DNA from: a plasmid
Direction: 5' to 3' (one strand)
Sequence record: NZ_CP040051.1
DNA: 64,000 nt
The position numbers and the translations under genes were made by a program. This document shows positions 1-64,000 of this stretch, piece after piece. Each line of letters starts with the position of its first letter. Position 1 is the stretch's first letter. The notes under the pieces are model-generated. The model was not told where the DNA came from. It saw only the letters and a list, made by a program, of their open reading frames with translations, and ran no database searches.

Positions 1-1027
1 CCTGGTCAAGAAAGCGGGCCATACCCACCAAGTGGCCAAGACGGGCGCGGTCACCCTGATCCAGCGTTTTGGATCGGCGCTCAATCTGAATGTTCACTTC
101 CACATGCTGTTTCTCGACGGTGTGTATGTCGAGCAATCCCACGGCTCAGCGCGTTTCCGCTGGGTCAAGGCGCCGACCAGCCCAGAGCTCACCCAGCTGA
201 CGCACACCATCGCCCACCGGGTGGGTCGCTATCTGGAACGGCAAGGCCTGCTGGAACGGGATGTCGAAAACAGCTATCTGGCCTCGGATGCGGTGGATGA
301 CGACCCGATGACACCCCTGCTGGGGCACTCGATCACTTACCGTATCGCTGTCGGTTCACAGGCGGGGCGAAAGGTGTTCACTTTGCAAACTCTGCCGACC
401 AGTGGTGATCCGTTCGGTGACGGGATTGGCAAGGTAGCCGGGTCCAGCCTGCACGCCGGCGTGGCGGCCAGGGCCGATGAACGCAAGAAGCTCGAACGGC
501 TGTGCCGGTACATCAGCCGCCCGGCGGTATCCGAGAAGCGGCTGTCGTTAACACGAGGCGGCAACGTGCGCTACCAGCTCAAGACGCCGTACCGGGACGG
601 CACCACGCACGTCATTTTCGAACCATTGGATTTCATTGCAAGGCTGGCCGCCCTGGTACCGAAGCCCAGAGTCAACCTAACCCGCTTCCACGGGGTGTTC
701 GCACCCAACAGTCGGCACCGGGCGTTGGTCACGCCGGCAAAACGGGGCAGGGGCAACAAGGTCAGGGTGGCTGATGAACCGGCAACACCAGCACAACGGC
801 GAGCGTCGATGACATGGGCGCAACGGCTCAAGCGTGTTTTCAATATCGACATCGAGACCTGCAGCGGCTGCGGCGGCGCCATGAAAGTCATCGCCTGCAT
901 TGAAGACCCTATAGTGATCAAGCAGATCCTTGATCACCTGAAGCACAAAGCCGAAACCAGCGGGACCAGGGCGTTACCCGAAAGCCGGGCGCCACCGGCT
1001 GAGCTGCTCCTGGGTCTGTTTGACTGA
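1..1027 (+). CDS. ISCR2 (IS91-like rolling-circle) transposase, C-terminal about two thirds; the 5' end lies outside the window
   Basis: The frame is open from base 1. The translation (TLIQRFGSALNLNVHFHMLFLDGVY ... KVIACIEDPIVIKQILDHLK) is collinear with the ISCR1 Orf513 copies in this window. The adjacent delta-glmM-sul2 is the canonical ISCR2 context. Confidence 0.85.
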   Translation, partial: LVKKAGHTHQVAKTGAVTLIQRFGSALNLNVHFHMLFLDGVYVEQSHGSARFRWVKAPTSPELTQLTHTIAHRVGRYLERQGLLERDVENSYLASDAVDDDPMTPLLGHSITYRIAVGSQAGRKVFTLQTLPTSGDPFGDGIGKVAGSSLHAGVAARADERKKLERLCRYISRPAVSEKRLSLTRGGNVRYQLKTPYRDGTTHVIFEPLDFIARLAALVPKPRVNLTRFHGVFAPNSRHRALVTPAKRGRGNKVRVADEPATPAQRRASMTWAQRLKRVFNIDIETCSGCGGAMKVIACIEDPIVIKQILDHLKHKAETSGTRALPESRAPPAELLLGLFD

Positions 1028-1190
1028 CGAGCCTGAAGGCCAACGATACCAATCAAAATGCTGCGTTCACAGCGCCGCGGCAGGGATCCGCCGTGCTGGT
1101 TGTCGGAAAAGGAGCCGCTAGTGGGAAAGAGGAGGGTAAATTTTCAGCGTTGCTGGCTCCCCGTCAGCCGGATTGGGTTGCATCGCAGGG
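1..1190 (+). mobile_element. ISCR2, partial (transposase 3' part plus oriIS-side end abutting delta-glmM)
   Basis: Transposase identity and junction with the glmM fragment. The exact oriIS end is not determined from sequence alone. Confidence 0.55.
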
Positions 1191-1202
1191 GTGTCGAAAG
1201 AG

Positions 1203-1505
1203 TCAACTGCGGTCCAAAGCTGTTGGACTTGGGTGAAAAGGGCGTTTATTCTTCCTATACGTTGTCGGCAGCGGGCCAAAAAGGAATACGTCCATGCCCA
1301 TCGAGGTGAAACCGGCTGTGAGCGCGGGTTCAAGCATATAGCCCGACAGGCGCGTATCCTTGCCGATCACGACACGATGGCGGTGGTCACCGCGACGAAA
1401 GACACGGCCAGCCGCCATGCCGACGCGCAAGGCGGTTTCCGCCGTCATCGCGCCTTCGTTGGCTTTGCCACGAATACCGTCTGTGCCGAAATATTTGCGC
1501 ACCAT
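1203..1505 (-). pseudogene. glmM: delta-glmM (phosphoglucosamine mutase N-terminal fragment)
   Basis: The N-terminus [18 protein letters not shown]... matches the GlmM start. The ORF runs into unrelated sequence. This is the classic remnant between ISCR2 and sul2. Confidence 0.8.
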
Positions 1506-1591
1506 AAGGTCGATTATCCTGTCGTCGGGTCGCCCTCAAAGGGGACATGCCTGCTGAACCGCGAATATAGAGAAATATCCCGAATGTGCAG

Positions 1592-2407
1592 TTAACGAAT
1601 TCTTGCGGTTTCTTTCAGCGCCGCCAATACCGCCAGCCCGTCGCGCAAGGGGCGCGGCTCGTGTGTGCGGATGAAGTCAGCTCCACCTGCGGCGGCGGCA
1701 AGCTCTGCAGCGAGTGTCGCGGCCCCGACATCCCCCGGACCACGGCCTGTGAGCGCGCGCAGAAAGGATTTGCGCGAAACAGACAGAAGCACCGGCAAAT
1801 CGAAGCGCAGCCGCAATTCATCGAACCGCGCCAGCACCGAGAGCGAGGTTTCGGGAGCAGCCCCCAGAAAAAACCCCATGCCGGGATCAAGGACAAGGCA
1901 GTTGCGTTTGATACCGGCACCCGTCAGCGCCGCGATGCGCGCGTCAAAGAACGCCGCAATGTGATCCATGATGTCGCCAGCGGGTGCCTCGCGCCGATCT
2001 GCCTGCCCGTCTTGCACCGAATGCATAACGACGAGTTTGGCAGATGATTTCGCCAATTGCGGATAGAACGCAGCGTCTGGAAAACCGCGAATATCATTGA
2101 GATAGGCCACACCACGCGACAAGGCATAGGCTTGCGTCGCGGGTTGATAACTGTCGAGCGAGACGGGAATGCCATCTGCCTTGAGCGCGTCCAGCACCGG
2201 CGCGATACGCGCGATTTCTGTGTCGGACGAAACAGGCGCGGCGTCGGGATTGCTGGATGCCGGACCGAGGTCGATCACATCTGCCCCCTCGGCCATCAGC
2301 TTACGCGCCTGCGCAATGGCTGCGTCTGGCGCCAGATACCGGCCTCCATCGGAGAAACTGTCCGAGGTTATGTTGACGATGCCGAAAATGATGAGCGATT
2401 TATTCAT
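1592..2407 (-). CDS. sul2: Dihydropteroate synthase Sul2 (sulfonamide resistance), 271 aa
   Basis: The full-length translation MNKSLIIFGIVNITSDSFSDGGRYLAPDAAIAQARKLMAEGADVIDLGPASSNPDAAPVSS... is recognised as Sul2. Confidence 0.95.
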   Translation of the reverse strand: MNKSLIIFGIVNITSDSFSDGGRYLAPDAAIAQARKLMAEGADVIDLGPASSNPDAAPVSSDTEIARIAPVLDALKADGIPVSLDSYQPATQAYALSRGVAYLNDIRGFPDAAFYPQLAKSSAKLVVMHSVQDGQADRREAPAGDIMDHIAAFFDARIAALTGAGIKRNCLVLDPGMGFFLGAAPETSLSVLARFDELRLRFDLPVLLSVSRKSFLRALTGRGPGDVGAATLAAELAAAAGGADFIRTHEPRPLRDGLAVLAALKETARIR

Positions 2408-2713
2408 GGGGGCTTCTATAATAATAATAATCGAGCATGAGTCTCATACGGATGCTCGGGTCGAAAGGGAATCCCCAGGCGAGTAACCTGTTTGCGGTGA
2501 TCCATTAGCTGCAGGAGCAGAATAGCATACATCTGGAAGCAAAGCCAGGAAAGCGGCCTATGGAGCTGTGCGGCAGCGCTCAGTAGGCAATTTTTCAAAA
2601 TATTGTTAAGCCTTTTCTGAGCATGGTATTTTTCATGGTATTACCAATTAGCAGGAAAATAAGCCATTGAATATAAAAGATAAAAATGTCTTGTTTACAA
2701 TAGAGTGGGATAA

Positions 2714-3025
2714 ATGGACGCTAAAGAACTGAACCACATGATAGCTGAGGCCTACAGCCGGGATTTGCAAAAGCCTGAGCTGGTATCGTTCAAAGAGGTG
2801 AGTCGCTGGGGGCGTAAGTACGGTTTCCCCGTCGTATGCACTCTGGCCGATGAAAGTGAAGAAAAGCAGATCCACTGGGCTGCCAGTTTGCTCATTCAAG
2901 TAGCCGGTACTTGGCCGCGAGAAGATATGCCGGAATTGCTCACACCGGAACGGGGCTCCGCGCTGTTCAACGATGCGATGCAGTTATTGGCGAATGGGCT
3001 TGGAGCAGCAAATCAATTGCGCTGA
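2714..3025 (+). CDS. hypothetical protein (103 aa)
   Basis: ORF with no internal stops, followed by a hairpin plus T-run. Confidence 0.4.
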   Translation: MDAKELNHMIAEAYSRDLQKPELVSFKEVSRWGRKYGFPVVCTLADESEEKQIHWAASLLIQVAGTWPREDMPELLTPERGSALFNDAMQLLANGLGAANQLR

Positions 3026-3046
3026 CAGCACAAACCTTGTCAATAA

Positions 3047-3069
3047 GCGGCCTTCATGGCCGTTTTTTT
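3047..3069 (+). terminator. rho-independent terminator (gcggcc ttcat ggccg plus T7)
   Basis: GC stem-loop followed by TTTTTTT, seen directly. Confidence 0.5.
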
Positions 3070-3134
3070 GTTTAAAGTTTGTTTTAACAGAACCATAATT
3101 AGATATTGCAGTATCATTTTATGATCGCTACAAT

Positions 3135-3150
3135 CTTTCACATGTGAAAG
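3135..3150. promoter_or_regulatory. 16-bp perfect palindrome CTTTCACATGTGAAAG upstream of parA (putative operator)
   Basis: Perfect dyad 43 bp upstream of the parA start. The identical 16-mer recurs at 6550-6565. Confidence 0.5.
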
Positions 3151-3192
3151 TTTGGGGGTGGTCTTGATCACCTGCGAGAAACCAAAATAGAG

Positions 3193-3984
3193 GTGGGTAT
3201 GGCAAAAGTAATCAGCTTCGCCAACCAGAAAGGCGGAGTGGGTAAGAGTACCCTCTGTATCCAGCAGGCCTTTTATCTGGCGTTACAGAAGAAAAAGAAA
3301 GTGCTGGTCTTGGATATGGATGGTCAGGGGAACACGTCCTCTCGACTGGCCCCCAGACGAGAGCTTGAGGATGGTGACTACGAGCCCATCCTCACAGGAA
3401 CCAAAACCGCAGAGCTGTTCGCTTACGAGCTGGACGGCATTGAGGTCATGCACAGCCCTTGCGGTGCAGACCTCATTCATACGCCGAAAAACGACCCGGA
3501 TCTGTTTGAGATGGAGGCTGTGCCTCTTGACCAGGCCATGAATCCGGCTCGCCATTTGGCTGAGCTGTTTGAGAACTACGACTACGTGCTGATTGATTGT
3601 CCGCCTAGCCTCGGCAGAAAGCTGGTGGCAGCGTTGGTGATGTCTACCCATGTGGCATGTCCAGTAAAGCTCTCTGGCTTCGCTGTGGACGGCGTAGAAG
3701 GTCTCCTGAACACGATTATTGGTGTGCGCGAGGCGTACAACCAAGATTTGGAGATCCTGGGCATCGTGATCAACGACATGGACCGCTCTGTCAATCACGA
3801 CAAAGCCCTCAAGTCGCTGGAGAACACAGTTCCGGATCTGTTGTTTGAGAACAAAATTATGCACCGGCCTCCGCTCGATACGGCGACGACTGATGGCATC
3901 CCTGTCTGGGAGCTTCGCTATGGACATGTCGCGGCCAAAGAAGTTGAGGCGGTGTTGGAAGAACTATTAGAGAAGGTGGGCTAA
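3193..3984 (+). CDS. parA: ParA-family partition ATPase (deviant Walker A KGGVGKST)
   Basis: FANQKGGVGKSTL Walker A motif. 263 aa. Immediately followed by a ParB-like gene. Confidence 0.85.
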   Translation: MGMAKVISFANQKGGVGKSTLCIQQAFYLALQKKKKVLVLDMDGQGNTSSRLAPRRELEDGDYEPILTGTKTAELFAYELDGIEVMHSPCGADLIHTPKNDPDLFEMEAVPLDQAMNPARHLAELFENYDYVLIDCPPSLGRKLVAALVMSTHVACPVKLSGFAVDGVEGLLNTIIGVREAYNQDLEILGIVINDMDRSVNHDKALKSLENTVPDLLFENKIMHRPPLDTATTDGIPVWELRYGHVAAKEVEAVLEELLEKVG

Positions 3985-3987
3985 GCG

Positions 3988-5169
3988 ATGGCATTGAACA
4001 ATTTAAAAGGCCTGTCCGAACTTGCTAAAGCCGCCAAAGGCAAGAAAGGCAAAGAGGTTCTTACCGTACCTGTTGACGACGTTGTATCCAAGGTCCAGGT
4101 TCGTAAGCGCTTCCGTAACATTGAAGAGCTGGCGGCAACCTTGCTGACCGAAGGGCAGCAGTCTCCGATCATCGTGTTCCCGAAGAACGAAGAAGGCAAG
4201 TTCGTCATCCAAAAAGGGGAGCGGCGTTGGAGAGCGTGTAAACACGCTGGTATCGAGACCATTGACTTGGTGGTGAATGATAAGGTCCAGAACAACTTGG
4301 ACGAGACTGCTGGTGAGCTGATCGAAAACATCCAGCGGGATGACTTGACTCCGGTAGAGATTGCCGAGGCGTTAAACCTGTTTATTGAAGAAGGTTGGAA
4401 GCAAAAGGATATTGCTGATCGGCTCGGTAAGAATATCACTTTCGTATCTACGCATCTGTCGTTGCTCAAGCTACCTGACTGTGTGCGTGAGTTATACGAT
4501 AATGAAGTATGTTCTGATACAGAGACCTTGAATAACCTTCGTCTCTTGTTCGATCTGAATGAAGAAAGATGTCGCGCCGTCTGCGCGGTGGCTATGTCTG
4601 ACGGGATTACTCGTAAACAAAGCCGTGAGCTGCTGAATGATGCCAAACGTATCAAAGACGAAATGGAAAAAGGCCCACTGACTGGCTCCCACCAGAATGA
4701 TGAGCTTGGCGCTGGCAACACCGACGAGCAATCCCTCAACTCGGGTGGGGATGGTACGTCGGAACAAACCGGGAATGACGACCTGAACCTTGCCCAGGAG
4801 GAACTGGAAGGGGGTAAAAATTCCAATGGTCAGGACGATGATGACGAAGACCCTTTGCGTGATGAAGAGGGTGAGCACAAAGATCCTGTCAAGCAGCCAG
4901 ATAACAGCGGCAAGGACAAAGATGAAGAAGGCGGTGATGCTCTTCCTCCTCTGCCGAAGGACAAGGAATGGAAGAACGTCCGGGCTGACAGTTTGATTTT
5001 TGCTGTCAACGTTAACCTGGATGGCGAGACCAAACGTGGAGTCATCATGACCGACCGTGTTGCTCTGGTTCCGTCTACTGTCTGGGTTAAAACGCTCGAT
5101 GGCGAAGGCAAGGAAAAGCATGTTCATGTGCCTGTGTCAGACATTGAACTCCTGAGTGTCGAAGGCTAA
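3988..5169 (+). CDS. parB: ParB-family partition protein with long acidic low-complexity linker
   Basis: ParB/Srx-like N-terminal region (GERRWRACKHAGIETIDLVV). Translationally coupled to parA. Residues about 230-320 are D/E-rich. Confidence 0.75.
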   Translation: MALNNLKGLSELAKAAKGKKGKEVLTVPVDDVVSKVQVRKRFRNIEELAATLLTEGQQSPIIVFPKNEEGKFVIQKGERRWRACKHAGIETIDLVVNDKVQNNLDETAGELIENIQRDDLTPVEIAEALNLFIEEGWKQKDIADRLGKNITFVSTHLSLLKLPDCVRELYDNEVCSDTETLNNLRLLFDLNEERCRAVCAVAMSDGITRKQSRELLNDAKRIKDEMEKGPLTGSHQNDELGAGNTDEQSLNSGGDGTSEQTGNDDLNLAQEELEGGKNSNGQDDDDEDPLRDEEGEHKDPVKQPDNSGKDKDEEGGDALPPLPKDKEWKNVRADSLIFAVNVNLDGETKRGVIMTDRVALVPSTVWVKTLDGEGKEKHVHVPVSDIELLSVEG

Positions 5170-5211
5170 TAAAGGAGGCCCAGCCAGAGAGGTTGGGCCT
5201 GTCAAGAACAG

Positions 5212-5490
5212 GTGAATATGAAGATCTCACAGGACATGAAAAGAAAATTTGCTTTGGTGAATGCCCTGTCTAAAACGGAGAAGCCAAGTCTCCAAGACCT
5301 TCACAAGGCAACAAATATTCCTGAATCAACGATCAAGAGACAGTTGTCTGCCCTGCGTGATGAGTTCGGAATGAATATCTTGTTCGTCAGGGAGTCTACC
5401 GGCGAACGAGGTGCCACCGGCTACTACATGCTGACAGACTGGGGGATCTTAGACAGGTCTTCGTTCTTGAACCGGTACGGAAAACTGTAA
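5212..5490 (+). CDS. small HTH DNA-binding protein (92 aa)
   Basis: Helix-turn-helix-like segment SLQDLHKATNIPESTIKRQLSALRDEFG. It is a candidate binder of the palindromes, but this is inference only. Confidence 0.45.
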   Translation: MNMKISQDMKRKFALVNALSKTEKPSLQDLHKATNIPESTIKRQLSALRDEFGMNILFVRESTGERGATGYYMLTDWGILDRSSFLNRYGKL

Positions 5491-5521
5491 GGTGCCATAG
5501 AGCAGCGCATTGAATGCAAAA

Positions 5522-5544
5522 CCCGCCAATCGGCGGGTTTTTTT
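5522..5544. terminator. bidirectional rho-independent terminator (cccgcc aatc ggcggg plus T7) between convergent genes
   Basis: Perfect 6-bp GC stem with a T-run on the plus strand and an A-run context on the minus strand. Confidence 0.6.
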
Positions 5545-6211
5545 ATGCTGCCACGGTAGCGGCGGTTGCTGGAGGTTTTTCGGCGTAGTAGGCGATGTTC
5601 TTGGTTCGTCTGCTAAGGGTGTCTATGCCGACGATACTCAGCGTTTTGGGAGTGGTATTGCGGGACTCGAAATAATGGAATAGCTGGATCATGCAGCACT
5701 TCACCATCAACGGATCGATGTCTTCCAGGTAGATTGAGGCTTCTCTCAATGCTTCGGGACCGTGGTTCTCGATCAGGTTTTCCATCCAGTGAATGGCGTT
5801 GATGCCAGAACCACAGCAGGGCTCATAAAAGTCTGCCGAAGACTGTGAGCCAACAATGAGTGACATCAAGCGGCCAATCTCTGGAGGAGTGGGGAAGTAA
5901 TTGGTGCCCTTCTTGTGGAAGCCAGACATGCTTAGGACGTAACCCAAAACATCGCTGGTGGGGTCGCGCTTAATGGCGGCAGACAGGACGTGAGAGAGCT
6001 CGAAGGCGACCGGCTGAAGTTCTTCCGGGATCTCCTCCTTGGCTGGGTATAGGCCAGTCTGCAAGTATGCCCACTGGTCAATAAAGGCCTCAACAAACCG
6101 AGATGTGCCCATTCTGTATCGGGACTGCTCGATGAGAGATAAAGCCTTGGATGTAAGTTGCTGTGTTTCTGGTGACATAAGCGCTCCAGTTTGTTCTGAC
6201 GAAACATTCAA
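5543..6211 (-). CDS. class I SAM-dependent methyltransferase-like protein (222 aa)
   Basis: Motif I FYEPCCGSGINAI. No (D/N)PP(Y/F) motif is visible, so a DNA-methyltransferase assignment is uncertain. Confidence 0.5.
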   Translation of the reverse strand: MNVSSEQTGALMSPETQQLTSKALSLIEQSRYRMGTSRFVEAFIDQWAYLQTGLYPAKEEIPEELQPVAFELSHVLSAAIKRDPTSDVLGYVLSMSGFHKKGTNYFPTPPEIGRLMSLIVGSQSSADFYEPCCGSGINAIHWMENLIENHGPEALREASIYLEDIDPLMVKCCMIQLFHYFESRNTTPKTLSIVGIDTLSRRTKNIAYYAEKPPATAATVAA

Positions 6212-6549
6212 GAGGTAGAAACGAAGAACCCCGCCGAAGCGAGGTTCTTTGCTTTCCTGCCTGATCGCCTTAATGCCGAAGCAAAGACGTCTTGATAAAG
6301 TCGGGGCAACCGGACATTTCCCGGTCGATGAAGTCCTGACGTTTCGCCAGCGGCCATTTCATGAACGCCGCGAGCGGGATGCGCTTATTCGTGTTAGTAT
6401 TGCCTTGCAGCATAACAAAGCTCCTTAATTGCTTGATTGTGTTGTAAGGGCTGCAACGAAGGTCGAAGAGCGATGCGGCCCTTATTTATGATTATTACAG
6501 CATCATAAAATAATATCAAGGGACAATAAAACGATACCAAGAAACAAAA

Positions 6550-6565
6550 CTTTCACATGTGAAAG
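6550..6565. promoter_or_regulatory. second copy of palindrome CTTTCACATGTGAAAG, upstream of the 6723-10595 operon
   Basis: Identical 16-mer to 3135-3150, lying in the 500-bp intergenic region before the operon. Confidence 0.5.
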
Positions 6566-6722
6566 TCTCCCCGCTGTCCACCTCGCACACTCCAAACGCC
6601 CAAATAACTTGTCTATCTGCCCAAAATGGGCGCGTAAGCGTCCGATAGAAAGTAATTGTTAGTGAGATATTGACTACACGGAATATGGCTATATCATAGA
6701 ATCATAAAATGATACTGTAAAA

Positions 6723-7109
6723 GTGATATGTATGCCAAAGCAAGCAAATCATCTCCGTTTGAAGAAACCTTGCGCCAACTGTCCATTCCGGAAGGAGGGC
6801 GCTATCGAGCTGGTCCCTGGGCGATTAGAAGGCATCATCAACGACATCGTTGAAAACGACATGACGACGTTTCATTGCCACAAGACCGTGCATTCAAAGT
6901 CAGGTGGTGAATGGGATGAAGAGGGTAACTATGCACCTTCGGGACAAGAGTCGATGTGTGCCGGTGCTGCGGCTTACTTGATGAAAATAGGCAGGCCGAC
7001 AGTGGCTATGCGAATTGCCTTTGCGTTTGGTGATGCAAAGGTGTCCGACTGGGACGAAGCTCAAGAGCTGGTTGTCGAGCCTTTGGTACAAGGGGACCGA
7101 AATGAGTAA
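6723..7109 (+). CDS. conserved hypothetical protein (Cys-rich, CANCPFRK ... FHCHKTV motifs)
   Basis: ORF. A paralog with the same motifs is at 47447-47968. Confidence 0.5.
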   Translation: MICMPKQANHLRLKKPCANCPFRKEGAIELVPGRLEGIINDIVENDMTTFHCHKTVHSKSGGEWDEEGNYAPSGQESMCAGAAAYLMKIGRPTVAMRIAFAFGDAKVSDWDEAQELVVEPLVQGDRNE

Positions 7110-7383
7110 GCGATATGCGGTAGTGCCGCATCCGAAACTGAAACGAGAGTACAAAGGTCGGCTGGTCAGAACTACTCGGGTACTAAAAAACGGCTGGGGG
7201 GTGATCCCTCTAGGGGCTGTGGCAACGGTCACGCATCAGTCTCCCAAGGGATCAGAACTGACCTTTGAACCATGCGACTGCTGCGGCCTGAAAGCCATTA
7301 TCAGTCATGTAAGCATGGACTCCATTGAATTTATCGAACCGATTACTGAGGAAGAAGATGGACGAGAACAAGCTCAACATTGA
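7104..7383 (+). CDS. hypothetical protein (93 aa)
   Basis: The start overlaps the upstream stop (ATGAGTAA coupling). Confidence 0.4.
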
Positions 7384-8032
7384 AACGGTCGATGGGCACA
7401 ACGAGCTGGTAGTCAGCTTTTTGTCCAGAATGGTAAGCCTGAGTGACGAGGAAAAGCAGACAGTATTGTCCTGCCTTCCGGGCACCGGCAAACAAACAAT
7501 CACCCAGCTCTATGAGGCGCTGCGTTCTCAAGGGCACCAGGATCTTGCAGAGAAGGTCGAACCATACCTCCAGCAGGGGGTGTTTGGGCCGATCTTCGAT
7601 AACGCCAAGTCCAAGGTGTTCGTTCGGGACGAAGCGCCTTTTTTCCTCATGGATGAAAATCCTTTGAACTGGGATGACGCTAAAGCATTCAATCGCCTAC
7701 GTATGAGTACGACCTGTGTTCTTGGCCGTGGCGGCTGGACTATCGGTGAGCGCTTTGATGACCGCTTTGATACCGAGGTGGGCGGAACACAGCTTATCGT
7801 CACCCAGTCACTCAACGAAAAAGGTGAGATTGAAGGAGGACTTCCTACCTCGATGTCGCTGAATGACTTTGCTGAGTTCCCTAAACAGCCAAGGCCTCCT
7901 CAAATAGTCGATTACCAGGAAGACAAGCGATACACGCTTGAGGAAGCGGAAGCTATCCCTGAGCTCGCACCAGTGGTTCAGCGTCTGAAAGAGCGCATCG
8001 AAGAGTATGAGGAGAGAAGAGCCCATGATTGA
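7358..8032 (+). CDS. hypothetical protein (about 224 aa)
   Basis: ORF in the operon. The start was chosen at the first ATG after the upstream stop. Confidence 0.4.
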   Translation: MDENKLNIETVDGHNELVVSFLSRMVSLSDEEKQTVLSCLPGTGKQTITQLYEALRSQGHQDLAEKVEPYLQQGVFGPIFDNAKSKVFVRDEAPFFLMDENPLNWDDAKAFNRLRMSTTCVLGRGGWTIGERFDDRFDTEVGGTQLIVTQSLNEKGEIEGGLPTSMSLNDFAEFPKQPRPPQIVDYQEDKRYTLEEAEAIPELAPVVQRLKERIEEYEERRAHD

Positions 8033-8531
8033 CATGACATGCCGCCTCTGTGCTGGTTCCGGTGTTTATGACTTTTCCCCTTCCAAAGAAACCTGCGGTA
8101 TGTGCCAAGGGCATGGGAAATTTGCTGACGCCAAAGCAATGCTGGTGGCTGCCATCGAGCTGGCAAAGAAGCAACGCGAGCCGGTCATTGAAGTGGTAAT
8201 GGGGTTGGTGCTCCAGGGTGTGGATGTTAGAGGGAAGGAGCCTGGAGAGCGGTTCAAGGCTGCTCAGGCCTTTAACGCCCCAGGGCACAACCTATTACGA
8301 TACGGGTGGGATGCTTGGGAGCTCTATGCCCTCCATGAGGGTGTAAGTCCAGAACTTGCATCGCTTGGCCGAAGTGTGATGCGCGAGTGGCATAGCCATT
8401 CATGGGGCCGGTTCAGTGGAGAGGTAGGCTTTAACGCCGCCGAGATCATGATCAAACAGGCCAAAGACAACCCAGAAAAAGCAGAAGAGCGCTGGGCGTT
8501 CCTGCTTAGTGAAGAATGGATGGTGGAGTAA
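8024..8531 (+). CDS. small protein with two DnaJ-type CxxCxGxG zinc-finger repeats
   Basis: CRLCAGSG and CGMCQGHG motifs 20 residues apart. The start overlaps the upstream stop. Confidence 0.5.
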
Positions 8532-8848
8532 TTGTCGTGACAGAACAAACCAATAAGAAATTGATGCTGGATGAGTCTCCAGATATGCCCCTGCAATTCA
8601 AGTGGAGAAAGTTTGGTGGTGCGATTTTTACTGCCACGCAAACAATGGAGCACGTCAAGGAAGGACGTAAGCTCGGGCCGACTCCAGCAGGGATGCTACC
8701 TCAAGAAGTGTGGCTGAACCGCCTGATCGCTATGGAAGAAACCCTGCCACGAGGGAAGTTTTTTGACAGATTCCGCCGCCGCGACAAAAACGAGCAGTAT
8801 GACTTGGCCGCCGATCATCTCCGTCTTGTCGGACAGAAAAAGCGATAG
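8516..8848 (+). CDS. hypothetical protein (110 aa)
   Basis: ORF overlapping the upstream stop. Confidence 0.4.
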   Translation: MDGGVIVVTEQTNKKLMLDESPDMPLQFKWRKFGGAIFTATQTMEHVKEGRKLGPTPAGMLPQEVWLNRLIAMEETLPRGKFFDRFRRRDKNEQYDLAADHLRLVGQKKR

Positions 8849-8856
8849 GGGGATAG

Positions 8857-9357
8857 ATGAAAGCCCAGGCATACCCACCATCAGTCATTCGTAAAGGCGC
8901 TGTGTTGTACGCAGCCCTTTATTACATCTCTGATGATGATAAAGCAAAGGTCGAGGTTACAGAGTGGATAGTTCGCTCTATTCAGAAACGACGCAACTCA
9001 ACCAGCGATCAACGCTATGTCAATCTTGCCCAAAAGTTAGATGGGATTACGTGGGGGAAAAGGTCACGGAAGAATGGGGACTTTGGTTGGTTGCCATCTA
9101 TACCGAGCTGGTGTTTGAAGCAGTTCCGGGAAGGTGGCGAATTGCCTTTTGGCGTTTATACGACGCGACTGGCCGCTCTCAAGTTTGCGAAAGTCAGCTT
9201 GCAGGAAGAGGTCCAATATTGCGAGGCCGAGCTGAAAAAGCCTCAGACAGAAGAGGATACTCAGGAACTCCAAGAGGAGCTGGCGGAGAACCAGAGACTT
9301 CTGAAAGCTGCTGGAGCAATGGTGAAGCGCGAGCAAAACAAGAAGAAAAGAGGTTGA
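8857..9357 (+). CDS. hypothetical protein (166 aa), C-terminal coiled-coil/basic tail
   Basis: ORF in the operon. Confidence 0.4.
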   Translation: MKAQAYPPSVIRKGAVLYAALYYISDDDKAKVEVTEWIVRSIQKRRNSTSDQRYVNLAQKLDGITWGKRSRKNGDFGWLPSIPSWCLKQFREGGELPFGVYTTRLAALKFAKVSLQEEVQYCEAELKKPQTEEDTQELQEELAENQRLLKAAGAMVKREQNKKKRG

Positions 9358-9360
9358 CCA

Positions 9361-10377
9361 ATGTTACCGATCGTCTCCCCCTCCGTAGTAACCAAACAAC
9401 TTGCGTTCAATCGAGTAGGCGATAAACGCAAGGTTAGGGTTTCGTCCAACTTTTTGGATGTTATGGGGTTCAAGCCAGGTATGGGCATCGCCGTTGAGCC
9501 AGGGGAGGGGATGGGCGGTTTTTCGGTGATCCCAGCGACCGATGAACTACAGACACACCAGGTTTATCAGCGCCGGTATCAACCAAAGAGTCGCTCCAAC
9601 AACCCGCTGGAAACCGTTATTGAGTTTTCTGGACAAGGGCTCATAGATAAGTGCTTCCCTCGCTATACAGAGCGTTTCCACGTCGAAATGCGAAAAGGCC
9701 GAGTAGTCTTCACTCCTGTCGCAAACAGAGCCTTTGCCATTGCGGATCGGTTCAGAAAAACCAGCCCTTTCCGTGCCTTTGTGGCATTGACTGGCGGGGT
9801 AGACATTCATGTTATGGAAGCGCTTGGCTGGAAGGCTGAGATTGTTTTGGAGCATCGTCCAGTTGAAGCCAGAGACAGAGCATCCGGGCGGAACCTGAGT
9901 GAAGTACATGCGCTCAATACGCTGGTGAACAGCTCCCCGCGTATCCTGCTGAATGAAGACATTCATCACCTGGAGCTGGATCGCCTTGGAGCCTTGCTGG
10001 CGGAGTGCCCACCAATTGGTTTGGCCCATTACTCGTTGGGGTGTGATGACCACTCAAACGCCAAAAGTCCAAGGGACAAAGAGCGTTCTCTTGAGGATCT
10101 CTCCACCATGCTCGACATGGTTTACCCGGCACTAAAACAGATCGAGGTCGTGAACCCTGCCGTCGTGCTGGTGGAAAACGTCCCGAACTTCAAAGCATCC
10201 GGAGCCGGGGCGATGATGGGAACGACACTGCGGCGGATGGGGTACTTCCTCACTGAGATGGTCTTGAACGGTCTGGATTTCGGCGCTTACCAGGGGCCTC
10301 GTTTTCGGACAACGGAGCAAAAGGTCTGGATGATGCTCATTACGTTAAAGCATGGGAAGTGCAAGGCGACAAGATAG
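9361..10377 (+). CDS. degenerate DNA C5-cytosine methyltransferase-like protein (motifs I, VI and VIII-like present; PCQ catalytic motif and TRD/IX/X absent)
   Basis: EFSGQGL (motif I-like), VLVENVPNF (ENV motif VI), LNGLDFGAYQGPRFR (motif VIII-like LNAxDFGVPQxRxR). There is no Pro-Cys-Gln motif and the ORF stops after motif VIII. Confidence 0.5.
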   Translation: MLPIVSPSVVTKQLAFNRVGDKRKVRVSSNFLDVMGFKPGMGIAVEPGEGMGGFSVIPATDELQTHQVYQRRYQPKSRSNNPLETVIEFSGQGLIDKCFPRYTERFHVEMRKGRVVFTPVANRAFAIADRFRKTSPFRAFVALTGGVDIHVMEALGWKAEIVLEHRPVEARDRASGRNLSEVHALNTLVNSSPRILLNEDIHHLELDRLGALLAECPPIGLAHYSLGCDDHSNAKSPRDKERSLEDLSTMLDMVYPALKQIEVVNPAVVLVENVPNFKASGAGAMMGTTLRRMGYFLTEMVLNGLDFGAYQGPRFRTTEQKVWMMLITLKHGKCKATR

Positions 10378-10595
10378 AGTGGCAAGCAAAAAGCGAGCAA
10401 GCCGAAGCCTTGGCGCGAAGCGAGAAACTTGAAGCCGACGATAGGAAGCGCAATGAACTCGAAGAGCTGATGCTACCCATCAGGAAGCAATATGGGGCAT
10501 TAACAAAGCGACGTGATAGGGCAGGGGCCGCAGCTCTTGAAGAAGCTGTCCTGAGAGCGCTGAGAGCGCCCATCAGGAAGGCTGAGGAGAAATAA
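10359..10595 (+). CDS. hypothetical coiled-coil protein (78 aa)
   Basis: Overlapping ORF at the end of the operon. Weak support. Confidence 0.3.
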   Translation: MQGDKIEWQAKSEQAEALARSEKLEADDRKRNELEELMLPIRKQYGALTKRRDRAGAAALEEAVLRALRAPIRKAEEK

Positions 10596-10719
10596 CCGTG
10601 GAGCCAGTCTTAGCTAAAGCATTCGCCGGTTTTAAAGTCGTAGCTGTAAGTGCCCATCAGATTGGCTTTTCGGCTTTTCTTGCCATTGGTGTTTGCTGGC
10701 GCTTTAGGGGTCGCAAGTA

Positions 10720-11539
10720 GGCACTGTTGCAAATAGTCGGTGGTGATAAACTTATCATCCCCTTTTGCTGATGGAGCTGCACATGAACCCATTCAAAGGC
10801 CGGCATTTTCAGCGTGACATCATTCTGTGGGCCGTACGCTGGTACTGCAAATACGGCATCAGTTACCGTGAGCTGCAGGAGATGCTGGCTGAACGCGGAG
10901 TGAATGTCGATCACTCCACGATTTACCGCTGGGTTCAGCGTTATGCGCCTGAAATGGAAAAACGGCTGCGCTGGTACTGGCGTAACCCTTCCGATCTTTG
11001 CCCGTGGCACATGGATGAAACCTACGTGAAGGTCAATGGCCGCTGGGCGTATCTGTACCGGGCCGTCGACAGCCGGGGCCGCACTGTCGATTTTTATCTC
11101 TCCTCCCGTCGTAACAGCAAAGCTGCATACCGGTTTCTGGGTAAAATCCTCAACAACGTGAAGAAGTGGCAGATCCCGCGATTCATCAACACGGATAAAG
11201 CGCCCGCCTATGGTCGCGCGCTTGCTCTGCTCAAACGCGAAGGCCGGTGCCCGTCTGACGTTGAACACCGACAGATTAAGTACCGGAACAACGTGATTGA
11301 ATGCGATCATGGCAAACTGAAACGGATAATCGGCGCCACGCTGGGATTTAAATCCATGAAGACGGCTTACGCCACCATCAAAGGTATTGAGGTGATGCGT
11401 GCACTACGCAAAGGCCAGGCCTCAGCATTTTATTATGGTGATCCCCTGGGCGAAATGCGCCTGGTAAGCAGAGTTTTTGAAATGTAAGGCCTTTGAATAA
11501 GACAAAAGGCTGCCTCATCGCTAACTTTGCAACAGTGCC
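10720..11539 (+). mobile_element. IS26 copy 1 (820 bp)
   Basis: Terminal inverted repeats GGCACTGTTGCAAA ... TTTGCAACAGTGCC. Intact 234-aa Tnp26. Confidence 0.95.
10783..11487 (+). CDS. tnpA: IS26 transposase Tnp26 (234 aa)
   Basis: The translation [54 protein letters not shown]... is recognised. Confidence 0.95.
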
Positions 11540-12337
11540 TTCTACGGCACGTTTGAAGGCGCGCTGAAAGGTCTGGTCATACATGTGATGGCGACGCACG
11601 ACACCGCTCCGTGGATCGGTCGAATGCGTGTGCTGCGCAAAAACCCAGAACCACGGCCAGGAATGCCCGGCGCGCGGATACTTCCGCTCAAGGGCGTCGG
11701 GAAGCGCAACGCCGCTGCGGCCCTCGGCCTGGTCCTTCAGCCACCATGCCCGTGCACGCGACAGCTGCTCGCGCAGGCTGGGTGCCAAGCTCTCGGGTAA
11801 CATCAAGGCCCGATCCTTGGAGCCCTTGCCCTCCCGCACGATGATCGTGCCGTGATCGAAATCCAGATCCTTGACCCGCAGTTGCAAACCCTCACTGATC
11901 CGCATGCCCGTTCCATACAGAAGCTGGGCGAACAAACGATGCTCGCCTTCCAGAAAACCGAGGATGCGAACCACTTCATCCGGGGTCAGCACCACCGGCA
12001 AGCGCCGCGACGGCCGAGGTCTTCCGATCTCCTGAAGCCAGGGCAGATCCGTGCACAGCACCTTGCCGTAGAAGAACAGCAAGGCCGCCAATGCCTGACG
12101 ATGCGTGGAGACCGAAACCTTGCGCTCGTTCGCCAGCCAGGACAGAAATGCCTCGACTTCGCTGCTGCCCAAGGTTGCCGGGTGACGCACACCGTGGAAA
12201 CGGATGAAGGCACGAACCCAGTGGACATAAGCCTGTTCGGTTGGTAAGCTGTAATGCAAGTAGCGTATGCGCTCACGCAACTGGTCCAGAACCTTGACCG
12301 AACGCAGCGGTGGTAACGGCGCAGTGGCGGTTTTCAT
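11540..12337 (-). pseudogene. intI1: class 1 integron integrase intI1, 3'-truncated by IS26
   Basis: [30 protein letters not shown]... is collinear with IntI1 to about aa 266, after which the ORF reads into the IS26 end. Confidence 0.9.
12222..12250 (+). promoter_or_regulatory. integron cassette promoter Pc, weak variant (TGGACA - 17 bp - TAAGCT)
   Basis: -35 TGGACA at 12222-12227, 17-bp spacer, -10 TAAGCT at 12245-12250, inside the intI1 coding region and oriented toward the cassettes. Confidence 0.6.
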
Positions 12338-12509
12338 GGCTTGTTATGACTGTTTTTTTGTACAGTCTATGCCTCGGGCATCCAAGCAGCAAGCGCGTTA
12401 CGCCGTGGGTCGATGTTTGATGTTATGGAGCAGCAACGATGTTACGCAGCAGGGCAGTCGCCCTAAAACAAAGTTATGCAGCCAAATCCCAACAATTAAG
12501 GGTCTTAAA

Positions 12510-12962
12510 ATGGTAAAAGATTGGATTCCCATCTCTCATGATAATTACAAGCAGGTGCAAGGACCGTTCTATCATGGAACCAAAGCCAATTTGGCGATTG
12601 GTGACTTGCTAACCACAGGGTTCATCTCTCATTTCGAGGACGGTCGTATTCTTAAGCACATCTACTTTTCAGCCTTGATGGAGCCAGCAGTTTGGGGAGC
12701 TGAACTTGCTATGTCACTGTCTGGCCTCGAGGGTCGCGGCTACATATACATAGTTGAGCCAACAGGACCGTTCGAAGACGATCCGAATCTTACGAACAAA
12801 AAATTTCCCGGTAATCCAACACAGTCCTATAGAACCTGCGAACCCTTGAGAATTGTTGGCGTTGTTGAAGACTGGGAGGGGCATCCTGTTGAATTAATAA
12901 GGGGAATGTTGGATTCGTTAGAGGACTTAAAGCGCCGTGGTTTACACGTCATTGAAGACTAG
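12510..12962 (+). CDS. arr-2: rifampin ADP-ribosyltransferase Arr-2-like (150 aa), first gene cassette
   Basis: MVKDWIPISHDNYKQVQGPFYHGTKANLAIGDLLTTGF... is recognised. It directly follows attI1 (GCCCTAAAACAAAG/TTATGC). Confidence 0.9.
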   Translation: MVKDWIPISHDNYKQVQGPFYHGTKANLAIGDLLTTGFISHFEDGRILKHIYFSALMEPAVWGAELAMSLSGLEGRGYIYIVEPTGPFEDDPNLTNKKFPGNPTQSYRTCEPLRIVGVVEDWEGHPVELIRGMLDSLEDLKRRGLHVIED

Positions 12963-13282
12963 TCCTTTGCATAACAAAGCCATCAAACCGGACGCCAGAG
13001 ATTCCGCGCCTGTTGCGCATGGCTTCGCCATTTTATGCGCAATAGGCGCGCCACCCTGTCGCCGTTTATGGCGGCGTTGGGCGCACAATAAGGCTCCTCG
13101 CAGAGTTGCTTGAAAGTTGTTACGATTCAAATTCAATCATGAGATAGTCAGCAGATGAGCACTTCCAAGAACGCAGACAAGTAAGCCGCAGCAACCTTCA
13201 TTTTTCGGTTGTTGCGGCGTTCTCATGAATCCTTTTGCTCTACGGGAGCGCCGCCAAATCCTTTGTTCAAGGAGATGGTTTC

Positions 13283-14542
13283 GTGCGCTCAAAAAACTTT
13301 AGTTGGCGGTACTCCCTTGCCGCCACGGTGTTGTTGTTATCACCGTTCGATTTATTGGCATCACTCGGCATGGACATGTACTTGCCAGCAGTGCCGTTTA
13401 TGCCAAACGCGCTTGGTACGACAGCGAGCACAATTCAGCTTACGCTGACAACGTACTTGGTCATGATTGGTGCCGGTCAGCTCTTGTTTGGACCGCTATC
13501 GGACCGACTGGGGCGCCGCCCCGTTCTACTGGGAGGTGGCCTCGCCTACGTTGTGGCGTCAATGGGCCTCGCTCTTACGTCATCGGCTGAAGTCTTTCTG
13601 GGGCTTCGGATTCTTCAGGCTTGTGGTGCCTCGGCGTGCCTTGTTTCCACATTTGCAACAGTACGTGACATTTACGCAGGTCGCGAGGAAAGTAATGTCA
13701 TTTACGGCATACTCGGATCCATGCTGGCCATGGTCCCGGCGGTAGGCCCATTGCTCGGAGCGCTCGTCGACATGTGGCTTGGGTGGCGGGCTATCTTTGC
13801 GTTTCTAGGTTTGGGCATGATCGCTGCATCTGCAGCAGCGTGGCGATTCTGGCCTGAAACCCGGGTGCAACGAGTTGCGGGCTTGCAATGGTCGCAGCTG
13901 CTACTCCCCGTTAAGTGCCTGAACTTCTGGTTGTACACGTTGTGTTACGCCGCTGGAATGGGTAGCTTCTTCGTCTTTTTCTCCATTGCGCCCGGACTAA
14001 TGATGGGCAGGCAAGGTGTGTCTCAGCTTGGCTTCAGCCTGCTGTTCGCCACAGTGGCAATTGCCATGGTGTTTACGGCTCGTTTTATGGGGCGTGTGAT
14101 ACCCAAGTGGGGCAGCCCAAGTGTCTTGCGAATGGGAATGGGATGCCTGATAGCTGGAGCAGTATTGCTTGCCATCACCGAAATATGGGCTTCGCAGTCC
14201 GTGTTAGGCTTTATTGCTCCAATGTGGCTAGTGGGTATTGGTGTCGCCACAGCGGTATCTGTGTCGCCCAATGGCGCTCTTCGAGGATTCGACCATGTTG
14301 CTGGAACGGTCACGGCAGTCTACTTCTGCTTGGGCGGTGTACTGCTAGGAAGCATCGGAACGTTGATCATTTCGCTGTTGCCGCGCAACACGGCTTGGCC
14401 GGTTGTCGTGTACTGTTTGACCCTTGCAACAGTCGTGCTCGGTCTGTCTTGTGTTTCCCGAGTGAAGGGCTCTCGCGGCCAGGGGGAGCATGATGTGGTC
14501 GCGCTACAAAGTGCGGAAAGTACATCAAATCCCAATCGTTGA
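13283..14542 (+). CDS. cmlA: chloramphenicol efflux MFS transporter CmlA (419 aa from GTG; a leader/attenuator region is upstream in the same ORF)
   Basis: RSKNFSWRYSLAATVLLLSPFDLLASLGMDMYLPAVPF... is collinear with CmlA1. The allele (for example cmlA7) cannot be determined here. Confidence 0.9.
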   Translation: MRSKNFSWRYSLAATVLLLSPFDLLASLGMDMYLPAVPFMPNALGTTASTIQLTLTTYLVMIGAGQLLFGPLSDRLGRRPVLLGGGLAYVVASMGLALTSSAEVFLGLRILQACGASACLVSTFATVRDIYAGREESNVIYGILGSMLAMVPAVGPLLGALVDMWLGWRAIFAFLGLGMIAASAAAWRFWPETRVQRVAGLQWSQLLLPVKCLNFWLYTLCYAAGMGSFFVFFSIAPGLMMGRQGVSQLGFSLLFATVAIAMVFTARFMGRVIPKWGSPSVLRMGMGCLIAGAVLLAITEIWASQSVLGFIAPMWLVGIGVATAVSVSPNGALRGFDHVAGTVTAVYFCLGGVLLGSIGTLIISLLPRNTAWPVVVYCLTLATVVLGLSCVSRVKGSRGQGEHDVVALQSAESTSNPNR

Positions 14543-14733
14543 GAGAATGTGGCAAGCTATCGCCCAACAAATCGCTGCAGCCGACCCAAAACCGCTACGC
14601 GGTTTCGGTCGGCTGAGCTCAGGCGTTAGATGCACTAAGCACATAATTGCTCACAGCCAAACTATCAGGTCAAGTCTGCTTTTATTATTTTTAAGCGTGC
14701 ATAATAAGCCCTACACAAATTGGGAGATATATC

Positions 14734-15081
14734 ATGAAAGGCTGGCTTTTTCTTGTTATCGCAATAGTTGGCGAAGTAATCGCAACATCCGCATTAAAAT
14801 CTAGCGAGGGCTTTACTAAGCTTGCCCCTTCCGCCGTTGTCATAATCGGTTATGGCATCGCATTTTATTTTCTTTCTCTGGTTCTGAAATCCATCCCTGT
14901 CGGTGTTGCTTATGCAGTCTGGTCGGGACTCGGCGTCGTCATAATTACAGCCATTGCCTGGTTGCTTCATGGGCAAAAGCTTGATGCGTGGGGCTTTGTA
15001 GGTATGGGGCTCATAATTGCTGCCTTTTTGCTCGCCCGATCCCCATCGTGGAAGTCGCTGCGGAGGCCGACGCCATGGTGA
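14734..15081 (+). CDS. qacEdelta1: QacEdelta1 SMR efflux protein (3'-CS)
   Basis: [33 protein letters not shown] ... is recognised. Overlaps the sul1 start. Confidence 0.9.
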
Positions 15082-15914
15082 CGGTGTTCGGCATTCTGAA
15101 TCTCACCGAGGACTCCTTCTTCGATGAGAGCCGGCGGCTAGACCCCGCCGGCGCTGTCACCGCGGCGATCGAAATGCTGCGAGTCGGATCAGACGTCGTG
15201 GATGTCGGACCGGCCGCCAGCCATCCGGACGCGAGGCCTGTATCGCCGGCCGATGAGATCAGACGTATTGCGCCGCTCTTAGACGCCCTGTCCGATCAGA
15301 TGCACCGTGTTTCAATCGACAGCTTCCAACCGGAAACCCAGCGCTATGCGCTCAAGCGCGGCGTGGGCTACCTGAACGATATCCAAGGATTTCCTGACCC
15401 TGCGCTCTATCCCGATATTGCTGAGGCGGACTGCAGGCTGGTGGTTATGCACTCAGCGCAGCGGGATGGCATCGCCACCCGCACCGGTCACCTTCGACCC
15501 GAAGACGCGCTCGACGAGATTGTGCGGTTCTTCGAGGCGCGGGTTTCCGCCTTGCGACGGAGCGGGGTCGCTGCCGACCGGCTCATCCTCGATCCGGGGA
15601 TGGGATTTTTCTTGAGCCCCGCACCGGAAACATCGCTGCACGTGCTGTCGAACCTTCAAAAGCTGAAGTCGGCGTTGGGGCTTCCGCTATTGGTCTCGGT
15701 GTCGCGGAAATCCTTCTTGGGCGCCACCGTTGGCCTTCCTGTAAAGGATCTGGGTCCAGCGAGCCTTGCGGCGGAACTTCACGCGATCGGCAATGGCGCT
15801 GACTACGTCCGCACCCACGCGCCTGGAGATCTGCGAAGCGCAATCACCTTCTCGGAAACCCTCGCGAAATTTCGCAGTCGCGACGCCAGAGACCGAGGGT
15901 TAGATCATGCCTAG
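15075..15914 (+). CDS. sul1: dihydropteroate synthase Sul1 (279 aa)
   Basis: [58 protein letters not shown]... is recognised. Confidence 0.95.
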
Positions 15915-15937
15915 CATTCACCTTTCCGCCGCCCGCT

Positions 15938-18091
15938 AAATATCTCCTTTTGGGTTGTTAATAAAACATCCAATAAGTTGACTGTGCGTGAAAAAGAAAG
16001 TTTTGTGTGATGGCGTTGAAGATCGCACCGTTAAGCTCTTATGTGGGATGGTGCAGAGCTCGACGACTACCGATAAAACGCAACCGCCGCAAACAGACAA
16101 GAAAAAGCCCCAACTGATAACAGTTGGGGCTTCAGTATTGTGATTGGTGGAGCAATAGCACCCTGAACCAAAAACCTTCTCGCTCAACGGTAGTGGCTGA
16201 TAACAACTCGTGAGGGCTATTGCGGGTTAAGCATTTAGCGATGTCTAGGGCCAGACTGGACGTCTGAACGCAAGCCGCTGATACTGTACATAACCACAGT
16301 ATCAGCGGAGGATACCCATGTCGCTGGCAAGGAACGCCACGGCGAGTCAATCGCCCACTCAAACAAACGGTTACGAACGCCACCAACCCGACCAGACGCT
16401 GCTCTACCAGCTGGTTGAGCAGCACTACCCAGCCTTCAAAGCCTCACTCGAAGCCCAAGGTCAACACCTGCCTCGCTACATCCAACAAGAATTCAACGAC
16501 CTCCTCCAATGTGGCCGTCTGGAGTATGGTTTCATGCGGGTTCGCTGCGAGGATTGTCATCACGAGCGTCTGGTCGCCTTCAGCTGTAAACGACGCGGCT
16601 TTTGCCCTAGCTGCGGTGCCCGCCGGATGGCCGAGAGTGCGGCGCTGCTGATAGACGAAGTCTTCCCCAAGGAGCCCATTCGCCAGTGGGTGCTCAGCTT
16701 TCCTTTCCAGCTACGCTTTTTGCTGGCTCGCCATCCCCAGCTGATGGGCCAGGTCTTGAGTATCGTCTATCGTACACTCTCAACTCATCTGATCAAAAAA
16801 GCCGGTTACACCAAAGCCTCTGCACAAACTGGCTCAGTGACTCTTATCCAACGCTTTGGCTCCGCGCTAAATCTCAATGTCCACTACCACATGCTGTTTC
16901 TCGATGGTGTCTATGCCGAAGATGACTATGGCAAGCAACGCTTCCATCGTGTCAAGGCACCCACTTACGATGAGCTGAATACGCTCGCTCACACCCTCAG
17001 CCATCGCATCGCTCGCTGCATGGAAAAGCGTGGGATTTTGGAGCGTGATGCCGAGAATACGTGGTTGACACTGGAAGAGGGCGAAGACGATACGCTGACT
17101 CAATTACATGGTGCTTCGGTTACGTATCGCATTGCCGTCGGCCCCCAGCAAGGGCGCAAAGTCTTCACCCTGCAAACCTTGCCAGGGCGTGAGGATAAAG
17201 CCGACTCAAGCAGTCGAGTAGCCAACCATGCTGGTTTCTCGCTACACGCCGGTGTGATGGCCGAAGCGCATCAGCGGGATAAGCTTGAGCGCTTGTGTCG
17301 CTACATTAGTCGGCCAGCGGTTTCAGAAAAACGTCTGGCATTAACCGCCAATGGGCAGGTGCGTTACGAGCTCAAAACTCCGTACCGCAATGGCACCACC
17401 CATGTGATCTTCGAGCCGCTGGACTTCATCGCCAAACTCGCTGCGTTGGTACCTAAGCCGCGAGTCAACCTCACACGCTTCCACGGCGTCTTTGCACCGA
17501 ACAGCAAACACCGAGTTCAAGTAACACCCGCCAAGCGGGGCAAGAAGCCCGACAAATCGGAAGGTCTCGATACTAACTGGCGTGACAAGAGTCCTGCAGA
17601 GCGCCACCGCGCCATGACCTGGATGCAACGCCTCAAGCGAGTCTTCAATATTGATATTGAAGTCTGCGAACACTGCGGCGGTCACGTCAAAGTGATTGCC
17701 AGCATCGAAGATCCGAAGGTCATTGAGCAGATTCTCAAGCATCTGAAACAGAAAACAGCCAAGGCGAATGCCGCCAAGCAGCGTGAGCTGCCACCAGAAC
17801 GAGCGCCGCCACTGACTCCCAGCCTGTTCGATCCATCACAGAGTCGTCTCTTTGACTGACGACCCCAAATCCAACACTGCTCAACACTGCCAACTTTTAA
17901 ACGGGGCGGTGGGGCAGTTTGTATCTCTCGAGCTATCAGGCTAGAGATTTTACCGCCAAATCGAACCTTATTAGAGCGGTTTAGGCTGGACCGGCAGTTA
18001 AAATTGGGGCTTGAGCGGTAAACGAGTGAGGGAATTTCAGGTAAGATACTTCGGATGAGGAGCAAAAAGGTGGTTTATACTTCCTATACCC
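15938..18091 (+). mobile_element. ISCR1 copy 1 (about 2.15 kb), with the oriIS end GGTTTATACTTCCTATACCC at 18072-18091
   Basis: Orf513 transposase plus the recognised oriIS terminus. The start is estimated from the canonical length. Confidence 0.8.
16318..17859 (+). CDS. ISCR1 transposase Orf513 (513 aa)
   Basis: The translation MSLARNATASQSPTQTNGYERHQPDQTLLYQLVEQHYPAFK... is recognised. Confidence 0.95.
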   Translation: MSLARNATASQSPTQTNGYERHQPDQTLLYQLVEQHYPAFKASLEAQGQHLPRYIQQEFNDLLQCGRLEYGFMRVRCEDCHHERLVAFSCKRRGFCPSCGARRMAESAALLIDEVFPKEPIRQWVLSFPFQLRFLLARHPQLMGQVLSIVYRTLSTHLIKKAGYTKASAQTGSVTLIQRFGSALNLNVHYHMLFLDGVYAEDDYGKQRFHRVKAPTYDELNTLAHTLSHRIARCMEKRGILERDAENTWLTLEEGEDDTLTQLHGASVTYRIAVGPQQGRKVFTLQTLPGREDKADSSSRVANHAGFSLHAGVMAEAHQRDKLERLCRYISRPAVSEKRLALTANGQVRYELKTPYRNGTTHVIFEPLDFIAKLAALVPKPRVNLTRFHGVFAPNSKHRVQVTPAKRGKKPDKSEGLDTNWRDKSPAERHRAMTWMQRLKRVFNIDIEVCEHCGGHVKVIASIEDPKVIEQILKHLKQKTAKANAAKQRELPPERAPPLTPSLFDPSQSRLFD

Positions 18092-18121
18092 TTTATACTT
18101 CCTATACCCTTTATCAGACTT

Positions 18122-18149
18122 AAAAAAGGCAGCGTTGGCTGCCTTTTGT
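18122..18149. terminator. hairpin plus T-run (ggcagc gttg gctgcc TTTTGT) between ISCR1 and blaPER
   Basis: Seen directly. An A-run lies on the other side, so it is potentially bidirectional. Confidence 0.45.
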
Positions 18150-18183
18150 ATAATTCATCTCTACTTATCACAAGGACAATCCG

Positions 18184-19110
18184 ATGAATGTCATTATAAA
18201 AGCTGTAGTTACTGCCTCGACGCTACTGATGGTATCTTTTAGTTCATTCGAAACCTCAGCGCAATCCCCACTGTTAAAAGAGCAAATTGAATCCATAGTC
18301 ATTGGAAAAAAAGCCACTGTAGGCGTTGCAGTGTGGGGGCCTGACGATCTGGAACCTTTACTGATTAATCCTTTTGAAAAATTCCCAATGCAAAGTGTAT
18401 TTAAATTGCATTTAGCTATGTTGGTACTGCATCAGGTTGATCAGGGAAAGTTGGATTTAAATCAGACCGTTATCGTAAACAGGGCTAAGGTTTTACAGAA
18501 TACCTGGGCTCCGATAATGAAAGCGTATCAGGGAGACCAGTTTAGTGTTCCAGTGCAGCAACTGCTGCAATACTCGGTCTCGCACAGCGATAACGTGGCC
18601 TGTGATTTGTTATTTGAACTGGTTGGTGGACCAGCTGCTTTGCATGACTATATCCAGTCTATGGGTATAAAGGAGACCGCTGTGGTCGCAAATGAAGCGC
18701 AGATGCACGCCGATGATCAGGTGCAGTATCAAAACTGGACCTCGATGAAGGGGGCCGCAGAGATCCTGAAAAAGTTTGAGCAAAAAACACAGCTGTCTGA
18801 AACCTCGCAGGCTTTGTTATGGAAGTGGATGGTCGAAACCACCACAGGACCAGAGCGGTTAAAAGGTTTGTTACCAGCTGGTACTGTGGTCGCACATAAA
18901 ACTGGTACTTCGGGTGTCAGAGCCGGGAAAACTGCGGCCACTAATGATTTAGGTATCATTCTGTTGCCTGATGGACGGCCCTTGCTGGTTGCTGTTTTTG
19001 TGAAAGACTCAGCCGAGTCAAGCCGAACCAATGAAGCTATCATTGCGCAGGTTGCTCAGGCTGCGTATCAATTTGAATTGAAAAAGCTTTCTGCCCTAAG
19101 CCCAAATTAA
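18184..19110 (+). CDS. blaPER: class A extended-spectrum beta-lactamase PER (PER-1 family; the context arr-2/cmlA/ISCR1 is typical of PER-7)
   Basis: MNVIIKAVVTASTLLMVSFSSFETSAQSPLLKEQIESIVIGKKATVGVAVWGPDDLEPLL... is recognised as PER. The allele is not resolvable without comparison to a reference. Confidence 0.95.
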   Translation: MNVIIKAVVTASTLLMVSFSSFETSAQSPLLKEQIESIVIGKKATVGVAVWGPDDLEPLLINPFEKFPMQSVFKLHLAMLVLHQVDQGKLDLNQTVIVNRAKVLQNTWAPIMKAYQGDQFSVPVQQLLQYSVSHSDNVACDLLFELVGGPAALHDYIQSMGIKETAVVANEAQMHADDQVQYQNWTSMKGAAEILKKFEQKTQLSETSQALLWKWMVETTTGPERLKGLLPAGTVVAHKTGTSGVRAGKTAATNDLGIILLPDGRPLLVAVFVKDSAESSRTNEAIIAQVAQAAYQFELKKLSALSPN

Positions 19111-19183
19111 CAGACTATCAGCACTATCTAAGCCGCTGACTCTGGTTGTACACTAAAGCTATGGTTTGAAATTGGAGTAGGTT

Positions 19184-19759
19184 ATGCAGTTATTAGGTTC
19201 AGTGGCTTCCCCTTTTGTTCGTCGTTTACGTTTAGTACTGGCAGGGCAACCTTATCAGTTTGTAGCGCTTAATATTTTTGAGTCTGAAGGCCGTTCAGTG
19301 TTGGTACAACATAATCCGGCACGCAAAGTGCCTGTGTTAGTGGATGGAGAGCAGGTTATTTTTGATTCAGGCGTAATTTATCGTTATTTGGCTTCGAAAC
19401 TGAAATTCAAACCATTGAGCTGGGATCAGGAAAACGGTCTGACGACCATCAATGCCTGCACAGACTCCTTGGTTGAATTACTGCTTTGTAAGCGCTCAGG
19501 TTTTGACGTGACTGAAGATAAATTGTTTTTTAATCTTCAGCATGAGCGAATTCAGGCGACGCTAGAGGCACTTGAGCAACAAATCAGGGCAGGGCATTTC
19601 GGTGACTGGGACTATCCTGGTATCAGTCTGTTCACTTTAATCGACTGGATATTGTTCCGCGATTTAGTCGACTTAAAACCCTTCCCTGTATTATTACAGT
19701 TCAGAAATGCGCATTTAAACCGGCCGATGGTCGCTGAAACCGACCCGCGTTTAAGCTAA
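19184..19759 (+). CDS. gst: glutathione S-transferase-like protein (gst, usual partner of blaPER)
   Basis: 191-aa GST-like ORF immediately downstream of blaPER, as in known blaPER contexts. Confidence 0.8.
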   Translation: MQLLGSVASPFVRRLRLVLAGQPYQFVALNIFESEGRSVLVQHNPARKVPVLVDGEQVIFDSGVIYRYLASKLKFKPLSWDQENGLTTINACTDSLVELLLCKRSGFDVTEDKLFFNLQHERIQATLEALEQQIRAGHFGDWDYPGISLFTLIDWILFRDLVDLKPFPVLLQFRNAHLNRPMVAETDPRLS

Positions 19760-19797
19760 AAACAACAGGTCAGAGCCAAGACTCTGACCTTTATTAT

Positions 19798-20796
19798 TTA
19801 TTCCACACCAATAAAGCCGCCGGTTTGATGCGCCCATAATTGAGCGTAAATACCGCCTTTGGCGATCAGTTCCTGATGACTGCCTTGTTCCACAATACGA
19901 CCTTGATCCAGAACGATCAGCCTGTCCATAGCTGCTATGGTAGATAAACGGTGTGCAATGGCTATAACCGTTTTGCCTATCATCAACTGAGTCAGACTAT
20001 GCTGAATAGCCGATTCTACTTCGGAGTCCAGCGCTGAGGTAGCTTCATCCAGAATCAGAATAGGGGCGTTTTTCAGTAAAACCCGAGCTATTGCAATACG
20101 TTGACGTTGACCACCAGAAAGCTTGACTCCACGTTCGCCCACCTGAGCGTCGTAGCCACTGTTGCCTTTAGGATCGGTAAGCTCCTGAATAAAAGCATCG
20201 GCTTCGGCTAAACGGGCTGCTTCAATCATTTCCGCTTCGGTAGCGCCAGGACGACCATATAAAATATTTTCCCTTACAGTACGGTGTAGCAGGGAGGTAT
20301 CCTGGGTCACCATAGCTATATGAGCGCGAAGACTTTCCTGGGATACGGTTTTAATGTCCTGACCGTCTATCAAAATCTGGCCTGAATTGACATCATAAAA
20401 GCGCAGCAGTAAGTTCACCAGCGTGGATTTACCAGCACCAGAACGGCCGACTAAACCTACTTTTTCACCGGGTTTAATCGACAAGTCCAAACCATCAATC
20501 ACAGGACCATGTTCACCTGCTGCTTTGCCGTAGTTAAAGTTCAGTTGCTTAAACTCAATCTGACCTTGTGGCACTTCAAGCGGCTTCGCATCAGCTTTGT
20601 CGATGATTTGCTGAGGCTGAGACAAAGTCGCAATACCATCTGCCACAGTACCTATGTTTTCAAACAGTGCACTGACTTCCCACATGATCCACTGCGACAT
20701 ACCATTTAAACGCAGCGCCAGACTGACTGCGATGGCAATAGAGCCCACAGTGACGGCATTGACAGACCAAAGCCATATCGCCAGCGTGGCAATAGA
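19798..20796 (-). pseudogene. abct: 5'-truncated ABC transporter ATP-binding/permease gene (abct)
   Basis: C-terminal ABC domain with Walker A GRSGAGKST, signature LSGGQRQR and Walker B ILILDEATSALD. The N-terminus is replaced by the 3'-CS at 20797. Confidence 0.8.
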
Positions 20797-21031
20797 GAAC
20801 ACTGGCATCGCATTTTATTTTCTTTCTCTGGTTCTGAAATCCATCCCTGTCGGTGTTGCTTATGCAGTCTGGTCGGGACTCGGCGTCGTCATAATTACAG
20901 CCATTGCCTGGTTGCTTCATGGGCAAAAGCTTGATGCGTGGGGCTTTGTAGGTATGGGGCTCATAATTGCTGCCTTTTTGCTCGCCCGATCCCCATCGTG
21001 GAAGTCGCTGCGGAGGCCGACGCCATGGTGA
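20797..21031 (+). pseudogene. qacEdelta1: qacEdelta1, second copy, 5'-truncated
   Basis: Identical to 14851-15085 of copy 1. The join to abct is at 20796/20797. Confidence 0.8.
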
Positions 21032-21858
21032 CGGTGTTCGGCATTCTGAATCTCACCGAGGACTCCTTCTTCGATGAGAGCCGGCGGCTAGACCCCGCCG
21101 GCGCTGTCACCGCGGCGATCGAAATGCTGCGAGTCGGATCAGACGTCGTGGATGTCGGACCGCCGCCAGCCATCGGACGCGAGGCCTGTATCGCCGCCGA
21201 TGAGATCAGACGTATTGCGCCGCTCTTAGACGCCCTGTCCGATCAGATGCACCGTGTTTCAATCGACAGCTTCCAACCGAAACCCAGCGCTATGCGCTCA
21301 AGCGCGGCGTGGGCTACCTGAACGATATCCAAGGATTTCCTGACCCTGCGCTCTATCCCGATATTGCTGAGGCGGACTGCAGGCTGGTGGTTATGCACTC
21401 AGCGCAGCGGGATGGCATCGCCACCCGCACCGTCACCTTCGACCCGAAGACGCGCTCGACGAGATTGTGCGGTTCTTCGAGGCGCGGGTTTCCGCCTTGC
21501 GACGGAGCGGGGTCGCTGCCGACCGCTCATCCTCGATCCGGGGATGGGATTTTTCTTGAGCCCCGCACCGGAAACATCGCTGCACGTGCTGTCGAACCTT
21601 CAAAAGCTGAAGTCGGCGTTGGGGCTTCCGCTATTGGTCTCGGTGTCGCGGAAATCCTTCTTGGGCGCCACCGTTGGCCTTCCTGTAAAGGATCTGGGTC
21701 CAGCGAGCCTTGCGGCGGAACTTCACGCGATCGGCAATGGCGCTGACTACGTCCGCACCCACGCGCCTGGAGATCTGCGAAGCGCAATCACCTTCTCGGA
21801 AACCCTCGCGAAATTTCGCAGTCGCGACGCCAGAGACCGAGGGTTAGATCATGCCTAG
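21025..21858 (+). pseudogene. sul1: sul1 second copy carrying six single-base deletions (all at CCGG) that cause multiple frameshifts
   Basis: Direct alignment with 15075-15914. Losses are at copy-1 positions about 15211, 15226, 15247, 15332, 15485 and 15579. Confidence 0.8.
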
Positions 21859-21882
21859 CATTCACCTTCCGGCCGCCCGCTA

Positions 21883-24037
21883 AATATCTCCTTTTGGGTT
21901 GTTAATAAAACATCCAATAAGTTGACTGTGCGTGAAAAAGAAAGTTTTGTGTGATGGCGTTGAAGATCGCACCGTTAAGCTCTTATGTGGGATGGTGCAG
22001 AGCTCGACGACTACCGATAAAACGCAACCGCCGCAAACAGACAAGAAAAAGCCCCAACTGATAACAGTTGGGGCTTCAGTATTGTGATTGGTGGAGCAAT
22101 AGCACCCTGAACCAAAAACCTTCTCGCTCAACCGGTAGTGGCTGATAACAACTCGTGAGGGCTATTGCGGGTTAAGCATTTAGCGATGTCTAGGGCCAGA
22201 CTGGACGTCTGAACGCAAGCCGCTGATACTGTACATAACCACAGTATCAGCGGAGGATACCCATGTCGCTGGCAAGGAACGCCACGGCGAGTCAATCGCC
22301 CACTCAAACAAACGGTTACGAACGCCACCAACCCGACCAGACGCTGCTCTACCAGCTGGTTGAGCAGCACTACCCAGCCTTCAAAGCCTCACTCGAAGCC
22401 CAAGGTCAACACCTGCCTCGCTACATCCAACAAGAATTCAACGACCTCCTCCAATGTGGCCGTCTGGAGTATGGTTTCATGCGGGTTCGCTGCGAGGATT
22501 GTCATCACGAGCGTCTGGTCGCCTTCAGCTGTAAACGACGCGGCTTTTGCCCCTAGCTGCGGTGCCCGCCGGATGGCCGAGAGTGCGGCGCTGCTGATAG
22601 ACGAAGTCTTCCCCAAGGAGCCCATTCGCCAGTGGGTGCTCAGCTTTCCTTTCCAGCTACGCTTTTTGCTGGCTCGCCATCCCCAGCTGATGGGCCAGGT
22701 CTTGAGTATCGTCTATCGTACACTCTCAACTCATCTGATCAAAAAAGCCGGTTACACCAAAGCCTCTGCACAAACTGGCTCAGTGACTCTTATCCAACGC
22801 TTTGGCTCCGCGCTAAATCTCAATGTCCACTACCACATGCTGTTTCTCGATGGTGTCTATGCCGAAGATGACTATGGCAAGCAACGCTTCCATCGTGTCA
22901 AGGCACCCACTTACGATGAGCTGAATACGCTCGCTCACACCCTCAGCCATCGCATCGCTCGCTGCATGGAAAAGCGTGGGATTTTGGAGCGTGATGCCGA
23001 GAATACGTGGTTGACACTGGAAGAGGGCGAAGACGATACGCTGACTCAATTACATGGTGCTTCGGTTACGTATCGCATTGCCGTCGGCCCCCAGCAAGGG
23101 CGCAAAGTCTTCACCCTGCAAACCTTGCCAGGGCGTGAGGATAAAGCCGACTCAAGCAGTCGAGTAGCCAACCATGCTGGTTTCTCGCTACACGCCGGTG
23201 TGATGGCCGAAGCGCATCAGCGGGATAAGCTTGAGCGCTTGTGTCGCTACATTAGTCGGCCAGCGGTTTCAGAAAAACGTCTGGCATTAACCGCCAATGG
23301 GCAGGTGCGTTACGAGCTCAAAACTCCGTACCGCAATGGCACCACCCATGTGATCTTCGAGCCGCTGGACTTCATCGCCAAACTCGCTGCGTTGGTACCT
23401 AAGCCGCGAGTCAACCTCACACGCTTCCACGGCGTCTTTGCACCGAACAGCAAACACCGAGTTCAAGTAACACCCGCCAAGCGGGGCAAGAAGCCCGACA
23501 AATCGGAAGGTCTCGATACTAACTGGCGTGACAAGAGTCCTGCAGAGCGCCACCGCGCCATGACCTGGATGCAACGCCTCAAGCGAGTCTTCAATATTGA
23601 TATTGAAGTCTGCGAACACTGCGGCGGTCACGTCAAAGTGATTGCCAGCATCGAAGATCCGAAGGTCATTGAGCAGATTCTCAAGCATCTGAAACAGAAA
23701 ACAGCCAAGGCGAATGCCGCCAAGCAGCGTGAGCTGCCACCAGAACGAGCGCCGCCACTGACTCCCAGCCTGTTCGATCCATCACAGAGTCGTCTCTTTG
23801 ACTGACGACCCCAAATCCAACACTGCTCAACACTGCCAACTTTTAAACGGGGCGGTGGGGCAGTTTGTATCTCTCGAGCTATCAGGCTAGAGATTTTACC
23901 GCCAAATCGAACCTTATTAGAGCGGTTTAGGCTGGACCGGCAGTTAAAATTGGGGCTTGAGCGGTAAACGAGTGAGGGAATTTCAGGTAAGATACTTCGG
24001 ATGAGGAGCAAAAAGGTGGTTTATACTTCCTATACCC
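21883..24037 (+). mobile_element. ISCR1 copy 2
   Basis: Identical to copy 1 apart from indels. The oriIS end GGTTTATACTTCCTATACCC is at 24018-24037. Confidence 0.8.
22263..23805 (+). pseudogene. ISCR1 transposase gene with a +1 C insertion (CCC to CCCC at about 22550), leaving a split ORF
   Basis: ORFs 22263-22556 and 22360-23805 together reconstitute Orf513. Confidence 0.8.
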
Positions 24038-24041
24038 CTGG

Positions 24042-24878
24042 ATGGACGAACAAGCCATTAAGCAGTGGCATTGCCTGGTCCACCATGGCCGCCGAGGGAG
24101 AGGTTTCCACTACAGTGACACCGCCATTGAGACGGCCCTGATGCTAAAAGGCTTGTTCAAGTTGCCGCTGCGGGCGCTAGAAGGCTTCATTAACTCGTTG
24201 TTCCAACTGATGGCGGTGCCTTTGCAGTCGCCGGACTATAGCTGTATCAGCAAGCGCGCCAAGACCGTCGACATCAAGTACCGCCTCCCCAGCCAAGGCC
24301 CGGTGGCTCACTTGGTCATTGATGCCACCGGCCTCAAGGTCTATGGCGAAGGCGAATGGAAAATTCGCAAACACGGCAAGGAGAAGCGACGAGTGTGGCG
24401 CAAGCTCCACTTGGCGGTGGATGCCACAACCCATGCGGTCATCGCTGCCGAAGTCAGCCTGGAGACGGTGGCGGATAACGAGGTGTTACCGACGTTGCTC
24501 AACCCCTTACGACGCAAGATAAAACAGGTCAGCGCCGATGGTGCGTATGACACCAAGGCCTGTCATGCGCTACTGAAGAAAAAGGGGGCGAAAGCCACCA
24601 TACCGCCGAGAAAAAATGCGGCACCGTGGGAGGAAGGCCATCCCCGCAACGAGGCGGTGACGGCGCTCAAGGCCGGTGAACTGAAGCAATGGAAGAAAGA
24701 CTCCGGCTATCACCAGCGCTCGATAGCCGAGACCGCCATGTACCGGTTCAAGCAACTCATCGGGCCAACGCTGAGCCTGCGGAACTACAACGCCCAGGTG
24801 GGCGAAATCCTGGCTGGCGTGAAGGTGATGAACAAGCTGATAGGGCTTGGTATGCCTGTTCGCCAGCCAGTGAATTGA
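24042..24878 (+). pseudogene. IS5-family (DDE) transposase gene fragment abutting the ISCR1 oriIS
   Basis: 278-aa ORF with IS5/IS427-group features. It starts 4 bp after the oriIS end and no flanking inverted repeats are seen. Confidence 0.55.
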
Positions 24879-24983
24879 GTGGTATCAACGGGTTGGGGAA
24901 CGGCCATCCAGCGACGGATTTGGTCAACAACGCCGATAACACCTCGAAATCGGAGTTTATATGGCTTCGTGGGGGAGTTATGT

Positions 24984-26319
24984 GCTGAAGAATCCCCTGA
25001 TGATTTACAAATAAATCATCAAATTAGAGTGGAAGCGCATCTTGTTGCATGATCAAATGGTTTCGCTAAAAACTACACTTGGACAACAAGATGCGCGAAG
25101 CCAATATCCTACAACATTCTTTACACCAATACTGCCCAGAACTTCACCTAAAACGATTAAACAGCTTGATGCTGGCCTCTAAGGCACTGATTGAATGTAA
25201 GACACTGACCTTGACTGAGTTAGGTCGAAATTTACCAACCACGGCCCGAACCAAGCACAACATCAAGCGCATTGATCGTTTGCTCGGCAACACGCATCTG
25301 CATCAAGAACGGTTAGCTGTCTACCAATGGCATGCCAGCCTCATCTGTTCTGGTAACCCTATGCCGATTGTGCTCGTCGATTGGTCAGACATCCGAGAGC
25401 ATAAACGCATCATGGCTCTGCGCGCCTCAATAGCCTTCAATGGCCGCTCTATTACCCTGTATGAGAAGTCCTATCCCCTATCAGAACAATGCTCTAAGGC
25501 CTCCCACAACGGTTTTTTAGCGGACTTAGCCAAGATTTTACCTTTGCATGTTACCCCTCTCATCGTGACTGACGCGGGGTTCAAAGTGCCTTGGTACAAA
25601 GAGGTTGAGGCGCATGGTTGGTTTTGGCTAAGCCGTATTCGCGGTACAGTTCAATTTGCAGATATTGGCGCTGAAAATTGGCGTGCAGTTCGCAGTACAC
25701 ATGACTTGGCCAACGGTCAAGCGAAGAGCCTGGGTTGTAAGACCTTGACCAAAACTAACCCTATCAATTGCCATCTCACGCTTTATCGTAGCAAACCTAA
25801 GGGGCGTACAAATCAGCGTTCAACGAGGACTAATTGCCACCATCCATCGGCAAAAACGTACTCAACATCGGCGAAAGAGCCTTGGGTGTTAGCCAGCAAT
25901 TTACCACCAGAATCTCGGAGCCCAAAGCAGCTGGTAAACCTGTACGCCAAACGTATGCAAATAGAGGAAACCTTTCGTGACCTCAAAAGCCCGGCATACG
26001 GCTTTGGCTTACGCCAAAGTCGTACCAACAGTCCAGAGCGATTCGACATCATCCTACTGATAGCGTTGATGGTTCAATGCCTGTTGTGGCTAGTTGGTTT
26101 ACACGCACAGCAACAGGGCTGGGATAAGCATTTTCAGGCCAATACCATTGGGCATCGAACGGTACTCTCAACGATTCGCTTGGGATTGGAGGTACTCAGG
26201 CGGCCTGATTATCAAATCACGGAGAAAGAATTGCTGGCGGCCTGGGTATTATTCGCCAATCAGTTGCTCAAATATGGCTATGCTATGGCTGATTTATGAG
26301 GGGATCCTTCAGAGTTATG
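24984..26319 (+). mobile_element. IS4-family IS10-like insertion sequence (position of ISEc28 in Tn1548)
   Basis: Terminal inverted repeats CTGAAGAATCCCC ... GGGGATCCTTCAG. 406-aa transposase with clear collinearity to IS10 Tnp. Confidence 0.6.
25079..26299 (+). CDS. IS10-like transposase (406 aa)
   Basis: LHLKRLNSL..LTLTELGRNLPT.ARTKHNIKRIDRLLGN ... AGFKVPWYK ... RMQIEETFRDLKSPAYG is recognised as an IS10-type DDE transposase. Confidence 0.85.
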   Translation: MDNKMREANILQHSLHQYCPELHLKRLNSLMLASKALIECKTLTLTELGRNLPTTARTKHNIKRIDRLLGNTHLHQERLAVYQWHASLICSGNPMPIVLVDWSDIREHKRIMALRASIAFNGRSITLYEKSYPLSEQCSKASHNGFLADLAKILPLHVTPLIVTDAGFKVPWYKEVEAHGWFWLSRIRGTVQFADIGAENWRAVRSTHDLANGQAKSLGCKTLTKTNPINCHLTLYRSKPKGRTNQRSTRTNCHHPSAKTYSTSAKEPWVLASNLPPESRSPKQLVNLYAKRMQIEETFRDLKSPAYGFGLRQSRTNSPERFDIILLIALMVQCLLWLVGLHAQQQGWDKHFQANTIGHRTVLSTIRLGLEVLRRPDYQITEKELLAAWVLFANQLLKYGYAMADL

Positions 26320-26541
26320 TGTTTGAGCTTTGTCGCATTAACGCGAATCAGGGGTTGACGGCAGAAATGGACTGGAATTACACTTCTTAGAGTCGGCGTT
26401 GCCGGAAAATTCTGATTGGATTAGTTGTTCGGGGTGCGAAAACAGTCGTAGTTCGGGGGAAAAACCGAATTTTGACCCGAAACCGCAAAAAACCCGAAAT
26501 GACAGTTCCTATCAAATACTTAACTTGTAGGTTCTTTCAAA

Positions 26542-27314
26542 TGGATAAGAATGATGTTGTTAAGAAGATACTTGAATCAAAAAAGTACGAAAACCTTGAT
26601 TCAGATATTGTTGAAAAGGTTGTTTCCATTTCTGAGAAGAAATATAAATTAAAGGAAGTTGAGAATTATTCTAAAAAGAAATTGCATCAAATATGGGGGT
26701 CTTACTATTCTGCCTATCCTAATTGGGATAAATTATTAAAAAAGTACAATCAGGGGCAGTTATCAATAGAAGATTTACTAAAGATTCATTCTTCGACGAA
26801 TGAAAGAGTCGCAACATTAAATGACTTTTACACTTATGTATTTGGAAATATCAAACATGTCTCATCTATTTTAGATTTTGGTTGTGGCTTCAATCCATTA
26901 GCTTTATACCAATGGAATGAAAATGAAAAAATAATATATCATGCATACGATATTGATAGAGCTGAGATAGCTTTTTTGAGTAGCATTATTGGGAAGTTAA
27001 AGACGACGATAAAGTATAGGTTTTTGAATAAAGAGAGTGATGTCTACAAAGGTACTTATGATGTAGTATTCCTTTTAAAGATGCTTCCTGTGCTAAAACA
27101 GCAAGATGTAAATATCTTGGATTTCCTACAGCTTTTTCATACTCAAAACTTTGTAATATCTTTTCCAATAAAGTCTTTATCTGGAAAGGAGAAGGGAATG
27201 GAAGAGAATTACCAGCTATGGTTTGAATCTTTTACAAAAGGTTGGATAAAAATCCTTGATTCGAAGGTTATAGGGAATGAGTTAGTATATATTACTAGTG
27301 GATTTCAGAAATAA
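26542..27314 (+). CDS. armA: 16S rRNA (G1405-N7) methyltransferase ArmA (257 aa), giving pan-aminoglycoside resistance
   Basis: MDKNDVVKKILESKKYENLDSDIVEKVVSISEKKYKLKEVENYSKKKLHQIWGSYYSAYPNW... is recognised. The local AT-rich composition is typical. Confidence 0.95.
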
Positions 27315-27922
27315 CTCCGCCTCCAAGGCACTCATTTTCTTGGAAAAGTACTAAACTCTGTCCAACGGCTGGAGCCCATTGTGGTGCAGAAAATTCAAAT
27401 ATATATCCATTTTCATTCTGGGTTACTTTTACTGGTGTATCCTGACTTCTATAACGGATAGATGCTGTATAGTTATTATTAAGTAATGAAGTTTCGTTTA
27501 TCAAGTGCAATTCTGAAACACTTACTATGTTTTTCCAAAGTTTTGGATTATCTTTTCCTTGGACAACATAGAGGATATTTTGAGGAAAAGATAGGTTTCA
27601 ACTACAGTTTAGAAGGTTAAAAACAAATGCATGCATGGCTCAAAAGCAATCTAGGGAAGGTGCGAATAAGCGGGGAAATTCTTCTCGGCTGACTCAGTCA
27701 TTTCATTTTTTCCTGTTTGAGCCGTTTTTTCTCCCGTAAATGCACTGTATACCGATATGGGCAGGGCGAAGCGCTAAAGTACAACAATCTTATTGTTAGC
27801 TATTGTCTTGGCGTTCCAGAAAATCTTTAAACTCAATAGTATAAAGCCGTAACAGCACCATGGTTAACGCAAAAATAATTGGCCCATAAATCAAACCAAT
27901 TAAACCAAAGAGTTGCAAACCA

Positions 27923-29249
27923 CCTGAGGTATCCCCAGAAATTCTGTAGTTAAAATAAAATGTTAGTTGATTGGGGAACATTCATGGCGGTTCCTGATCT
28001 GATCATTCGCCAAAACTCCCACACCGCGGATGCTCACCATGAATGTAAAAGCTATGCTCGCTGATTTCCTCACCTTTGTCACGCCAAAATCAATGCATAA
28101 AGCCCGATTTTCGGTTTTGCTAGATGCGGTAACCGCCCTGGCAAAGGATGCGTGTTGCACCGTTACTGCGATTGGCCGGGCGATGCCTGGCTCTTCAGAT
28201 AAGGTCAGTATCAAACGGGCAGATCGTCTACTCAATAATCCTAACCTGCAACGAGAGCTGCCATTGATTTATGCTGCGCTGACGGCTTCTATTGTTGGCC
28301 ATAAAACTAAGCCGATGATTTTGGTTGACTGGAGCAATGCCGATACTGCCAAGCGACACTTTATCCTGCGTGCCAGCATTGCCGCTGACGGTAGAGCGTT
28401 GACTCTGCTACAGAAGATTGCCGCCGCAGAAGATTATACCTGCCCACACCTACACGGGGCGTTTTTAAAGCAGCTTAAAGCCATGCTACCCAAGGACTGT
28501 AAGCCCGTAATTGTCACTGACGCGGGGTTTAAAGTTCCATGGCTGAAACAAGTGCGTAAGCTGGGATGGCATTATGTAGCTAGAGTTCGAGGCAATGTGA
28601 AGCTTAAATTGGCAGAGCAGGACAAGTTTATCAGTGTTAATCAGCTTTATCGGCAAGCGAAGAAGGATCCAAAAAGTGTAGGAAAAATCATGCTTGCCCA
28701 AACACAACACTATGAAACGCAGGCCGTCCTGGTTGGCAAAGGTTATAAGCTATTGAAACGCGATAAAAATAAGACGTATAAGGAACCATGGTTGTTGGTG
28801 TCATCCTTAGCTGACTGCCATGGGTATGCGGATAAAATTGCTAAGTGCTACAGTAGCCGAATGCAAATTGAAGAAAGCTTCCGTGATCAGAAAAGTCACC
28901 GCTATGGCCTGGGTAGCGATTTGCATGGTACCAAGAAGAAATCTCGCTTAGAGATACTGCTACTACTGGCCGCATTGGTTAATTGGTTTCATTACCTGCT
29001 AGGTAGCGCAGCGGAGAAAGCGGGTTTGCACCTGCGTTATCAAGCTAACACCGTTAAAAATAGGCGGGTATTGGCCCTGAATTTCCTTGGGATATTACTT
29101 TGCAAAGAACCCAAACAGCGAATACGCAGGCAATATTATCAGCAGGGACTTAAACAAATACTACAGTGGGTGGTTCAGTGGGACTGGGCAGTAATCAAAC
29201 AGGCTGATAGCTGATTGTATGAATGGAAATTTTGTGGGGATCCCTCAGG
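27923..29249 (+). mobile_element. second IS4-family IS (position of ISEc29 in Tn1548)
   Basis: Ends CTGAGGTATCCCC ... GGGGATCCCTCAGG. 394-aa transposase. Confidence 0.5.
28030..29214 (+). CDS. IS4-family transposase (394 aa)
   Basis: Motifs DAGFKVPW and SRMQIEESFRDQKSHRYG are shared with the IS10-like transposase. Confidence 0.8.
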   Translation: MLTMNVKAMLADFLTFVTPKSMHKARFSVLLDAVTALAKDACCTVTAIGRAMPGSSDKVSIKRADRLLNNPNLQRELPLIYAALTASIVGHKTKPMILVDWSNADTAKRHFILRASIAADGRALTLLQKIAAAEDYTCPHLHGAFLKQLKAMLPKDCKPVIVTDAGFKVPWLKQVRKLGWHYVARVRGNVKLKLAEQDKFISVNQLYRQAKKDPKSVGKIMLAQTQHYETQAVLVGKGYKLLKRDKNKTYKEPWLLVSSLADCHGYADKIAKCYSSRMQIEESFRDQKSHRYGLGSDLHGTKKKSRLEILLLLAALVNWFHYLLGSAAEKAGLHLRYQANTVKNRRVLALNFLGILLCKEPKQRIRRQYYQQGLKQILQWVVQWDWAVIKQADS

Positions 29250-29612
29250 TTGTCTAGACTTCTTTTAACAGTAAAGTTATCATAAAACTGAATTTTATTT
29301 TTTAGGTAAGTTTATGCATTCTATCCGCATTCGTTAAGACACAACTATTTGCATAGTGACACTATTTTATAATGGTGGGCTTTTGTTGTGTCTTTAAGAA
29401 TATATGCGGATATATAAAGTAAAAGTATGCTTAATTTATAAGTATGCTTTTAGTGCATAGTTTCCAGTTATAACTTAATTGACTAGCTATTTGTCCACCC
29501 TGTGGATGAATAGCTTTTTTTTTGGGAGGACACTGTGATGCTAGCTTTTGTTTTCACCTAAATCCTGTTTGCTGCATAAAAAATTTCAAGAGCTAAACAG
29601 GAGTAAATAAAA

Positions 29613-31088
29613 ATGAGTTTAATTATTAAAGCGAGAAACATACGCTTGGATTATGCTGGGCGTGATGTTTTGGATATTGATGAATTGGAAATTCACTCTT
29701 ATGACCGTATTGGTCTTGTGGGTGATAACGGAGCAGGAAAGAGTAGTTTACTCAAAGTACTTAATGGCGAAATTGTTTTAGCCGAAGCGACATTACAGCG
29801 TTTTGGTGATTTTGCACATATCAGCCAACTGGGCGGAATCGAAATAGAAACGGTCGAAGACCGGGCAATGTTATCTCGCCTTGGTGTTTCCAATGTACAA
29901 AACGACACAATGAGTGGCGGAGAGGAAACTCGTGCAAAAATTGCTGCCGCATTTTCCCAACAAGTACATGGCATTCTAGCGGATGAACCAACCAGCCACC
30001 TTGATCTCAATGGAATAGATCTACTTATTGGTCAACTTAAAGCATTTGATGGAGCATTACTTGTTATCAGTCATGACCGATATTTTCTTGATATGGTTGT
30101 AGACAAGATATGGGAGTTAAAAGACGGTAAAATTACGGAATATTGGGGTGGTTACTCGGATTACTTGCGTCAAAAAGAAGAAGAGCGACAACACCAAGCC
30201 GTAGAATATGAGCTGATGATGAAGGAACGGGAGCGATTAGAATCTGCTGTGCAAGAAAAACGCCAGCAAGCTAATCGATTAGACAATAAGAAAAAAGGAG
30301 AAAAATCCAAAAACTCTACCGAAAGTGCTGGACGACTTGGGCATGCAAAAATGACTGGCACCAAGCAAAGAAAACTGTATCAGGCAGCTAAGAGTATGGA
30401 AAAGCGTTTGGCTGCATTAGAAGATATTCAAGCACCAGAGCATTTGCGTTCTATTCGTTTTCGTCAAAGTTCAGCCCTAGAACTGCACAATAAGTTCCCG
30501 ATTACGGCAGATGGTCTGAGCTTAAAATTTGGTAGCCGTACTATCTTTGATGACGCTAACTTTATAATACCGCTTGGCGCTAAAGTCGCTATAACTGGAT
30601 CGAATGGAACAGGGAAAACGTCCTTGTTAAAAATGATATCAGAACGTGCTGATGGATTAACCATATCTCCAAAAGCTGAAATTGGCTACTTTACACAAAC
30701 AGGATATAAATTTAACACGCATAAATCTGTGCTCTCCTTTATGCAGGAAGAGTGCGAGTACACAGTTGCGGAAATTCGTGCAGTATTGGCTTCAATGGGG
30801 ATCGGAGCGAATGATATTCAAAAAAACTTATCCGACTTATCGGGAGGTGAAATCATCAAACTGCTTTTATCCAAAATGCTTTTAGGAAAATATAATATTT
30901 TGCTTATGGATGAACCAGGAAACTATCTTGACCTAAAAAGTATTGCCGCATTAGAAACAATGATGAAGTCCTATGCAGGAACTATTATCTTCGTATCTCA
31001 TGACAAGCAATTGGTCGATAATATTGCTGACATTATCTACGAGATCAAAGACCACAAAATCATCAAGACTTTTGAGAGAGATTGTTAA
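29613..31088 (+). CDS. msr(E): ABC-F ribosomal protection protein Msr(E) (491 aa), macrolide resistance
   Basis: [48 protein letters not shown] ... Two ABC domains are present. Confidence 0.95.
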
Positions 31089-31143
31089 TGATAGCCAATC
31101 TAATCCGAACATTAATTATTGAACTCTTTAAAGGAAATTAAAA

Positions 31144-32028
31144 ATGACAATTCAAGATATTCAATCACTTGCTGAAGCACACGGCTTGTTGCTTACGGAC
31201 AAAATGAATTTCAATGAAATGGGCATTGATTTTAAGGTCGTTTTTGCTCTTGATACAAAGGGGCAACAATGGTTGCTGCGTATTCCTCGTCGTGATGGCA
31301 TGAGGGAACAAATCAAGAAAGAAAAACGCATTTTAGAATTGGTAAAAAAACATCTTTCTGTAGAGGTTCCTGATTGGAGAATTTCATCTACAGAATTAGT
31401 GGCTTATCCCATACTTAAAGATAATCCTGTTTTAAATTTGGATGCTGAAACCTATGAAATAATTTGGAATATGGACAAAGATAGCCCGAAATACATAACA
31501 TCTTTGGCAAAAACCTTATTTGAAATCCATAGTATTCCTGAAAAAGAAGTTCGGGAAAATGATTTGAAAATTATGAAACCTTCAGATTTAAGACCTGAAA
31601 TAGCAAACAATTTGCAGTTAGTAAAATCTGAAATTGGTATAAGTGAGCAATTGGAAACCCGCTACAGAAAATGGTTGGATAATGATGTTCTATGGGCAGA
31701 TTTCACCCAATTTATACATGGCGATTTATATGCTGGGCATGTACTAGCTTCAAAGGATGGAGCTGTTTCAGGCGTTATTGATTGGTCAACAGCCCATATA
31801 GATGACCCAGCGATTGATTTTGCTGGGCATGTAACTTTGTTTGGAGAAGAAAGCCTCAAAACTCTAATCATCGAGTATGAAAAACTAGGGGGTAAAGTTT
31901 GGAATAAACTATATGAACAGACTTTAGAAAGAGCAGCGGCCTCTCCTTTGATGTATGGTTTATTTGCCTTAGAAACTCAAAATGAAAGCCTTATCGTTGG
32001 AGCAAAAGCTCAGTTGGGAGTTATATAA
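31144..32028 (+). CDS. mph(E): macrolide 2'-phosphotransferase Mph(E) (294 aa)
   Basis: MTIQDIQSLAEAHGLLLTDKMNFNEMGIDFKVVFALDTKGQQWLLRIPRRDGMREQIKKEKRILEL... is recognised. Confidence 0.95.
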   Translation: MTIQDIQSLAEAHGLLLTDKMNFNEMGIDFKVVFALDTKGQQWLLRIPRRDGMREQIKKEKRILELVKKHLSVEVPDWRISSTELVAYPILKDNPVLNLDAETYEIIWNMDKDSPKYITSLAKTLFEIHSIPEKEVRENDLKIMKPSDLRPEIANNLQLVKSEIGISEQLETRYRKWLDNDVLWADFTQFIHGDLYAGHVLASKDGAVSGVIDWSTAHIDDPAIDFAGHVTLFGEESLKTLIIEYEKLGGKVWNKLYEQTLERAAASPLMYGLFALETQNESLIVGAKAQLGVI

Positions 32029-32139
32029 TTTAAAAATATGATTGCTGAGAACTGCCTTGTTTTGAAACTTGGTTGGCTTTAATTAGTTTTTAGTATTCTT
32101 TATAGAAAATGCCTCGATCAAGGGGCATTTCTAACAATC

Positions 32140-32167
32140 ATTTAACATAAAATTTCTTATACGAAAT
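32140..32167. other. pdif (XerC/XerD-type recombination) site: ATTTAACATAA-AATTTC-TTATACGAAAT
   Basis: Two 11-bp arms matching the reverse complements of the XerD (TTATGTTAAAT) and XerC (ATTTCGTATAA) consensus, separated by a 6-bp spacer. Confidence 0.65.
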
Positions 32168-32206
32168 GCTTGATATTTCTCTTTAAATATCATTATATTA
32201 ACGTAA

Positions 32207-32245
32207 GCCGTTCTGGAGTATAGGGCACCAGAACGGCTTTTTATT
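32207..32245 (+). terminator. rho-independent terminator (10-bp stem gccgttctgg/ccagaacggc plus T-run)
   Basis: Seen directly. Confidence 0.5.
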
Positions 32246-32386
32246 GATTATTCATGTTCCACGATCACTAATTGAGCGATGTTCCACGGTTTTATTCAGT
32301 TTTAATAAACATCATCCGGTTTTTTGAGGAGTCATTATTTCAAGTGCTTGCACTGAAATTGGCTCTTCAAAAAACTGGAGTCTTGG

Positions 32387-32929
32387 CTAACCATATGGAA
32401 GGAAAAAGCGGCTTAGGAAGCCTCTCTTCTTCTGTTCTGGTTCAACATGCTCCGGGATAGGAATACGCTTATTGTCTTGCTGAGGAGTAGTCAATTCGTC
32501 ATAGTTCGTTGCTAGTTCCGACCGAGGATCCGTTGCTATATCCTGTTTAAAGCTCTGATCGGTAAAGGTAGTCATATTGGCTTTTGGTGCTTCTAGTAAG
32601 CGCTGCATAGCTTCAATCTGTTCTTGATAAAACGATTCACGTTCTAAAGATTGATTTTCTCTCTGTATTGCCTGATTTAATTGTTTTTCCAGTATGTCAA
32701 CTTGACGTTTTAGTAAGTCAACTTCTGTCAAGTTTTGACTGTTAATTGATTGACTTTGATTGACTGTATCCTCTTTTTTTTGTGGTTCCCCAAAAACTCT
32801 TAGGGCCTCTGAAAAGTCAATTAATCCATCAGATCCTTTAGATAAATTTCCTTTGTTTATATGTGCATATATGGCTTGTCTTGAATATCCATAAAGCTTA
32901 GCTAACTCTGAAACTGACAGTTTTTTCAT
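32387..32929 (-). CDS. HTH DNA-binding protein (180 aa) adjacent to the rep fragment
   Basis: N-terminal HTH (LSVSELAKLYGYSRQAIYAHINKGNL) and a coiled-coil C-terminus. Confidence 0.55.
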   Translation of the reverse strand: MKKLSVSELAKLYGYSRQAIYAHINKGNLSKGSDGLIDFSEALRVFGEPQKKEDTVNQSQSINSQNLTEVDLLKRQVDILEKQLNQAIQRENQSLERESFYQEQIEAMQRLLEAPKANMTTFTDQSFKQDIATDPRSELATNYDELTTPQQDNKRIPIPEHVEPEQKKRGFLSRFFLPYG

Positions 32930-32995
32930 TATGTAAACCAGTTTTCAACTTGTGTTAATACCTGACTGTTAACTTAACAATTTCAATTAACAATG

Positions 32996-33750
32996 TCATT
33001 GAAATCCTAATTTTCTGAGTAAAGGAAGTAATTCCTTAAATTTCTCTGCATCTTGCAGCATGGCAGCTATACGTACAGCAAACTGCTGATAGCTTTCTGT
33101 GCCTTGTGAATATTTACTCATCTCAGGAAGCTCTGAGAGCTTGTTGGCGAATAGATGGCGTTGTTTATCTGTTATTTTTGAAAAGAGGTCTAATGTATTC
33201 GGATCTCTTTTAGATTCGACTGAATGCGTGGCTGATTTTTTCTGTTTAAAGCTAAATGAAAAACCAGTAATAGATCTACCTGTTTTATGCTGTTCAACTT
33301 TGACAATAATATCGGTATGTTCATTTACTTGTTTTAATGCAATGTCTAAAACATATTTTTTAAAATCATACATTCGTTTGTATTCAGTCTCGAGTACACC
33401 TATTTTTTGTCTAAAATCATACATAGTTATGAGAGGCGTTTTTCCAGTACTACGCCATGCAATCAATATTTCATATAAACGAACAGCATAAGCACTTGTT
33501 AAATTACTTATTTGTTGTATTTCATACTTTGTAAATTGTTCTTCTAACCTAGTAATTAAAGGCACAATAGCAGGGGCAAAAATAAGTCTAACGACAGCTT
33601 CATTATCAATATAAGCCACCTCGCTCACCCATCTTGATTTGTGATTAATAGTGTTACCTTTTTCACTAAGACTCTGATAACTGAATTGTCTTGCAAACAA
33701 GTCATCGCAAGCATCTTTTAACGCCTGATAAGCCGTATTTCGATGTACAC
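32996..33750 (-). pseudogene. repAciN: Rep_3-family replication initiator (RepAciN-like), 5'-truncated by IS26
   Basis: The C-terminal about 250 aa of a Rep_3-type protein. The ORF continues into the IS26 inverted repeat, which fits the known right end of Tn1548. Confidence 0.7.
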
Positions 33751-34569
33751 GGCACTGTTGCAAATAGTCGGTGGTGATAAACTTATCATCCCCTTTTGCT
33801 GATGGAGCTGCACATGAACCCATTCAAAGGCCGGCATTTTCAGCGTGACATCATTCTGTGGGCCGTACGCTGGTACTGCAAATACGGCATCAGTTACCGT
33901 GAGCTGCAGGAGATGCTGGCTGAACGCGGAGTGAATGTCGATCACTCCACGATTTACCGCTGGGTTCAGCGTTATGCGCCTGAAATGGAAAAACGGCTGC
34001 GCTGGTACTGGCGTAACCCTTCCGATCTTTGCCCGTGGCACATGGATGAAACCTACGTGAAGGTCAATGGCCGCTGGGCGTATCTGTACCGGGCCGTCGA
34101 CAGCCGGGGCCGCACTGTCGATTTTTATCTCTCCTCCCGTCGTAACAGCAAAGCTGCATACCGGTTTCTGGGTAAAATCCTCAACAACGTGAAGAAGTGG
34201 CAGATCCCGCGATTCATCAACACGGATAAAGCGCCCGCCTATGGTCGCGCGCTTGCTCTGCTCAAACGCGAAGGCGGTGCCCGTCTGACGTTGAACACCG
34301 ACAGATTAAGTACCGGAACAACGTGATTGAATGCGATCATGGCAAACTGAAACGGATAATCGGCGCCACGCTGGGATTTAAATCCATGAAGACGGCTTAC
34401 GCCACCATCAAAGGTATTGAGGTGATGCGTGCACTACGCAAAGGCCAGGCCTCAGCATTTTATTATGGTGATCCCCTGGGCGAAATGCGCCTGGTAAGCA
34501 GAGTTTTTGAAATGTAAGGCCTTTGAATAAGACAAAAGGCTGCCTCATCGCTAACTTTGCAACAGTGCC
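33751..34569 (+). mobile_element. IS26 copy 2 (819 bp, one base short)
   Basis: Same inverted repeats as copy 1, in direct orientation with copy 1. Confidence 0.95.
33814..34517 (+). pseudogene. tnpA: tnp26 with a single-base loss at a CCGG (GGCCGGTG to GGCGGTG) that frameshifts the transposase
   Basis: ORFs 33796-34326 and 34323-34517 together equal Tnp26, aligned against copy 1. Confidence 0.85.
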
Positions 34570-34615
34570 AATTAGAGCATGTTCTTTTATTTAGAATCAT
34601 GCATTTATTAAAAAA

Positions 34616-34885
34616 TTATTTGCACTCATTAAGAGATTTTAAGAAAAGATTAATTACTTCATCTATAGTGTTAAATTTATGCTCCGATTTGAATTTTTCT
34701 ATTACCACAATTGTTTTTAGTAAAAGATTAATTGCTTCATCATTTGAGCTCAATTTATGCTCTGATTTAAATTTTTCTATTACCTCTAAACTTTCTTTTG
34801 ATAACCAAAGATCCTTACGCGTGAACCCTTTTTTTAACATTTCTTGGCGTTGTTTTGCTTTACGCTCTGCTGCTGTGCTTGCCAT
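34616..34885 (-). CDS. RepB-like ribbon-helix-helix regulatory protein (89 aa) with an internally duplicated C-terminal segment
   Basis: N-terminus AAERKAKQRQEMLKKGFTRKDLWLSKE matches the ERQ.RYRE.LK..G.KR..VWLP pattern of RepB/RHH regulators. Two units of about 70 bp are repeated at the DNA level. Confidence 0.45.
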   Translation of the reverse strand: MASTAAERKAKQRQEMLKKGFTRKDLWLSKESLEVIEKFKSEHKLSSNDEAINLLLKTIVVIEKFKSEHKFNTIDEVINLFLKSLNECK

Positions 34886-34938
34886 AATCTACCTGAAATA
34901 ATGTTAATAACTTTGGCCAAAAGGATGTGGAGTAGCGA

Positions 34939-35295
34939 TCAGAACAATTCAGCTAATGAACGTGCGTGATTTTCATGTGACATTCTATTAGTTGCAATTA
35001 GATCATCAACTTCTTTTTCCGAATTTGCGTAATACTCGCGATAAGACACCACTTTGCCTTTGCAGTATTCCTTCACCTCAGACTCGGTTTTATACAATGT
35101 TACATGCGGTGTCATACCATAACGTTCAAATTGGTCAATACTGTCCCAAAAACCACACACATAAAAAGCGAAAGCGGGAGTGTCATCACCTACATGAATT
35201 CTTTTATTCGTGGTTACTATAGAATTTACATCTGCCTTAACAACTTTTACGCCGTTAGCTTGAACAATATAACTATTACTAACTGAATTTTTCAT
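34939..35295 (-). CDS. hypothetical protein (118 aa)
   Basis: ORF only. Confidence 0.35.
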   Translation of the reverse strand: MKNSVSNSYIVQANGVKVVKADVNSIVTTNKRIHVGDDTPAFAFYVCGFWDSIDQFERYGMTPHVTLYKTESEVKEYCKGKVVSYREYYANSEKEVDDLIATNRMSHENHARSLAELF

Positions 35296-35340
35296 TAATC
35301 TAAGTCTCCTAATGATATTAAGTTTTTATTTATTCCGGAA

Positions 35341-35733
35341 TTAAAATGCCACTTCTTCCCAGTAGATCTCTAACTGGCGAACTGTCTTAACATTTCCAAA
35401 GTCACAACCTTCATGTCCGATAATGACACGAGGCTCAACTTCCTCATCATAGATTTCAATTATGCTTCCCAAAAAAATACCTTTCGGAAGTATGATGTTA
35501 TGTCTCTGAAGCAATGTGGCCAATGTTGAAACAGGCGTCAAATAATTCAAAATTGATTTTTTAGTTTTAATAGTTGTTTGAAAAAGTACCTCATGCTCAA
35601 TTTCTTCAAACAATTCAACGTTCTCAACAGTTAATTTATATGCTTTAACTTCATTCATTTTTAACCTCAGCTCATAGGCATTATTGTACATATTGTTATT
35701 ATAAATTTTATATTGTGACCGCTCACAAAGCAA
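35341..35733 (-). CDS. hypothetical protein (130 aa)
   Basis: ORF only. Confidence 0.35.
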   Translation of the reverse strand: MLCERSQYKIYNNNMYNNAYELRLKMNEVKAYKLTVENVELFEEIEHEVLFQTTIKTKKSILNYLTPVSTLATLLQRHNIILPKGIFLGSIIEIYDEEVEPRVIIGHEGCDFGNVKTVRQLEIYWEEVAF

Positions 35734-35864
35734 GAACTATTTTTAATCAATGTTAAGTATCTAGTCTGCTTTAAGTTGTTTCAAACTAAGAAATCTACTC
35801 CATTTAACATAATTATGAAACTTTATCCTTATCTAGTCCTTACTTATTGTGAAAATTTAACTTT

Positions 35865-36797
35865 TTAGTTCTCACCTTCAGTATTTTTTACGGCTCTTGG
35901 ATGTGTATCCATATAAACATTTGTCATTGAAGTATGGTCCAGATCTGTATAGATCTGAGTAGTATTCAAATTACTATGGCCCAGCATTTCCTGAATTTCA
36001 CGAATACCTACAGAATTATTTATTAGATGAGTTGCAAATGAATGGCGTAACATGTGTGGGTTGGATTGAATTGGATAACCAGCAAGTTTAAAAGCATTTT
36101 TAATTCTTTTATTTATTTGGACTCTTGATAGTTGGGCTCCAGTTGTGGTGACAAAAACATAATTATGTTTTTGATTGGTATCTTTATTCATAATTTCTTC
36201 TCTTAAAGGCAACCATTCTAGATACGCTTCAATAGCTTTTGAACCCAAAGGTATAATACGAGTTTTATTTCCTTTTCCTGTAACTCTTACTTGTTTGCGT
36301 TTTACCTCTACATTTTCTATTTGTAATGAGTGTATTTCTTCAAGTCTTAAACCACATGAGTATGCTATTTCAATTAGTGCTAAGTCTCTTTTAAAAATAA
36401 CTGTGCTTGATGGTCGTTCAAATTCTAAATTCTTATTTGAATCTAATACTTCATTTATTACTGTGACTTCATGAAATTTAGGTAAAACTTTACTACTTTT
36501 TTTAATTTTAATATCTTCTGCTGGATTGAAATTAATTAATTTTTCTTTAGTTAAATATTGGAAAAATGTTCTTATAGCAGAGATATTTTTTTTTAGTGTA
36601 GAAACTCCTACTCCATTTTGAGCTCTATAAGCTATAAATGTTCTAATATCGGATGCTTCGATTTCCTCTAATGCTAAATCGGTATATTCAAAAAATAGAT
36701 TTAAACTATTTTTAAGCGTGTATATTGTTTCATTAGATTTATTTGCTAACAAATATTCATCTAACCATTTTTTTAGAAGTATTTCTCTGTCTAGCAT
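35865..36797 (-). CDS. tyrosine site-specific recombinase (XerC/XerD-like integrase family)
   Basis: C-terminal catalytic motifs HMLRHSFATHL (HxxR) and LGHSNLNTTQIYT (catalytic Tyr). The N-terminal SAM-like core-binding domain is also present. Confidence 0.8.
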   Translation of the reverse strand: MLDREILLKKWLDEYLLANKSNETIYTLKNSLNLFFEYTDLALEEIEASDIRTFIAYRAQNGVGVSTLKKNISAIRTFFQYLTKEKLINFNPAEDIKIKKSSKVLPKFHEVTVINEVLDSNKNLEFERPSSTVIFKRDLALIEIAYSCGLRLEEIHSLQIENVEVKRKQVRVTGKGNKTRIIPLGSKAIEAYLEWLPLREEIMNKDTNQKHNYVFVTTTGAQLSRVQINKRIKNAFKLAGYPIQSNPHMLRHSFATHLINNSVGIREIQEMLGHSNLNTTQIYTDLDHTSMTNVYMDTHPRAVKNTEGEN

Positions 36798-36885
36798 TAA
36801 TAAATCCTATTAACAAACTGTAATGATATTATATACGTTTATACAAAATAAGTGGTAAAATATAGCTATCGCAAGACCTGTCCTT

Positions 36886-37125
36886 ATGGTGGTGCTTATG
36901 AATAGCAAATTTTCTGTTGATCATTCGAACAAGATTTCTCTTAAAGCAGTGCTTGAAGATCTTGGTTATCAAATGTTTGAAGCAAATAAATGTCCTGATA
37001 CTCATCCTGTCTATGATCAGTTGCGTGAGCGTTTACGTAAAGATCGTGAACTTCTAGATGCCTTAGATGCTCAAGATGAGAACGCAAATACTGAAGAACG
37101 TTCTAGGAGTTTGGATATAAATTAA
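36886..37125 (+). CDS. putative epsilon-like antitoxin (79 aa, acidic)
   Basis: Small acidic ORF whose stop is adjacent to the start of the zeta-like gene. Confidence 0.4.
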   Translation: MVVLMNSKFSVDHSNKISLKAVLEDLGYQMFEANKCPDTHPVYDQLRERLRKDRELLDALDAQDENANTEERSRSLDIN

Positions 37126-38628
37126 ATGACACAAAAAAATGAACTAGACACCAAGTATGCAGTGATAGTTGCTGGTGGTAATGGAGCTGGTAAATCCACT
37201 CTGATAGACAATGTGATAATTCCAAAATTTAATAGTTTAAATCTTGATATAAATTTTATTAATGCTGATGTTTGGCAATTACAACACTTTGGTCATTTTG
37301 ATAATACCAATCCTACCCATGCACGCGAAGCTCAGAAATGGGCTGAAGCTGAACGTCAAAAACATTTAGATGAAGGACGTTCTTTTATTGCTGAAACAGT
37401 TTTTTCGCATCCTTCTAAAGTTGATCTCATCAAGGAAGCTAAGAGTAAGGGATTTTACGTAGTCCTGTATCACATCCATTTAGAAAACTCAGATATCGCA
37501 CTTGATCGTATTAAAGATCGAGTTCGTAAAGGTGGTCATGATGTTGATGAGGATAAGGTAAAAGCTAGATATGAGCGTGTACTACCCTTAGTTGCTGAAG
37601 CTACTCAATATGCAGATTTGACTTTTGTACTTGATAACAGCGTGAGAGATAGGCCTCATCAGCAAGTATTTAAATTAGAGTACGGGAAAATTACTGCGAT
37701 TGACAACAATGTTCCGGATTGGGCCATTAAAGCTTATGAGAAGCAGCTCACTGATTATCTTGGATTGGATCAAGCAACCAAAATTTCAAATACTAATGAA
37801 GATTTAACTATGTCAAATACTAAAGAGAAACTTGGATTCGAGTATAACGCTAGACTGCTGGCTAATGATATTCAACCTCAACATCGAGAAACAGTTGTTG
37901 CTAATTATCGAAAGAATTTTGTTGAACATGTAGCGAACTCTGCTGCGGTAGCTGGTAATTCACATAAGCTTGATGATGTAGCATCTTTAATAAATGGCAC
38001 CACTGTAGGTGGACACAGTGTTAAGGACCAGCGACAAGTATTAAATTTAATTGATGCGTCAAATGAACTGGTAAATATGGTTCGTAATGGAAATTTTGCA
38101 TTAAATAAATCTACATATTTAAAAGTCAATGGAATTGTTGCAGATCGTGAATCGATTGAAGCTGGTGTTCTACGTGGCGAAGGAGTTGAACAATCATTTA
38201 CTCCGGATGTAGGAATTAGACACTTTAGAACCCATCGACCGATGAAAACTGAAGAAGATGCTCCAGCGTTAAATAAATTCATGCAAGAAGGGTTTGATCA
38301 TATCAACTCACTCAAGAACCCACTAGAAAAAGGTATTGCTACATTCCTTTATGGAAGCCTCAACCAATTCACATTTGAAGGTGAGAAAAGAACAGCTCAC
38401 CTTATGATGAATGGAGTATTGATGAGTGCTGGTTTAGATGCTATTAGCATACCGGCTGATAAGGCAATTGACTTCCGTCAAAAAATGGTTCGTTTCTATG
38501 AATCAAAAAATGCGGATGAAGTGATGGAGTTTTTAGCTGACTTGCATCCGGCTCTCAATAATACGAAAAAATTAGATGCAGAAAAGGAAAAGAAATCAGA
38601 AAATGACTTTGGCCGCAGCTTTCAGTAA
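37126..38628 (+). CDS. zeta-toxin-family P-loop kinase-like protein with a long C-terminal extension (500 aa)
   Basis: Walker A VIVAGGNGAGKSTL and overall zeta/PezT-like N-terminal organisation (about 220 aa). The C-terminal about 270 aa contains a degenerate Fic/Doc-like stretch FTFEGEKRTAH. Confidence 0.5.
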   Translation: MTQKNELDTKYAVIVAGGNGAGKSTLIDNVIIPKFNSLNLDINFINADVWQLQHFGHFDNTNPTHAREAQKWAEAERQKHLDEGRSFIAETVFSHPSKVDLIKEAKSKGFYVVLYHIHLENSDIALDRIKDRVRKGGHDVDEDKVKARYERVLPLVAEATQYADLTFVLDNSVRDRPHQQVFKLEYGKITAIDNNVPDWAIKAYEKQLTDYLGLDQATKISNTNEDLTMSNTKEKLGFEYNARLLANDIQPQHRETVVANYRKNFVEHVANSAAVAGNSHKLDDVASLINGTTVGGHSVKDQRQVLNLIDASNELVNMVRNGNFALNKSTYLKVNGIVADRESIEAGVLRGEGVEQSFTPDVGIRHFRTHRPMKTEEDAPALNKFMQEGFDHINSLKNPLEKGIATFLYGSLNQFTFEGEKRTAHLMMNGVLMSAGLDAISIPADKAIDFRQKMVRFYESKNADEVMEFLADLHPALNNTKKLDAEKEKKSENDFGRSFQ

Positions 38629-38712
38629 TTTTCGTTTATCCTTTTAATATCAATACGAGAGACACTATAATTATAGTGTCTCTTTTTTAATTTAAAGTAT
38701 TTTGTATTATTT

Positions 38713-39879
38713 ATGGCCAGCCTTAATTCTGAGTTCCAGATCCCTTTAAAAGTGGTTACAACGCGCTTAAATCACATGAAAATTAATTTGCCGCAATTGG
38801 TAAAGAAAATTGAAAAGAGAGCGATTGAAAACTTAAAAAGACGTAAAGATAAGAAAGAACAAATTGATCTACTGATAACTTGGGATGATTGGATTTATGC
38901 CGCGCTAGATGCTGATCATGAACGTATACATGGGAGCGCGGATCCTCACCCACTTCCACCAACATTCAAAAATAATATGGTTAGTGGTGTATATGAAAAA
39001 GCTTTAAAAAATGTCATGGGGCATTTCGGAGTTAAAGCTACTGTTCCAGCATGGGCGGCAAATATAAAGGTTGGTGAGCATATTCCAAAGGAATTGCTTG
39101 ATCGTCTGCCTGTGACCACTGGAGAGCTTGTAACTCTAGGAAATTGGATGCTCACAAAAAATATATACCGGTTCGAAGACATAGTAATTAATGAGTTAAT
39201 TAAGACCGGCTTTAATGGGGTTATACCGAACCATATTTTGAACCTTCCCGATTTGTGTGTATACATTCAGACTGATAATGCTAAGGGTCTTACATTCGAA
39301 AATAGACAGGTTGTGGGTGTTCTATTCTGTGTAACTGAGCTTTGTGGCGACCGCCTTTTAGTTTCAACAATGTACCTTGATGATGGTATGCCACGCACAA
39401 TTGCTATTATGTTGAATGAGGACCAAGATATTGAAGCAAGCCTCACAAATTTTGTGGACCAATTTCAACAAGACTATGATCCAGAAACAATGGCTTCAGA
39501 TCTGAAAGAAAGACTTAAAATACAGAAAAAATTAATCAATCTTGTTTTATGGTTTAGTCAATCAAAACCTGAAGTGACTCCTCTAACTCCAGATGCCACC
39601 AATAAGCCGGTGCAATTTGTTGAGGTAAAGAAGGAAAAACGTTTATTTGAAGCTGGTAAATATAAGACTTTTAAAATTGGATCTGAAACAGCAAGGAAAT
39701 TAACTAAATTATACGAAGAAATTGAAGTGGCCAAAGCTGAAGGAAAAGTGTCTGGTAGAGAGCCACATTTAAGAAAATCACATTGGCACCTTTACTGGTA
39801 TGGTAAGAAAGGTCGTTATGAGCGTTATGATTTTTTATTAATTCCTGTCACAATTGTTGGCGGCGTTTCAAAAGATTAA
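38713..39879 (+). CDS. hypothetical protein (388 aa)
   Basis: ORF only. Confidence 0.4.
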   Translation: MASLNSEFQIPLKVVTTRLNHMKINLPQLVKKIEKRAIENLKRRKDKKEQIDLLITWDDWIYAALDADHERIHGSADPHPLPPTFKNNMVSGVYEKALKNVMGHFGVKATVPAWAANIKVGEHIPKELLDRLPVTTGELVTLGNWMLTKNIYRFEDIVINELIKTGFNGVIPNHILNLPDLCVYIQTDNAKGLTFENRQVVGVLFCVTELCGDRLLVSTMYLDDGMPRTIAIMLNEDQDIEASLTNFVDQFQQDYDPETMASDLKERLKIQKKLINLVLWFSQSKPEVTPLTPDATNKPVQFVEVKKEKRLFEAGKYKTFKIGSETARKLTKLYEEIEVAKAEGKVSGREPHLRKSHWHLYWYGKKGRYERYDFLLIPVTIVGGVSKD

Positions 39880-39899
39880 ACTTTATAAGCAGAGAAAAA

Positions 39900-40481
39900 A
39901 TGTATAATTCTGAATCTAAAATATTGGCTGAATACGAGAAAGCGAAGAAGTGGGATAAATACGAGAAAGTATTTTCTAGACTTGGTGTGCTTTCTTTTTT
40001 CATATTTATGATTATGATCATAATTTCAGCACTTACTTTAAGTTTAAATGATACCTCACCAACAAAAATATTTAATTCATATTGTTGGGCTGCAATATTG
40101 TTTTTTACAATTTTATTCACCTCATTAAGAAATATTGCTGAGCAAATTTCTTTTAAGAAATCTATGGAAATCTTAATAGACTCAAATGATGATGAAGGTG
40201 AAAAAGATCATTTGCCAGTAGTAAGAAGACAGCACACAATTATTTGCATAACCGCTTTTTGTGCATTAATAGTTGCTGATTTTATTATATTCTACTTCGT
40301 TGCTTTTAATCTCACCCTTCCACTAAATATACTGATTAATAAACCCTTATTTATTATTATGCTGGCTTGTTTGATATTTTTTGCACTTAATTATATGATT
40401 TATAAATATAAGTTTAGTAAATTAAACAACGAAGTAACGGTTGCATATGGTAAATACATTGAGAAAAAAAGAAAGAAGTAA
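39900..40481 (+). CDS. integral membrane protein (193 aa, about 4 TM segments)
   Basis: Hydrophobic segments are visible in the translation. Confidence 0.4.
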   Translation: MYNSESKILAEYEKAKKWDKYEKVFSRLGVLSFFIFMIMIIISALTLSLNDTSPTKIFNSYCWAAILFFTILFTSLRNIAEQISFKKSMEILIDSNDDEGEKDHLPVVRRQHTIICITAFCALIVADFIIFYFVAFNLTLPLNILINKPLFIIMLACLIFFALNYMIYKYKFSKLNNEVTVAYGKYIEKKRKK

Positions 40482-40530
40482 TATAAGTAAAGGCTCATTA
40501 AATGAGCCTTTTTTATACCTTAAAATTTAA

Positions 40531-40863
40531 TTATCTGTTTGATTTAAGATTTGTTCTAAGAATATCAAAAAACGTGTTTGTATCGACTTCTCGCCACTTA
40601 TAACCATAGAATTCACTAATAGGTATAACCACCTGATGAGTGAATTCTTCTTTATCATTTATGTATCCGGTTTGAACCTTTAGGAACCCATCAAGACCAA
40701 AAAAGTCATATCCAATATCTCTACTTAGGGTTGAAAGTGGACAGTTAAAATGGCCTATTGGTTGCTTTAAATAGCCCTTTCCTCTTTTTTTGGGAATTAA
40801 AAGGTTAATATCATTTGTACCAAAGAAAACTAGAATAATTTTATCATCATGTTTTAGATTCAT
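40531..40863 (-). CDS. hypothetical protein (110 aa) translationally coupled downstream of the GHKL ATPase
   Basis: The ATG lies immediately after the stop of the 704-aa ORF. Confidence 0.4.
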   Translation of the reverse strand: MNLKHDDKIILVFFGTNDINLLIPKKRGKGYLKQPIGHFNCPLSTLSRDIGYDFFGLDGFLKVQTGYINDKEEFTHQVVIPISEFYGYKWREVDTNTFFDILRTNLKSNR

Positions 40864-42978
40864 TTAGGTGTTCTCTTCAGTCTTGGTTTCACAATTAAAA
40901 ACATTACTGAGTACCATTGCATTGAAATCATTAAAACCTCTTTTCTTAGCTATAGTTTCATAAATGAAACTTTGCCAAGTTTGCAGCTTTGGATTTCTGT
41001 AGCGTGTAGACTTAGGATCAGCCAGCCAAGCATTAAAGGTGTCATAGCTTAATCCGAATAACTCTTTATTCTTTTTCCCTTCCTCAACTGCTTTGAATGA
41101 ATAATTTAAGTCATGCAGTATGTTATAGAGTTCTCGCGCATTTTGAGGCGTTGGTTGATCGATCATTGCTAAAAGTTTTAATTCAGTTTCATCCGGAGCG
41201 GTTGAGCTCGAATTACTATGTATGGTGTTATTAGATGAACTTAGGCTCTCCAGAAGTGGAATAAAGTCATTGCGAATAACAAAATCATGGAATCGTTCAT
41301 AGAATTCAAAATTATGGCCTTCTTCATCGTCGAGAAGATGTGCATACTCATGGATTAAAATTAATAGTAATCTTAAATATGAATTCTGCTGGTAAAAGCT
41401 GATTGTCCTTATATCGAAGACAATATTCGATGTCATGTTGGTCCATGCATTATCTAGCTCTGATTTGCCTAGAAAAATCTCTCGCTTACCATAACAATCA
41501 TTTATAAAATCTGGATAGGCATCACAAAATCTAGTATTCAATTTTTTTAGAAATTCAAGAAAGCCGGTTTGCTCGTTATTTAGATCTTTTTGGTCAATTA
41601 TTTTTCGATCAAAAGATATCTTTTCCTTTTCATCCTTATAATTTAAAAGGGTTACTGGAGGTATGTCTGTGAACATTTCATAGTTGGTATAGGCTACAAC
41701 TATATCTTTAAACTCAGATAACAGCTTCATAAGCATATAATCATAATCATATAAGTTTTCATTATCCGGCTGTTCATTCTTATCGATATACTCTTGAATT
41801 AGGCGTGTGCGGAGATAGCCTTGCAAATGCGAAATATCATAGGTTTCCTCCAAGATGAGACAGTTTGTTCTCTTTTCGATTTTTTCAACTACGAGCACGT
41901 CGTAATCTGACCTAATTACCATCATGATAGCTTTAGATTTTGAAATATCGATAAGGCTTTGTTTATAACCTTTATAATCGGTAAAGACGTCGAGAGGAGT
42001 ATTTAGCATCATCAATATTGCCTCTTTATCATACCGGCAATCTTTCAGTGGATTTTTTAGAATATTAGCCAGCATACCTAAAGCTAATTTGCTCGATAGC
42101 TTCTTATTTTTTTTCTCATTGATTGTGGTGAGTTTAATAAAGGTTGGATCTACGACATCTCGGATCTTCCCTTCTATGTTTTTAAATAGCTCACAACGAT
42201 CCTCAATAATTTCATTACGTGAAGATGTAATCTTGAATTGAGATTTAGAAATAATACTACCTTTAAAAATAGCATTTTTAAAACGGGCATAAGGAACCCA
42301 AACACCTATATTATAGACTTTAAGGGAATCAGAATTCGGATCTAGAATATAATATGCATAATCATCTTCAATGATTTTGCATTCAGAATCTAAACAATCT
42401 GATATATTTTTATTAATTTGATTTTTATTTATGAATACTGGAATTTGAACATATTTAATAATTGATTGGATTTCTTCTATTATTTCAGTAATAGAACCCA
42501 TCGAATCTGTAATGTTTGTATAAATATAACCGGATATTTTGCATCCATTGAACTTTTTGGCGAGTCTAGTAATAGTAAACCCAAGTTCTTCGTCTGACTT
42601 TTCTCTTAGCGGCTTATAGATATCTACTTTGAGTTGGTAGTTGTTACTTGTCCATGTGGTTATAGCGTAATTAAAGACCTGTCCGCGACCAATACGAAAT
42701 TTTCCGTATGTAGCATCACCCTCTTCATGAGGTGCACCAAACATTGCAAAGTATTCATCAATAGATTTTTTGGTAAAACCTTTTCCATCATCAATAATTT
42801 CAAACTGAAGATGTTTTTTGGCATTTAACCATAATTTTATATTTATTTGCGTGGCATTTGCATCAATAGAGTTCATTATCAACTCTACTATCGCTTTAGG
42901 TAAACCGTTGGCTTGCTGCTCAATGGCATTTACGATGAACTTGGGATGCAGCTTAAATTTTTTTGTTGTAGAGGTCAT
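40864..42978 (-). CDS. GHKL (Bergerat-fold, HATPase_c-like) ATPase, 704 aa, with a C-terminal HExxH (HEYAHLLDDEEGH) zincin-like motif
   Basis: N-box ELIMNSIDANAT and G1 box FEIIDDGKGFT near the N-terminus. HEYAH at about aa 545. No homology search was possible. Confidence 0.6.
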   Translation of the reverse strand: MTSTTKKFKLHPKFIVNAIEQQANGLPKAIVELIMNSIDANATQINIKLWLNAKKHLQFEIIDDGKGFTKKSIDEYFAMFGAPHEEGDATYGKFRIGRGQVFNYAITTWTSNNYQLKVDIYKPLREKSDEELGFTITRLAKKFNGCKISGYIYTNITDSMGSITEIIEEIQSIIKYVQIPVFINKNQINKNISDCLDSECKIIEDDYAYYILDPNSDSLKVYNIGVWVPYARFKNAIFKGSIISKSQFKITSSRNEIIEDRCELFKNIEGKIRDVVDPTFIKLTTINEKKNKKLSSKLALGMLANILKNPLKDCRYDKEAILMMLNTPLDVFTDYKGYKQSLIDISKSKAIMMVIRSDYDVLVVEKIEKRTNCLILEETYDISHLQGYLRTRLIQEYIDKNEQPDNENLYDYDYMLMKLLSEFKDIVVAYTNYEMFTDIPPVTLLNYKDEKEKISFDRKIIDQKDLNNEQTGFLEFLKKLNTRFCDAYPDFINDCYGKREIFLGKSELDNAWTNMTSNIVFDIRTISFYQQNSYLRLLLILIHEYAHLLDDEEGHNFEFYERFHDFVIRNDFIPLLESLSSSNNTIHSNSSSTAPDETELKLLAMIDQPTPQNARELYNILHDLNYSFKAVEEGKKNKELFGLSYDTFNAWLADPKSTRYRNPKLQTWQSFIYETIAKKRGFNDFNAMVLSNVFNCETKTEENT

Positions 42979-43139
42979 AATTATATCCGGTTAAGGTAAT
43001 ATAATTATTATATTTCATGTACAAAGTACAATCAATTAAAATAAATAAAATATTGTACAAAGAACAACAATATTAATTATAGTTTTAAATGTACTTTGTA
43101 CAATAATATAAAGTTTTCTGTGTGATGTACAAAGTACAT

Positions 43140-43934
43140 TTATTTGTGCAATGTTGCAAGGTAGAAAGGTCTAAATTTAGGTGCTGCCAATGCCAAGTCT
43201 TCCATACGTTTTTGTGGCATAGGATGAGTGCTTAGCATTTGCGAGAGTTTATTGTTCTGCCCTTTCTGTTGGTCCCCAACCTTCTTCCATAAGGTAATGG
43301 CTGCATCTGGATTAAAACCGGCTTTGGCTGCTATTTCTAATCCCAATAGATCCGCTTCACTCTCCTGACTTCGGCTATGCGGTAATGTTAATCCTAACTT
43401 TGTACCGAAGTACGCCAAGATCTGAGCATTGCCTCCAATTTGGCCTAACGCTAAATCCGATACGAGATTTCTTGAAGCTTTTTCTCGGCCATGCTCAAGT
43501 AGTGCATGAGCAATTTCATGGCCGATGATTGCTGCAATCTCATCGTCATTTAAATTAAGAGTTTTGATCATACCTTCAAAAATTGCCATTTTGCCTTGAC
43601 CTACACAAAAGGCATTAATTGTAGTGGTATTAATTACATGTAGCTCCCAAGTCCATTGATTCGTTTCAGGTTTAATGTCTTGAACTTGCGCCGTAATTTT
43701 CTTGGCTATATTGACTACTCTTTTTGTTAATTCAGGTTTTCTATCCAAAGCGCCAGAATTTTTATAATTGTTCATTAAAACAACATAACCTTTGTTTGCT
43801 TCGATGTAATAGTCTTGAGACGGGATTAAGAGAAATTGTTTTCTTGAGAGTCCGGATGCTGAATTTTGAATTGTAGTCATGCAACCAGATAAGACGCTTG
43901 AAATTAGAATCACACTCAAAGCTTTATTTATCAT
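43140..43934 (-). CDS. M48-family zinc metalloprotease lipoprotein (HEIAH)
   Basis: Signal peptide plus lipobox (LSGC). IIGHEIAHALLEHG zinc-binding motif. Confidence 0.7.
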   Translation of the reverse strand: MINKALSVILISSVLSGCMTTIQNSASGLSRKQFLLIPSQDYYIEANKGYVVLMNNYKNSGALDRKPELTKRVVNIAKKITAQVQDIKPETNQWTWELHVINTTTINAFCVGQGKMAIFEGMIKTLNLNDDEIAAIIGHEIAHALLEHGREKASRNLVSDLALGQIGGNAQILAYFGTKLGLTLPHSRSQESEADLLGLEIAAKAGFNPDAAITLWKKVGDQQKGQNNKLSQMLSTHPMPQKRMEDLALAAPKFRPFYLATLHK

Positions 43935-44090
43935 AAACTTAACCCTGTATTATATTGTCTAATTTTATATCTCTAAAAAGAGTATACCAAAAAAAACAAG
44001 ATTTTTAAAATTTAGATATATGCAAAAAATAAAAATCTTGCTACGATTATTTTAATACAGTTCCGACCTAAAAGTCGAAGGAGCCGCTTC

Positions 44091-44375
44091 ATGCGTTCAC
44101 CACAAGAACATATGCAACTTGATGTTCATATAGTTATAAAAATACGCCTTCTCGAACTTGAATATAAGCTGCACTTAAGAACCGCTATCTGTTTTCTATT
44201 GGGTGCTGTTTTAAGCTTAAGCTTCGCCTTCCCTTTTGATTTTGGCTTTTCTTTATCCACACTGTTTTTAATAGCCTCGTTTGCATCTGGTGCAGTTGCT
44301 TTGTACTGGTTAAACTCGGCCCAAGAATTTAAAGCAGCCCACCGAAGCTTATGTGATGAGTATTCACGGTACTGA
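44091..44375 (+). CDS. small membrane protein (94 aa)
   Basis: ORF with two hydrophobic segments. Confidence 0.3.
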   Translation: MRSPQEHMQLDVHIVIKIRLLELEYKLHLRTAICFLLGAVLSLSFAFPFDFGFSLSTLFLIASFASGAVALYWLNSAQEFKAAHRSLCDEYSRY

Positions 44376-44377
44376 GT

Positions 44378-44950
44378 ATGGAGATTGAAATCATGACTAA
44401 AGTTATTTCAAAAAGAAAAACCATTTTGGATACCGCTTTATCACTCTTTAAGCAGTACAGCTTTAAGTTTGTCGGTGTAGATCGGATCATCAATGAGTCA
44501 CAAGTTGCGAAAATGACTTTTTATAAACACTTTCCGTCTAAGACTTTGTTGATTCAGGCTTGTTTATGTGAAGAGCAAAAGACAATTGAAGAGTCTATTT
44601 TAAGTGAGCTGTCTTTACTTTCTGAGGCTGGAAATATCGACCGTTTAAAAGCATTGCTAAATTGGCATGTCACGTATATCAATCAGCAAAATTTTAATGG
44701 CTGTCTTTTTCAAAAAGCAGTGTATGAAAATGAGGTGAGTGAGGAAGTTTTATCCGTCATTCAAGCCCATAAACAATGGAAGTTCAAATTAGTTTCAGAC
44801 TTAATGGAAGTTCCAGAATGCAGTACTGCCTTTGTCTCATCTTCGATGGTGTATAGCATGTTAGAAGGCATGCTCTTGCCTGCAAATATAAATCCATGTG
44901 TGGACCATGAAACAGCAATTAAGAGTCTAATTCAGACATTTGAGGCTTAA
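44378..44950 (+). CDS. TetR-family transcriptional regulator (190 aa)
   Basis: N-terminal HTH ILDTALSLFKQYSFKFVGVDRIINESQVAKMTFYKHFPSK. Confidence 0.6.
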   Translation: MEIEIMTKVISKRKTILDTALSLFKQYSFKFVGVDRIINESQVAKMTFYKHFPSKTLLIQACLCEEQKTIEESILSELSLLSEAGNIDRLKALLNWHVTYINQQNFNGCLFQKAVYENEVSEEVLSVIQAHKQWKFKLVSDLMEVPECSTAFVSSSMVYSMLEGMLLPANINPCVDHETAIKSLIQTFEA

Positions 44951-44973
44951 AGCCTCAAATAAGGAAAATAAAT

Positions 44974-45471
44974 GTGAATAATTTATTTGATACGATTTAT
45001 TCAGATATGTTTGTAATGATTGTTGCAAGTGCTTTTATTGCAGTGATGATCACTTCTTTAACCTCAATATTAGTTAAAGTAAATTTAAGTGGTTACGCCA
45101 TACCATTGACATCTTTTATTTGGTTTCTTTTTTTATACGGTCCAATTCCAGCTCCGGCCCAACAAGCTTTAAAGAAAGATCTAGTTTTTTTAAAAAATAA
45201 TAATGTTCAAACGAATGCAATGATAAATACAATTATTCTTTCATGCAGTGATGCTTTAAAGGGTAGCTATATTAAAGGTTATCAATATAGAGATTTCAGA
45301 GAAGCATATGAGCTTGATGTTAATGCATTTTTAGAAAGTAATAAACTTTTTACCCATCCTTTAAACTCCAGCCAAATTACCAAAGATCCAATCTATGCTG
45401 AAAGTAAAAATATTTGTGACGCTGCTTGGATGTATAATAAGTTTAAACAAGAGCATCAAACAAAAGGGTAG
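44974..45471 (+). CDS. membrane-anchored hypothetical protein (165 aa), tandem paralog A
   Basis: Shares LKKDLVFLK ... TN.MIN.II ... GYIKG.QY ... C.AAWM.NK.K..HQ with the next ORF. Confidence 0.4.
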   Translation: MNNLFDTIYSDMFVMIVASAFIAVMITSLTSILVKVNLSGYAIPLTSFIWFLFLYGPIPAPAQQALKKDLVFLKNNNVQTNAMINTIILSCSDALKGSYIKGYQYRDFREAYELDVNAFLESNKLFTHPLNSSQITKDPIYAESKNICDAAWMYNKFKQEHQTKG

Positions 45472-45563
45472 AACAATCAATTTTGTTATTAATCTATTGC
45501 ATTAATTTTTAAATTAAACCAATCAGAACAGTAAATGTTTAATAACTTTAAAATGAGATATTA

Positions 45564-46061
45564 ATGTTAGTTGTATTTTTAGAACTATTTTATAGAGAGT
45601 GGTGGATTCAGGTCCTAGTTTGTATTTTGCTTGCCAAAATTATAGCCGACCTACTATCCGTTTATTTTAAAAAGCCACTCAAATCTTTAGTCATACCATT
45701 TACAGCAATCGTATATTTTACATTCATCTTCACCCCTTTACCTTCAGTTGTTCAGCAAGAACTTAAAAAAGATTTGGTTTTTTTAAAGTTCAATAAAGTT
45801 AAAACTAATGGAATGATAAATCGAATCATCTATATATGTGATGATAAGAGTCAAGGAGGCTACATAAAAGGCTTTCAATATGAAGAAATTAAAGATGCAT
45901 ATCTCCGCGATATTGATAGACATTCTGAGAAAGACGGTGCCTATCTAAGTCCGGTTAAAAATGCTGAAGCGGATCCGATCTATAAGGATAGTCAGGATCT
46001 TTGTGAAGCTGCTTGGATGTTAAACAAATATAAAGCGGATCATCAAATTTTTCCTGAATAA
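45564..46061 (+). CDS. membrane-anchored hypothetical protein (165 aa), tandem paralog B
   Basis: Paralog of 44974-45471. Confidence 0.4.
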   Translation: MLVVFLELFYREWWIQVLVCILLAKIIADLLSVYFKKPLKSLVIPFTAIVYFTFIFTPLPSVVQQELKKDLVFLKFNKVKTNGMINRIIYICDDKSQGGYIKGFQYEEIKDAYLRDIDRHSEKDGAYLSPVKNAEADPIYKDSQDLCEAAWMLNKYKADHQIFPE

Positions 46062-46074
46062 GTGAGATGTCTCT

Positions 46075-46581
46075 ATGAGTTCAATTAGATTAAATTTAAT
46101 GTCGCCTAAGACTATCACTGAAGGTGTAAAAAAAATCCTGAATCACTTGTGTTTGCAAGAAAAGGATGCGGAGTACTTAGAATTTATAAAACCCAAGAAA
46201 TTTACTCCAGCTCCAATTGAATGCCATTTAAATGTTTGGGTTCAATGTAATAAAGAAGGAGGTTCAGCAGTAAGCGGCTGGATGATTGCTGAAGATCCTA
46301 AACATCATTTTGTAGAGGCCCAATATCACACTGTATGGATCTCGCCTTCAGGCAAATTAGTTGACATAACCCCAAGACAGGATAAGGAAAAAAAAGTGCT
46401 GTTTGTGCCGGATTATGCACGACCATTAAAATTTAATGTCTCTCCAGATGGGAATACAATATTTTTTATCTATACGAATTGTAAGATGCAATTTAAAAAA
46501 ATTATCGTGGATATTGAACGTGTACAGATCATGAGCAATTCTAAATTTGCAATTAAGCACGGATTCTATAAAAAAGGATAA
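46075..46581 (+). CDS. hypothetical protein (168 aa)
   Basis: ORF only. Confidence 0.35.
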   Translation: MSSIRLNLMSPKTITEGVKKILNHLCLQEKDAEYLEFIKPKKFTPAPIECHLNVWVQCNKEGGSAVSGWMIAEDPKHHFVEAQYHTVWISPSGKLVDITPRQDKEKKVLFVPDYARPLKFNVSPDGNTIFFIYTNCKMQFKKIIVDIERVQIMSNSKFAIKHGFYKKG

Positions 46582-46584
46582 GAT

Positions 46585-47481
46585 ATGATTGATACCTTAT
46601 TGTCTCCTTTTTCAGTTAAACACGAGCTCTATAGTCAACTGAAGAAGCATCAAGAAAACAAAATCAATATTGTCGATAGAGACTCAATTTATCTATTTGA
46701 TATTTTTAGTTTTGAGTCTTTCAAAATAAAGAGTGAAAGCCCCTATTCCCATGTTGCTTATTTCTCTTGTTCCTATACAGATGATGTCACTGAGCTGGAA
46801 CTTTGCTTTAATCCAATTTTTCAGGATTTTGATATACCTAAATTGACAATAGATATTTCACAGCTAAGTGGTTTTGGCCACTCTAAATCTGACCTATTCA
46901 AGTATAAATCTATAGATGAATTTGTTGAAAGTGAATGCCCTTCTTATATTGAGACAATTAGTCAGGCTCAGTTAAGACTAATGCTCTCTCATCGGGGGAT
47001 CCAGATTGTAAATAATCAAGATTCAACATTTGACAATTTCTATATGTATGGCTGGCAGCCTAAAGTATTTTTAAGCAATGAAAATGGTTCACATCATCTT
47101 GCGTCAGCTCAATACATTGCGTTAAGACTTAATCAGCCAGTACCATTGACTGCACGACTTATTTATAAAGTCATTAGAGGTGAGCAACTTGCTAATTTTC
47201 ATGATCGTTATGCAGCGTACATAACGCCTCTCCATGAATTAGATGACTACTTTAAGTGGTTTGATAATTCCAATATTAAATTTATCCGGTTAGATGATTC
47301 TTTGCATGAATATGCAGTGTATTTCTTTAAGCGTACAAGTGAAAACAAGCGGATCATAGAGCTGTTTAGTTCAAAGTTTTCTTCATTAAACCAAATATTA
47401 TGGAAAAGACTGTCAGATCAAACAAATAATATGCTGTTAAAAGCGCTTGTACCGCTTAATTCAGGCTGTTGGAGCTATTAG
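46585..47481 (+). CDS. hypothetical protein (298 aa)
   Basis: ORF only. Confidence 0.35.
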   Translation: MIDTLLSPFSVKHELYSQLKKHQENKINIVDRDSIYLFDIFSFESFKIKSESPYSHVAYFSCSYTDDVTELELCFNPIFQDFDIPKLTIDISQLSGFGHSKSDLFKYKSIDEFVESECPSYIETISQAQLRLMLSHRGIQIVNNQDSTFDNFYMYGWQPKVFLSNENGSHHLASAQYIALRLNQPVPLTARLIYKVIRGEQLANFHDRYAAYITPLHELDDYFKWFDNSNIKFIRLDDSLHEYAVYFFKRTSENKRIIELFSSKFSSLNQILWKRLSDQTNNMLLKALVPLNSGCWSY

Positions 47482-47968
47482 TATGGCTAGCCCCCAATCT
47501 TGCAATAAATTTGCCCTAAAAGCCTCCTGTAAGGATTGTCCGTTTAGAAAAGATAGCGGAGGTTATCTACATCCGGAAAGGGTACGGGAAATTGTTAATT
47601 ATATGAGTAAAGATGATGCTCTATTCCCTTGTCATAAAACTGTGGGTACAGCTCGGACTAATTTAAACGAAGCTTTAGAGTTGCTAGAAGATGAACTGTC
47701 GTTTAACGGACTCTCACAAAATCTTACGGCACGAAAAGAGCTTGAAGAGAAGTACCAGATTGACAATCTTCAGGAAGCACTACTTGAAGAAATGAAGTCA
47801 GAAAAGGTTTGTGCTGGCTGGTTAATATTAGGGAAAAAAGAGCAAATCATTAACAATAATTTCCCATTGAGATTAGCTCAAATGCAAGGACTTTTACGGT
47901 TAAATGAATTAACAAGAGAGGAAGAGATATATGATTCTATTGAGCAAGCAATTTCAGATCATTCTTGA
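47447..47968 (+). CDS. conserved hypothetical protein (Cys-rich, CKDCPFRK ... FPCHKTV), paralog of 6723-7109
   Basis: Shared motifs with the block-A gene. Confidence 0.45.
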   Translation: MYRLIQAVGAISMASPQSCNKFALKASCKDCPFRKDSGGYLHPERVREIVNYMSKDDALFPCHKTVGTARTNLNEALELLEDELSFNGLSQNLTARKELEEKYQIDNLQEALLEEMKSEKVCAGWLILGKKEQIINNNFPLRLAQMQGLLRLNELTREEEIYDSIEQAISDHS

Positions 47969-48086
47969 GCAGCTCCAATATTGTATTTATAGGAATTAAA
48001 CTGTTTATCTATCCTTTATTAATTTTAAAATGTACATAGGCTTGTCTTCACAACCCGTATCATAACCAATTTTTGAGATTTCTTTA

Positions 48087-48533
48087 ATGTTTACATTCCT
48101 TCAAGAGCACTGGTATTTCGTTTATATCATTGCAATAACGATTGGTTTGCTGTCTCTTTTTATCCGTCTTTATATATTACCTAAAATTCGATCATCGGAA
48201 GGTCCACAAAGTGAAATTTTTTTCGCAAAGAATTTAATCGAAATCTTGAATTCTGATCATAACTTAGTAATGTATGTGAATAATTCTGATGGTAAATCAC
48301 CAGATTCTAATATGCGTGATAATGTAATTATCAAAGACCCTTTACGTTTTGAAGATGATTATTTAATAACTAGAGCATCTTCACCACATATTTATTTTGA
48401 TCCAAAGACATTAAAGGTTAAAGGATATTTCTTCCTTCATAGTAAGGGAACATTCCAAGATAAGTACGCTGATACAGTATATGAAGGACAATTAGAACTA
48501 CTTGAAGTCGAAAATAGAAAAGGTGTTAAATAA
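48087..48533 (+). CDS. hypothetical protein with N-terminal TM segment (148 aa)
   Basis: ORF only. Confidence 0.35.
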   Translation: MFTFLQEHWYFVYIIAITIGLLSLFIRLYILPKIRSSEGPQSEIFFAKNLIEILNSDHNLVMYVNNSDGKSPDSNMRDNVIIKDPLRFEDDYLITRASSPHIYFDPKTLKVKGYFFLHSKGTFQDKYADTVYEGQLELLEVENRKGVK

Positions 48534-48929
48534 ATGGACAATTTAATTTTAATTCATATTTTAAATTTTTTCTTGATTATTTGGTTTTTTAATAGCTCTA
48601 TTTATAGCTTTATTCGAAATAGGATTATTGACAAGCGTGATGGTGCTGCCATGCGAGCTACAGCATCACTTAGTGGATATGTTGAGAAGTATGGTTTAAA
48701 AGCTTGTTATGTAGATAGTAGCCAAGCTGATTATAGAGTTAATAAATCTAAACTACCTCCAGCAACCAGAAAGGCCGTTAATGCTCTAGAAAATATAGAG
48801 TTCAATACTCGTCAATTTATATTCTATGTTACGGACGGTGAGACTAAAGAGCTTATAGCACATTGCTACCGTAGTGAAGATGGCCAATTGCTTAAATACA
48901 AAGTCAAGTTAAGCCCGAAATCAAAATAG
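48534..48929 (+). CDS. hypothetical protein with N-terminal TM segment (131 aa)
   Basis: ORF only, adjacent to the preceding stop. Confidence 0.35.
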   Translation: MDNLILIHILNFFLIIWFFNSSIYSFIRNRIIDKRDGAAMRATASLSGYVEKYGLKACYVDSSQADYRVNKSKLPPATRKAVNALENIEFNTRQFIFYVTDGETKELIAHCYRSEDGQLLKYKVKLSPKSK

Positions 48930-48959
48930 AAATTTATAGACACGCCTGAGAAATCACTG

Positions 48960-49529
48960 ATGACAAATAAAGCTTCACAGCCTAGAACATTTACATTATC
49001 TGATGAGAAGAGGATCCATATCTTAACGACAGCTCTAAACTTATTTGATCAGTTTGGTTTTCAGCATATAAGCATTATGCGTATTATCACTGAAGCAAAA
49101 ATTGCTAAACAAAGTTTCTACATGGCTTTCCCTTCCAAAGATTCCTTCATCATTGAATGTTTAGATATGGAAATCTCTAGACTGAAGCAATCACTAAGCA
49201 ACCTCTTGGGCCAGTGTGGTAAAGATGACCATACAAGTATTTTAAAATCCTTCTATCAGTGGCACGTGGACCTAGCTTATAGAGAAGGATATAACGGTAC
49301 GCTGTTAACAAAAGCTGTGATCGAATATTGGAATTTACCAGATATAAAAATGAAGGTTGAAGACTTCAACAAATGGAAATATGAAATTATTGCAGAGTAT
49401 CTGGCGGAAGAAATCAACAATGCTCGACTAAGAATTATAGTAAGCGCAATGAATGGGATTTTATTGCCGGCTAGTACTTACTTGCCTACATGGGAAGATA
49501 TTGAAAGTTTATATGGTGAGCAATTTTGA
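48960..49529 (+). CDS. TetR-family transcriptional regulator, paralog of 44378-44950
   Basis: HTH ILTTALNLFDQFGFQHISIMRIITEAKIAKQSFYMAFPSK, collinear with the other TetR. Confidence 0.55.
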   Translation: MTNKASQPRTFTLSDEKRIHILTTALNLFDQFGFQHISIMRIITEAKIAKQSFYMAFPSKDSFIIECLDMEISRLKQSLSNLLGQCGKDDHTSILKSFYQWHVDLAYREGYNGTLLTKAVIEYWNLPDIKMKVEDFNKWKYEIIAEYLAEEINNARLRIIVSAMNGILLPASTYLPTWEDIESLYGEQF

Positions 49530-50023
49530 AAAAAAATAGTTTGAATCGAATCATCTTCAATGAAGGACTAAATACATTAAAAATTTTAGTTTTTGTAGTA
49601 TTTGTAGTCTATATTCTAAAGTACTTCTTAAATGTATATTTAGGTGTCGTATTAAGTGGAGAAATGGCTCGTTTCTTTGGCATTTTTATGACACTATTAA
49701 TTGTTATCTATGATTATATCTCAGGAATTATTAATAAATTATCTAATAAACTTCAAGAAGAGACTGATCGAAAAGAAGCTATTAAAATACTTGAAGCAAA
49801 TCAATTAAAAGTAGGTTTAATCTTATCAGAATTACCTTTGGATTTAAATAATTTAGAAAAGCGTGAATGTGTGGAAGCTTATATAACTTTAAAGGATCAA
49901 AATTCACAATTCGTCCTCGTTAATTCTGATAACGAAGTAAATGCACGATTGTACTTTTTAGGAAAATATGCAGATAAAGATCACAATAAGTACAAGCTTA
50001 TACTTAAGAGAAATTTAGATTAA
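49526..50023 (+). CDS. membrane protein (165 aa) overlapping the TetR stop
   Basis: ATGA overlap. Two TM segments. Confidence 0.4.
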   Translation: MKKNSLNRIIFNEGLNTLKILVFVVFVVYILKYFLNVYLGVVLSGEMARFFGIFMTLLIVIYDYISGIINKLSNKLQEETDRKEAIKILEANQLKVGLILSELPLDLNNLEKRECVEAYITLKDQNSQFVLVNSDNEVNARLYFLGKYADKDHNKYKLILKRNLD

Positions 50024-50040
50024 TTTTTATACCATCATCA

Positions 50041-50394
50041 TTAATTAACATCGCAAGGTATGCCGTTTTTGGTGATGATGGATTTAAATTGAGCTATTAA
50101 TGGTTTCTCTGAAAGAATGACTTTCTGTAGTGAATAGTCATCTTGAAGTTCAAATTTTGCAGTATTTGAAGCAATGTAGTTATGTTTTTCTTTTAATAAA
50201 GAATATGCATAACAGGTCTTTAATCCATTATTAGGCTCTTTGGTAAGTTCTTGGAATACTTGAGCAATTTCCATGTCTCTTTCAAACAGACCTTTATTGA
50301 ACTGTTCTTTGGTCGCTTGTGGTTTTGCGTCAACAATAACTGGTAATAAAGCTAAAGAAAGTACTAAAAGAATTTTAACGTTCATGAAATTCAT
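50041..50394 (-). CDS. small secreted protein (117 aa, signal peptide)
   Basis: N-terminal signal-like MNFMNVKILLVLSLALLPVIVDA. Confidence 0.4.
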   Translation of the reverse strand: MNFMNVKILLVLSLALLPVIVDAKPQATKEQFNKGLFERDMEIAQVFQELTKEPNNGLKTCYAYSLLKEKHNYIASNTAKFELQDDYSLQKVILSEKPLIAQFKSIITKNGIPCDVN

Positions 50395-50582
50395 CTTTTT
50401 ACTGTTTTCATAATTATAACATTACAAATAATTCTTGATTCGAAATATTCTTTCAAAAACATATATCCTTATGATAACATTGGCTTGCTAAATGCGGCTT
50501 CTGGTGCAGCTTACTTGTGTGAAAGTAAAAGCCATCTTTTTAAATCTTATATCTACAAATTTAAACGAACCTTGTCGTCTAT

Positions 50583-51401
50583 TTGTCTAATTTCACACCA
50601 AATAGCAATTTTCAAGGAATCGTTATATCTAATGAAAAGAAGTTCTTCTTAAACTCTTTTAAACGCAATGCAAAATTGCTTAATACTTCTTTTGATGTTG
50701 TTTCAAATACACTTAACACACCTTTTAAGGCACCAACTTACTCTCAATGCTTAGAAATCTTAGCACGATCCCTCGGATTTAAATCGTTTAAAGGATTGAC
50801 TATTGGCGATGTCAGTGGTTTAAAAGAAATTGGCTATCTAAGTGATTTTGATAAAACTAAATTAATAGAAAGTTACTTAGAGGTTAATCGAAAAAAAATT
50901 ATTACAATGCCGCTTAAAATCGATAGCTCTTTGGATTTAAATTTAACAATCGATGCTGTATGTACTCTCGCGTATCATATACAAACCTTTCCTTTACTTC
51001 GCGATTTCTATCTACCAAAAAGATATCTCAGTAAACATCTAGATTTTGATAATGGCCCCTTCAGAATTAATGATACATTATCAAAAATTTGTGCACATTG
51101 GTGTATATCGCTATTGCTTGAAAAACCGCAAGGCTATGAATTTTATAAAGGTGTTTATGAGAACAACAACGACATTCTTTACGATGTATCAATGAGTTTC
51201 TTCACAAAGAAAAAAATTAATGATTGGTATAAATCACGTGACTTTTTGCACGACTTTACTGATCTTTTTCAGCACTGTGATTTTATACGTGTACAAAGCG
51301 GTTGGACCGATTTTGATAACTTAAGTAATTCGAAAATCAATATATTCTTTCCTCCAGCACTACATGAAAGAATAGTAAAGTTATCTTTTCCTTCTAATTA
51401 A
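50583..51401 (+). CDS. hypothetical protein (272 aa)
   Basis: ORF only. Confidence 0.35.
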   Translation: MSNFTPNSNFQGIVISNEKKFFLNSFKRNAKLLNTSFDVVSNTLNTPFKAPTYSQCLEILARSLGFKSFKGLTIGDVSGLKEIGYLSDFDKTKLIESYLEVNRKKIITMPLKIDSSLDLNLTIDAVCTLAYHIQTFPLLRDFYLPKRYLSKHLDFDNGPFRINDTLSKICAHWCISLLLEKPQGYEFYKGVYENNNDILYDVSMSFFTKKKINDWYKSRDFLHDFTDLFQHCDFIRVQSGWTDFDNLSNSKINIFFPPALHERIVKLSFPSN

Positions 51402-51643
51402 TCAGCTAATTGAATATATATTGGAAGCTGAATTTAACAGCTTCCAATTTTGAATAATTCGTAACAAAGGAATGTTTGCAAACCTAGACGTAATTAATAT
51501 TATTAAATAAAACGTTAAGAATAAAAGGAACTGAATATGATTGACTGGTTACTGATAAGACGGGCAGTATCAGTTCGGACTTATCATAATATCATTACTT
51601 ATTTTTTCTGATTATTATCCTTCTCTGCCTTGTAAATATTGGT

Positions 51644-51994
51644 ATGCAACATTTACATGGATTCGAACCAAGATCTTATAAATACAATTTATCTTTAATT
51701 TCAACGTTATCGGTTTTACTTGGGTTTTATCTTGTAAGAAGTCATTTTAAAGATGTTCAGAGATCGTTACCTCGATTTACTAAAGAGGAAGTGCACATTC
51801 TAAGAAAGTATAAGGAAATAACATGGGTTCTATCGGAAGATTCAAAAAAACTTTGGGCTGAAGGATATCTTGCATATTCAAAATTTCATATAACTGAAAA
51901 TCCTTATCAGGTTGATACTCAAGAGTACATTTCTTGGCAGGCTGGTAATGCTAAAGCAATTAAATATGATGATAAGCCATCAAACACTAATTAA
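51644..51994 (+). CDS. hypothetical protein (116 aa)
   Basis: ORF followed by a hairpin (aaaaaaggagttcatagaactcctttttttt). Confidence 0.3.
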   Translation: MQHLHGFEPRSYKYNLSLISTLSVLLGFYLVRSHFKDVQRSLPRFTKEEVHILRKYKEITWVLSEDSKKLWAEGYLAYSKFHITENPYQVDTQEYISWQAGNAKAIKYDDKPSNTN

Positions 51995-52022
51995 AAAAGG
52001 AGTTCATAGAACTCCTTTTTTT

Positions 52023-53411
52023 TCACTGCTGATTAATTTTGCCTGTGCTAAACCTTACTTTATATTCACACTCTCTTTCTTCAGAGTTCGATAAATTTTC
52101 AAAAATGATTTGATCTTCAAATTTTTGGTAATGCCTGAAGAGCTGACTCAATTTTTGGAAGTCAGTTTCTAAGTTGAATGTGGAAGCATCTTTTTTAGAA
52201 AAAGGTAGAATGAAGATTAAATGCAATGTACCTAGCTTGAAATCTGCTACCACGTGCGGCCACTCCGGATCCGTATCACTGATTCGTGTATATAGAGTTA
52301 ACTCCGGATGTTCCGCATAACTTTGGCCATACATTTTGGCTATATGAAATTGCTGCTTTTCCTCACCAATCTCCGGATCTGAAAATAACCATTCAATAGT
52401 CGATTCGAAAGCTGGTAGTTCTTTAGCCGGCAATACTGAGATAGCGTATTTGCATAATGACTTAAAGATTTTAAGTTTGTTAACTTTTTGATTGGCCGAT
52501 AAGCTGACAATTAAACCGTTTTCTGTTTCTACAATGTCCTGTGAAGCAATCACAATAGAGTTTTCTTCAGATCCTTCTTGCTTGTGCTGGAACACTTGGC
52601 CATTCTTAAACTTCAGATGTGGAATGCCCTTCTTTCCTCTTGTTCCATAATATACACGTAGGATATCAAGGTACTGTATGAGATGAGGTTCATAATCACG
52701 ACCGAACCTCTCATTGCATGTATCACATTCATCTGCCGTTACGATTGATTTATTGCCCAGCGCTTCAGAAATCGTATGAGCCACTTTTCGAAAGGTTGTG
52801 TTTTCATCAACCGGTGATTTACAAAACCTACAAACGCCGTGTTCTTTTGTTGGTTTTTGGCCTATAACAGTTCTCCGTTCTGTTTCACCAAACACAGCAA
52901 TGTTGTATTTCTCTAATAAATCATCAAATAAGCTATTAAATCCTTCCATGTGAGTTTGCATGTATTGATTTACTTCTTCATCGCTGTTCAATGAATTTTT
53001 GGCTCTAAGAAAAGTTTGCAAAAGCATTTGTGCTTGCATCTTTTCTGTAAACTCATAGGGAAATACAAAGAAGTATTCATCATCTTCAATCGAATTGAGC
53101 TTACTAATCGCTTTATGAATACTAGGCTTGAGTTTAGTGTAATCGCTCAACATAGCATTAACTTGTGTCCGTAAACTTGGTGTCATGCGTTGTAAAGCGC
53201 TGGCTTTGATTTGATTGGGATGTGCTGGATCGAGATCCTGTTTGACATTGCTGGCGTATAAAACTCTGTACATATCATTGACGAAGTTTATAAGAGTTTC
53301 ATTCTCATCTGGCCCTTCTACGCTAACAAAAAAACTATTCGTATTTTGAGTAATAAAGTGGAAAGTAAATCGAAATAGATTTACTTCAGCTTCAGTATTG
53401 TTTTGGTTCAT
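52023..53411 (-). CDS. 462-aa protein with a central HNH-nuclease-like zinc-finger motif
   Basis: HGVCRFCKS ... AHTISEALGN ... DECDTCN matches the HNH pattern CxxC..H....GN...CxxCN. Confidence 0.5.
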   Translation of the reverse strand: MNQNNTEAEVNLFRFTFHFITQNTNSFFVSVEGPDENETLINFVNDMYRVLYASNVKQDLDPAHPNQIKASALQRMTPSLRTQVNAMLSDYTKLKPSIHKAISKLNSIEDDEYFFVFPYEFTEKMQAQMLLQTFLRAKNSLNSDEEVNQYMQTHMEGFNSLFDDLLEKYNIAVFGETERRTVIGQKPTKEHGVCRFCKSPVDENTTFRKVAHTISEALGNKSIVTADECDTCNERFGRDYEPHLIQYLDILRVYYGTRGKKGIPHLKFKNGQVFQHKQEGSEENSIVIASQDIVETENGLIVSLSANQKVNKLKIFKSLCKYAISVLPAKELPAFESTIEWLFSDPEIGEEKQQFHIAKMYGQSYAEHPELTLYTRISDTDPEWPHVVADFKLGTLHLIFILPFSKKDASTFNLETDFQKLSQLFRHYQKFEDQIIFENLSNSEERECEYKVRFSTGKINQQ

Positions 53412-53483
53412 ATCGATGTCACCCCAAATTTATTAAAGTGGCCAACATGTTTGGCCACAGCATTGAAAATGCCATAAGGCTAA

Positions 53484-53897
53484 TTATGCTCGTCCATCAA
53501 TATTGTGTTTCATATATAACTTCTGAGAAAAATGAACATATTCATTTTCTGAGAGCGGTGGACCATTAACCACATGTTGTGCTGGTATTAAGGATGTTTT
53601 CTCTTTCCAGTGAGCCAGCAAATCCGGACTTAAAGCCATGATGCTTAGTAGTGAATCTAGGAAATCTGGATCGTTGTGATGGCGTGTTGTTTTAATAAAG
53701 AAAGTCGCCGTGATCTTTTTATTACCGGTTGAATTGTCTGCTACGCAAACAGAATATAAATTAGGTAGTTCGTTATAGATCTCTGGATCTATATCTTGCA
53801 TAAAGTGTGTGATCGAGTCACTACCGTTATAAACACAATGAAATAGTAAAATACTAGCACCACCTTGAACAGTGGCCTTAGAAGACATAATTTTCAT
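53484..53897 (-). CDS. hypothetical protein (137 aa) upstream of and co-oriented with the HNH-like gene
   Basis: ORF only. Confidence 0.35.
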   Translation of the reverse strand: MKIMSSKATVQGGASILLFHCVYNGSDSITHFMQDIDPEIYNELPNLYSVCVADNSTGNKKITATFFIKTTRHHNDPDFLDSLLSIMALSPDLLAHWKEKTSLIPAQHVVNGPPLSENEYVHFSQKLYMKHNIDGRA

Positions 53898-54085
53898 TTT
53901 GGAATCCTGTTTGAAAATTAAATGGAACTCATCAAAAGCTTATAATTTTGAGTTTAAAGCTATCTAAACTAGATACTAGTGCATCTACACCCTATCTTCA
54001 AATGCCCACCTTAAACGCGCTCTACGGCGCAGCTATAACGAAGAAATTTTTAATTCTCGCCGTGATTAAAATATTTACAGCAAAT

Positions 54086-54702
54086 CCGGATACGGTTTTG
54101 CTGTAAATTTGCTCAGGTTTATCTAGATCAACTAAATTCAAGTACCAAAGCTTTATGTAATTCATCTAGTAGCTGAATAGCCCTTTGATGTGACGCGCCA
54201 AAACCAATATGAGAGCTCACATTGATACCGGTATTTTTCATTTGCGGCCGTAAATGATCTTTACCGATAACTATAAGAAATGTATGCAGAATTATACCGT
54301 TGACATGATATTATAAAATAAGACTTAAGCTAATAAACCAGCTTAAGAATATATAACTTGTATGCCAAAATAGCCTAAGCAGATTTTATCGAACCCCATA
54401 TAAGGACTCACGGCGTCCCTCTTCTCCACTTTACAAAAATCGCATCTCCCGTTGACGATCTTTTTAGTCCGGTTACGGTATTTATAATTCCGCTTACGGT
54501 TTTATCTATTCCGGATACGGAATTATCTACCACAAAAACACCATACTAAATTTTTATTTTTTGCATATATCAAATTTTTAAAAAATAGTTTATTCTACAT
54601 TTAATGCAGATCAGCCCCCTTATTCCGCAGCCGGAATAATCCATAAACGGTATTAAAACCATAGACGGACTAATACTAGAAATGGAAAAGGTCCATAAAC
54701 GG
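54086..54702. repeat. array of seven 10-bp motifs CC(G/A)NWWACGG (CCGGATACGG x2, CCGGTTACGG, CCGCTTACGG, CCATAAACGG x2, CCATAGACGG) in a non-coding region
   Basis: Seen directly at 54086, 54469, 54490, 54511, 54641, 54659 and 54693. Confidence 0.55.
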
Positions 54703-54796
54703 AAAGTCCGGCAATGGAAGAGTCACTTAAATAGGTTACTCAAAGGTAGAGCGAAGTCGGCTAACTATAAAGCAATAGACCTGCTTAGGCTATTTT
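54367..54796. repeat. 16-bp perfect inverted repeats AAAATAGCCTAAGCAG / CTGCTTAGGCTATTTT separated by 398 bp
   Basis: Left arm 54367-54382 and right arm 54781-54796. The right arm ends 17 bp before the lipoprotein start codon. Confidence 0.6.
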
Positions 54797-54812
54797 ATAA
54801 TAGGTAATTATC

Positions 54813-55193
54813 ATGCGTAAAATTGGTTTGATATTTTTTTTGCCGGTTCTCATCTCCGGTTGTTCTTCTCCAGCTTCAGAAGCCGAAATTCGTGCCGCCG
54901 TGCATGAATGTGAAGGTGTTATGCATGATATTGAAAATCAGATTCAACCAAAAACTGAAAAGAAGTTCGGCCGGTTCTGGATTGAAGATGCTGAGCCAGT
55001 GACTAGCAGACAACTCAAGTCATTTTTAAAAGACTGCAAAAATGACAAAAAAGAAATTGTTGAAGCCAGTAGAGATCAAAAAACAATCAGCAAGCAAATT
55101 AATGTAGTGGCCGAAATTAAGTATGAAAATGAAATTAAACACGCCAAATCAATGGCGTATCTAGATTCCCAAAGTGAGGATAATGCAAAATGA
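54813..55193 (+). CDS. lipoprotein (126 aa), first gene of a tightly coupled small-protein operon
   Basis: Signal plus lipobox LISGCSS. Its stop overlaps the next start. Confidence 0.5.
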   Translation: MRKIGLIFFLPVLISGCSSPASEAEIRAAVHECEGVMHDIENQIQPKTEKKFGRFWIEDAEPVTSRQLKSFLKDCKNDKKEIVEASRDQKTISKQINVVAEIKYENEIKHAKSMAYLDSQSEDNAK

Positions 55194-55594
55194 CTTCCCT
55201 GAAAAAATATATTTGTCTTGGCGTTCCAGTTTTATTTTTAAGCTGCAATCTTTTCGCTGAACAACCAGATCCGGCCTATATCAAGGCAATGGTTAATGAA
55301 ACGATTGCTGGAGCTCAACAAAACCAGCGCCGTTTTAAAACTGAAGACGTCAAAGATGTGGTTGCAGCTTCAGATCAGAATCGCCGTGCCTACGAGCAAG
55401 ATGCACAATCATTAAATAACCATTCAAAAAATTATTTATCTTCACCTCAAGCGCAAGCGGATCAAAAATGGGCTCAAGAAACTATGCGTAAGCATGAATC
55501 TTCGCCGGAGTTTAAAAAGCATAAGCGTGATGCTTATGAAACTTGCTTAATAACACAGCGCTATGCTCCAGTAAATTGTGAGGTGCCGGAATGA
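55190..55594 (+). CDS. secreted protein (134 aa)
   Basis: Signal peptide. ATGA coupling. Confidence 0.45.
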   Translation: MTSLKKYICLGVPVLFLSCNLFAEQPDPAYIKAMVNETIAGAQQNQRRFKTEDVKDVVAASDQNRRAYEQDAQSLNNHSKNYLSSPQAQADQKWAQETMRKHESSPEFKKHKRDAYETCLITQRYAPVNCEVPE

Positions 55595-55785
55595 TCTATG
55601 TCTATTGGACTTTTCAGGTCTTATTTTTCTTAATATGGATTTATTGCCTTTCATATCTATATACAAGAAATGATAAAGATGACAAGTTCAGAATTTTCGC
55701 ACTTATTGGTGCCGTAGTTTTTGGACTATTAACTTTTTACTGGAACGACACTATCGCTCAGCTTACTGGTCAAGGATTTATATAG
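55591..55785 (+). CDS. small membrane protein (64 aa)
   Basis: Two TM segments. ATGA coupling. Confidence 0.4.
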   Translation: MIYVYWTFQVLFFLIWIYCLSYLYTRNDKDDKFRIFALIGAVVFGLLTFYWNDTIAQLTGQGFI

Positions 55786-56094
55786 ATGTTTAACATATTG
55801 GGATTACTGGTGTTAGTTTGCATTTATTTTGGGATTTCTTACGTAACTGGTCCAGCAAGCACCGAATCATTAGCAGAAATTAACAAACTAATAGATGCTT
55901 CAAAAGGTCAACCGTATGAAGCAGAGTTCAAAAGCCAAATTTCCGATCTCATGAAAGATGGAATTACCAGAACAGAGGCAGAGGAGATACTTCATATTTA
56001 TGAGGAAGTACGTCTAAAAACTAGTTTAGTTTCTAAGGATACTAAAAGTGATAGTAATGGTTTAAATATAGGAAATAAAGAAAATGCAAGATGA
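55786..56094 (+). CDS. membrane protein (102 aa)
   Basis: N-terminal TM segment. Confidence 0.4.
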   Translation: MFNILGLLVLVCIYFGISYVTGPASTESLAEINKLIDASKGQPYEAEFKSQISDLMKDGITRTEAEEILHIYEEVRLKTSLVSKDTKSDSNGLNIGNKENAR

Positions 56095-56626
56095 TGTTTA
56101 TATTGAACCGTTTAAACAATCTGATTTATCAAAGAAAATTGATAAATACTTAAATTTTGTATTAGCACTTGGTTTACTTGCTTTTCTGATTTGCATAATA
56201 CTAACCATAGTAGATGCATTTATTGTTAAAGCAGGTTTTAGTAATAAATTTTTTGAGATAAAAAATACCGGATATGCAATTGTTATTGTAGTTATTGTTG
56301 GCTTAATAGGATTCTTGAATGGAACTTTTGGTAGAACTCAAATCAAACAAGAGTTTATTTACAAACTTGTTAATGAAGCACAAACGCAAAAATTAAAAAA
56401 TAATATCTTCGTAATATTGAAACATAACGAGATATTAACAAAAGGTGAGCTAGAGTTAATTAAAGATAAGATGGTAAACGAATTAGATCAAATGCAAAAA
56501 TCTGGTTATAGAGAAATGATTGATACTAACAATTCGCTTTCTGAGGACAAGTTAGATTATATTAATGGTATAAAAATTGATATTGAACTCATTAAACTTA
56601 TTATTTCTAAGAATGAAATTATTTAG
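56084..56626 (+). CDS. membrane protein (180 aa)
   Basis: Two TM segments. Confidence 0.4.
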   Translation: MQDDVYIEPFKQSDLSKKIDKYLNFVLALGLLAFLICIILTIVDAFIVKAGFSNKFFEIKNTGYAIVIVVIVGLIGFLNGTFGRTQIKQEFIYKLVNEAQTQKLKNNIFVILKHNEILTKGELELIKDKMVNELDQMQKSGYREMIDTNNSLSEDKLDYINGIKIDIELIKLIISKNEII

Positions 56627-56661
56627 GAAGATAATTAAGTATTGAACTTAAGGAAACCATA

Positions 56662-56934
56662 ATGAGCAATTCATCTGAATCAAAAAATGATTTTCAAAAT
56701 GGCCAAGTTGAAAATTATCTTGCAAAAGTTTATCCGGATTTACCGCCAAAAGATATAGGTTATATGGCTGCCACTATGGCAGCTACAATAGAAGCTGAAG
56801 CTCGTTTTATGCGGAAATGGAAATCAGATGCACCAACGGCTGAAGAATTTAAACGCCGAATTCCTTTTCTTGAATATCTTTTTGAACTACCAGAAGGTAG
56901 TCGTCCACCTCGCGGTAAATGCCGCAAAATGTAA
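56662..56934 (+). CDS. hypothetical protein (90 aa) with LPEGSRPPRGK motif
   Basis: Shares the motif LP.GSR.PRGK with the next ORF. Confidence 0.35.
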   Translation: MSNSSESKNDFQNGQVENYLAKVYPDLPPKDIGYMAATMAATIEAEARFMRKWKSDAPTAEEFKRRIPFLEYLFELPEGSRPPRGKCRKM

Positions 56935-56967
56935 GCAAAAGCACTCAAAATTGGAAGGCTACAAAGA

Positions 56968-57483
56968 ATGAACGCTAATCATTATATTCAACTTGCTAGA
57001 GAATTTCGCAAGTTTAATTCCGAACCAATTTTAGCTAGTCAGAAAATTGAGCATTTAGCACGATATATGAAATTGCATCCTAAGATTGGTGCATACGAAG
57101 ATTATATTCGTAATCTACCGCTTGGCAGCCGATTACCACGGGGTAAGTATTTTAAAGGTCGTAAAGCTGGTGACAATATAAGAGCTATGGATGAGTACTG
57201 GAATATGATCAAAGAACCGACTATTAGAAGCACTAACGCTAAAATTAGATCCTTAAACCCTGTTGCCTCTTTTAAAACTCAATATGACTCTACTATGATT
57301 TTTTTGCAAAGAGTCGCTAATTACACTTTGAATTCCGCACAGAGTCAACGTGCCAAATCTCTCATTCTGGATACACCCGATGGTTTTGAAACGACTATTT
57401 TATCCGTAGTGCAATTATGGGAAAAAGATGCATTGTTAAAAGATTTTGCTACAGCATTAAAACTTGTTGCTTTGCCTAATTAG
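56968..57483 (+). CDS. hypothetical protein (171 aa) with LPLGSRLPRGK motif
   Basis: Motif paralogy with 56662-56934. Confidence 0.35.
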   Translation: MNANHYIQLAREFRKFNSEPILASQKIEHLARYMKLHPKIGAYEDYIRNLPLGSRLPRGKYFKGRKAGDNIRAMDEYWNMIKEPTIRSTNAKIRSLNPVASFKTQYDSTMIFLQRVANYTLNSAQSQRAKSLILDTPDGFETTILSVVQLWEKDALLKDFATALKLVALPN

Positions 57484-57854
57484 TGTGGTAGGACAAAACC
57501 GACTATAGTCGTAATCTGTTGTTAATTCGAACTGTCATGTGTACGTTCAAGTAAATAAAAATAGGTAATCAAAATGAAGCGCAAAGTTAGCTTAAATCAA
57601 GTTAGTTTAGATGGAAAAAATGGCATAAATGAGGTGAGCTCATGTAAGTCTTTGAGCTCTTTTAACAATTTAGAGCATTTAATTCAAAGTGTTCATAATG
57701 GCGAAACAATTTACATAATCGATGTTGGGCGAACTTCTTGGGATATTGAGCAACTAATGAAAAATCATATTAAATGAATATCATCTTTTATATGAATCCA
57801 TTATTTTAGATAGAAAAAAGCCTAGTATATGAACTAGGCTTTTTTTATACATCA

Positions 57855-58193
57855 TTATTTAATCAGGAATTCACTCAGCTTTAACTTGCTTTCTTCCATT
57901 TCACTTTTCAACCATCTTGGCATCTGTCCTCGTCCTGTCCAAGTGTTCTCCGGATCAGCCTTACTTCTATAACGTGGCTCAACAGTCTTTGTTTTTTTCT
58001 TTTTATTATGGGTTTTCCCAAATTCAATGAGCTGGTCTAAAGTCAGTCCAACACTTTTGGCAATTTCCTCTAATTGGCCAAAGGCTGCCACTTTCTCTTC
58101 AATTTCCCTTTTTCCTTTTTCAAGACTTGCAGCCTTGATCAAATCCTCTAGTTCTATTGATGAATAACCATCTAAATTAAATTCTTTCATCAT
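57855..58193 (-). CDS. hns: H-NS-family nucleoid-associated protein (112 aa)
   Basis: C-terminal DNA-binding motif TWTGRGQMPRWL and an N-terminal coiled-coil. Confidence 0.7.
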   Translation of the reverse strand: MMKEFNLDGYSSIELEDLIKAASLEKGKREIEEKVAAFGQLEEIAKSVGLTLDQLIEFGKTHNKKKKTKTVEPRYRSKADPENTWTGRGQMPRWLKSEMEESKLKLSEFLIK

Positions 58194-58234
58194 TAATACT
58201 CAATATGTTTTAAAGTAAATATTTTAATGGAATG

Positions 58235-59959
58235 TTAAATTGATAATTGAGATTTAAAATATTTAATTAAATCCCCAACTACAATATTAACCGCAAGTTC
58301 GTTATTTGCTAAGTTTGTACTATAGGCTCCAGATCGAATAGGATCACTAATAATCTGAGTATAGTTTTGCATCGCAAAATTTACACTAAATAAATAAGGA
58401 TAGAGTACTTTACTCTGATTACTTTGATTCAGTAAAGAATTTAATGCATTTTCATTTCCAACAAAGAATATTCGCTTGACCATGTCAATAACATAATCAT
58501 TTTTGAATGAATCAATATTTTCGGAAAAATAATTAAAGTACTTCAAATTATTATTGGTCAATTCGTCAAAATTCTCTTTAGAGATATTTTCAAAGAACGT
58601 TGTTTTAGATCCTTTGATAGCTAAAGTAGAAATCAAAGTCGCAACAGATTTAGCAATTTTATTCACTGGATTATTGTAATCAGACTCTTGTGAAGTTTTG
58701 GGTATATCGCCTTTACCAACGGCACTTTCGTAGTTTGTTCTACTAGCCTTCACAACAACATCATCGACTTCTTCGCCTAAAATTAATGATGATTGCCCTT
58801 TACCATTTTTAGAATCAATCCAGCTCTTATCTTTAAATGCTGAACGGCATGCCCCGACAAAGTTAATTGTCTGGCCCTTTTTCTTCAATCCATTTATCCA
58901 TTGTTTAAGACGCGATAGAATCGTATATATAGAATCATCTGTTAAACTATCGATATCATAATTTTCCGGCACTAACTGCTTAATACGGATTCGTAAATTT
59001 GTTGTATTCTCAGGTGGACTATCTAAGAGTGATTGCCATGCATGAGCAGCTTGTTCATTATCAACAAACTTATATTTTTTGAATAGTTTTATCGACTCTA
59101 TTTTTTGACGCTTACCTCTTATAAAGTCTGTTTCAACTTCATATTCAAGCAATTCGTTTGCATTAAAATTTTTTAAAGCTGGTTTAAGAGTATCACGCAA
59201 GAAATAACGATTTTCTTCTACATCACCATAGCCTAGATACTGTTTGAATGTTTCGTATGCCAAAGTAATTGGCTCATCAGTTCCTTCCAGTAATTTATAA
59301 ATTAATAATTCAATTTTTCCATTTCTTCCTGTTGATGTACTTAAAGACTGTATTTGTGTCCAACTAAATAAACGTTTTACTTTTTCAATCGATATAGAAT
59401 CAGTAATAATTGAACTAAAAAAAGGAGGTAATGAATATACAATTTCAAGACTTTGGTAGTCTGGTTTGTTATCAGCTTCCACCTCTTCTCGATTAAGCAT
59501 CATATTTTTATTATAAATCGCAAAATCTTGAATAAAGCTGAATTGTGAGGAAGATGACTTTAATCCTTGTGCATTGAAGATATCGATTTGTATTTCAGCA
59601 TCTCTTAAATTACTTAGTGATTTATTAATCTCCTTAAGTCTGTGTTGACTATTTGTTTTGAATCTTAATAGATCAAACGGTATTTTAAAATTAACAATAG
59701 GATGAGAACCATTATCTTGAAAATTTTCAAGAATTTCACAAGCATGATTCAAGAGACATAACCAAATCTTATGTTCAACTAATGAACATTCATGAGTCAC
59801 ATGAATTAATGAAACTGGCAATTTAAACTCTGTCTCATACTTAAAAGAGGCTAAATTTGGGTGCCCTTGACTAAGACTATTAGCTTGACTATAGCCCAGA
59901 TCAGCAGGAGACAAGCTCTCTGCGTCAGAACTAGTCAATTCTTGTGATTGTACGTTCAT
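58235..59959 (-). CDS. hypothetical protein (574 aa), candidate replication-associated protein
   Basis: Large ORF reading away from the iteron array. CTCACA half-sites lie in its upstream region (60040-60070). Confidence 0.35.
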   Translation of the reverse strand: MNVQSQELTSSDAESLSPADLGYSQANSLSQGHPNLASFKYETEFKLPVSLIHVTHECSLVEHKIWLCLLNHACEILENFQDNGSHPIVNFKIPFDLLRFKTNSQHRLKEINKSLSNLRDAEIQIDIFNAQGLKSSSSQFSFIQDFAIYNKNMMLNREEVEADNKPDYQSLEIVYSLPPFFSSIITDSISIEKVKRLFSWTQIQSLSTSTGRNGKIELLIYKLLEGTDEPITLAYETFKQYLGYGDVEENRYFLRDTLKPALKNFNANELLEYEVETDFIRGKRQKIESIKLFKKYKFVDNEQAAHAWQSLLDSPPENTTNLRIRIKQLVPENYDIDSLTDDSIYTILSRLKQWINGLKKKGQTINFVGACRSAFKDKSWIDSKNGKGQSSLILGEEVDDVVVKASRTNYESAVGKGDIPKTSQESDYNNPVNKIAKSVATLISTLAIKGSKTTFFENISKENFDELTNNNLKYFNYFSENIDSFKNDYVIDMVKRIFFVGNENALNSLLNQSNQSKVLYPYLFSVNFAMQNYTQIISDPIRSGAYSTNLANNELAVNIVVGDLIKYFKSQLSI

Positions 59960-60114
59960 TTGATCTAATAATGACGTTTGTTAGTAATGACAAAGTTATA
60001 TCATAAAGAATGTGTGAGTTAAATAGAAATACCTCACATTTAGAACACTCAATGTGTGAGAAAAGTAAAAAAAACTCACATAAAAAAAAGATCCCATGTT
60101 TGGGATCTTCTTAT

Positions 60115-60816
60115 TTACACAACTTGATCTAAATAAAGTTGTGATTGATTTTTCTTATGTAGGTTTTCTTTAAACATCGTTTCAAAGAAAGGTGCATAAT
60201 TAAAGCTGTAGAAAATCTGCCCATCTTTATCAAAAGAAACGTATTCACTAACGAGTTTGGTAGAAAACATATGTACAAATCTAAAAGATTCGCGGCCGGT
60301 CTTTGTATGACGAAGTAAGCGGTGTTGATGAGCACTCAAAGAACAGCTTGCTAAGCTTTTCATTCTTTTTTCAAACTCATCTAATGAAATACCAACAACT
60401 TTGGAAATTTCACTTGCATTGATAGTATGAGTCAGTTTGCTATCAAATGAAGTAAGCAAAATATTTTTTTGCTTATAAGCCATTAAAACTTCATTAATTA
60501 AACACACAAAAGCTTGATCGGCTTTATCAATTTTAGTTTCAATAGTAAATCGATCTGATCCGACCATATATTCATATGACTTAGTATCAAAATCGAAATC
60601 TAAAAATGAAAACAATTTAGAAAATCTTTTTAATGGTAAAGCAGGTAAAGAACGTTCAACTACAGAAGGCTCTTGTACATCATCCAATAATGATAATTGA
60701 ACAGATGACTGTTTTTTCCACTCTGCCGGCTCATTCAAATATAATGAGTGAGCATAGGGCATAGATGCTAAATTAGTCATATCCTCACTCCTTTTAAATT
60801 GAAAATAATTTGCCAT
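60115..60816 (-). CDS. hypothetical protein (233 aa) immediately downstream of the iteron array
   Basis: ORF whose start is 180 bp from the first iteron. Confidence 0.35.
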   Translation of the reverse strand: MANYFQFKRSEDMTNLASMPYAHSLYLNEPAEWKKQSSVQLSLLDDVQEPSVVERSLPALPLKRFSKLFSFLDFDFDTKSYEYMVGSDRFTIETKIDKADQAFVCLINEVLMAYKQKNILLTSFDSKLTHTINASEISKVVGISLDEFEKRMKSLASCSLSAHQHRLLRHTKTGRESFRFVHMFSTKLVSEYVSFDKDGQIFYSFNYAPFFETMFKENLHKKNQSQLYLDQVV

Positions 60817-60998
60817 ATTAATTTGAATATAAATATATCCATACCAAATTTTAGCATAGGCACATAGCGAATACTATTATGTTTACAAAAAATGCAAAGT
60901 TAACTCTTTGAATAGTTTTACAAAAACATAGTTTTTTTTAACTTAATTGAAATAAAAAAGCCGAACCAAAGATGTTTTCCAGATATTGAGCATATTGG

Positions 60999-61298
60999 AA
61001 ATGAAACCTCACATATATATAAGACTTATCCACAGGCTTTGAAATGAAACCTCACATATCGGAAATGAAACCTCACATATATATTTTAATAATTAAATTT
61101 CAATACTTTATTGTAGGTGCCTTAATTGAAATGAAACCTCACACATCGGAAATGAAACCTCACATTTGTTGAAATGAAACCTCACACAAAATTTAATAAT
61201 TTAACATTTTAAGACTTAAGTTATTGAAAATAAATTAAATAAATGAAACCTCACATTATTTGAAATGAAACCTCACACATTGGAAATGAAACCTCACA
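60999..61298. repeat. nine direct repeats of AAATGAAACCTCACA (iterons) at 21-22 bp or 44-69 bp spacing, a putative oriV/Rep-binding array
   Basis: Copies start at 60999, 61043, 61064, 61129, 61150, 61172, 61241, 61263 and 61284, with AT-rich DNA on either side. Confidence 0.75.
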
Positions 61299-61558
61299 TT
61301 GCAAGATAAAAATTAATAAAATCAATGAAATACAATTACCCCCTATATAGAATAAATTTAAATTTATATTTATATAAATTTATATATATAGGAAGGACTT
61401 TCTTAGGTTTTTTGAATGTTTTATTCTTTAAAATACGGCTATATCTTTTTTTTTAAAATCATTTCCATTTTCCTTTTTTTGTTTTAAAATCATATTTCGC
61501 TATCCACTATTCTTTTTGACACCAGCTCATACAACAGAGCAATATAGTAGGTATTAAC

Positions 61559-62935
61559 ATGATTAAAAACAATGACTTGGATAATCTAAAAAATTTGAAT
61601 AGAAATATTATTCAAAATAAACCTAATTCTGCTCCAGCTACTCCTCAAAGGCTTTTCGTTTATCTTGATGGTATCGCACAAAACAACGATGGCCATGATT
61701 ATGCTTATGGAACAAACGTCCTAACCAATGAAAAAGTGAAAGTTAGACTAACAACAATTGATGAAAGAATTGATGACTTAGTTGACTCTGGTAGAGCAAA
61801 GAACAGACAACAAGTTGCCTCTCAAGTAACAAATCAGTATCAAAACTCTGCCAATCCTCGTCAATCTTTAAAAGCGCGACTGAACAGCAATGTAGTTGTA
61901 CTTAGTTTTGATCAATCTTTTGAAATAAAGAGTGAAGATAATTACCGGTCATATCGTAGCCATTGGGCAGAATCAGTAACAAGCAATCCTAGTTCACAAC
62001 TAATTACAGCTCCCGTTCATATCCAATTTGTAAATAATCAAAGACCTTTCGGACGTGTCGAAATTTTAGAAGAGAATTTTAAAATAGATATTGGATCCTC
62101 AAAGGAAAATATAAAAGATGCATTTTTAAAATCTCTTGTACATCAAGATGAGTTCAGCGCTGAAAGATCCGGATCTTTAAATTATATACTGCGTTATAAA
62201 GATACTAATGAACCAATCTATCAAGGTTCTTTGCAAACTTTTTTACAACAAGTATCTGTAGGTCCTGACCGATCTATCCGGATACCAGCGGATATTAATA
62301 CTACTCTCAATAATTTAATGAGTAAGCCTTTAACCACGCAGGATTTCACACCTGACGATAGTATGATGTTTAATCATGATTTAAATCGAATATTGGTAAA
62401 TAGATTTCTTGGTGTTGAATTTTCTCAAAAACTAGAAACTTCTAATCCACAATTACAAGATAACCTACGTCTTATTTCTGGAAAGTTGAAAAAGGGTGAA
62501 ATTTATCTTGATGCTTATTCAACTCAAAATATCTTTTTTGGTAGAGATACACTTAAGACATATCAAGCTAAAGCAAATAGAAATAGCAGTCCATTAAAAA
62601 TCTATACTGTTACTGATATGCACAATGAACAACCAGTTTATCAAAAAGGTTATATACATTCTTTAGTTGGCATTGATAGACATTCAGACACTTTAGCTCC
62701 TTTTGTCACATTTAGTTCTACTACTGATCCAATGGCAGTATCAAAGAAAATTCAAGATTTAAATATTAATGAGGAAAATTTAAAGCGAACCATTTATCTA
62801 AAAGAAGAATTCCAAAAGCATCCATTACCTAATAGTGCTGCTCCAGTTGTGGATAAAGAAAGAGCAAGTATCAATAGAATTCGGGAAGAAATGCAAAATC
62901 AATCTAATAACTCAATAAATTTTAATAATATTTAA
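61559..62935 (+). CDS. hypothetical protein (458 aa)
   Basis: ORF reading away from the iterons on the other side. Confidence 0.35.
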   Translation: MIKNNDLDNLKNLNRNIIQNKPNSAPATPQRLFVYLDGIAQNNDGHDYAYGTNVLTNEKVKVRLTTIDERIDDLVDSGRAKNRQQVASQVTNQYQNSANPRQSLKARLNSNVVVLSFDQSFEIKSEDNYRSYRSHWAESVTSNPSSQLITAPVHIQFVNNQRPFGRVEILEENFKIDIGSSKENIKDAFLKSLVHQDEFSAERSGSLNYILRYKDTNEPIYQGSLQTFLQQVSVGPDRSIRIPADINTTLNNLMSKPLTTQDFTPDDSMMFNHDLNRILVNRFLGVEFSQKLETSNPQLQDNLRLISGKLKKGEIYLDAYSTQNIFFGRDTLKTYQAKANRNSSPLKIYTVTDMHNEQPVYQKGYIHSLVGIDRHSDTLAPFVTFSSTTDPMAVSKKIQDLNINEENLKRTIYLKEEFQKHPLPNSAAPVVDKERASINRIREEMQNQSNNSINFNNI

Positions 62936-62949
62936 AAGGATTAGATGAT

Positions 62950-64000
62950 ATGAGCGTTTTAGATAAAAAAGGTTTTATTTGGGTTAATTTAGAATCTTTT
63001 GGATATTTAACTAGACCATCACGACGTAAAGAAAACAACCAAATCGGTATTGAAATAGTTGATCTCAATAATCAACTAGATATCGATAAATTAAGATCCT
63101 TTAATGTTCATGTTGAAAAAGTGAATAAATCAAGTGTTCTTGATGTTTACTGGTCAAGCATTTCAATTAAGGACTTTTCTAATTTTATTGGTGTTGATAA
63201 CAACAATATTCCCTTTCAATCCATTACATTGGCTCAGCTTAATGCTGAGTTCAATAACTCTGTTCGTTCTCTTGCCCAACAAAGAGTTGACTATGCCATT
63301 AGACATGCGACATTAATTGGTCAAAACCTGAATAAACAATATGTTTATGCTACACAATATTCACGATTTTATTTGGATCAGCCTTTAACTGAAATTGCTA
63401 AGAATGGAACAATCTCAATTGATCCCGCGCAATTTGAAGCACGATTACCTCAAGAAGATTATTGGAAAATACTTAAAGTTGGCAATCAGCCAAAGTTTAA
63501 GCGAGCTAATATGGCACATTGTGCAAAAAGCTTTGCTAGTAGCATAGTTGAAGGAACAACAAACATTCATGATTCAGATGTTGAGTTGTTTTTAAAAAAA
63601 ATATTAAACGACAACCATGATAGATCTTATTTGAATGAAATAAAGCCGACAATTAAGCAATTTTTCTATGAACAGCTTGAATGTTGTTTTAATAGTTTAA
63701 GTAATCAATTTAACGTACATAATTTCAATTCTTTTGAAAAAATTATTGAAATCCATAACAAACAACCAGTTAAACCGATCATTGGTATTTCTGAGCTGCA
63801 ACTGCAACAATTTTCAACTCCTATAACAATTTCAGCAATATGTCAGAAATTATTATTCAATCCTGAAACTCTAGATACTGGAAAAACTCTACTTGAACCT
63901 ACTATTGGTAATGGATCCTTAGTTGCTCATTTCATAAAAAAACCGCAACTTAAAATCGTTGGTGTTGAAATTGATTCGAATCGGGTGAAAAATACCCAGC
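62950..64000 (+). CDS. large protein whose C-terminal part carries N6-adenine/N4-type SAM methyltransferase motifs; 3' end outside the window
   Basis: EPTIGNGSLVAHF (motif I-like EPxxGxGxF) and KIVGVEID (motif II-like) at the window edge. The frame is open to base 64000. Confidence 0.45.
   Translation, partial: MSVLDKKGFIWVNLESFGYLTRPSRRKENNQIGIEIVDLNNQLDIDKLRSFNVHVEKVNKSSVLDVYWSSISIKDFSNFIGVDNNNIPFQSITLAQLNAEFNNSVRSLAQQRVDYAIRHATLIGQNLNKQYVYATQYSRFYLDQPLTEIAKNGTISIDPAQFEARLPQEDYWKILKVGNQPKFKRANMAHCAKSFASSIVEGTTNIHDSDVELFLKKILNDNHDRSYLNEIKPTIKQFFYEQLECCFNSLSNQFNVHNFNSFEKIIEIHNKQPVKPIIGISELQLQQFSTPITISAICQKLLFNPETLDTGKTLLEPTIGNGSLVAHFIKKPQLKIVGVEIDSNRVKNTQ

Follow-up and report, generated by a model that had tools for sequence, protein, structure and literature searches.

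The stretch analysed here (the window, 64,000 nt of the Acinetobacter resistance plasmid in record NZ_CP040051.1) contains a duplicated 3.24-kb repeat comprising the 3' part of qacEdelta1, sul1 and ISCR1, together with two copies of IS26 (Table 1), and its backbone is 99.99% identical to pA297-3. When the copies were compared by self-BLAST and global alignment, the two repeats were found to be 99.69% identical, and the IS26 copies differed by a single gap. Over both pairs there are ten differing places: at nine a CCGG site has lost one base, and at the tenth a C-run has gained a single C. An earlier note on this DNA had described the repeats as differing by CCGG single-base losses plus one homopolymer insertion, which the alignment bears out. 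Its details also stand, except that the starts it gave for the two copies (14851 and 20797) need shifting by 2 and 6 bases, and the difference at 15923–28 is a compound event (+T, −G) rather than a pure loss.

Table 1. Repeat copies, affected genes and sequence differences in the window.
Feature	Position	Strand	State
Repeat copy 1 (qacEdelta1 3' part, sul1, ISCR1)	14853..18091	+	14 CCGG intact, 2 damaged
Repeat copy 2	20803..24037	+	10 CCGG intact, 6 damaged, one additional C
IS26 copy 1	10720..11539	+	error-free, 6 CCGG sites; Tnp26 (10783-11487) as in reference
IS26 copy 2	33751..34569	+	one base missing at CCGG
sul1 copy 1	15075..15914	+	intact, 279 aa, identical to Sul1 of pAB04-1
sul1 copy 2	21025..21858	+	834 nt instead of 840 nt
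Six-site CCGG block, sul1 copy 2	21160..21525	+	each site cut to CCG or CGG; copy 1 intact at 6/6
Compound error, copy 1 (+T, −G)	15923..15928	+	TTTCCG; TTCCGG in references and copy 2
CCGG loss, copy 1	16188..16190	+	CGG; CCGG in references and copy 2
ISCR1 transposase gene, copy 1	16318..17859	+	intact, 513 aa, identical to reference
C-run gain, copy 2	22550..22553	+	CCCC; CCC in references and copy 1
CCGG loss, IS26 copy 2	34275..34277	+	CGG; CCGG in references and copy 1
T6 run, single-copy backbone	51596..51601	+	T7 in seven reference plasmids
T9 run, intergenic	61446..61454	+	T8 in seven reference plasmids

Motif-specific differences and their effect on genes

CCGG makes up 2.2% of the compared bases and is the site of nine of the ten differences, a concentration with a chance probability of about 1e-14 (binomial P = 1e-14). 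The consensus repeat contains 16 CCGG sites and IS26 contains six. Other GC tetramers in the repeat were unaffected (GGCC, 12 sites; CGCG, 14; GCGC, 21), and among 146 homopolymer runs of at least three bases the only length changes were the additional C at 22550–53 and the additional T within the compound event. There were no independent substitutions between the copies. No sub-motif told damaged from intact CCGG sites, the flanking bases being mixed. The compound event and the longer C-run are typical of signal-segmentation and homopolymer errors, and the motif specificity points to a systematic long-read error, probably of nanopore type.

The damage falls most heavily on the second sul1 copy, where CCGG is reduced to CCG or CGG at 21160–62, 21174–76, 21194–96, 21277–79, 21430–32 and 21523–25. 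Because these six single-base losses total 6 nt, the C-terminal third of the gene is back in frame, and alignment-based restoration of the six bases makes the gene identical to copy 1. Of the two events in repeat copy 1, the compound event is non-coding, as it follows the stop codon of sul1 by approximately 10 nt, and the loss at 16188–90 is upstream of the ISCR1 transposase start. In copy 2, the ISCR1 transposase gene (22263–23805) is split by the additional C, removal of which yields the 513-aa protein again. In the second IS26, GGCCGGTG has become GGCGGTG, breaking the tnp26 frame (33814–34517) and leaving a 170-aa product that ends at 34326. With the bases restored, Sul1, the ISCR1 transposase and Tnp26 are all recovered in exact form.

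Single-copy sequence and related plasmids

Single-copy regions of the window were compared with two to seven independent reference records. None of 131 single-copy CCGG sites was damaged vs. 9 of 44 in repeated DNA (Fisher p = 2e-6), and the earlier suggestion that other CCGG-containing genes in the window may be affected is therefore not upheld. GC content was ruled out as the cause of the repeat-only hits: the equally GC-rich unique parts (1–10719 and 11540–14852) hold 63 CCGG sites and no errors (0/63, p = 2e-4). Judged against the external references, each of the ten events occurs in one copy only, with no error common to both, and the errors fall in blocks: six CCGG sites in a row are wrong in copy 2 (p = 0.0014), and the two that follow are wrong in copy 1. 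This confinement to repeats, one copy at a time, is the main structural clue and was absent from the earlier account; to explain it, a failure of short-read polishing within repeats is needed as a second ingredient.

Apart from these events, the window differs specifically only in the lengths of two T-runs in single-copy DNA, one of which (T6) cuts a 152-aa open reading frame to 116 aa. Both the T6 and the T9 run are probable residual homopolymer errors, to judge from the reference sequences; if so, either the polishing with short reads was incomplete or those reads had a homopolymer weakness of their own. The persistence of these discrepancies in the unique backbone, like the motif specificity of the differences, would also fit the reading of the earlier note, in which the assembly was made from long reads only and CCGG was damaged motif-wide across the window and the genome. 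That reading is nevertheless very unlikely: it is already contradicted by the window-wide comparison of single-copy with repeated sites, and in long-read-only assemblies repeats are not normally of different quality from unique sequence (PMC8812927). Under-calling in flow space (Ion Torrent or 454) could likewise be proposed, given that CCGG consists of two consecutive 2-base homopolymers, CC and GG, and that long T-run discrepancies remain in unique sequence. We regard it as extremely improbable, since unique and repeated CCGG sites, and other CC and GG runs, would suffer alike, and neither was seen.

The window carries the odd allele at every affected site, CCGG being present in pAB04-1, pVB82_1 and the P7774 plasmid. 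Over positions 13136–34569 (21.4 kb), the ten events and one natural A/C polymorphism are the only differences from pAB04-1, and comparison with pVB82_1 and the P7774 plasmid gave the same result. The P7774 plasmid has the same repeat with uncorrected repeat errors, none of them at CCGG. Among the best-scoring 5,000 sul1-carrying plasmid records, CCGG is intact at the sul1 sites in at least 4,998; none has the set of six deletions, and no record shares more than a single one of them, a level reached by two. The V54 variant protein is a common real polymorphism.

Searches with the error-derived fragments gave mixed returns. For the 98-aa sul1 fragment there was no recorded exact match, and exact matches to the 97-aa ISCR1 fragment were contig-end truncations only. 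No record in the plasmid search spanned the IS26/backbone junction, and exact-pattern scans of species-representative genomes gave no match. Through exact matches to the 170-aa Tnp26 fragment, the same GGCCGGTG lesion was found in five other public assemblies, in at least one of which it adjoins an EcoRII/Dcm-type system typical of Enterobacterales; these five records also have further indels typical of long-read consensus. The sul1 site GCCGGCCG is likewise reduced to GCCGCCG in an Enterobacter hormaechei IncHI2 plasmid. These assemblies have lost one CCGG site each vs. 9 of 44 in the window. The lone IS26 hit of the window lies at the hot spot seen in the five IS26 records, and the remaining five CCGG sites of the element are spared.

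Recurrence of this kind could also be produced by a true mutational hot spot, and redundant copies are free to decay. The deletions would then be real −1 frameshifts at CCGG, arising for example by slippage or by mutagenesis linked to a methyltransferase or restriction system, that inactivated one copy each of sul1, ISCR1 and IS26. The known outcome of mutagenesis at 5-methylcytosine (5mC), or of mutagenesis by methyltransferases acting on CCGG, is a C-to-T transition and not a deletion. We consider real deletions highly improbable, as they would have to account for six independent −1 events within 366 nt of one gene with zero substitutions, for the absence of hits at 131 single-copy sites, for a compensated +T/−G shift, and for the other long-read-type indels in the records that have the IS26 lesion. 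No related plasmid compared shares the deletions, so that inheritance by related replicons is absent, as is a mixed mutation spectrum (nine of ten events being −1 at CCGG). It is scarcely credible that the deletions are the real products of a process directed at CCGG that introduces −1 frameshifts with a preference for duplicated DNA of this plasmid; such a process might be tied to a host CCGG methyltransferase/restriction system or to inter-repeat recombination and, if true, would amount to motif-targeted inactivation of redundant gene copies.

The earlier claims that mutational decay does not account for the differences, which are artefacts, and that the frameshifted sul1, ISCR1 and tnp26 are artefacts too, are thus sustained: the references carry CCGG throughout, the deletions are found in no related plasmid compared, and the restored proteins are exact. 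The frameshifted genes almost certainly reflect leftover sequencing errors and are not true pseudogenes; both sul1-ISCR1 modules and both copies of IS26 are almost certainly intact in the plasmid itself.

Probable read placement in repeats and possible causes of the CCGG losses

Taken together, the sequence comparisons make it very probable that the differences are assembly artefacts with two steps, the dropping of bases at CCGG in long reads followed by polishing that is blind in repeats. In the first step, long reads, of which Oxford Nanopore is the likeliest source, would have been assembled into a replicon with one base systematically dropped at CCGG in the consensus. In the second, to which the observed pattern points, short reads, or else some other polisher that works by alignment, would have been used to correct the draft, and would repair all CCGG errors in single-copy DNA. 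Within the sul1-ISCR1 duplicate and IS26, short reads would go to whichever copy was locally better, so that the favoured copy would be fully corrected while the other received no reads and kept every draft error. Placement of reads on the better copy would leave errors that are limited to repeats, spare one of the two copies at each site, and come in blocks; the six-site block suggests that this winner-takes-all placement operated at fragment scale. Short-read polishers are known to leave errors in repeats when one instance is error-free, since reads prefer that instance (Wick and Holt, 2022; PMC8812927).

Why CCGG should have lost a base is a separate matter. With moderate confidence, we take the likeliest cause to be host 5mC at CCGG that the basecaller had not been taught. 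Of the nanopore consensus errors obtained with a basecaller model that lacked the relevant methylation, approximately 70% fell at 5mC motif sites (Wick et al., 2019; PMC6591954). A CCGG-containing 5mC motif (WNCCGG) is reported in Acinetobacter baumannii Ax270 and Ex003, and CCGG is the plotting motif for pA297-3, which has 529 5mC sites in its natural host; the 5mC load depends on the strain, with thousands of sites in A297, AB307-0294 and G7 and none in ACICU or ATCC 17978 (PMC13227989). Such documentation in several strains of the species and in pA297-3 makes host methylation a plausible candidate cause, against which stands the loss of a base at the same sites in assemblies of Enterobacterales that are unrelated to the window. 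A six-frame scan of the window gave no C5-methyltransferase signature motifs, and we found no direct report in the literature of CCGG-specific one-base deletions in nanopore consensus.

The alternative is an intrinsic, methylation-independent weakness of the chemistry or basecaller in the CCGG context, combined with the same polishing blind spot and involving no host 5mC. We consider this possible, and clearly less likely than host methylation. It would explain why the IS26 lesion occurs in identical form in five further assemblies (beside an EcoRII/Dcm-type system in at least one), why the same sul1 site is lost in the E. hormaechei plasmid, and why the only IS26 hit in the window is at the shared hot spot; the deletions at these recurring sites argue that sequence context, and not methylation, drives at least part of the effect. 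An intrinsic weakness fits less well with nine losses in the window, six of them in a row, against one in each other assembly, with hit and unhit sites that are not separable by sub-motif, and with the documented CCGG 5mC in this species and plasmid family. Nor does it sit easily with the P7774 plasmid, in which the same repeat has errors elsewhere. The absence of CCGG losses from the P7774 repeat errors would fit a dependence on methylation; however, such losses do occur singly, at the same sites, in Enterobacterales assemblies that may or may not be methylated there.

Implications and comparison with known systems

The CCGG pattern is almost certainly artefact and not biology. In the source record, one copy each of sul1, the ISCR1 transposase gene and the IS26 transposase gene is consequently reported wrongly as a pseudogene, and inferences on gene copy number or IS26 activity drawn from it would be wrong. 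More generally, motif-specific one-base losses that are confined to repeats and to one copy at each site are a compact, read-free diagnostic, recognizable in finished sequence, of a draft built from long reads and incompletely polished with short ones, and hint at CCGG modification in the host. Since both the IS26 and the sul1 lesion turn up again in other public assemblies, databases could be screened for them as errors.

Four known situations resemble the one described here. Genuine pseudogenization of redundant resistance-gene or IS copies also leaves one of two copies frameshifted, but real decay brings substitutions, indels and IS insertions that are inherited by relatives, whereas here there is one motif and one type of event. 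The residual repeat errors described in the Polypolish paper (PMC8812927) are alike in being restricted to multi-copy sequence, with the other copy error-free and single-copy sequence essentially clean; they are mostly homopolymer errors, while those in the window are motif-specific. Nanopore errors at methylation motifs, such as Dcm CCWGG in Enterobacteriaceae (PMC6591954), share the restriction to one short 5mC-type motif, the false frameshifts and the dependence on species or strain. In the present case the motif is CCGG, the errors are one-base losses only, they occur only in repeats, after the proposed polishing, and they are known from the finished sequence alone. Finally, the CCGG 5mC of A. 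baumannii and pA297-3 (PMC13227989) concerns the same species, the same motif and the plasmid family to which the window backbone belongs, although the subject of that study was strain-dependent methylation and not assembly errors.

Plasmid Setting and Resistance Region

Sequence comparison assigns the window to a large conjugative plasmid of Acinetobacter that belongs to the pA297-3 family, its backbone (34570-64000) sharing 99.99% identity with pA297-3 (KU744946), pAB04-1 (CP012007), and pApW20-1 (CP027659). Nearly the same resistance region is found in the A. baumannii plasmids CP040260 (strain P7774), CP050386 (pVB82_1), and CP012007. In these three relatives ∼12 kb, comprising a resolvase gene, ISCR2, tetR/tet(B), sul2, ISAba1, and tniA/tnsA, separates IS26 from the backbone point that IS26 copy 2 of the window adjoins directly at 34569/34570. 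This junction was absent from every PLSDB record, and its arrangement looks like the product of an IS26-mediated adjacent deletion. The first 10,719 nt encode ISCR2, sul2, ParA, KorB, an HTH protein, a small N6-methylase, and thymidylate kinase. Plasmids of Klebsiella pneumoniae and Providencia stuartii cover this segment at 99.7-99.9% identity in two to three pieces, and the module is thus common to several genera; the annotation of those plasmids places a DNA cytosine methyltransferase gene in the matching region.

Features of the window and differences between repeat copies
Feature	Position	Content or change
Resistance region	1-34569	ISCR2, sul2, ParA/KorB/thymidylate-kinase segment, IS26, arr-2, cmlA5, qacEdelta1, sul1, ISCR1, blaPER-7, gst, qacEdelta1, sul1, ISCR1, IS10A, armA, ISEc29, msr(E), mph(E), IS26
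Long repeat, copy 1	14853-18091	qacEdelta1-sul1-ISCR1
Long repeat, copy 2	20803-24037	qacEdelta1-sul1-ISCR1
IS26 copy 1	10720-11539	
IS26 copy 2	33751-34569	
Single-copy segment	1-10719	52 CCGG sites
Single-copy segment	11540-14852	11 CCGG sites
Single-copy segment	18092-20802	5 CCGG sites
Single-copy segment	24038-33750	12 CCGG sites
Single-copy segment	34570-64000	51 CCGG sites
Events in sul1, copy 2	21160-62, 21174-76, 21194-96, 21277-79, 21430-32, 21523-25	one base lost at each of six CCGG sites
Event in copy 1	15923-28	compound +T/-G, TTTCCG for TTCCGG
Event in copy 1	16188-90	CGG for CCGG
Event in copy 2	22550-53	CCCC for CCC
Event in IS26 copy 2	34275-77	GGCGGTG for GGCCGGTG

Differences Between the Repeat Copies

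Self-comparison revealed two repeat families, and global alignment of their copies gave a complete list of ten events, with no further differences in either family. Nine of the ten fall in CCGG, a motif that makes up 2.2% of the compared bases (P = 1e-14) and occurs 16 times in the long-repeat consensus and six times in IS26. Other GC tetramers of the long repeat were untouched (0/12 GGCC, 0/14 CGCG, 0/21 GCGC), and together with the P value this spared-motif contrast makes the observation real and far beyond chance. Among 146 homopolymer runs of at least three bases, length changed only at the C-run insertion in copy 2 and at the +T of the compound event. The alignment thus bears out the earlier note, which had described one-base losses restricted to CCGG plus one C-run insertion; its coordinates were also correct except for the repeat starts, which were off by 2 and 6 bases.

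At every affected site, external comparison identified the window allele as the odd one. Across 21.4 kb (13136-34569), the ten events and one A/C position, a natural inter-copy polymorphism, are the only differences between pAB04-1 and the window, and both pVB82_1 and the P7774 plasmid have CCGG at every affected site and CCC at 22550. The six-deletion sul1 occurred in none of the best-scoring 5,000 sul1-carrying plasmid records, and even one of the six deletions was present in only 2 of them. Restoring the missing bases renders sul1 copy 2 nucleotide-identical to copy 1, and with the bases corrected the ISCR1 and IS26 transposases are identical to reference proteins; sul1, ISCR1, and tnp26 of copy 1 are already intact.

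The six losses in sul1 copy 2 (21025-21858) total 6 nt, such that the original frame is regained for the final third of the gene; automated annotation could report this stretch as a credible C-terminal piece of Sul1. In relatives, the two sul1-ISCR1 copies differ from each other by natural polymorphisms, A/C (window 16170 and 22114) and C/T (16278 and 22223). Both window copies carry A and C at these positions and have therefore been homogenised, by gene conversion or by polishing.

Genuine mutation is a very unlikely origin for the deletions, given six one-base losses within 366 nt of one gene with zero substitutions, a compensated +T/-G shift among the events, changes found in no relative, and no damage at single-copy CCGG sites. 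Mutagenesis at methylated CCGG, moreover, produces C-to-T transitions, not deletions. We regard the differences as almost certainly artefacts.

Confinement of Errors to Repeated Sequence

All 131 single-copy CCGG sites in the window were intact, as judged from an exact 10,719-bp match of positions 1-10719 to four records, comparison of the island segments with three records, and comparison of the backbone with seven. Damage thus affected 9/44 CCGG sites in repeated vs. 0/131 in single-copy sequence (Fisher p = 2e-6), and the difference held when only equally GC-rich single-copy segments were considered (0/63; p = 2e-4). Every error lies in a single copy, with the partner correct at the same site. 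The errors also cluster: in copy 2 they affect six CCGG sites in a row (repeat positions 358-726; p = 0.0014) and in copy 1 two consecutive sites (1073 and 1336), with two sites between the blocks intact in both copies and all remaining sites likewise right in both. The earlier note's reading of the differences as artefacts stands, since the window allele is aberrant and restoration is exact, but its suggestion that other CCGG-containing genes of the window may be damaged is contradicted.

Because the errors are confined to repeats, a polishing blind spot is indicated. During short-read polishing, reads prefer the error-free instance of a repeat, leaving none over the faulty one, and residual errors are therefore located in repeats (Wick & Holt, PMC8812927); the pattern in the window matches this published failure mode of alignment-based polishing. 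We infer the sequencing platform, the polishing, and the methylation alike: a long-read draft would have contained errors at many CCGG sites, and in places perhaps at every one, after which short reads would have repaired all single-copy sites and, in repeats, only the copy attracting reads within each fragment-length neighborhood. Repair of the read-attracting copy alone would account for the restriction of each error to one copy and for the clustering. The pattern is not a biological feature; its relevance is to quality control.

All seven references read T7 and T8 where the single-copy backbone of the window has T6 (51596-51601) and T9 (61446-61454), respectively, the first change shortening a 152-aa ORF to 116 aa (51644-51994). 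Both may be residual homopolymer errors, in which case polishing was imperfect at long homopolymers. At 55349 (ORF 55190-55594), G for A gives V54 for I54 in a 134-aa hypothetical protein; an error was rejected here, as the V54 protein is on record in 130 collection blocks and is a real, common polymorphism.

Possible Roles of Host Methylation and Sequence Context

If the differences are artefacts, methylation of CCGG in the host is a reasonably probable cause of the errors. In A. baumannii, 5mC was found at (WN)CCGG(NW) in a 2026 study, with thousands of sites in some strains and none in others, and on pA297-3 the count of 5mC sites was 529 in the natural host but much lower in a different one (PMC13227989). 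By analogy, CCGG modification in the present host is credible; no C5-methyltransferase signature was found within the window.

Sequence context alone, again supposing artefacts, is a rather doubtful explanation of the CCGG losses. The exact IS26 lesion (IS26 position 525) recurs in five further public assemblies (GCA_045622245, GCA_045618645, CP053616, GCA_045582485, and the Logan assembly of ERR10499514), in some beside other long-read-style indels. The Enterobacter hormaechei IncHI2 plasmid NZ_AP025834.1 (AP025834), and probably also CP034755, lacks a base at one of the six sul1 sites (GCCGGCCG to GCCGCCG). As these lesions recur in other hosts, part of the effect is possibly contextual; they are recurrent database error hot spots amenable to screening. 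However, these other assemblies lose one CCGG site each vs. nine here, and the errors left uncorrected in the corresponding ISCR1 copies of the P7774 plasmid all lie outside CCGG.

The P7774 indels (NZ_CP040260.1, within 10853-14091 and 16803-20040) include AA-GAGCC, CCCC-AG, and a 2-bp CG loss, and CDS annotation is missing for its ISCR1 copies and first sul1 copy; the indels probably arose through the same polishing blind spot, although the kinds of error differ. In Klebsiella, Dcm sites accounted for ∼70% of nanopore consensus errors in one study (PMC6591954), and the CCGG specificity seen in the window resembles the behavior of nanopore basecallers at 5mC motifs missing from their training data.
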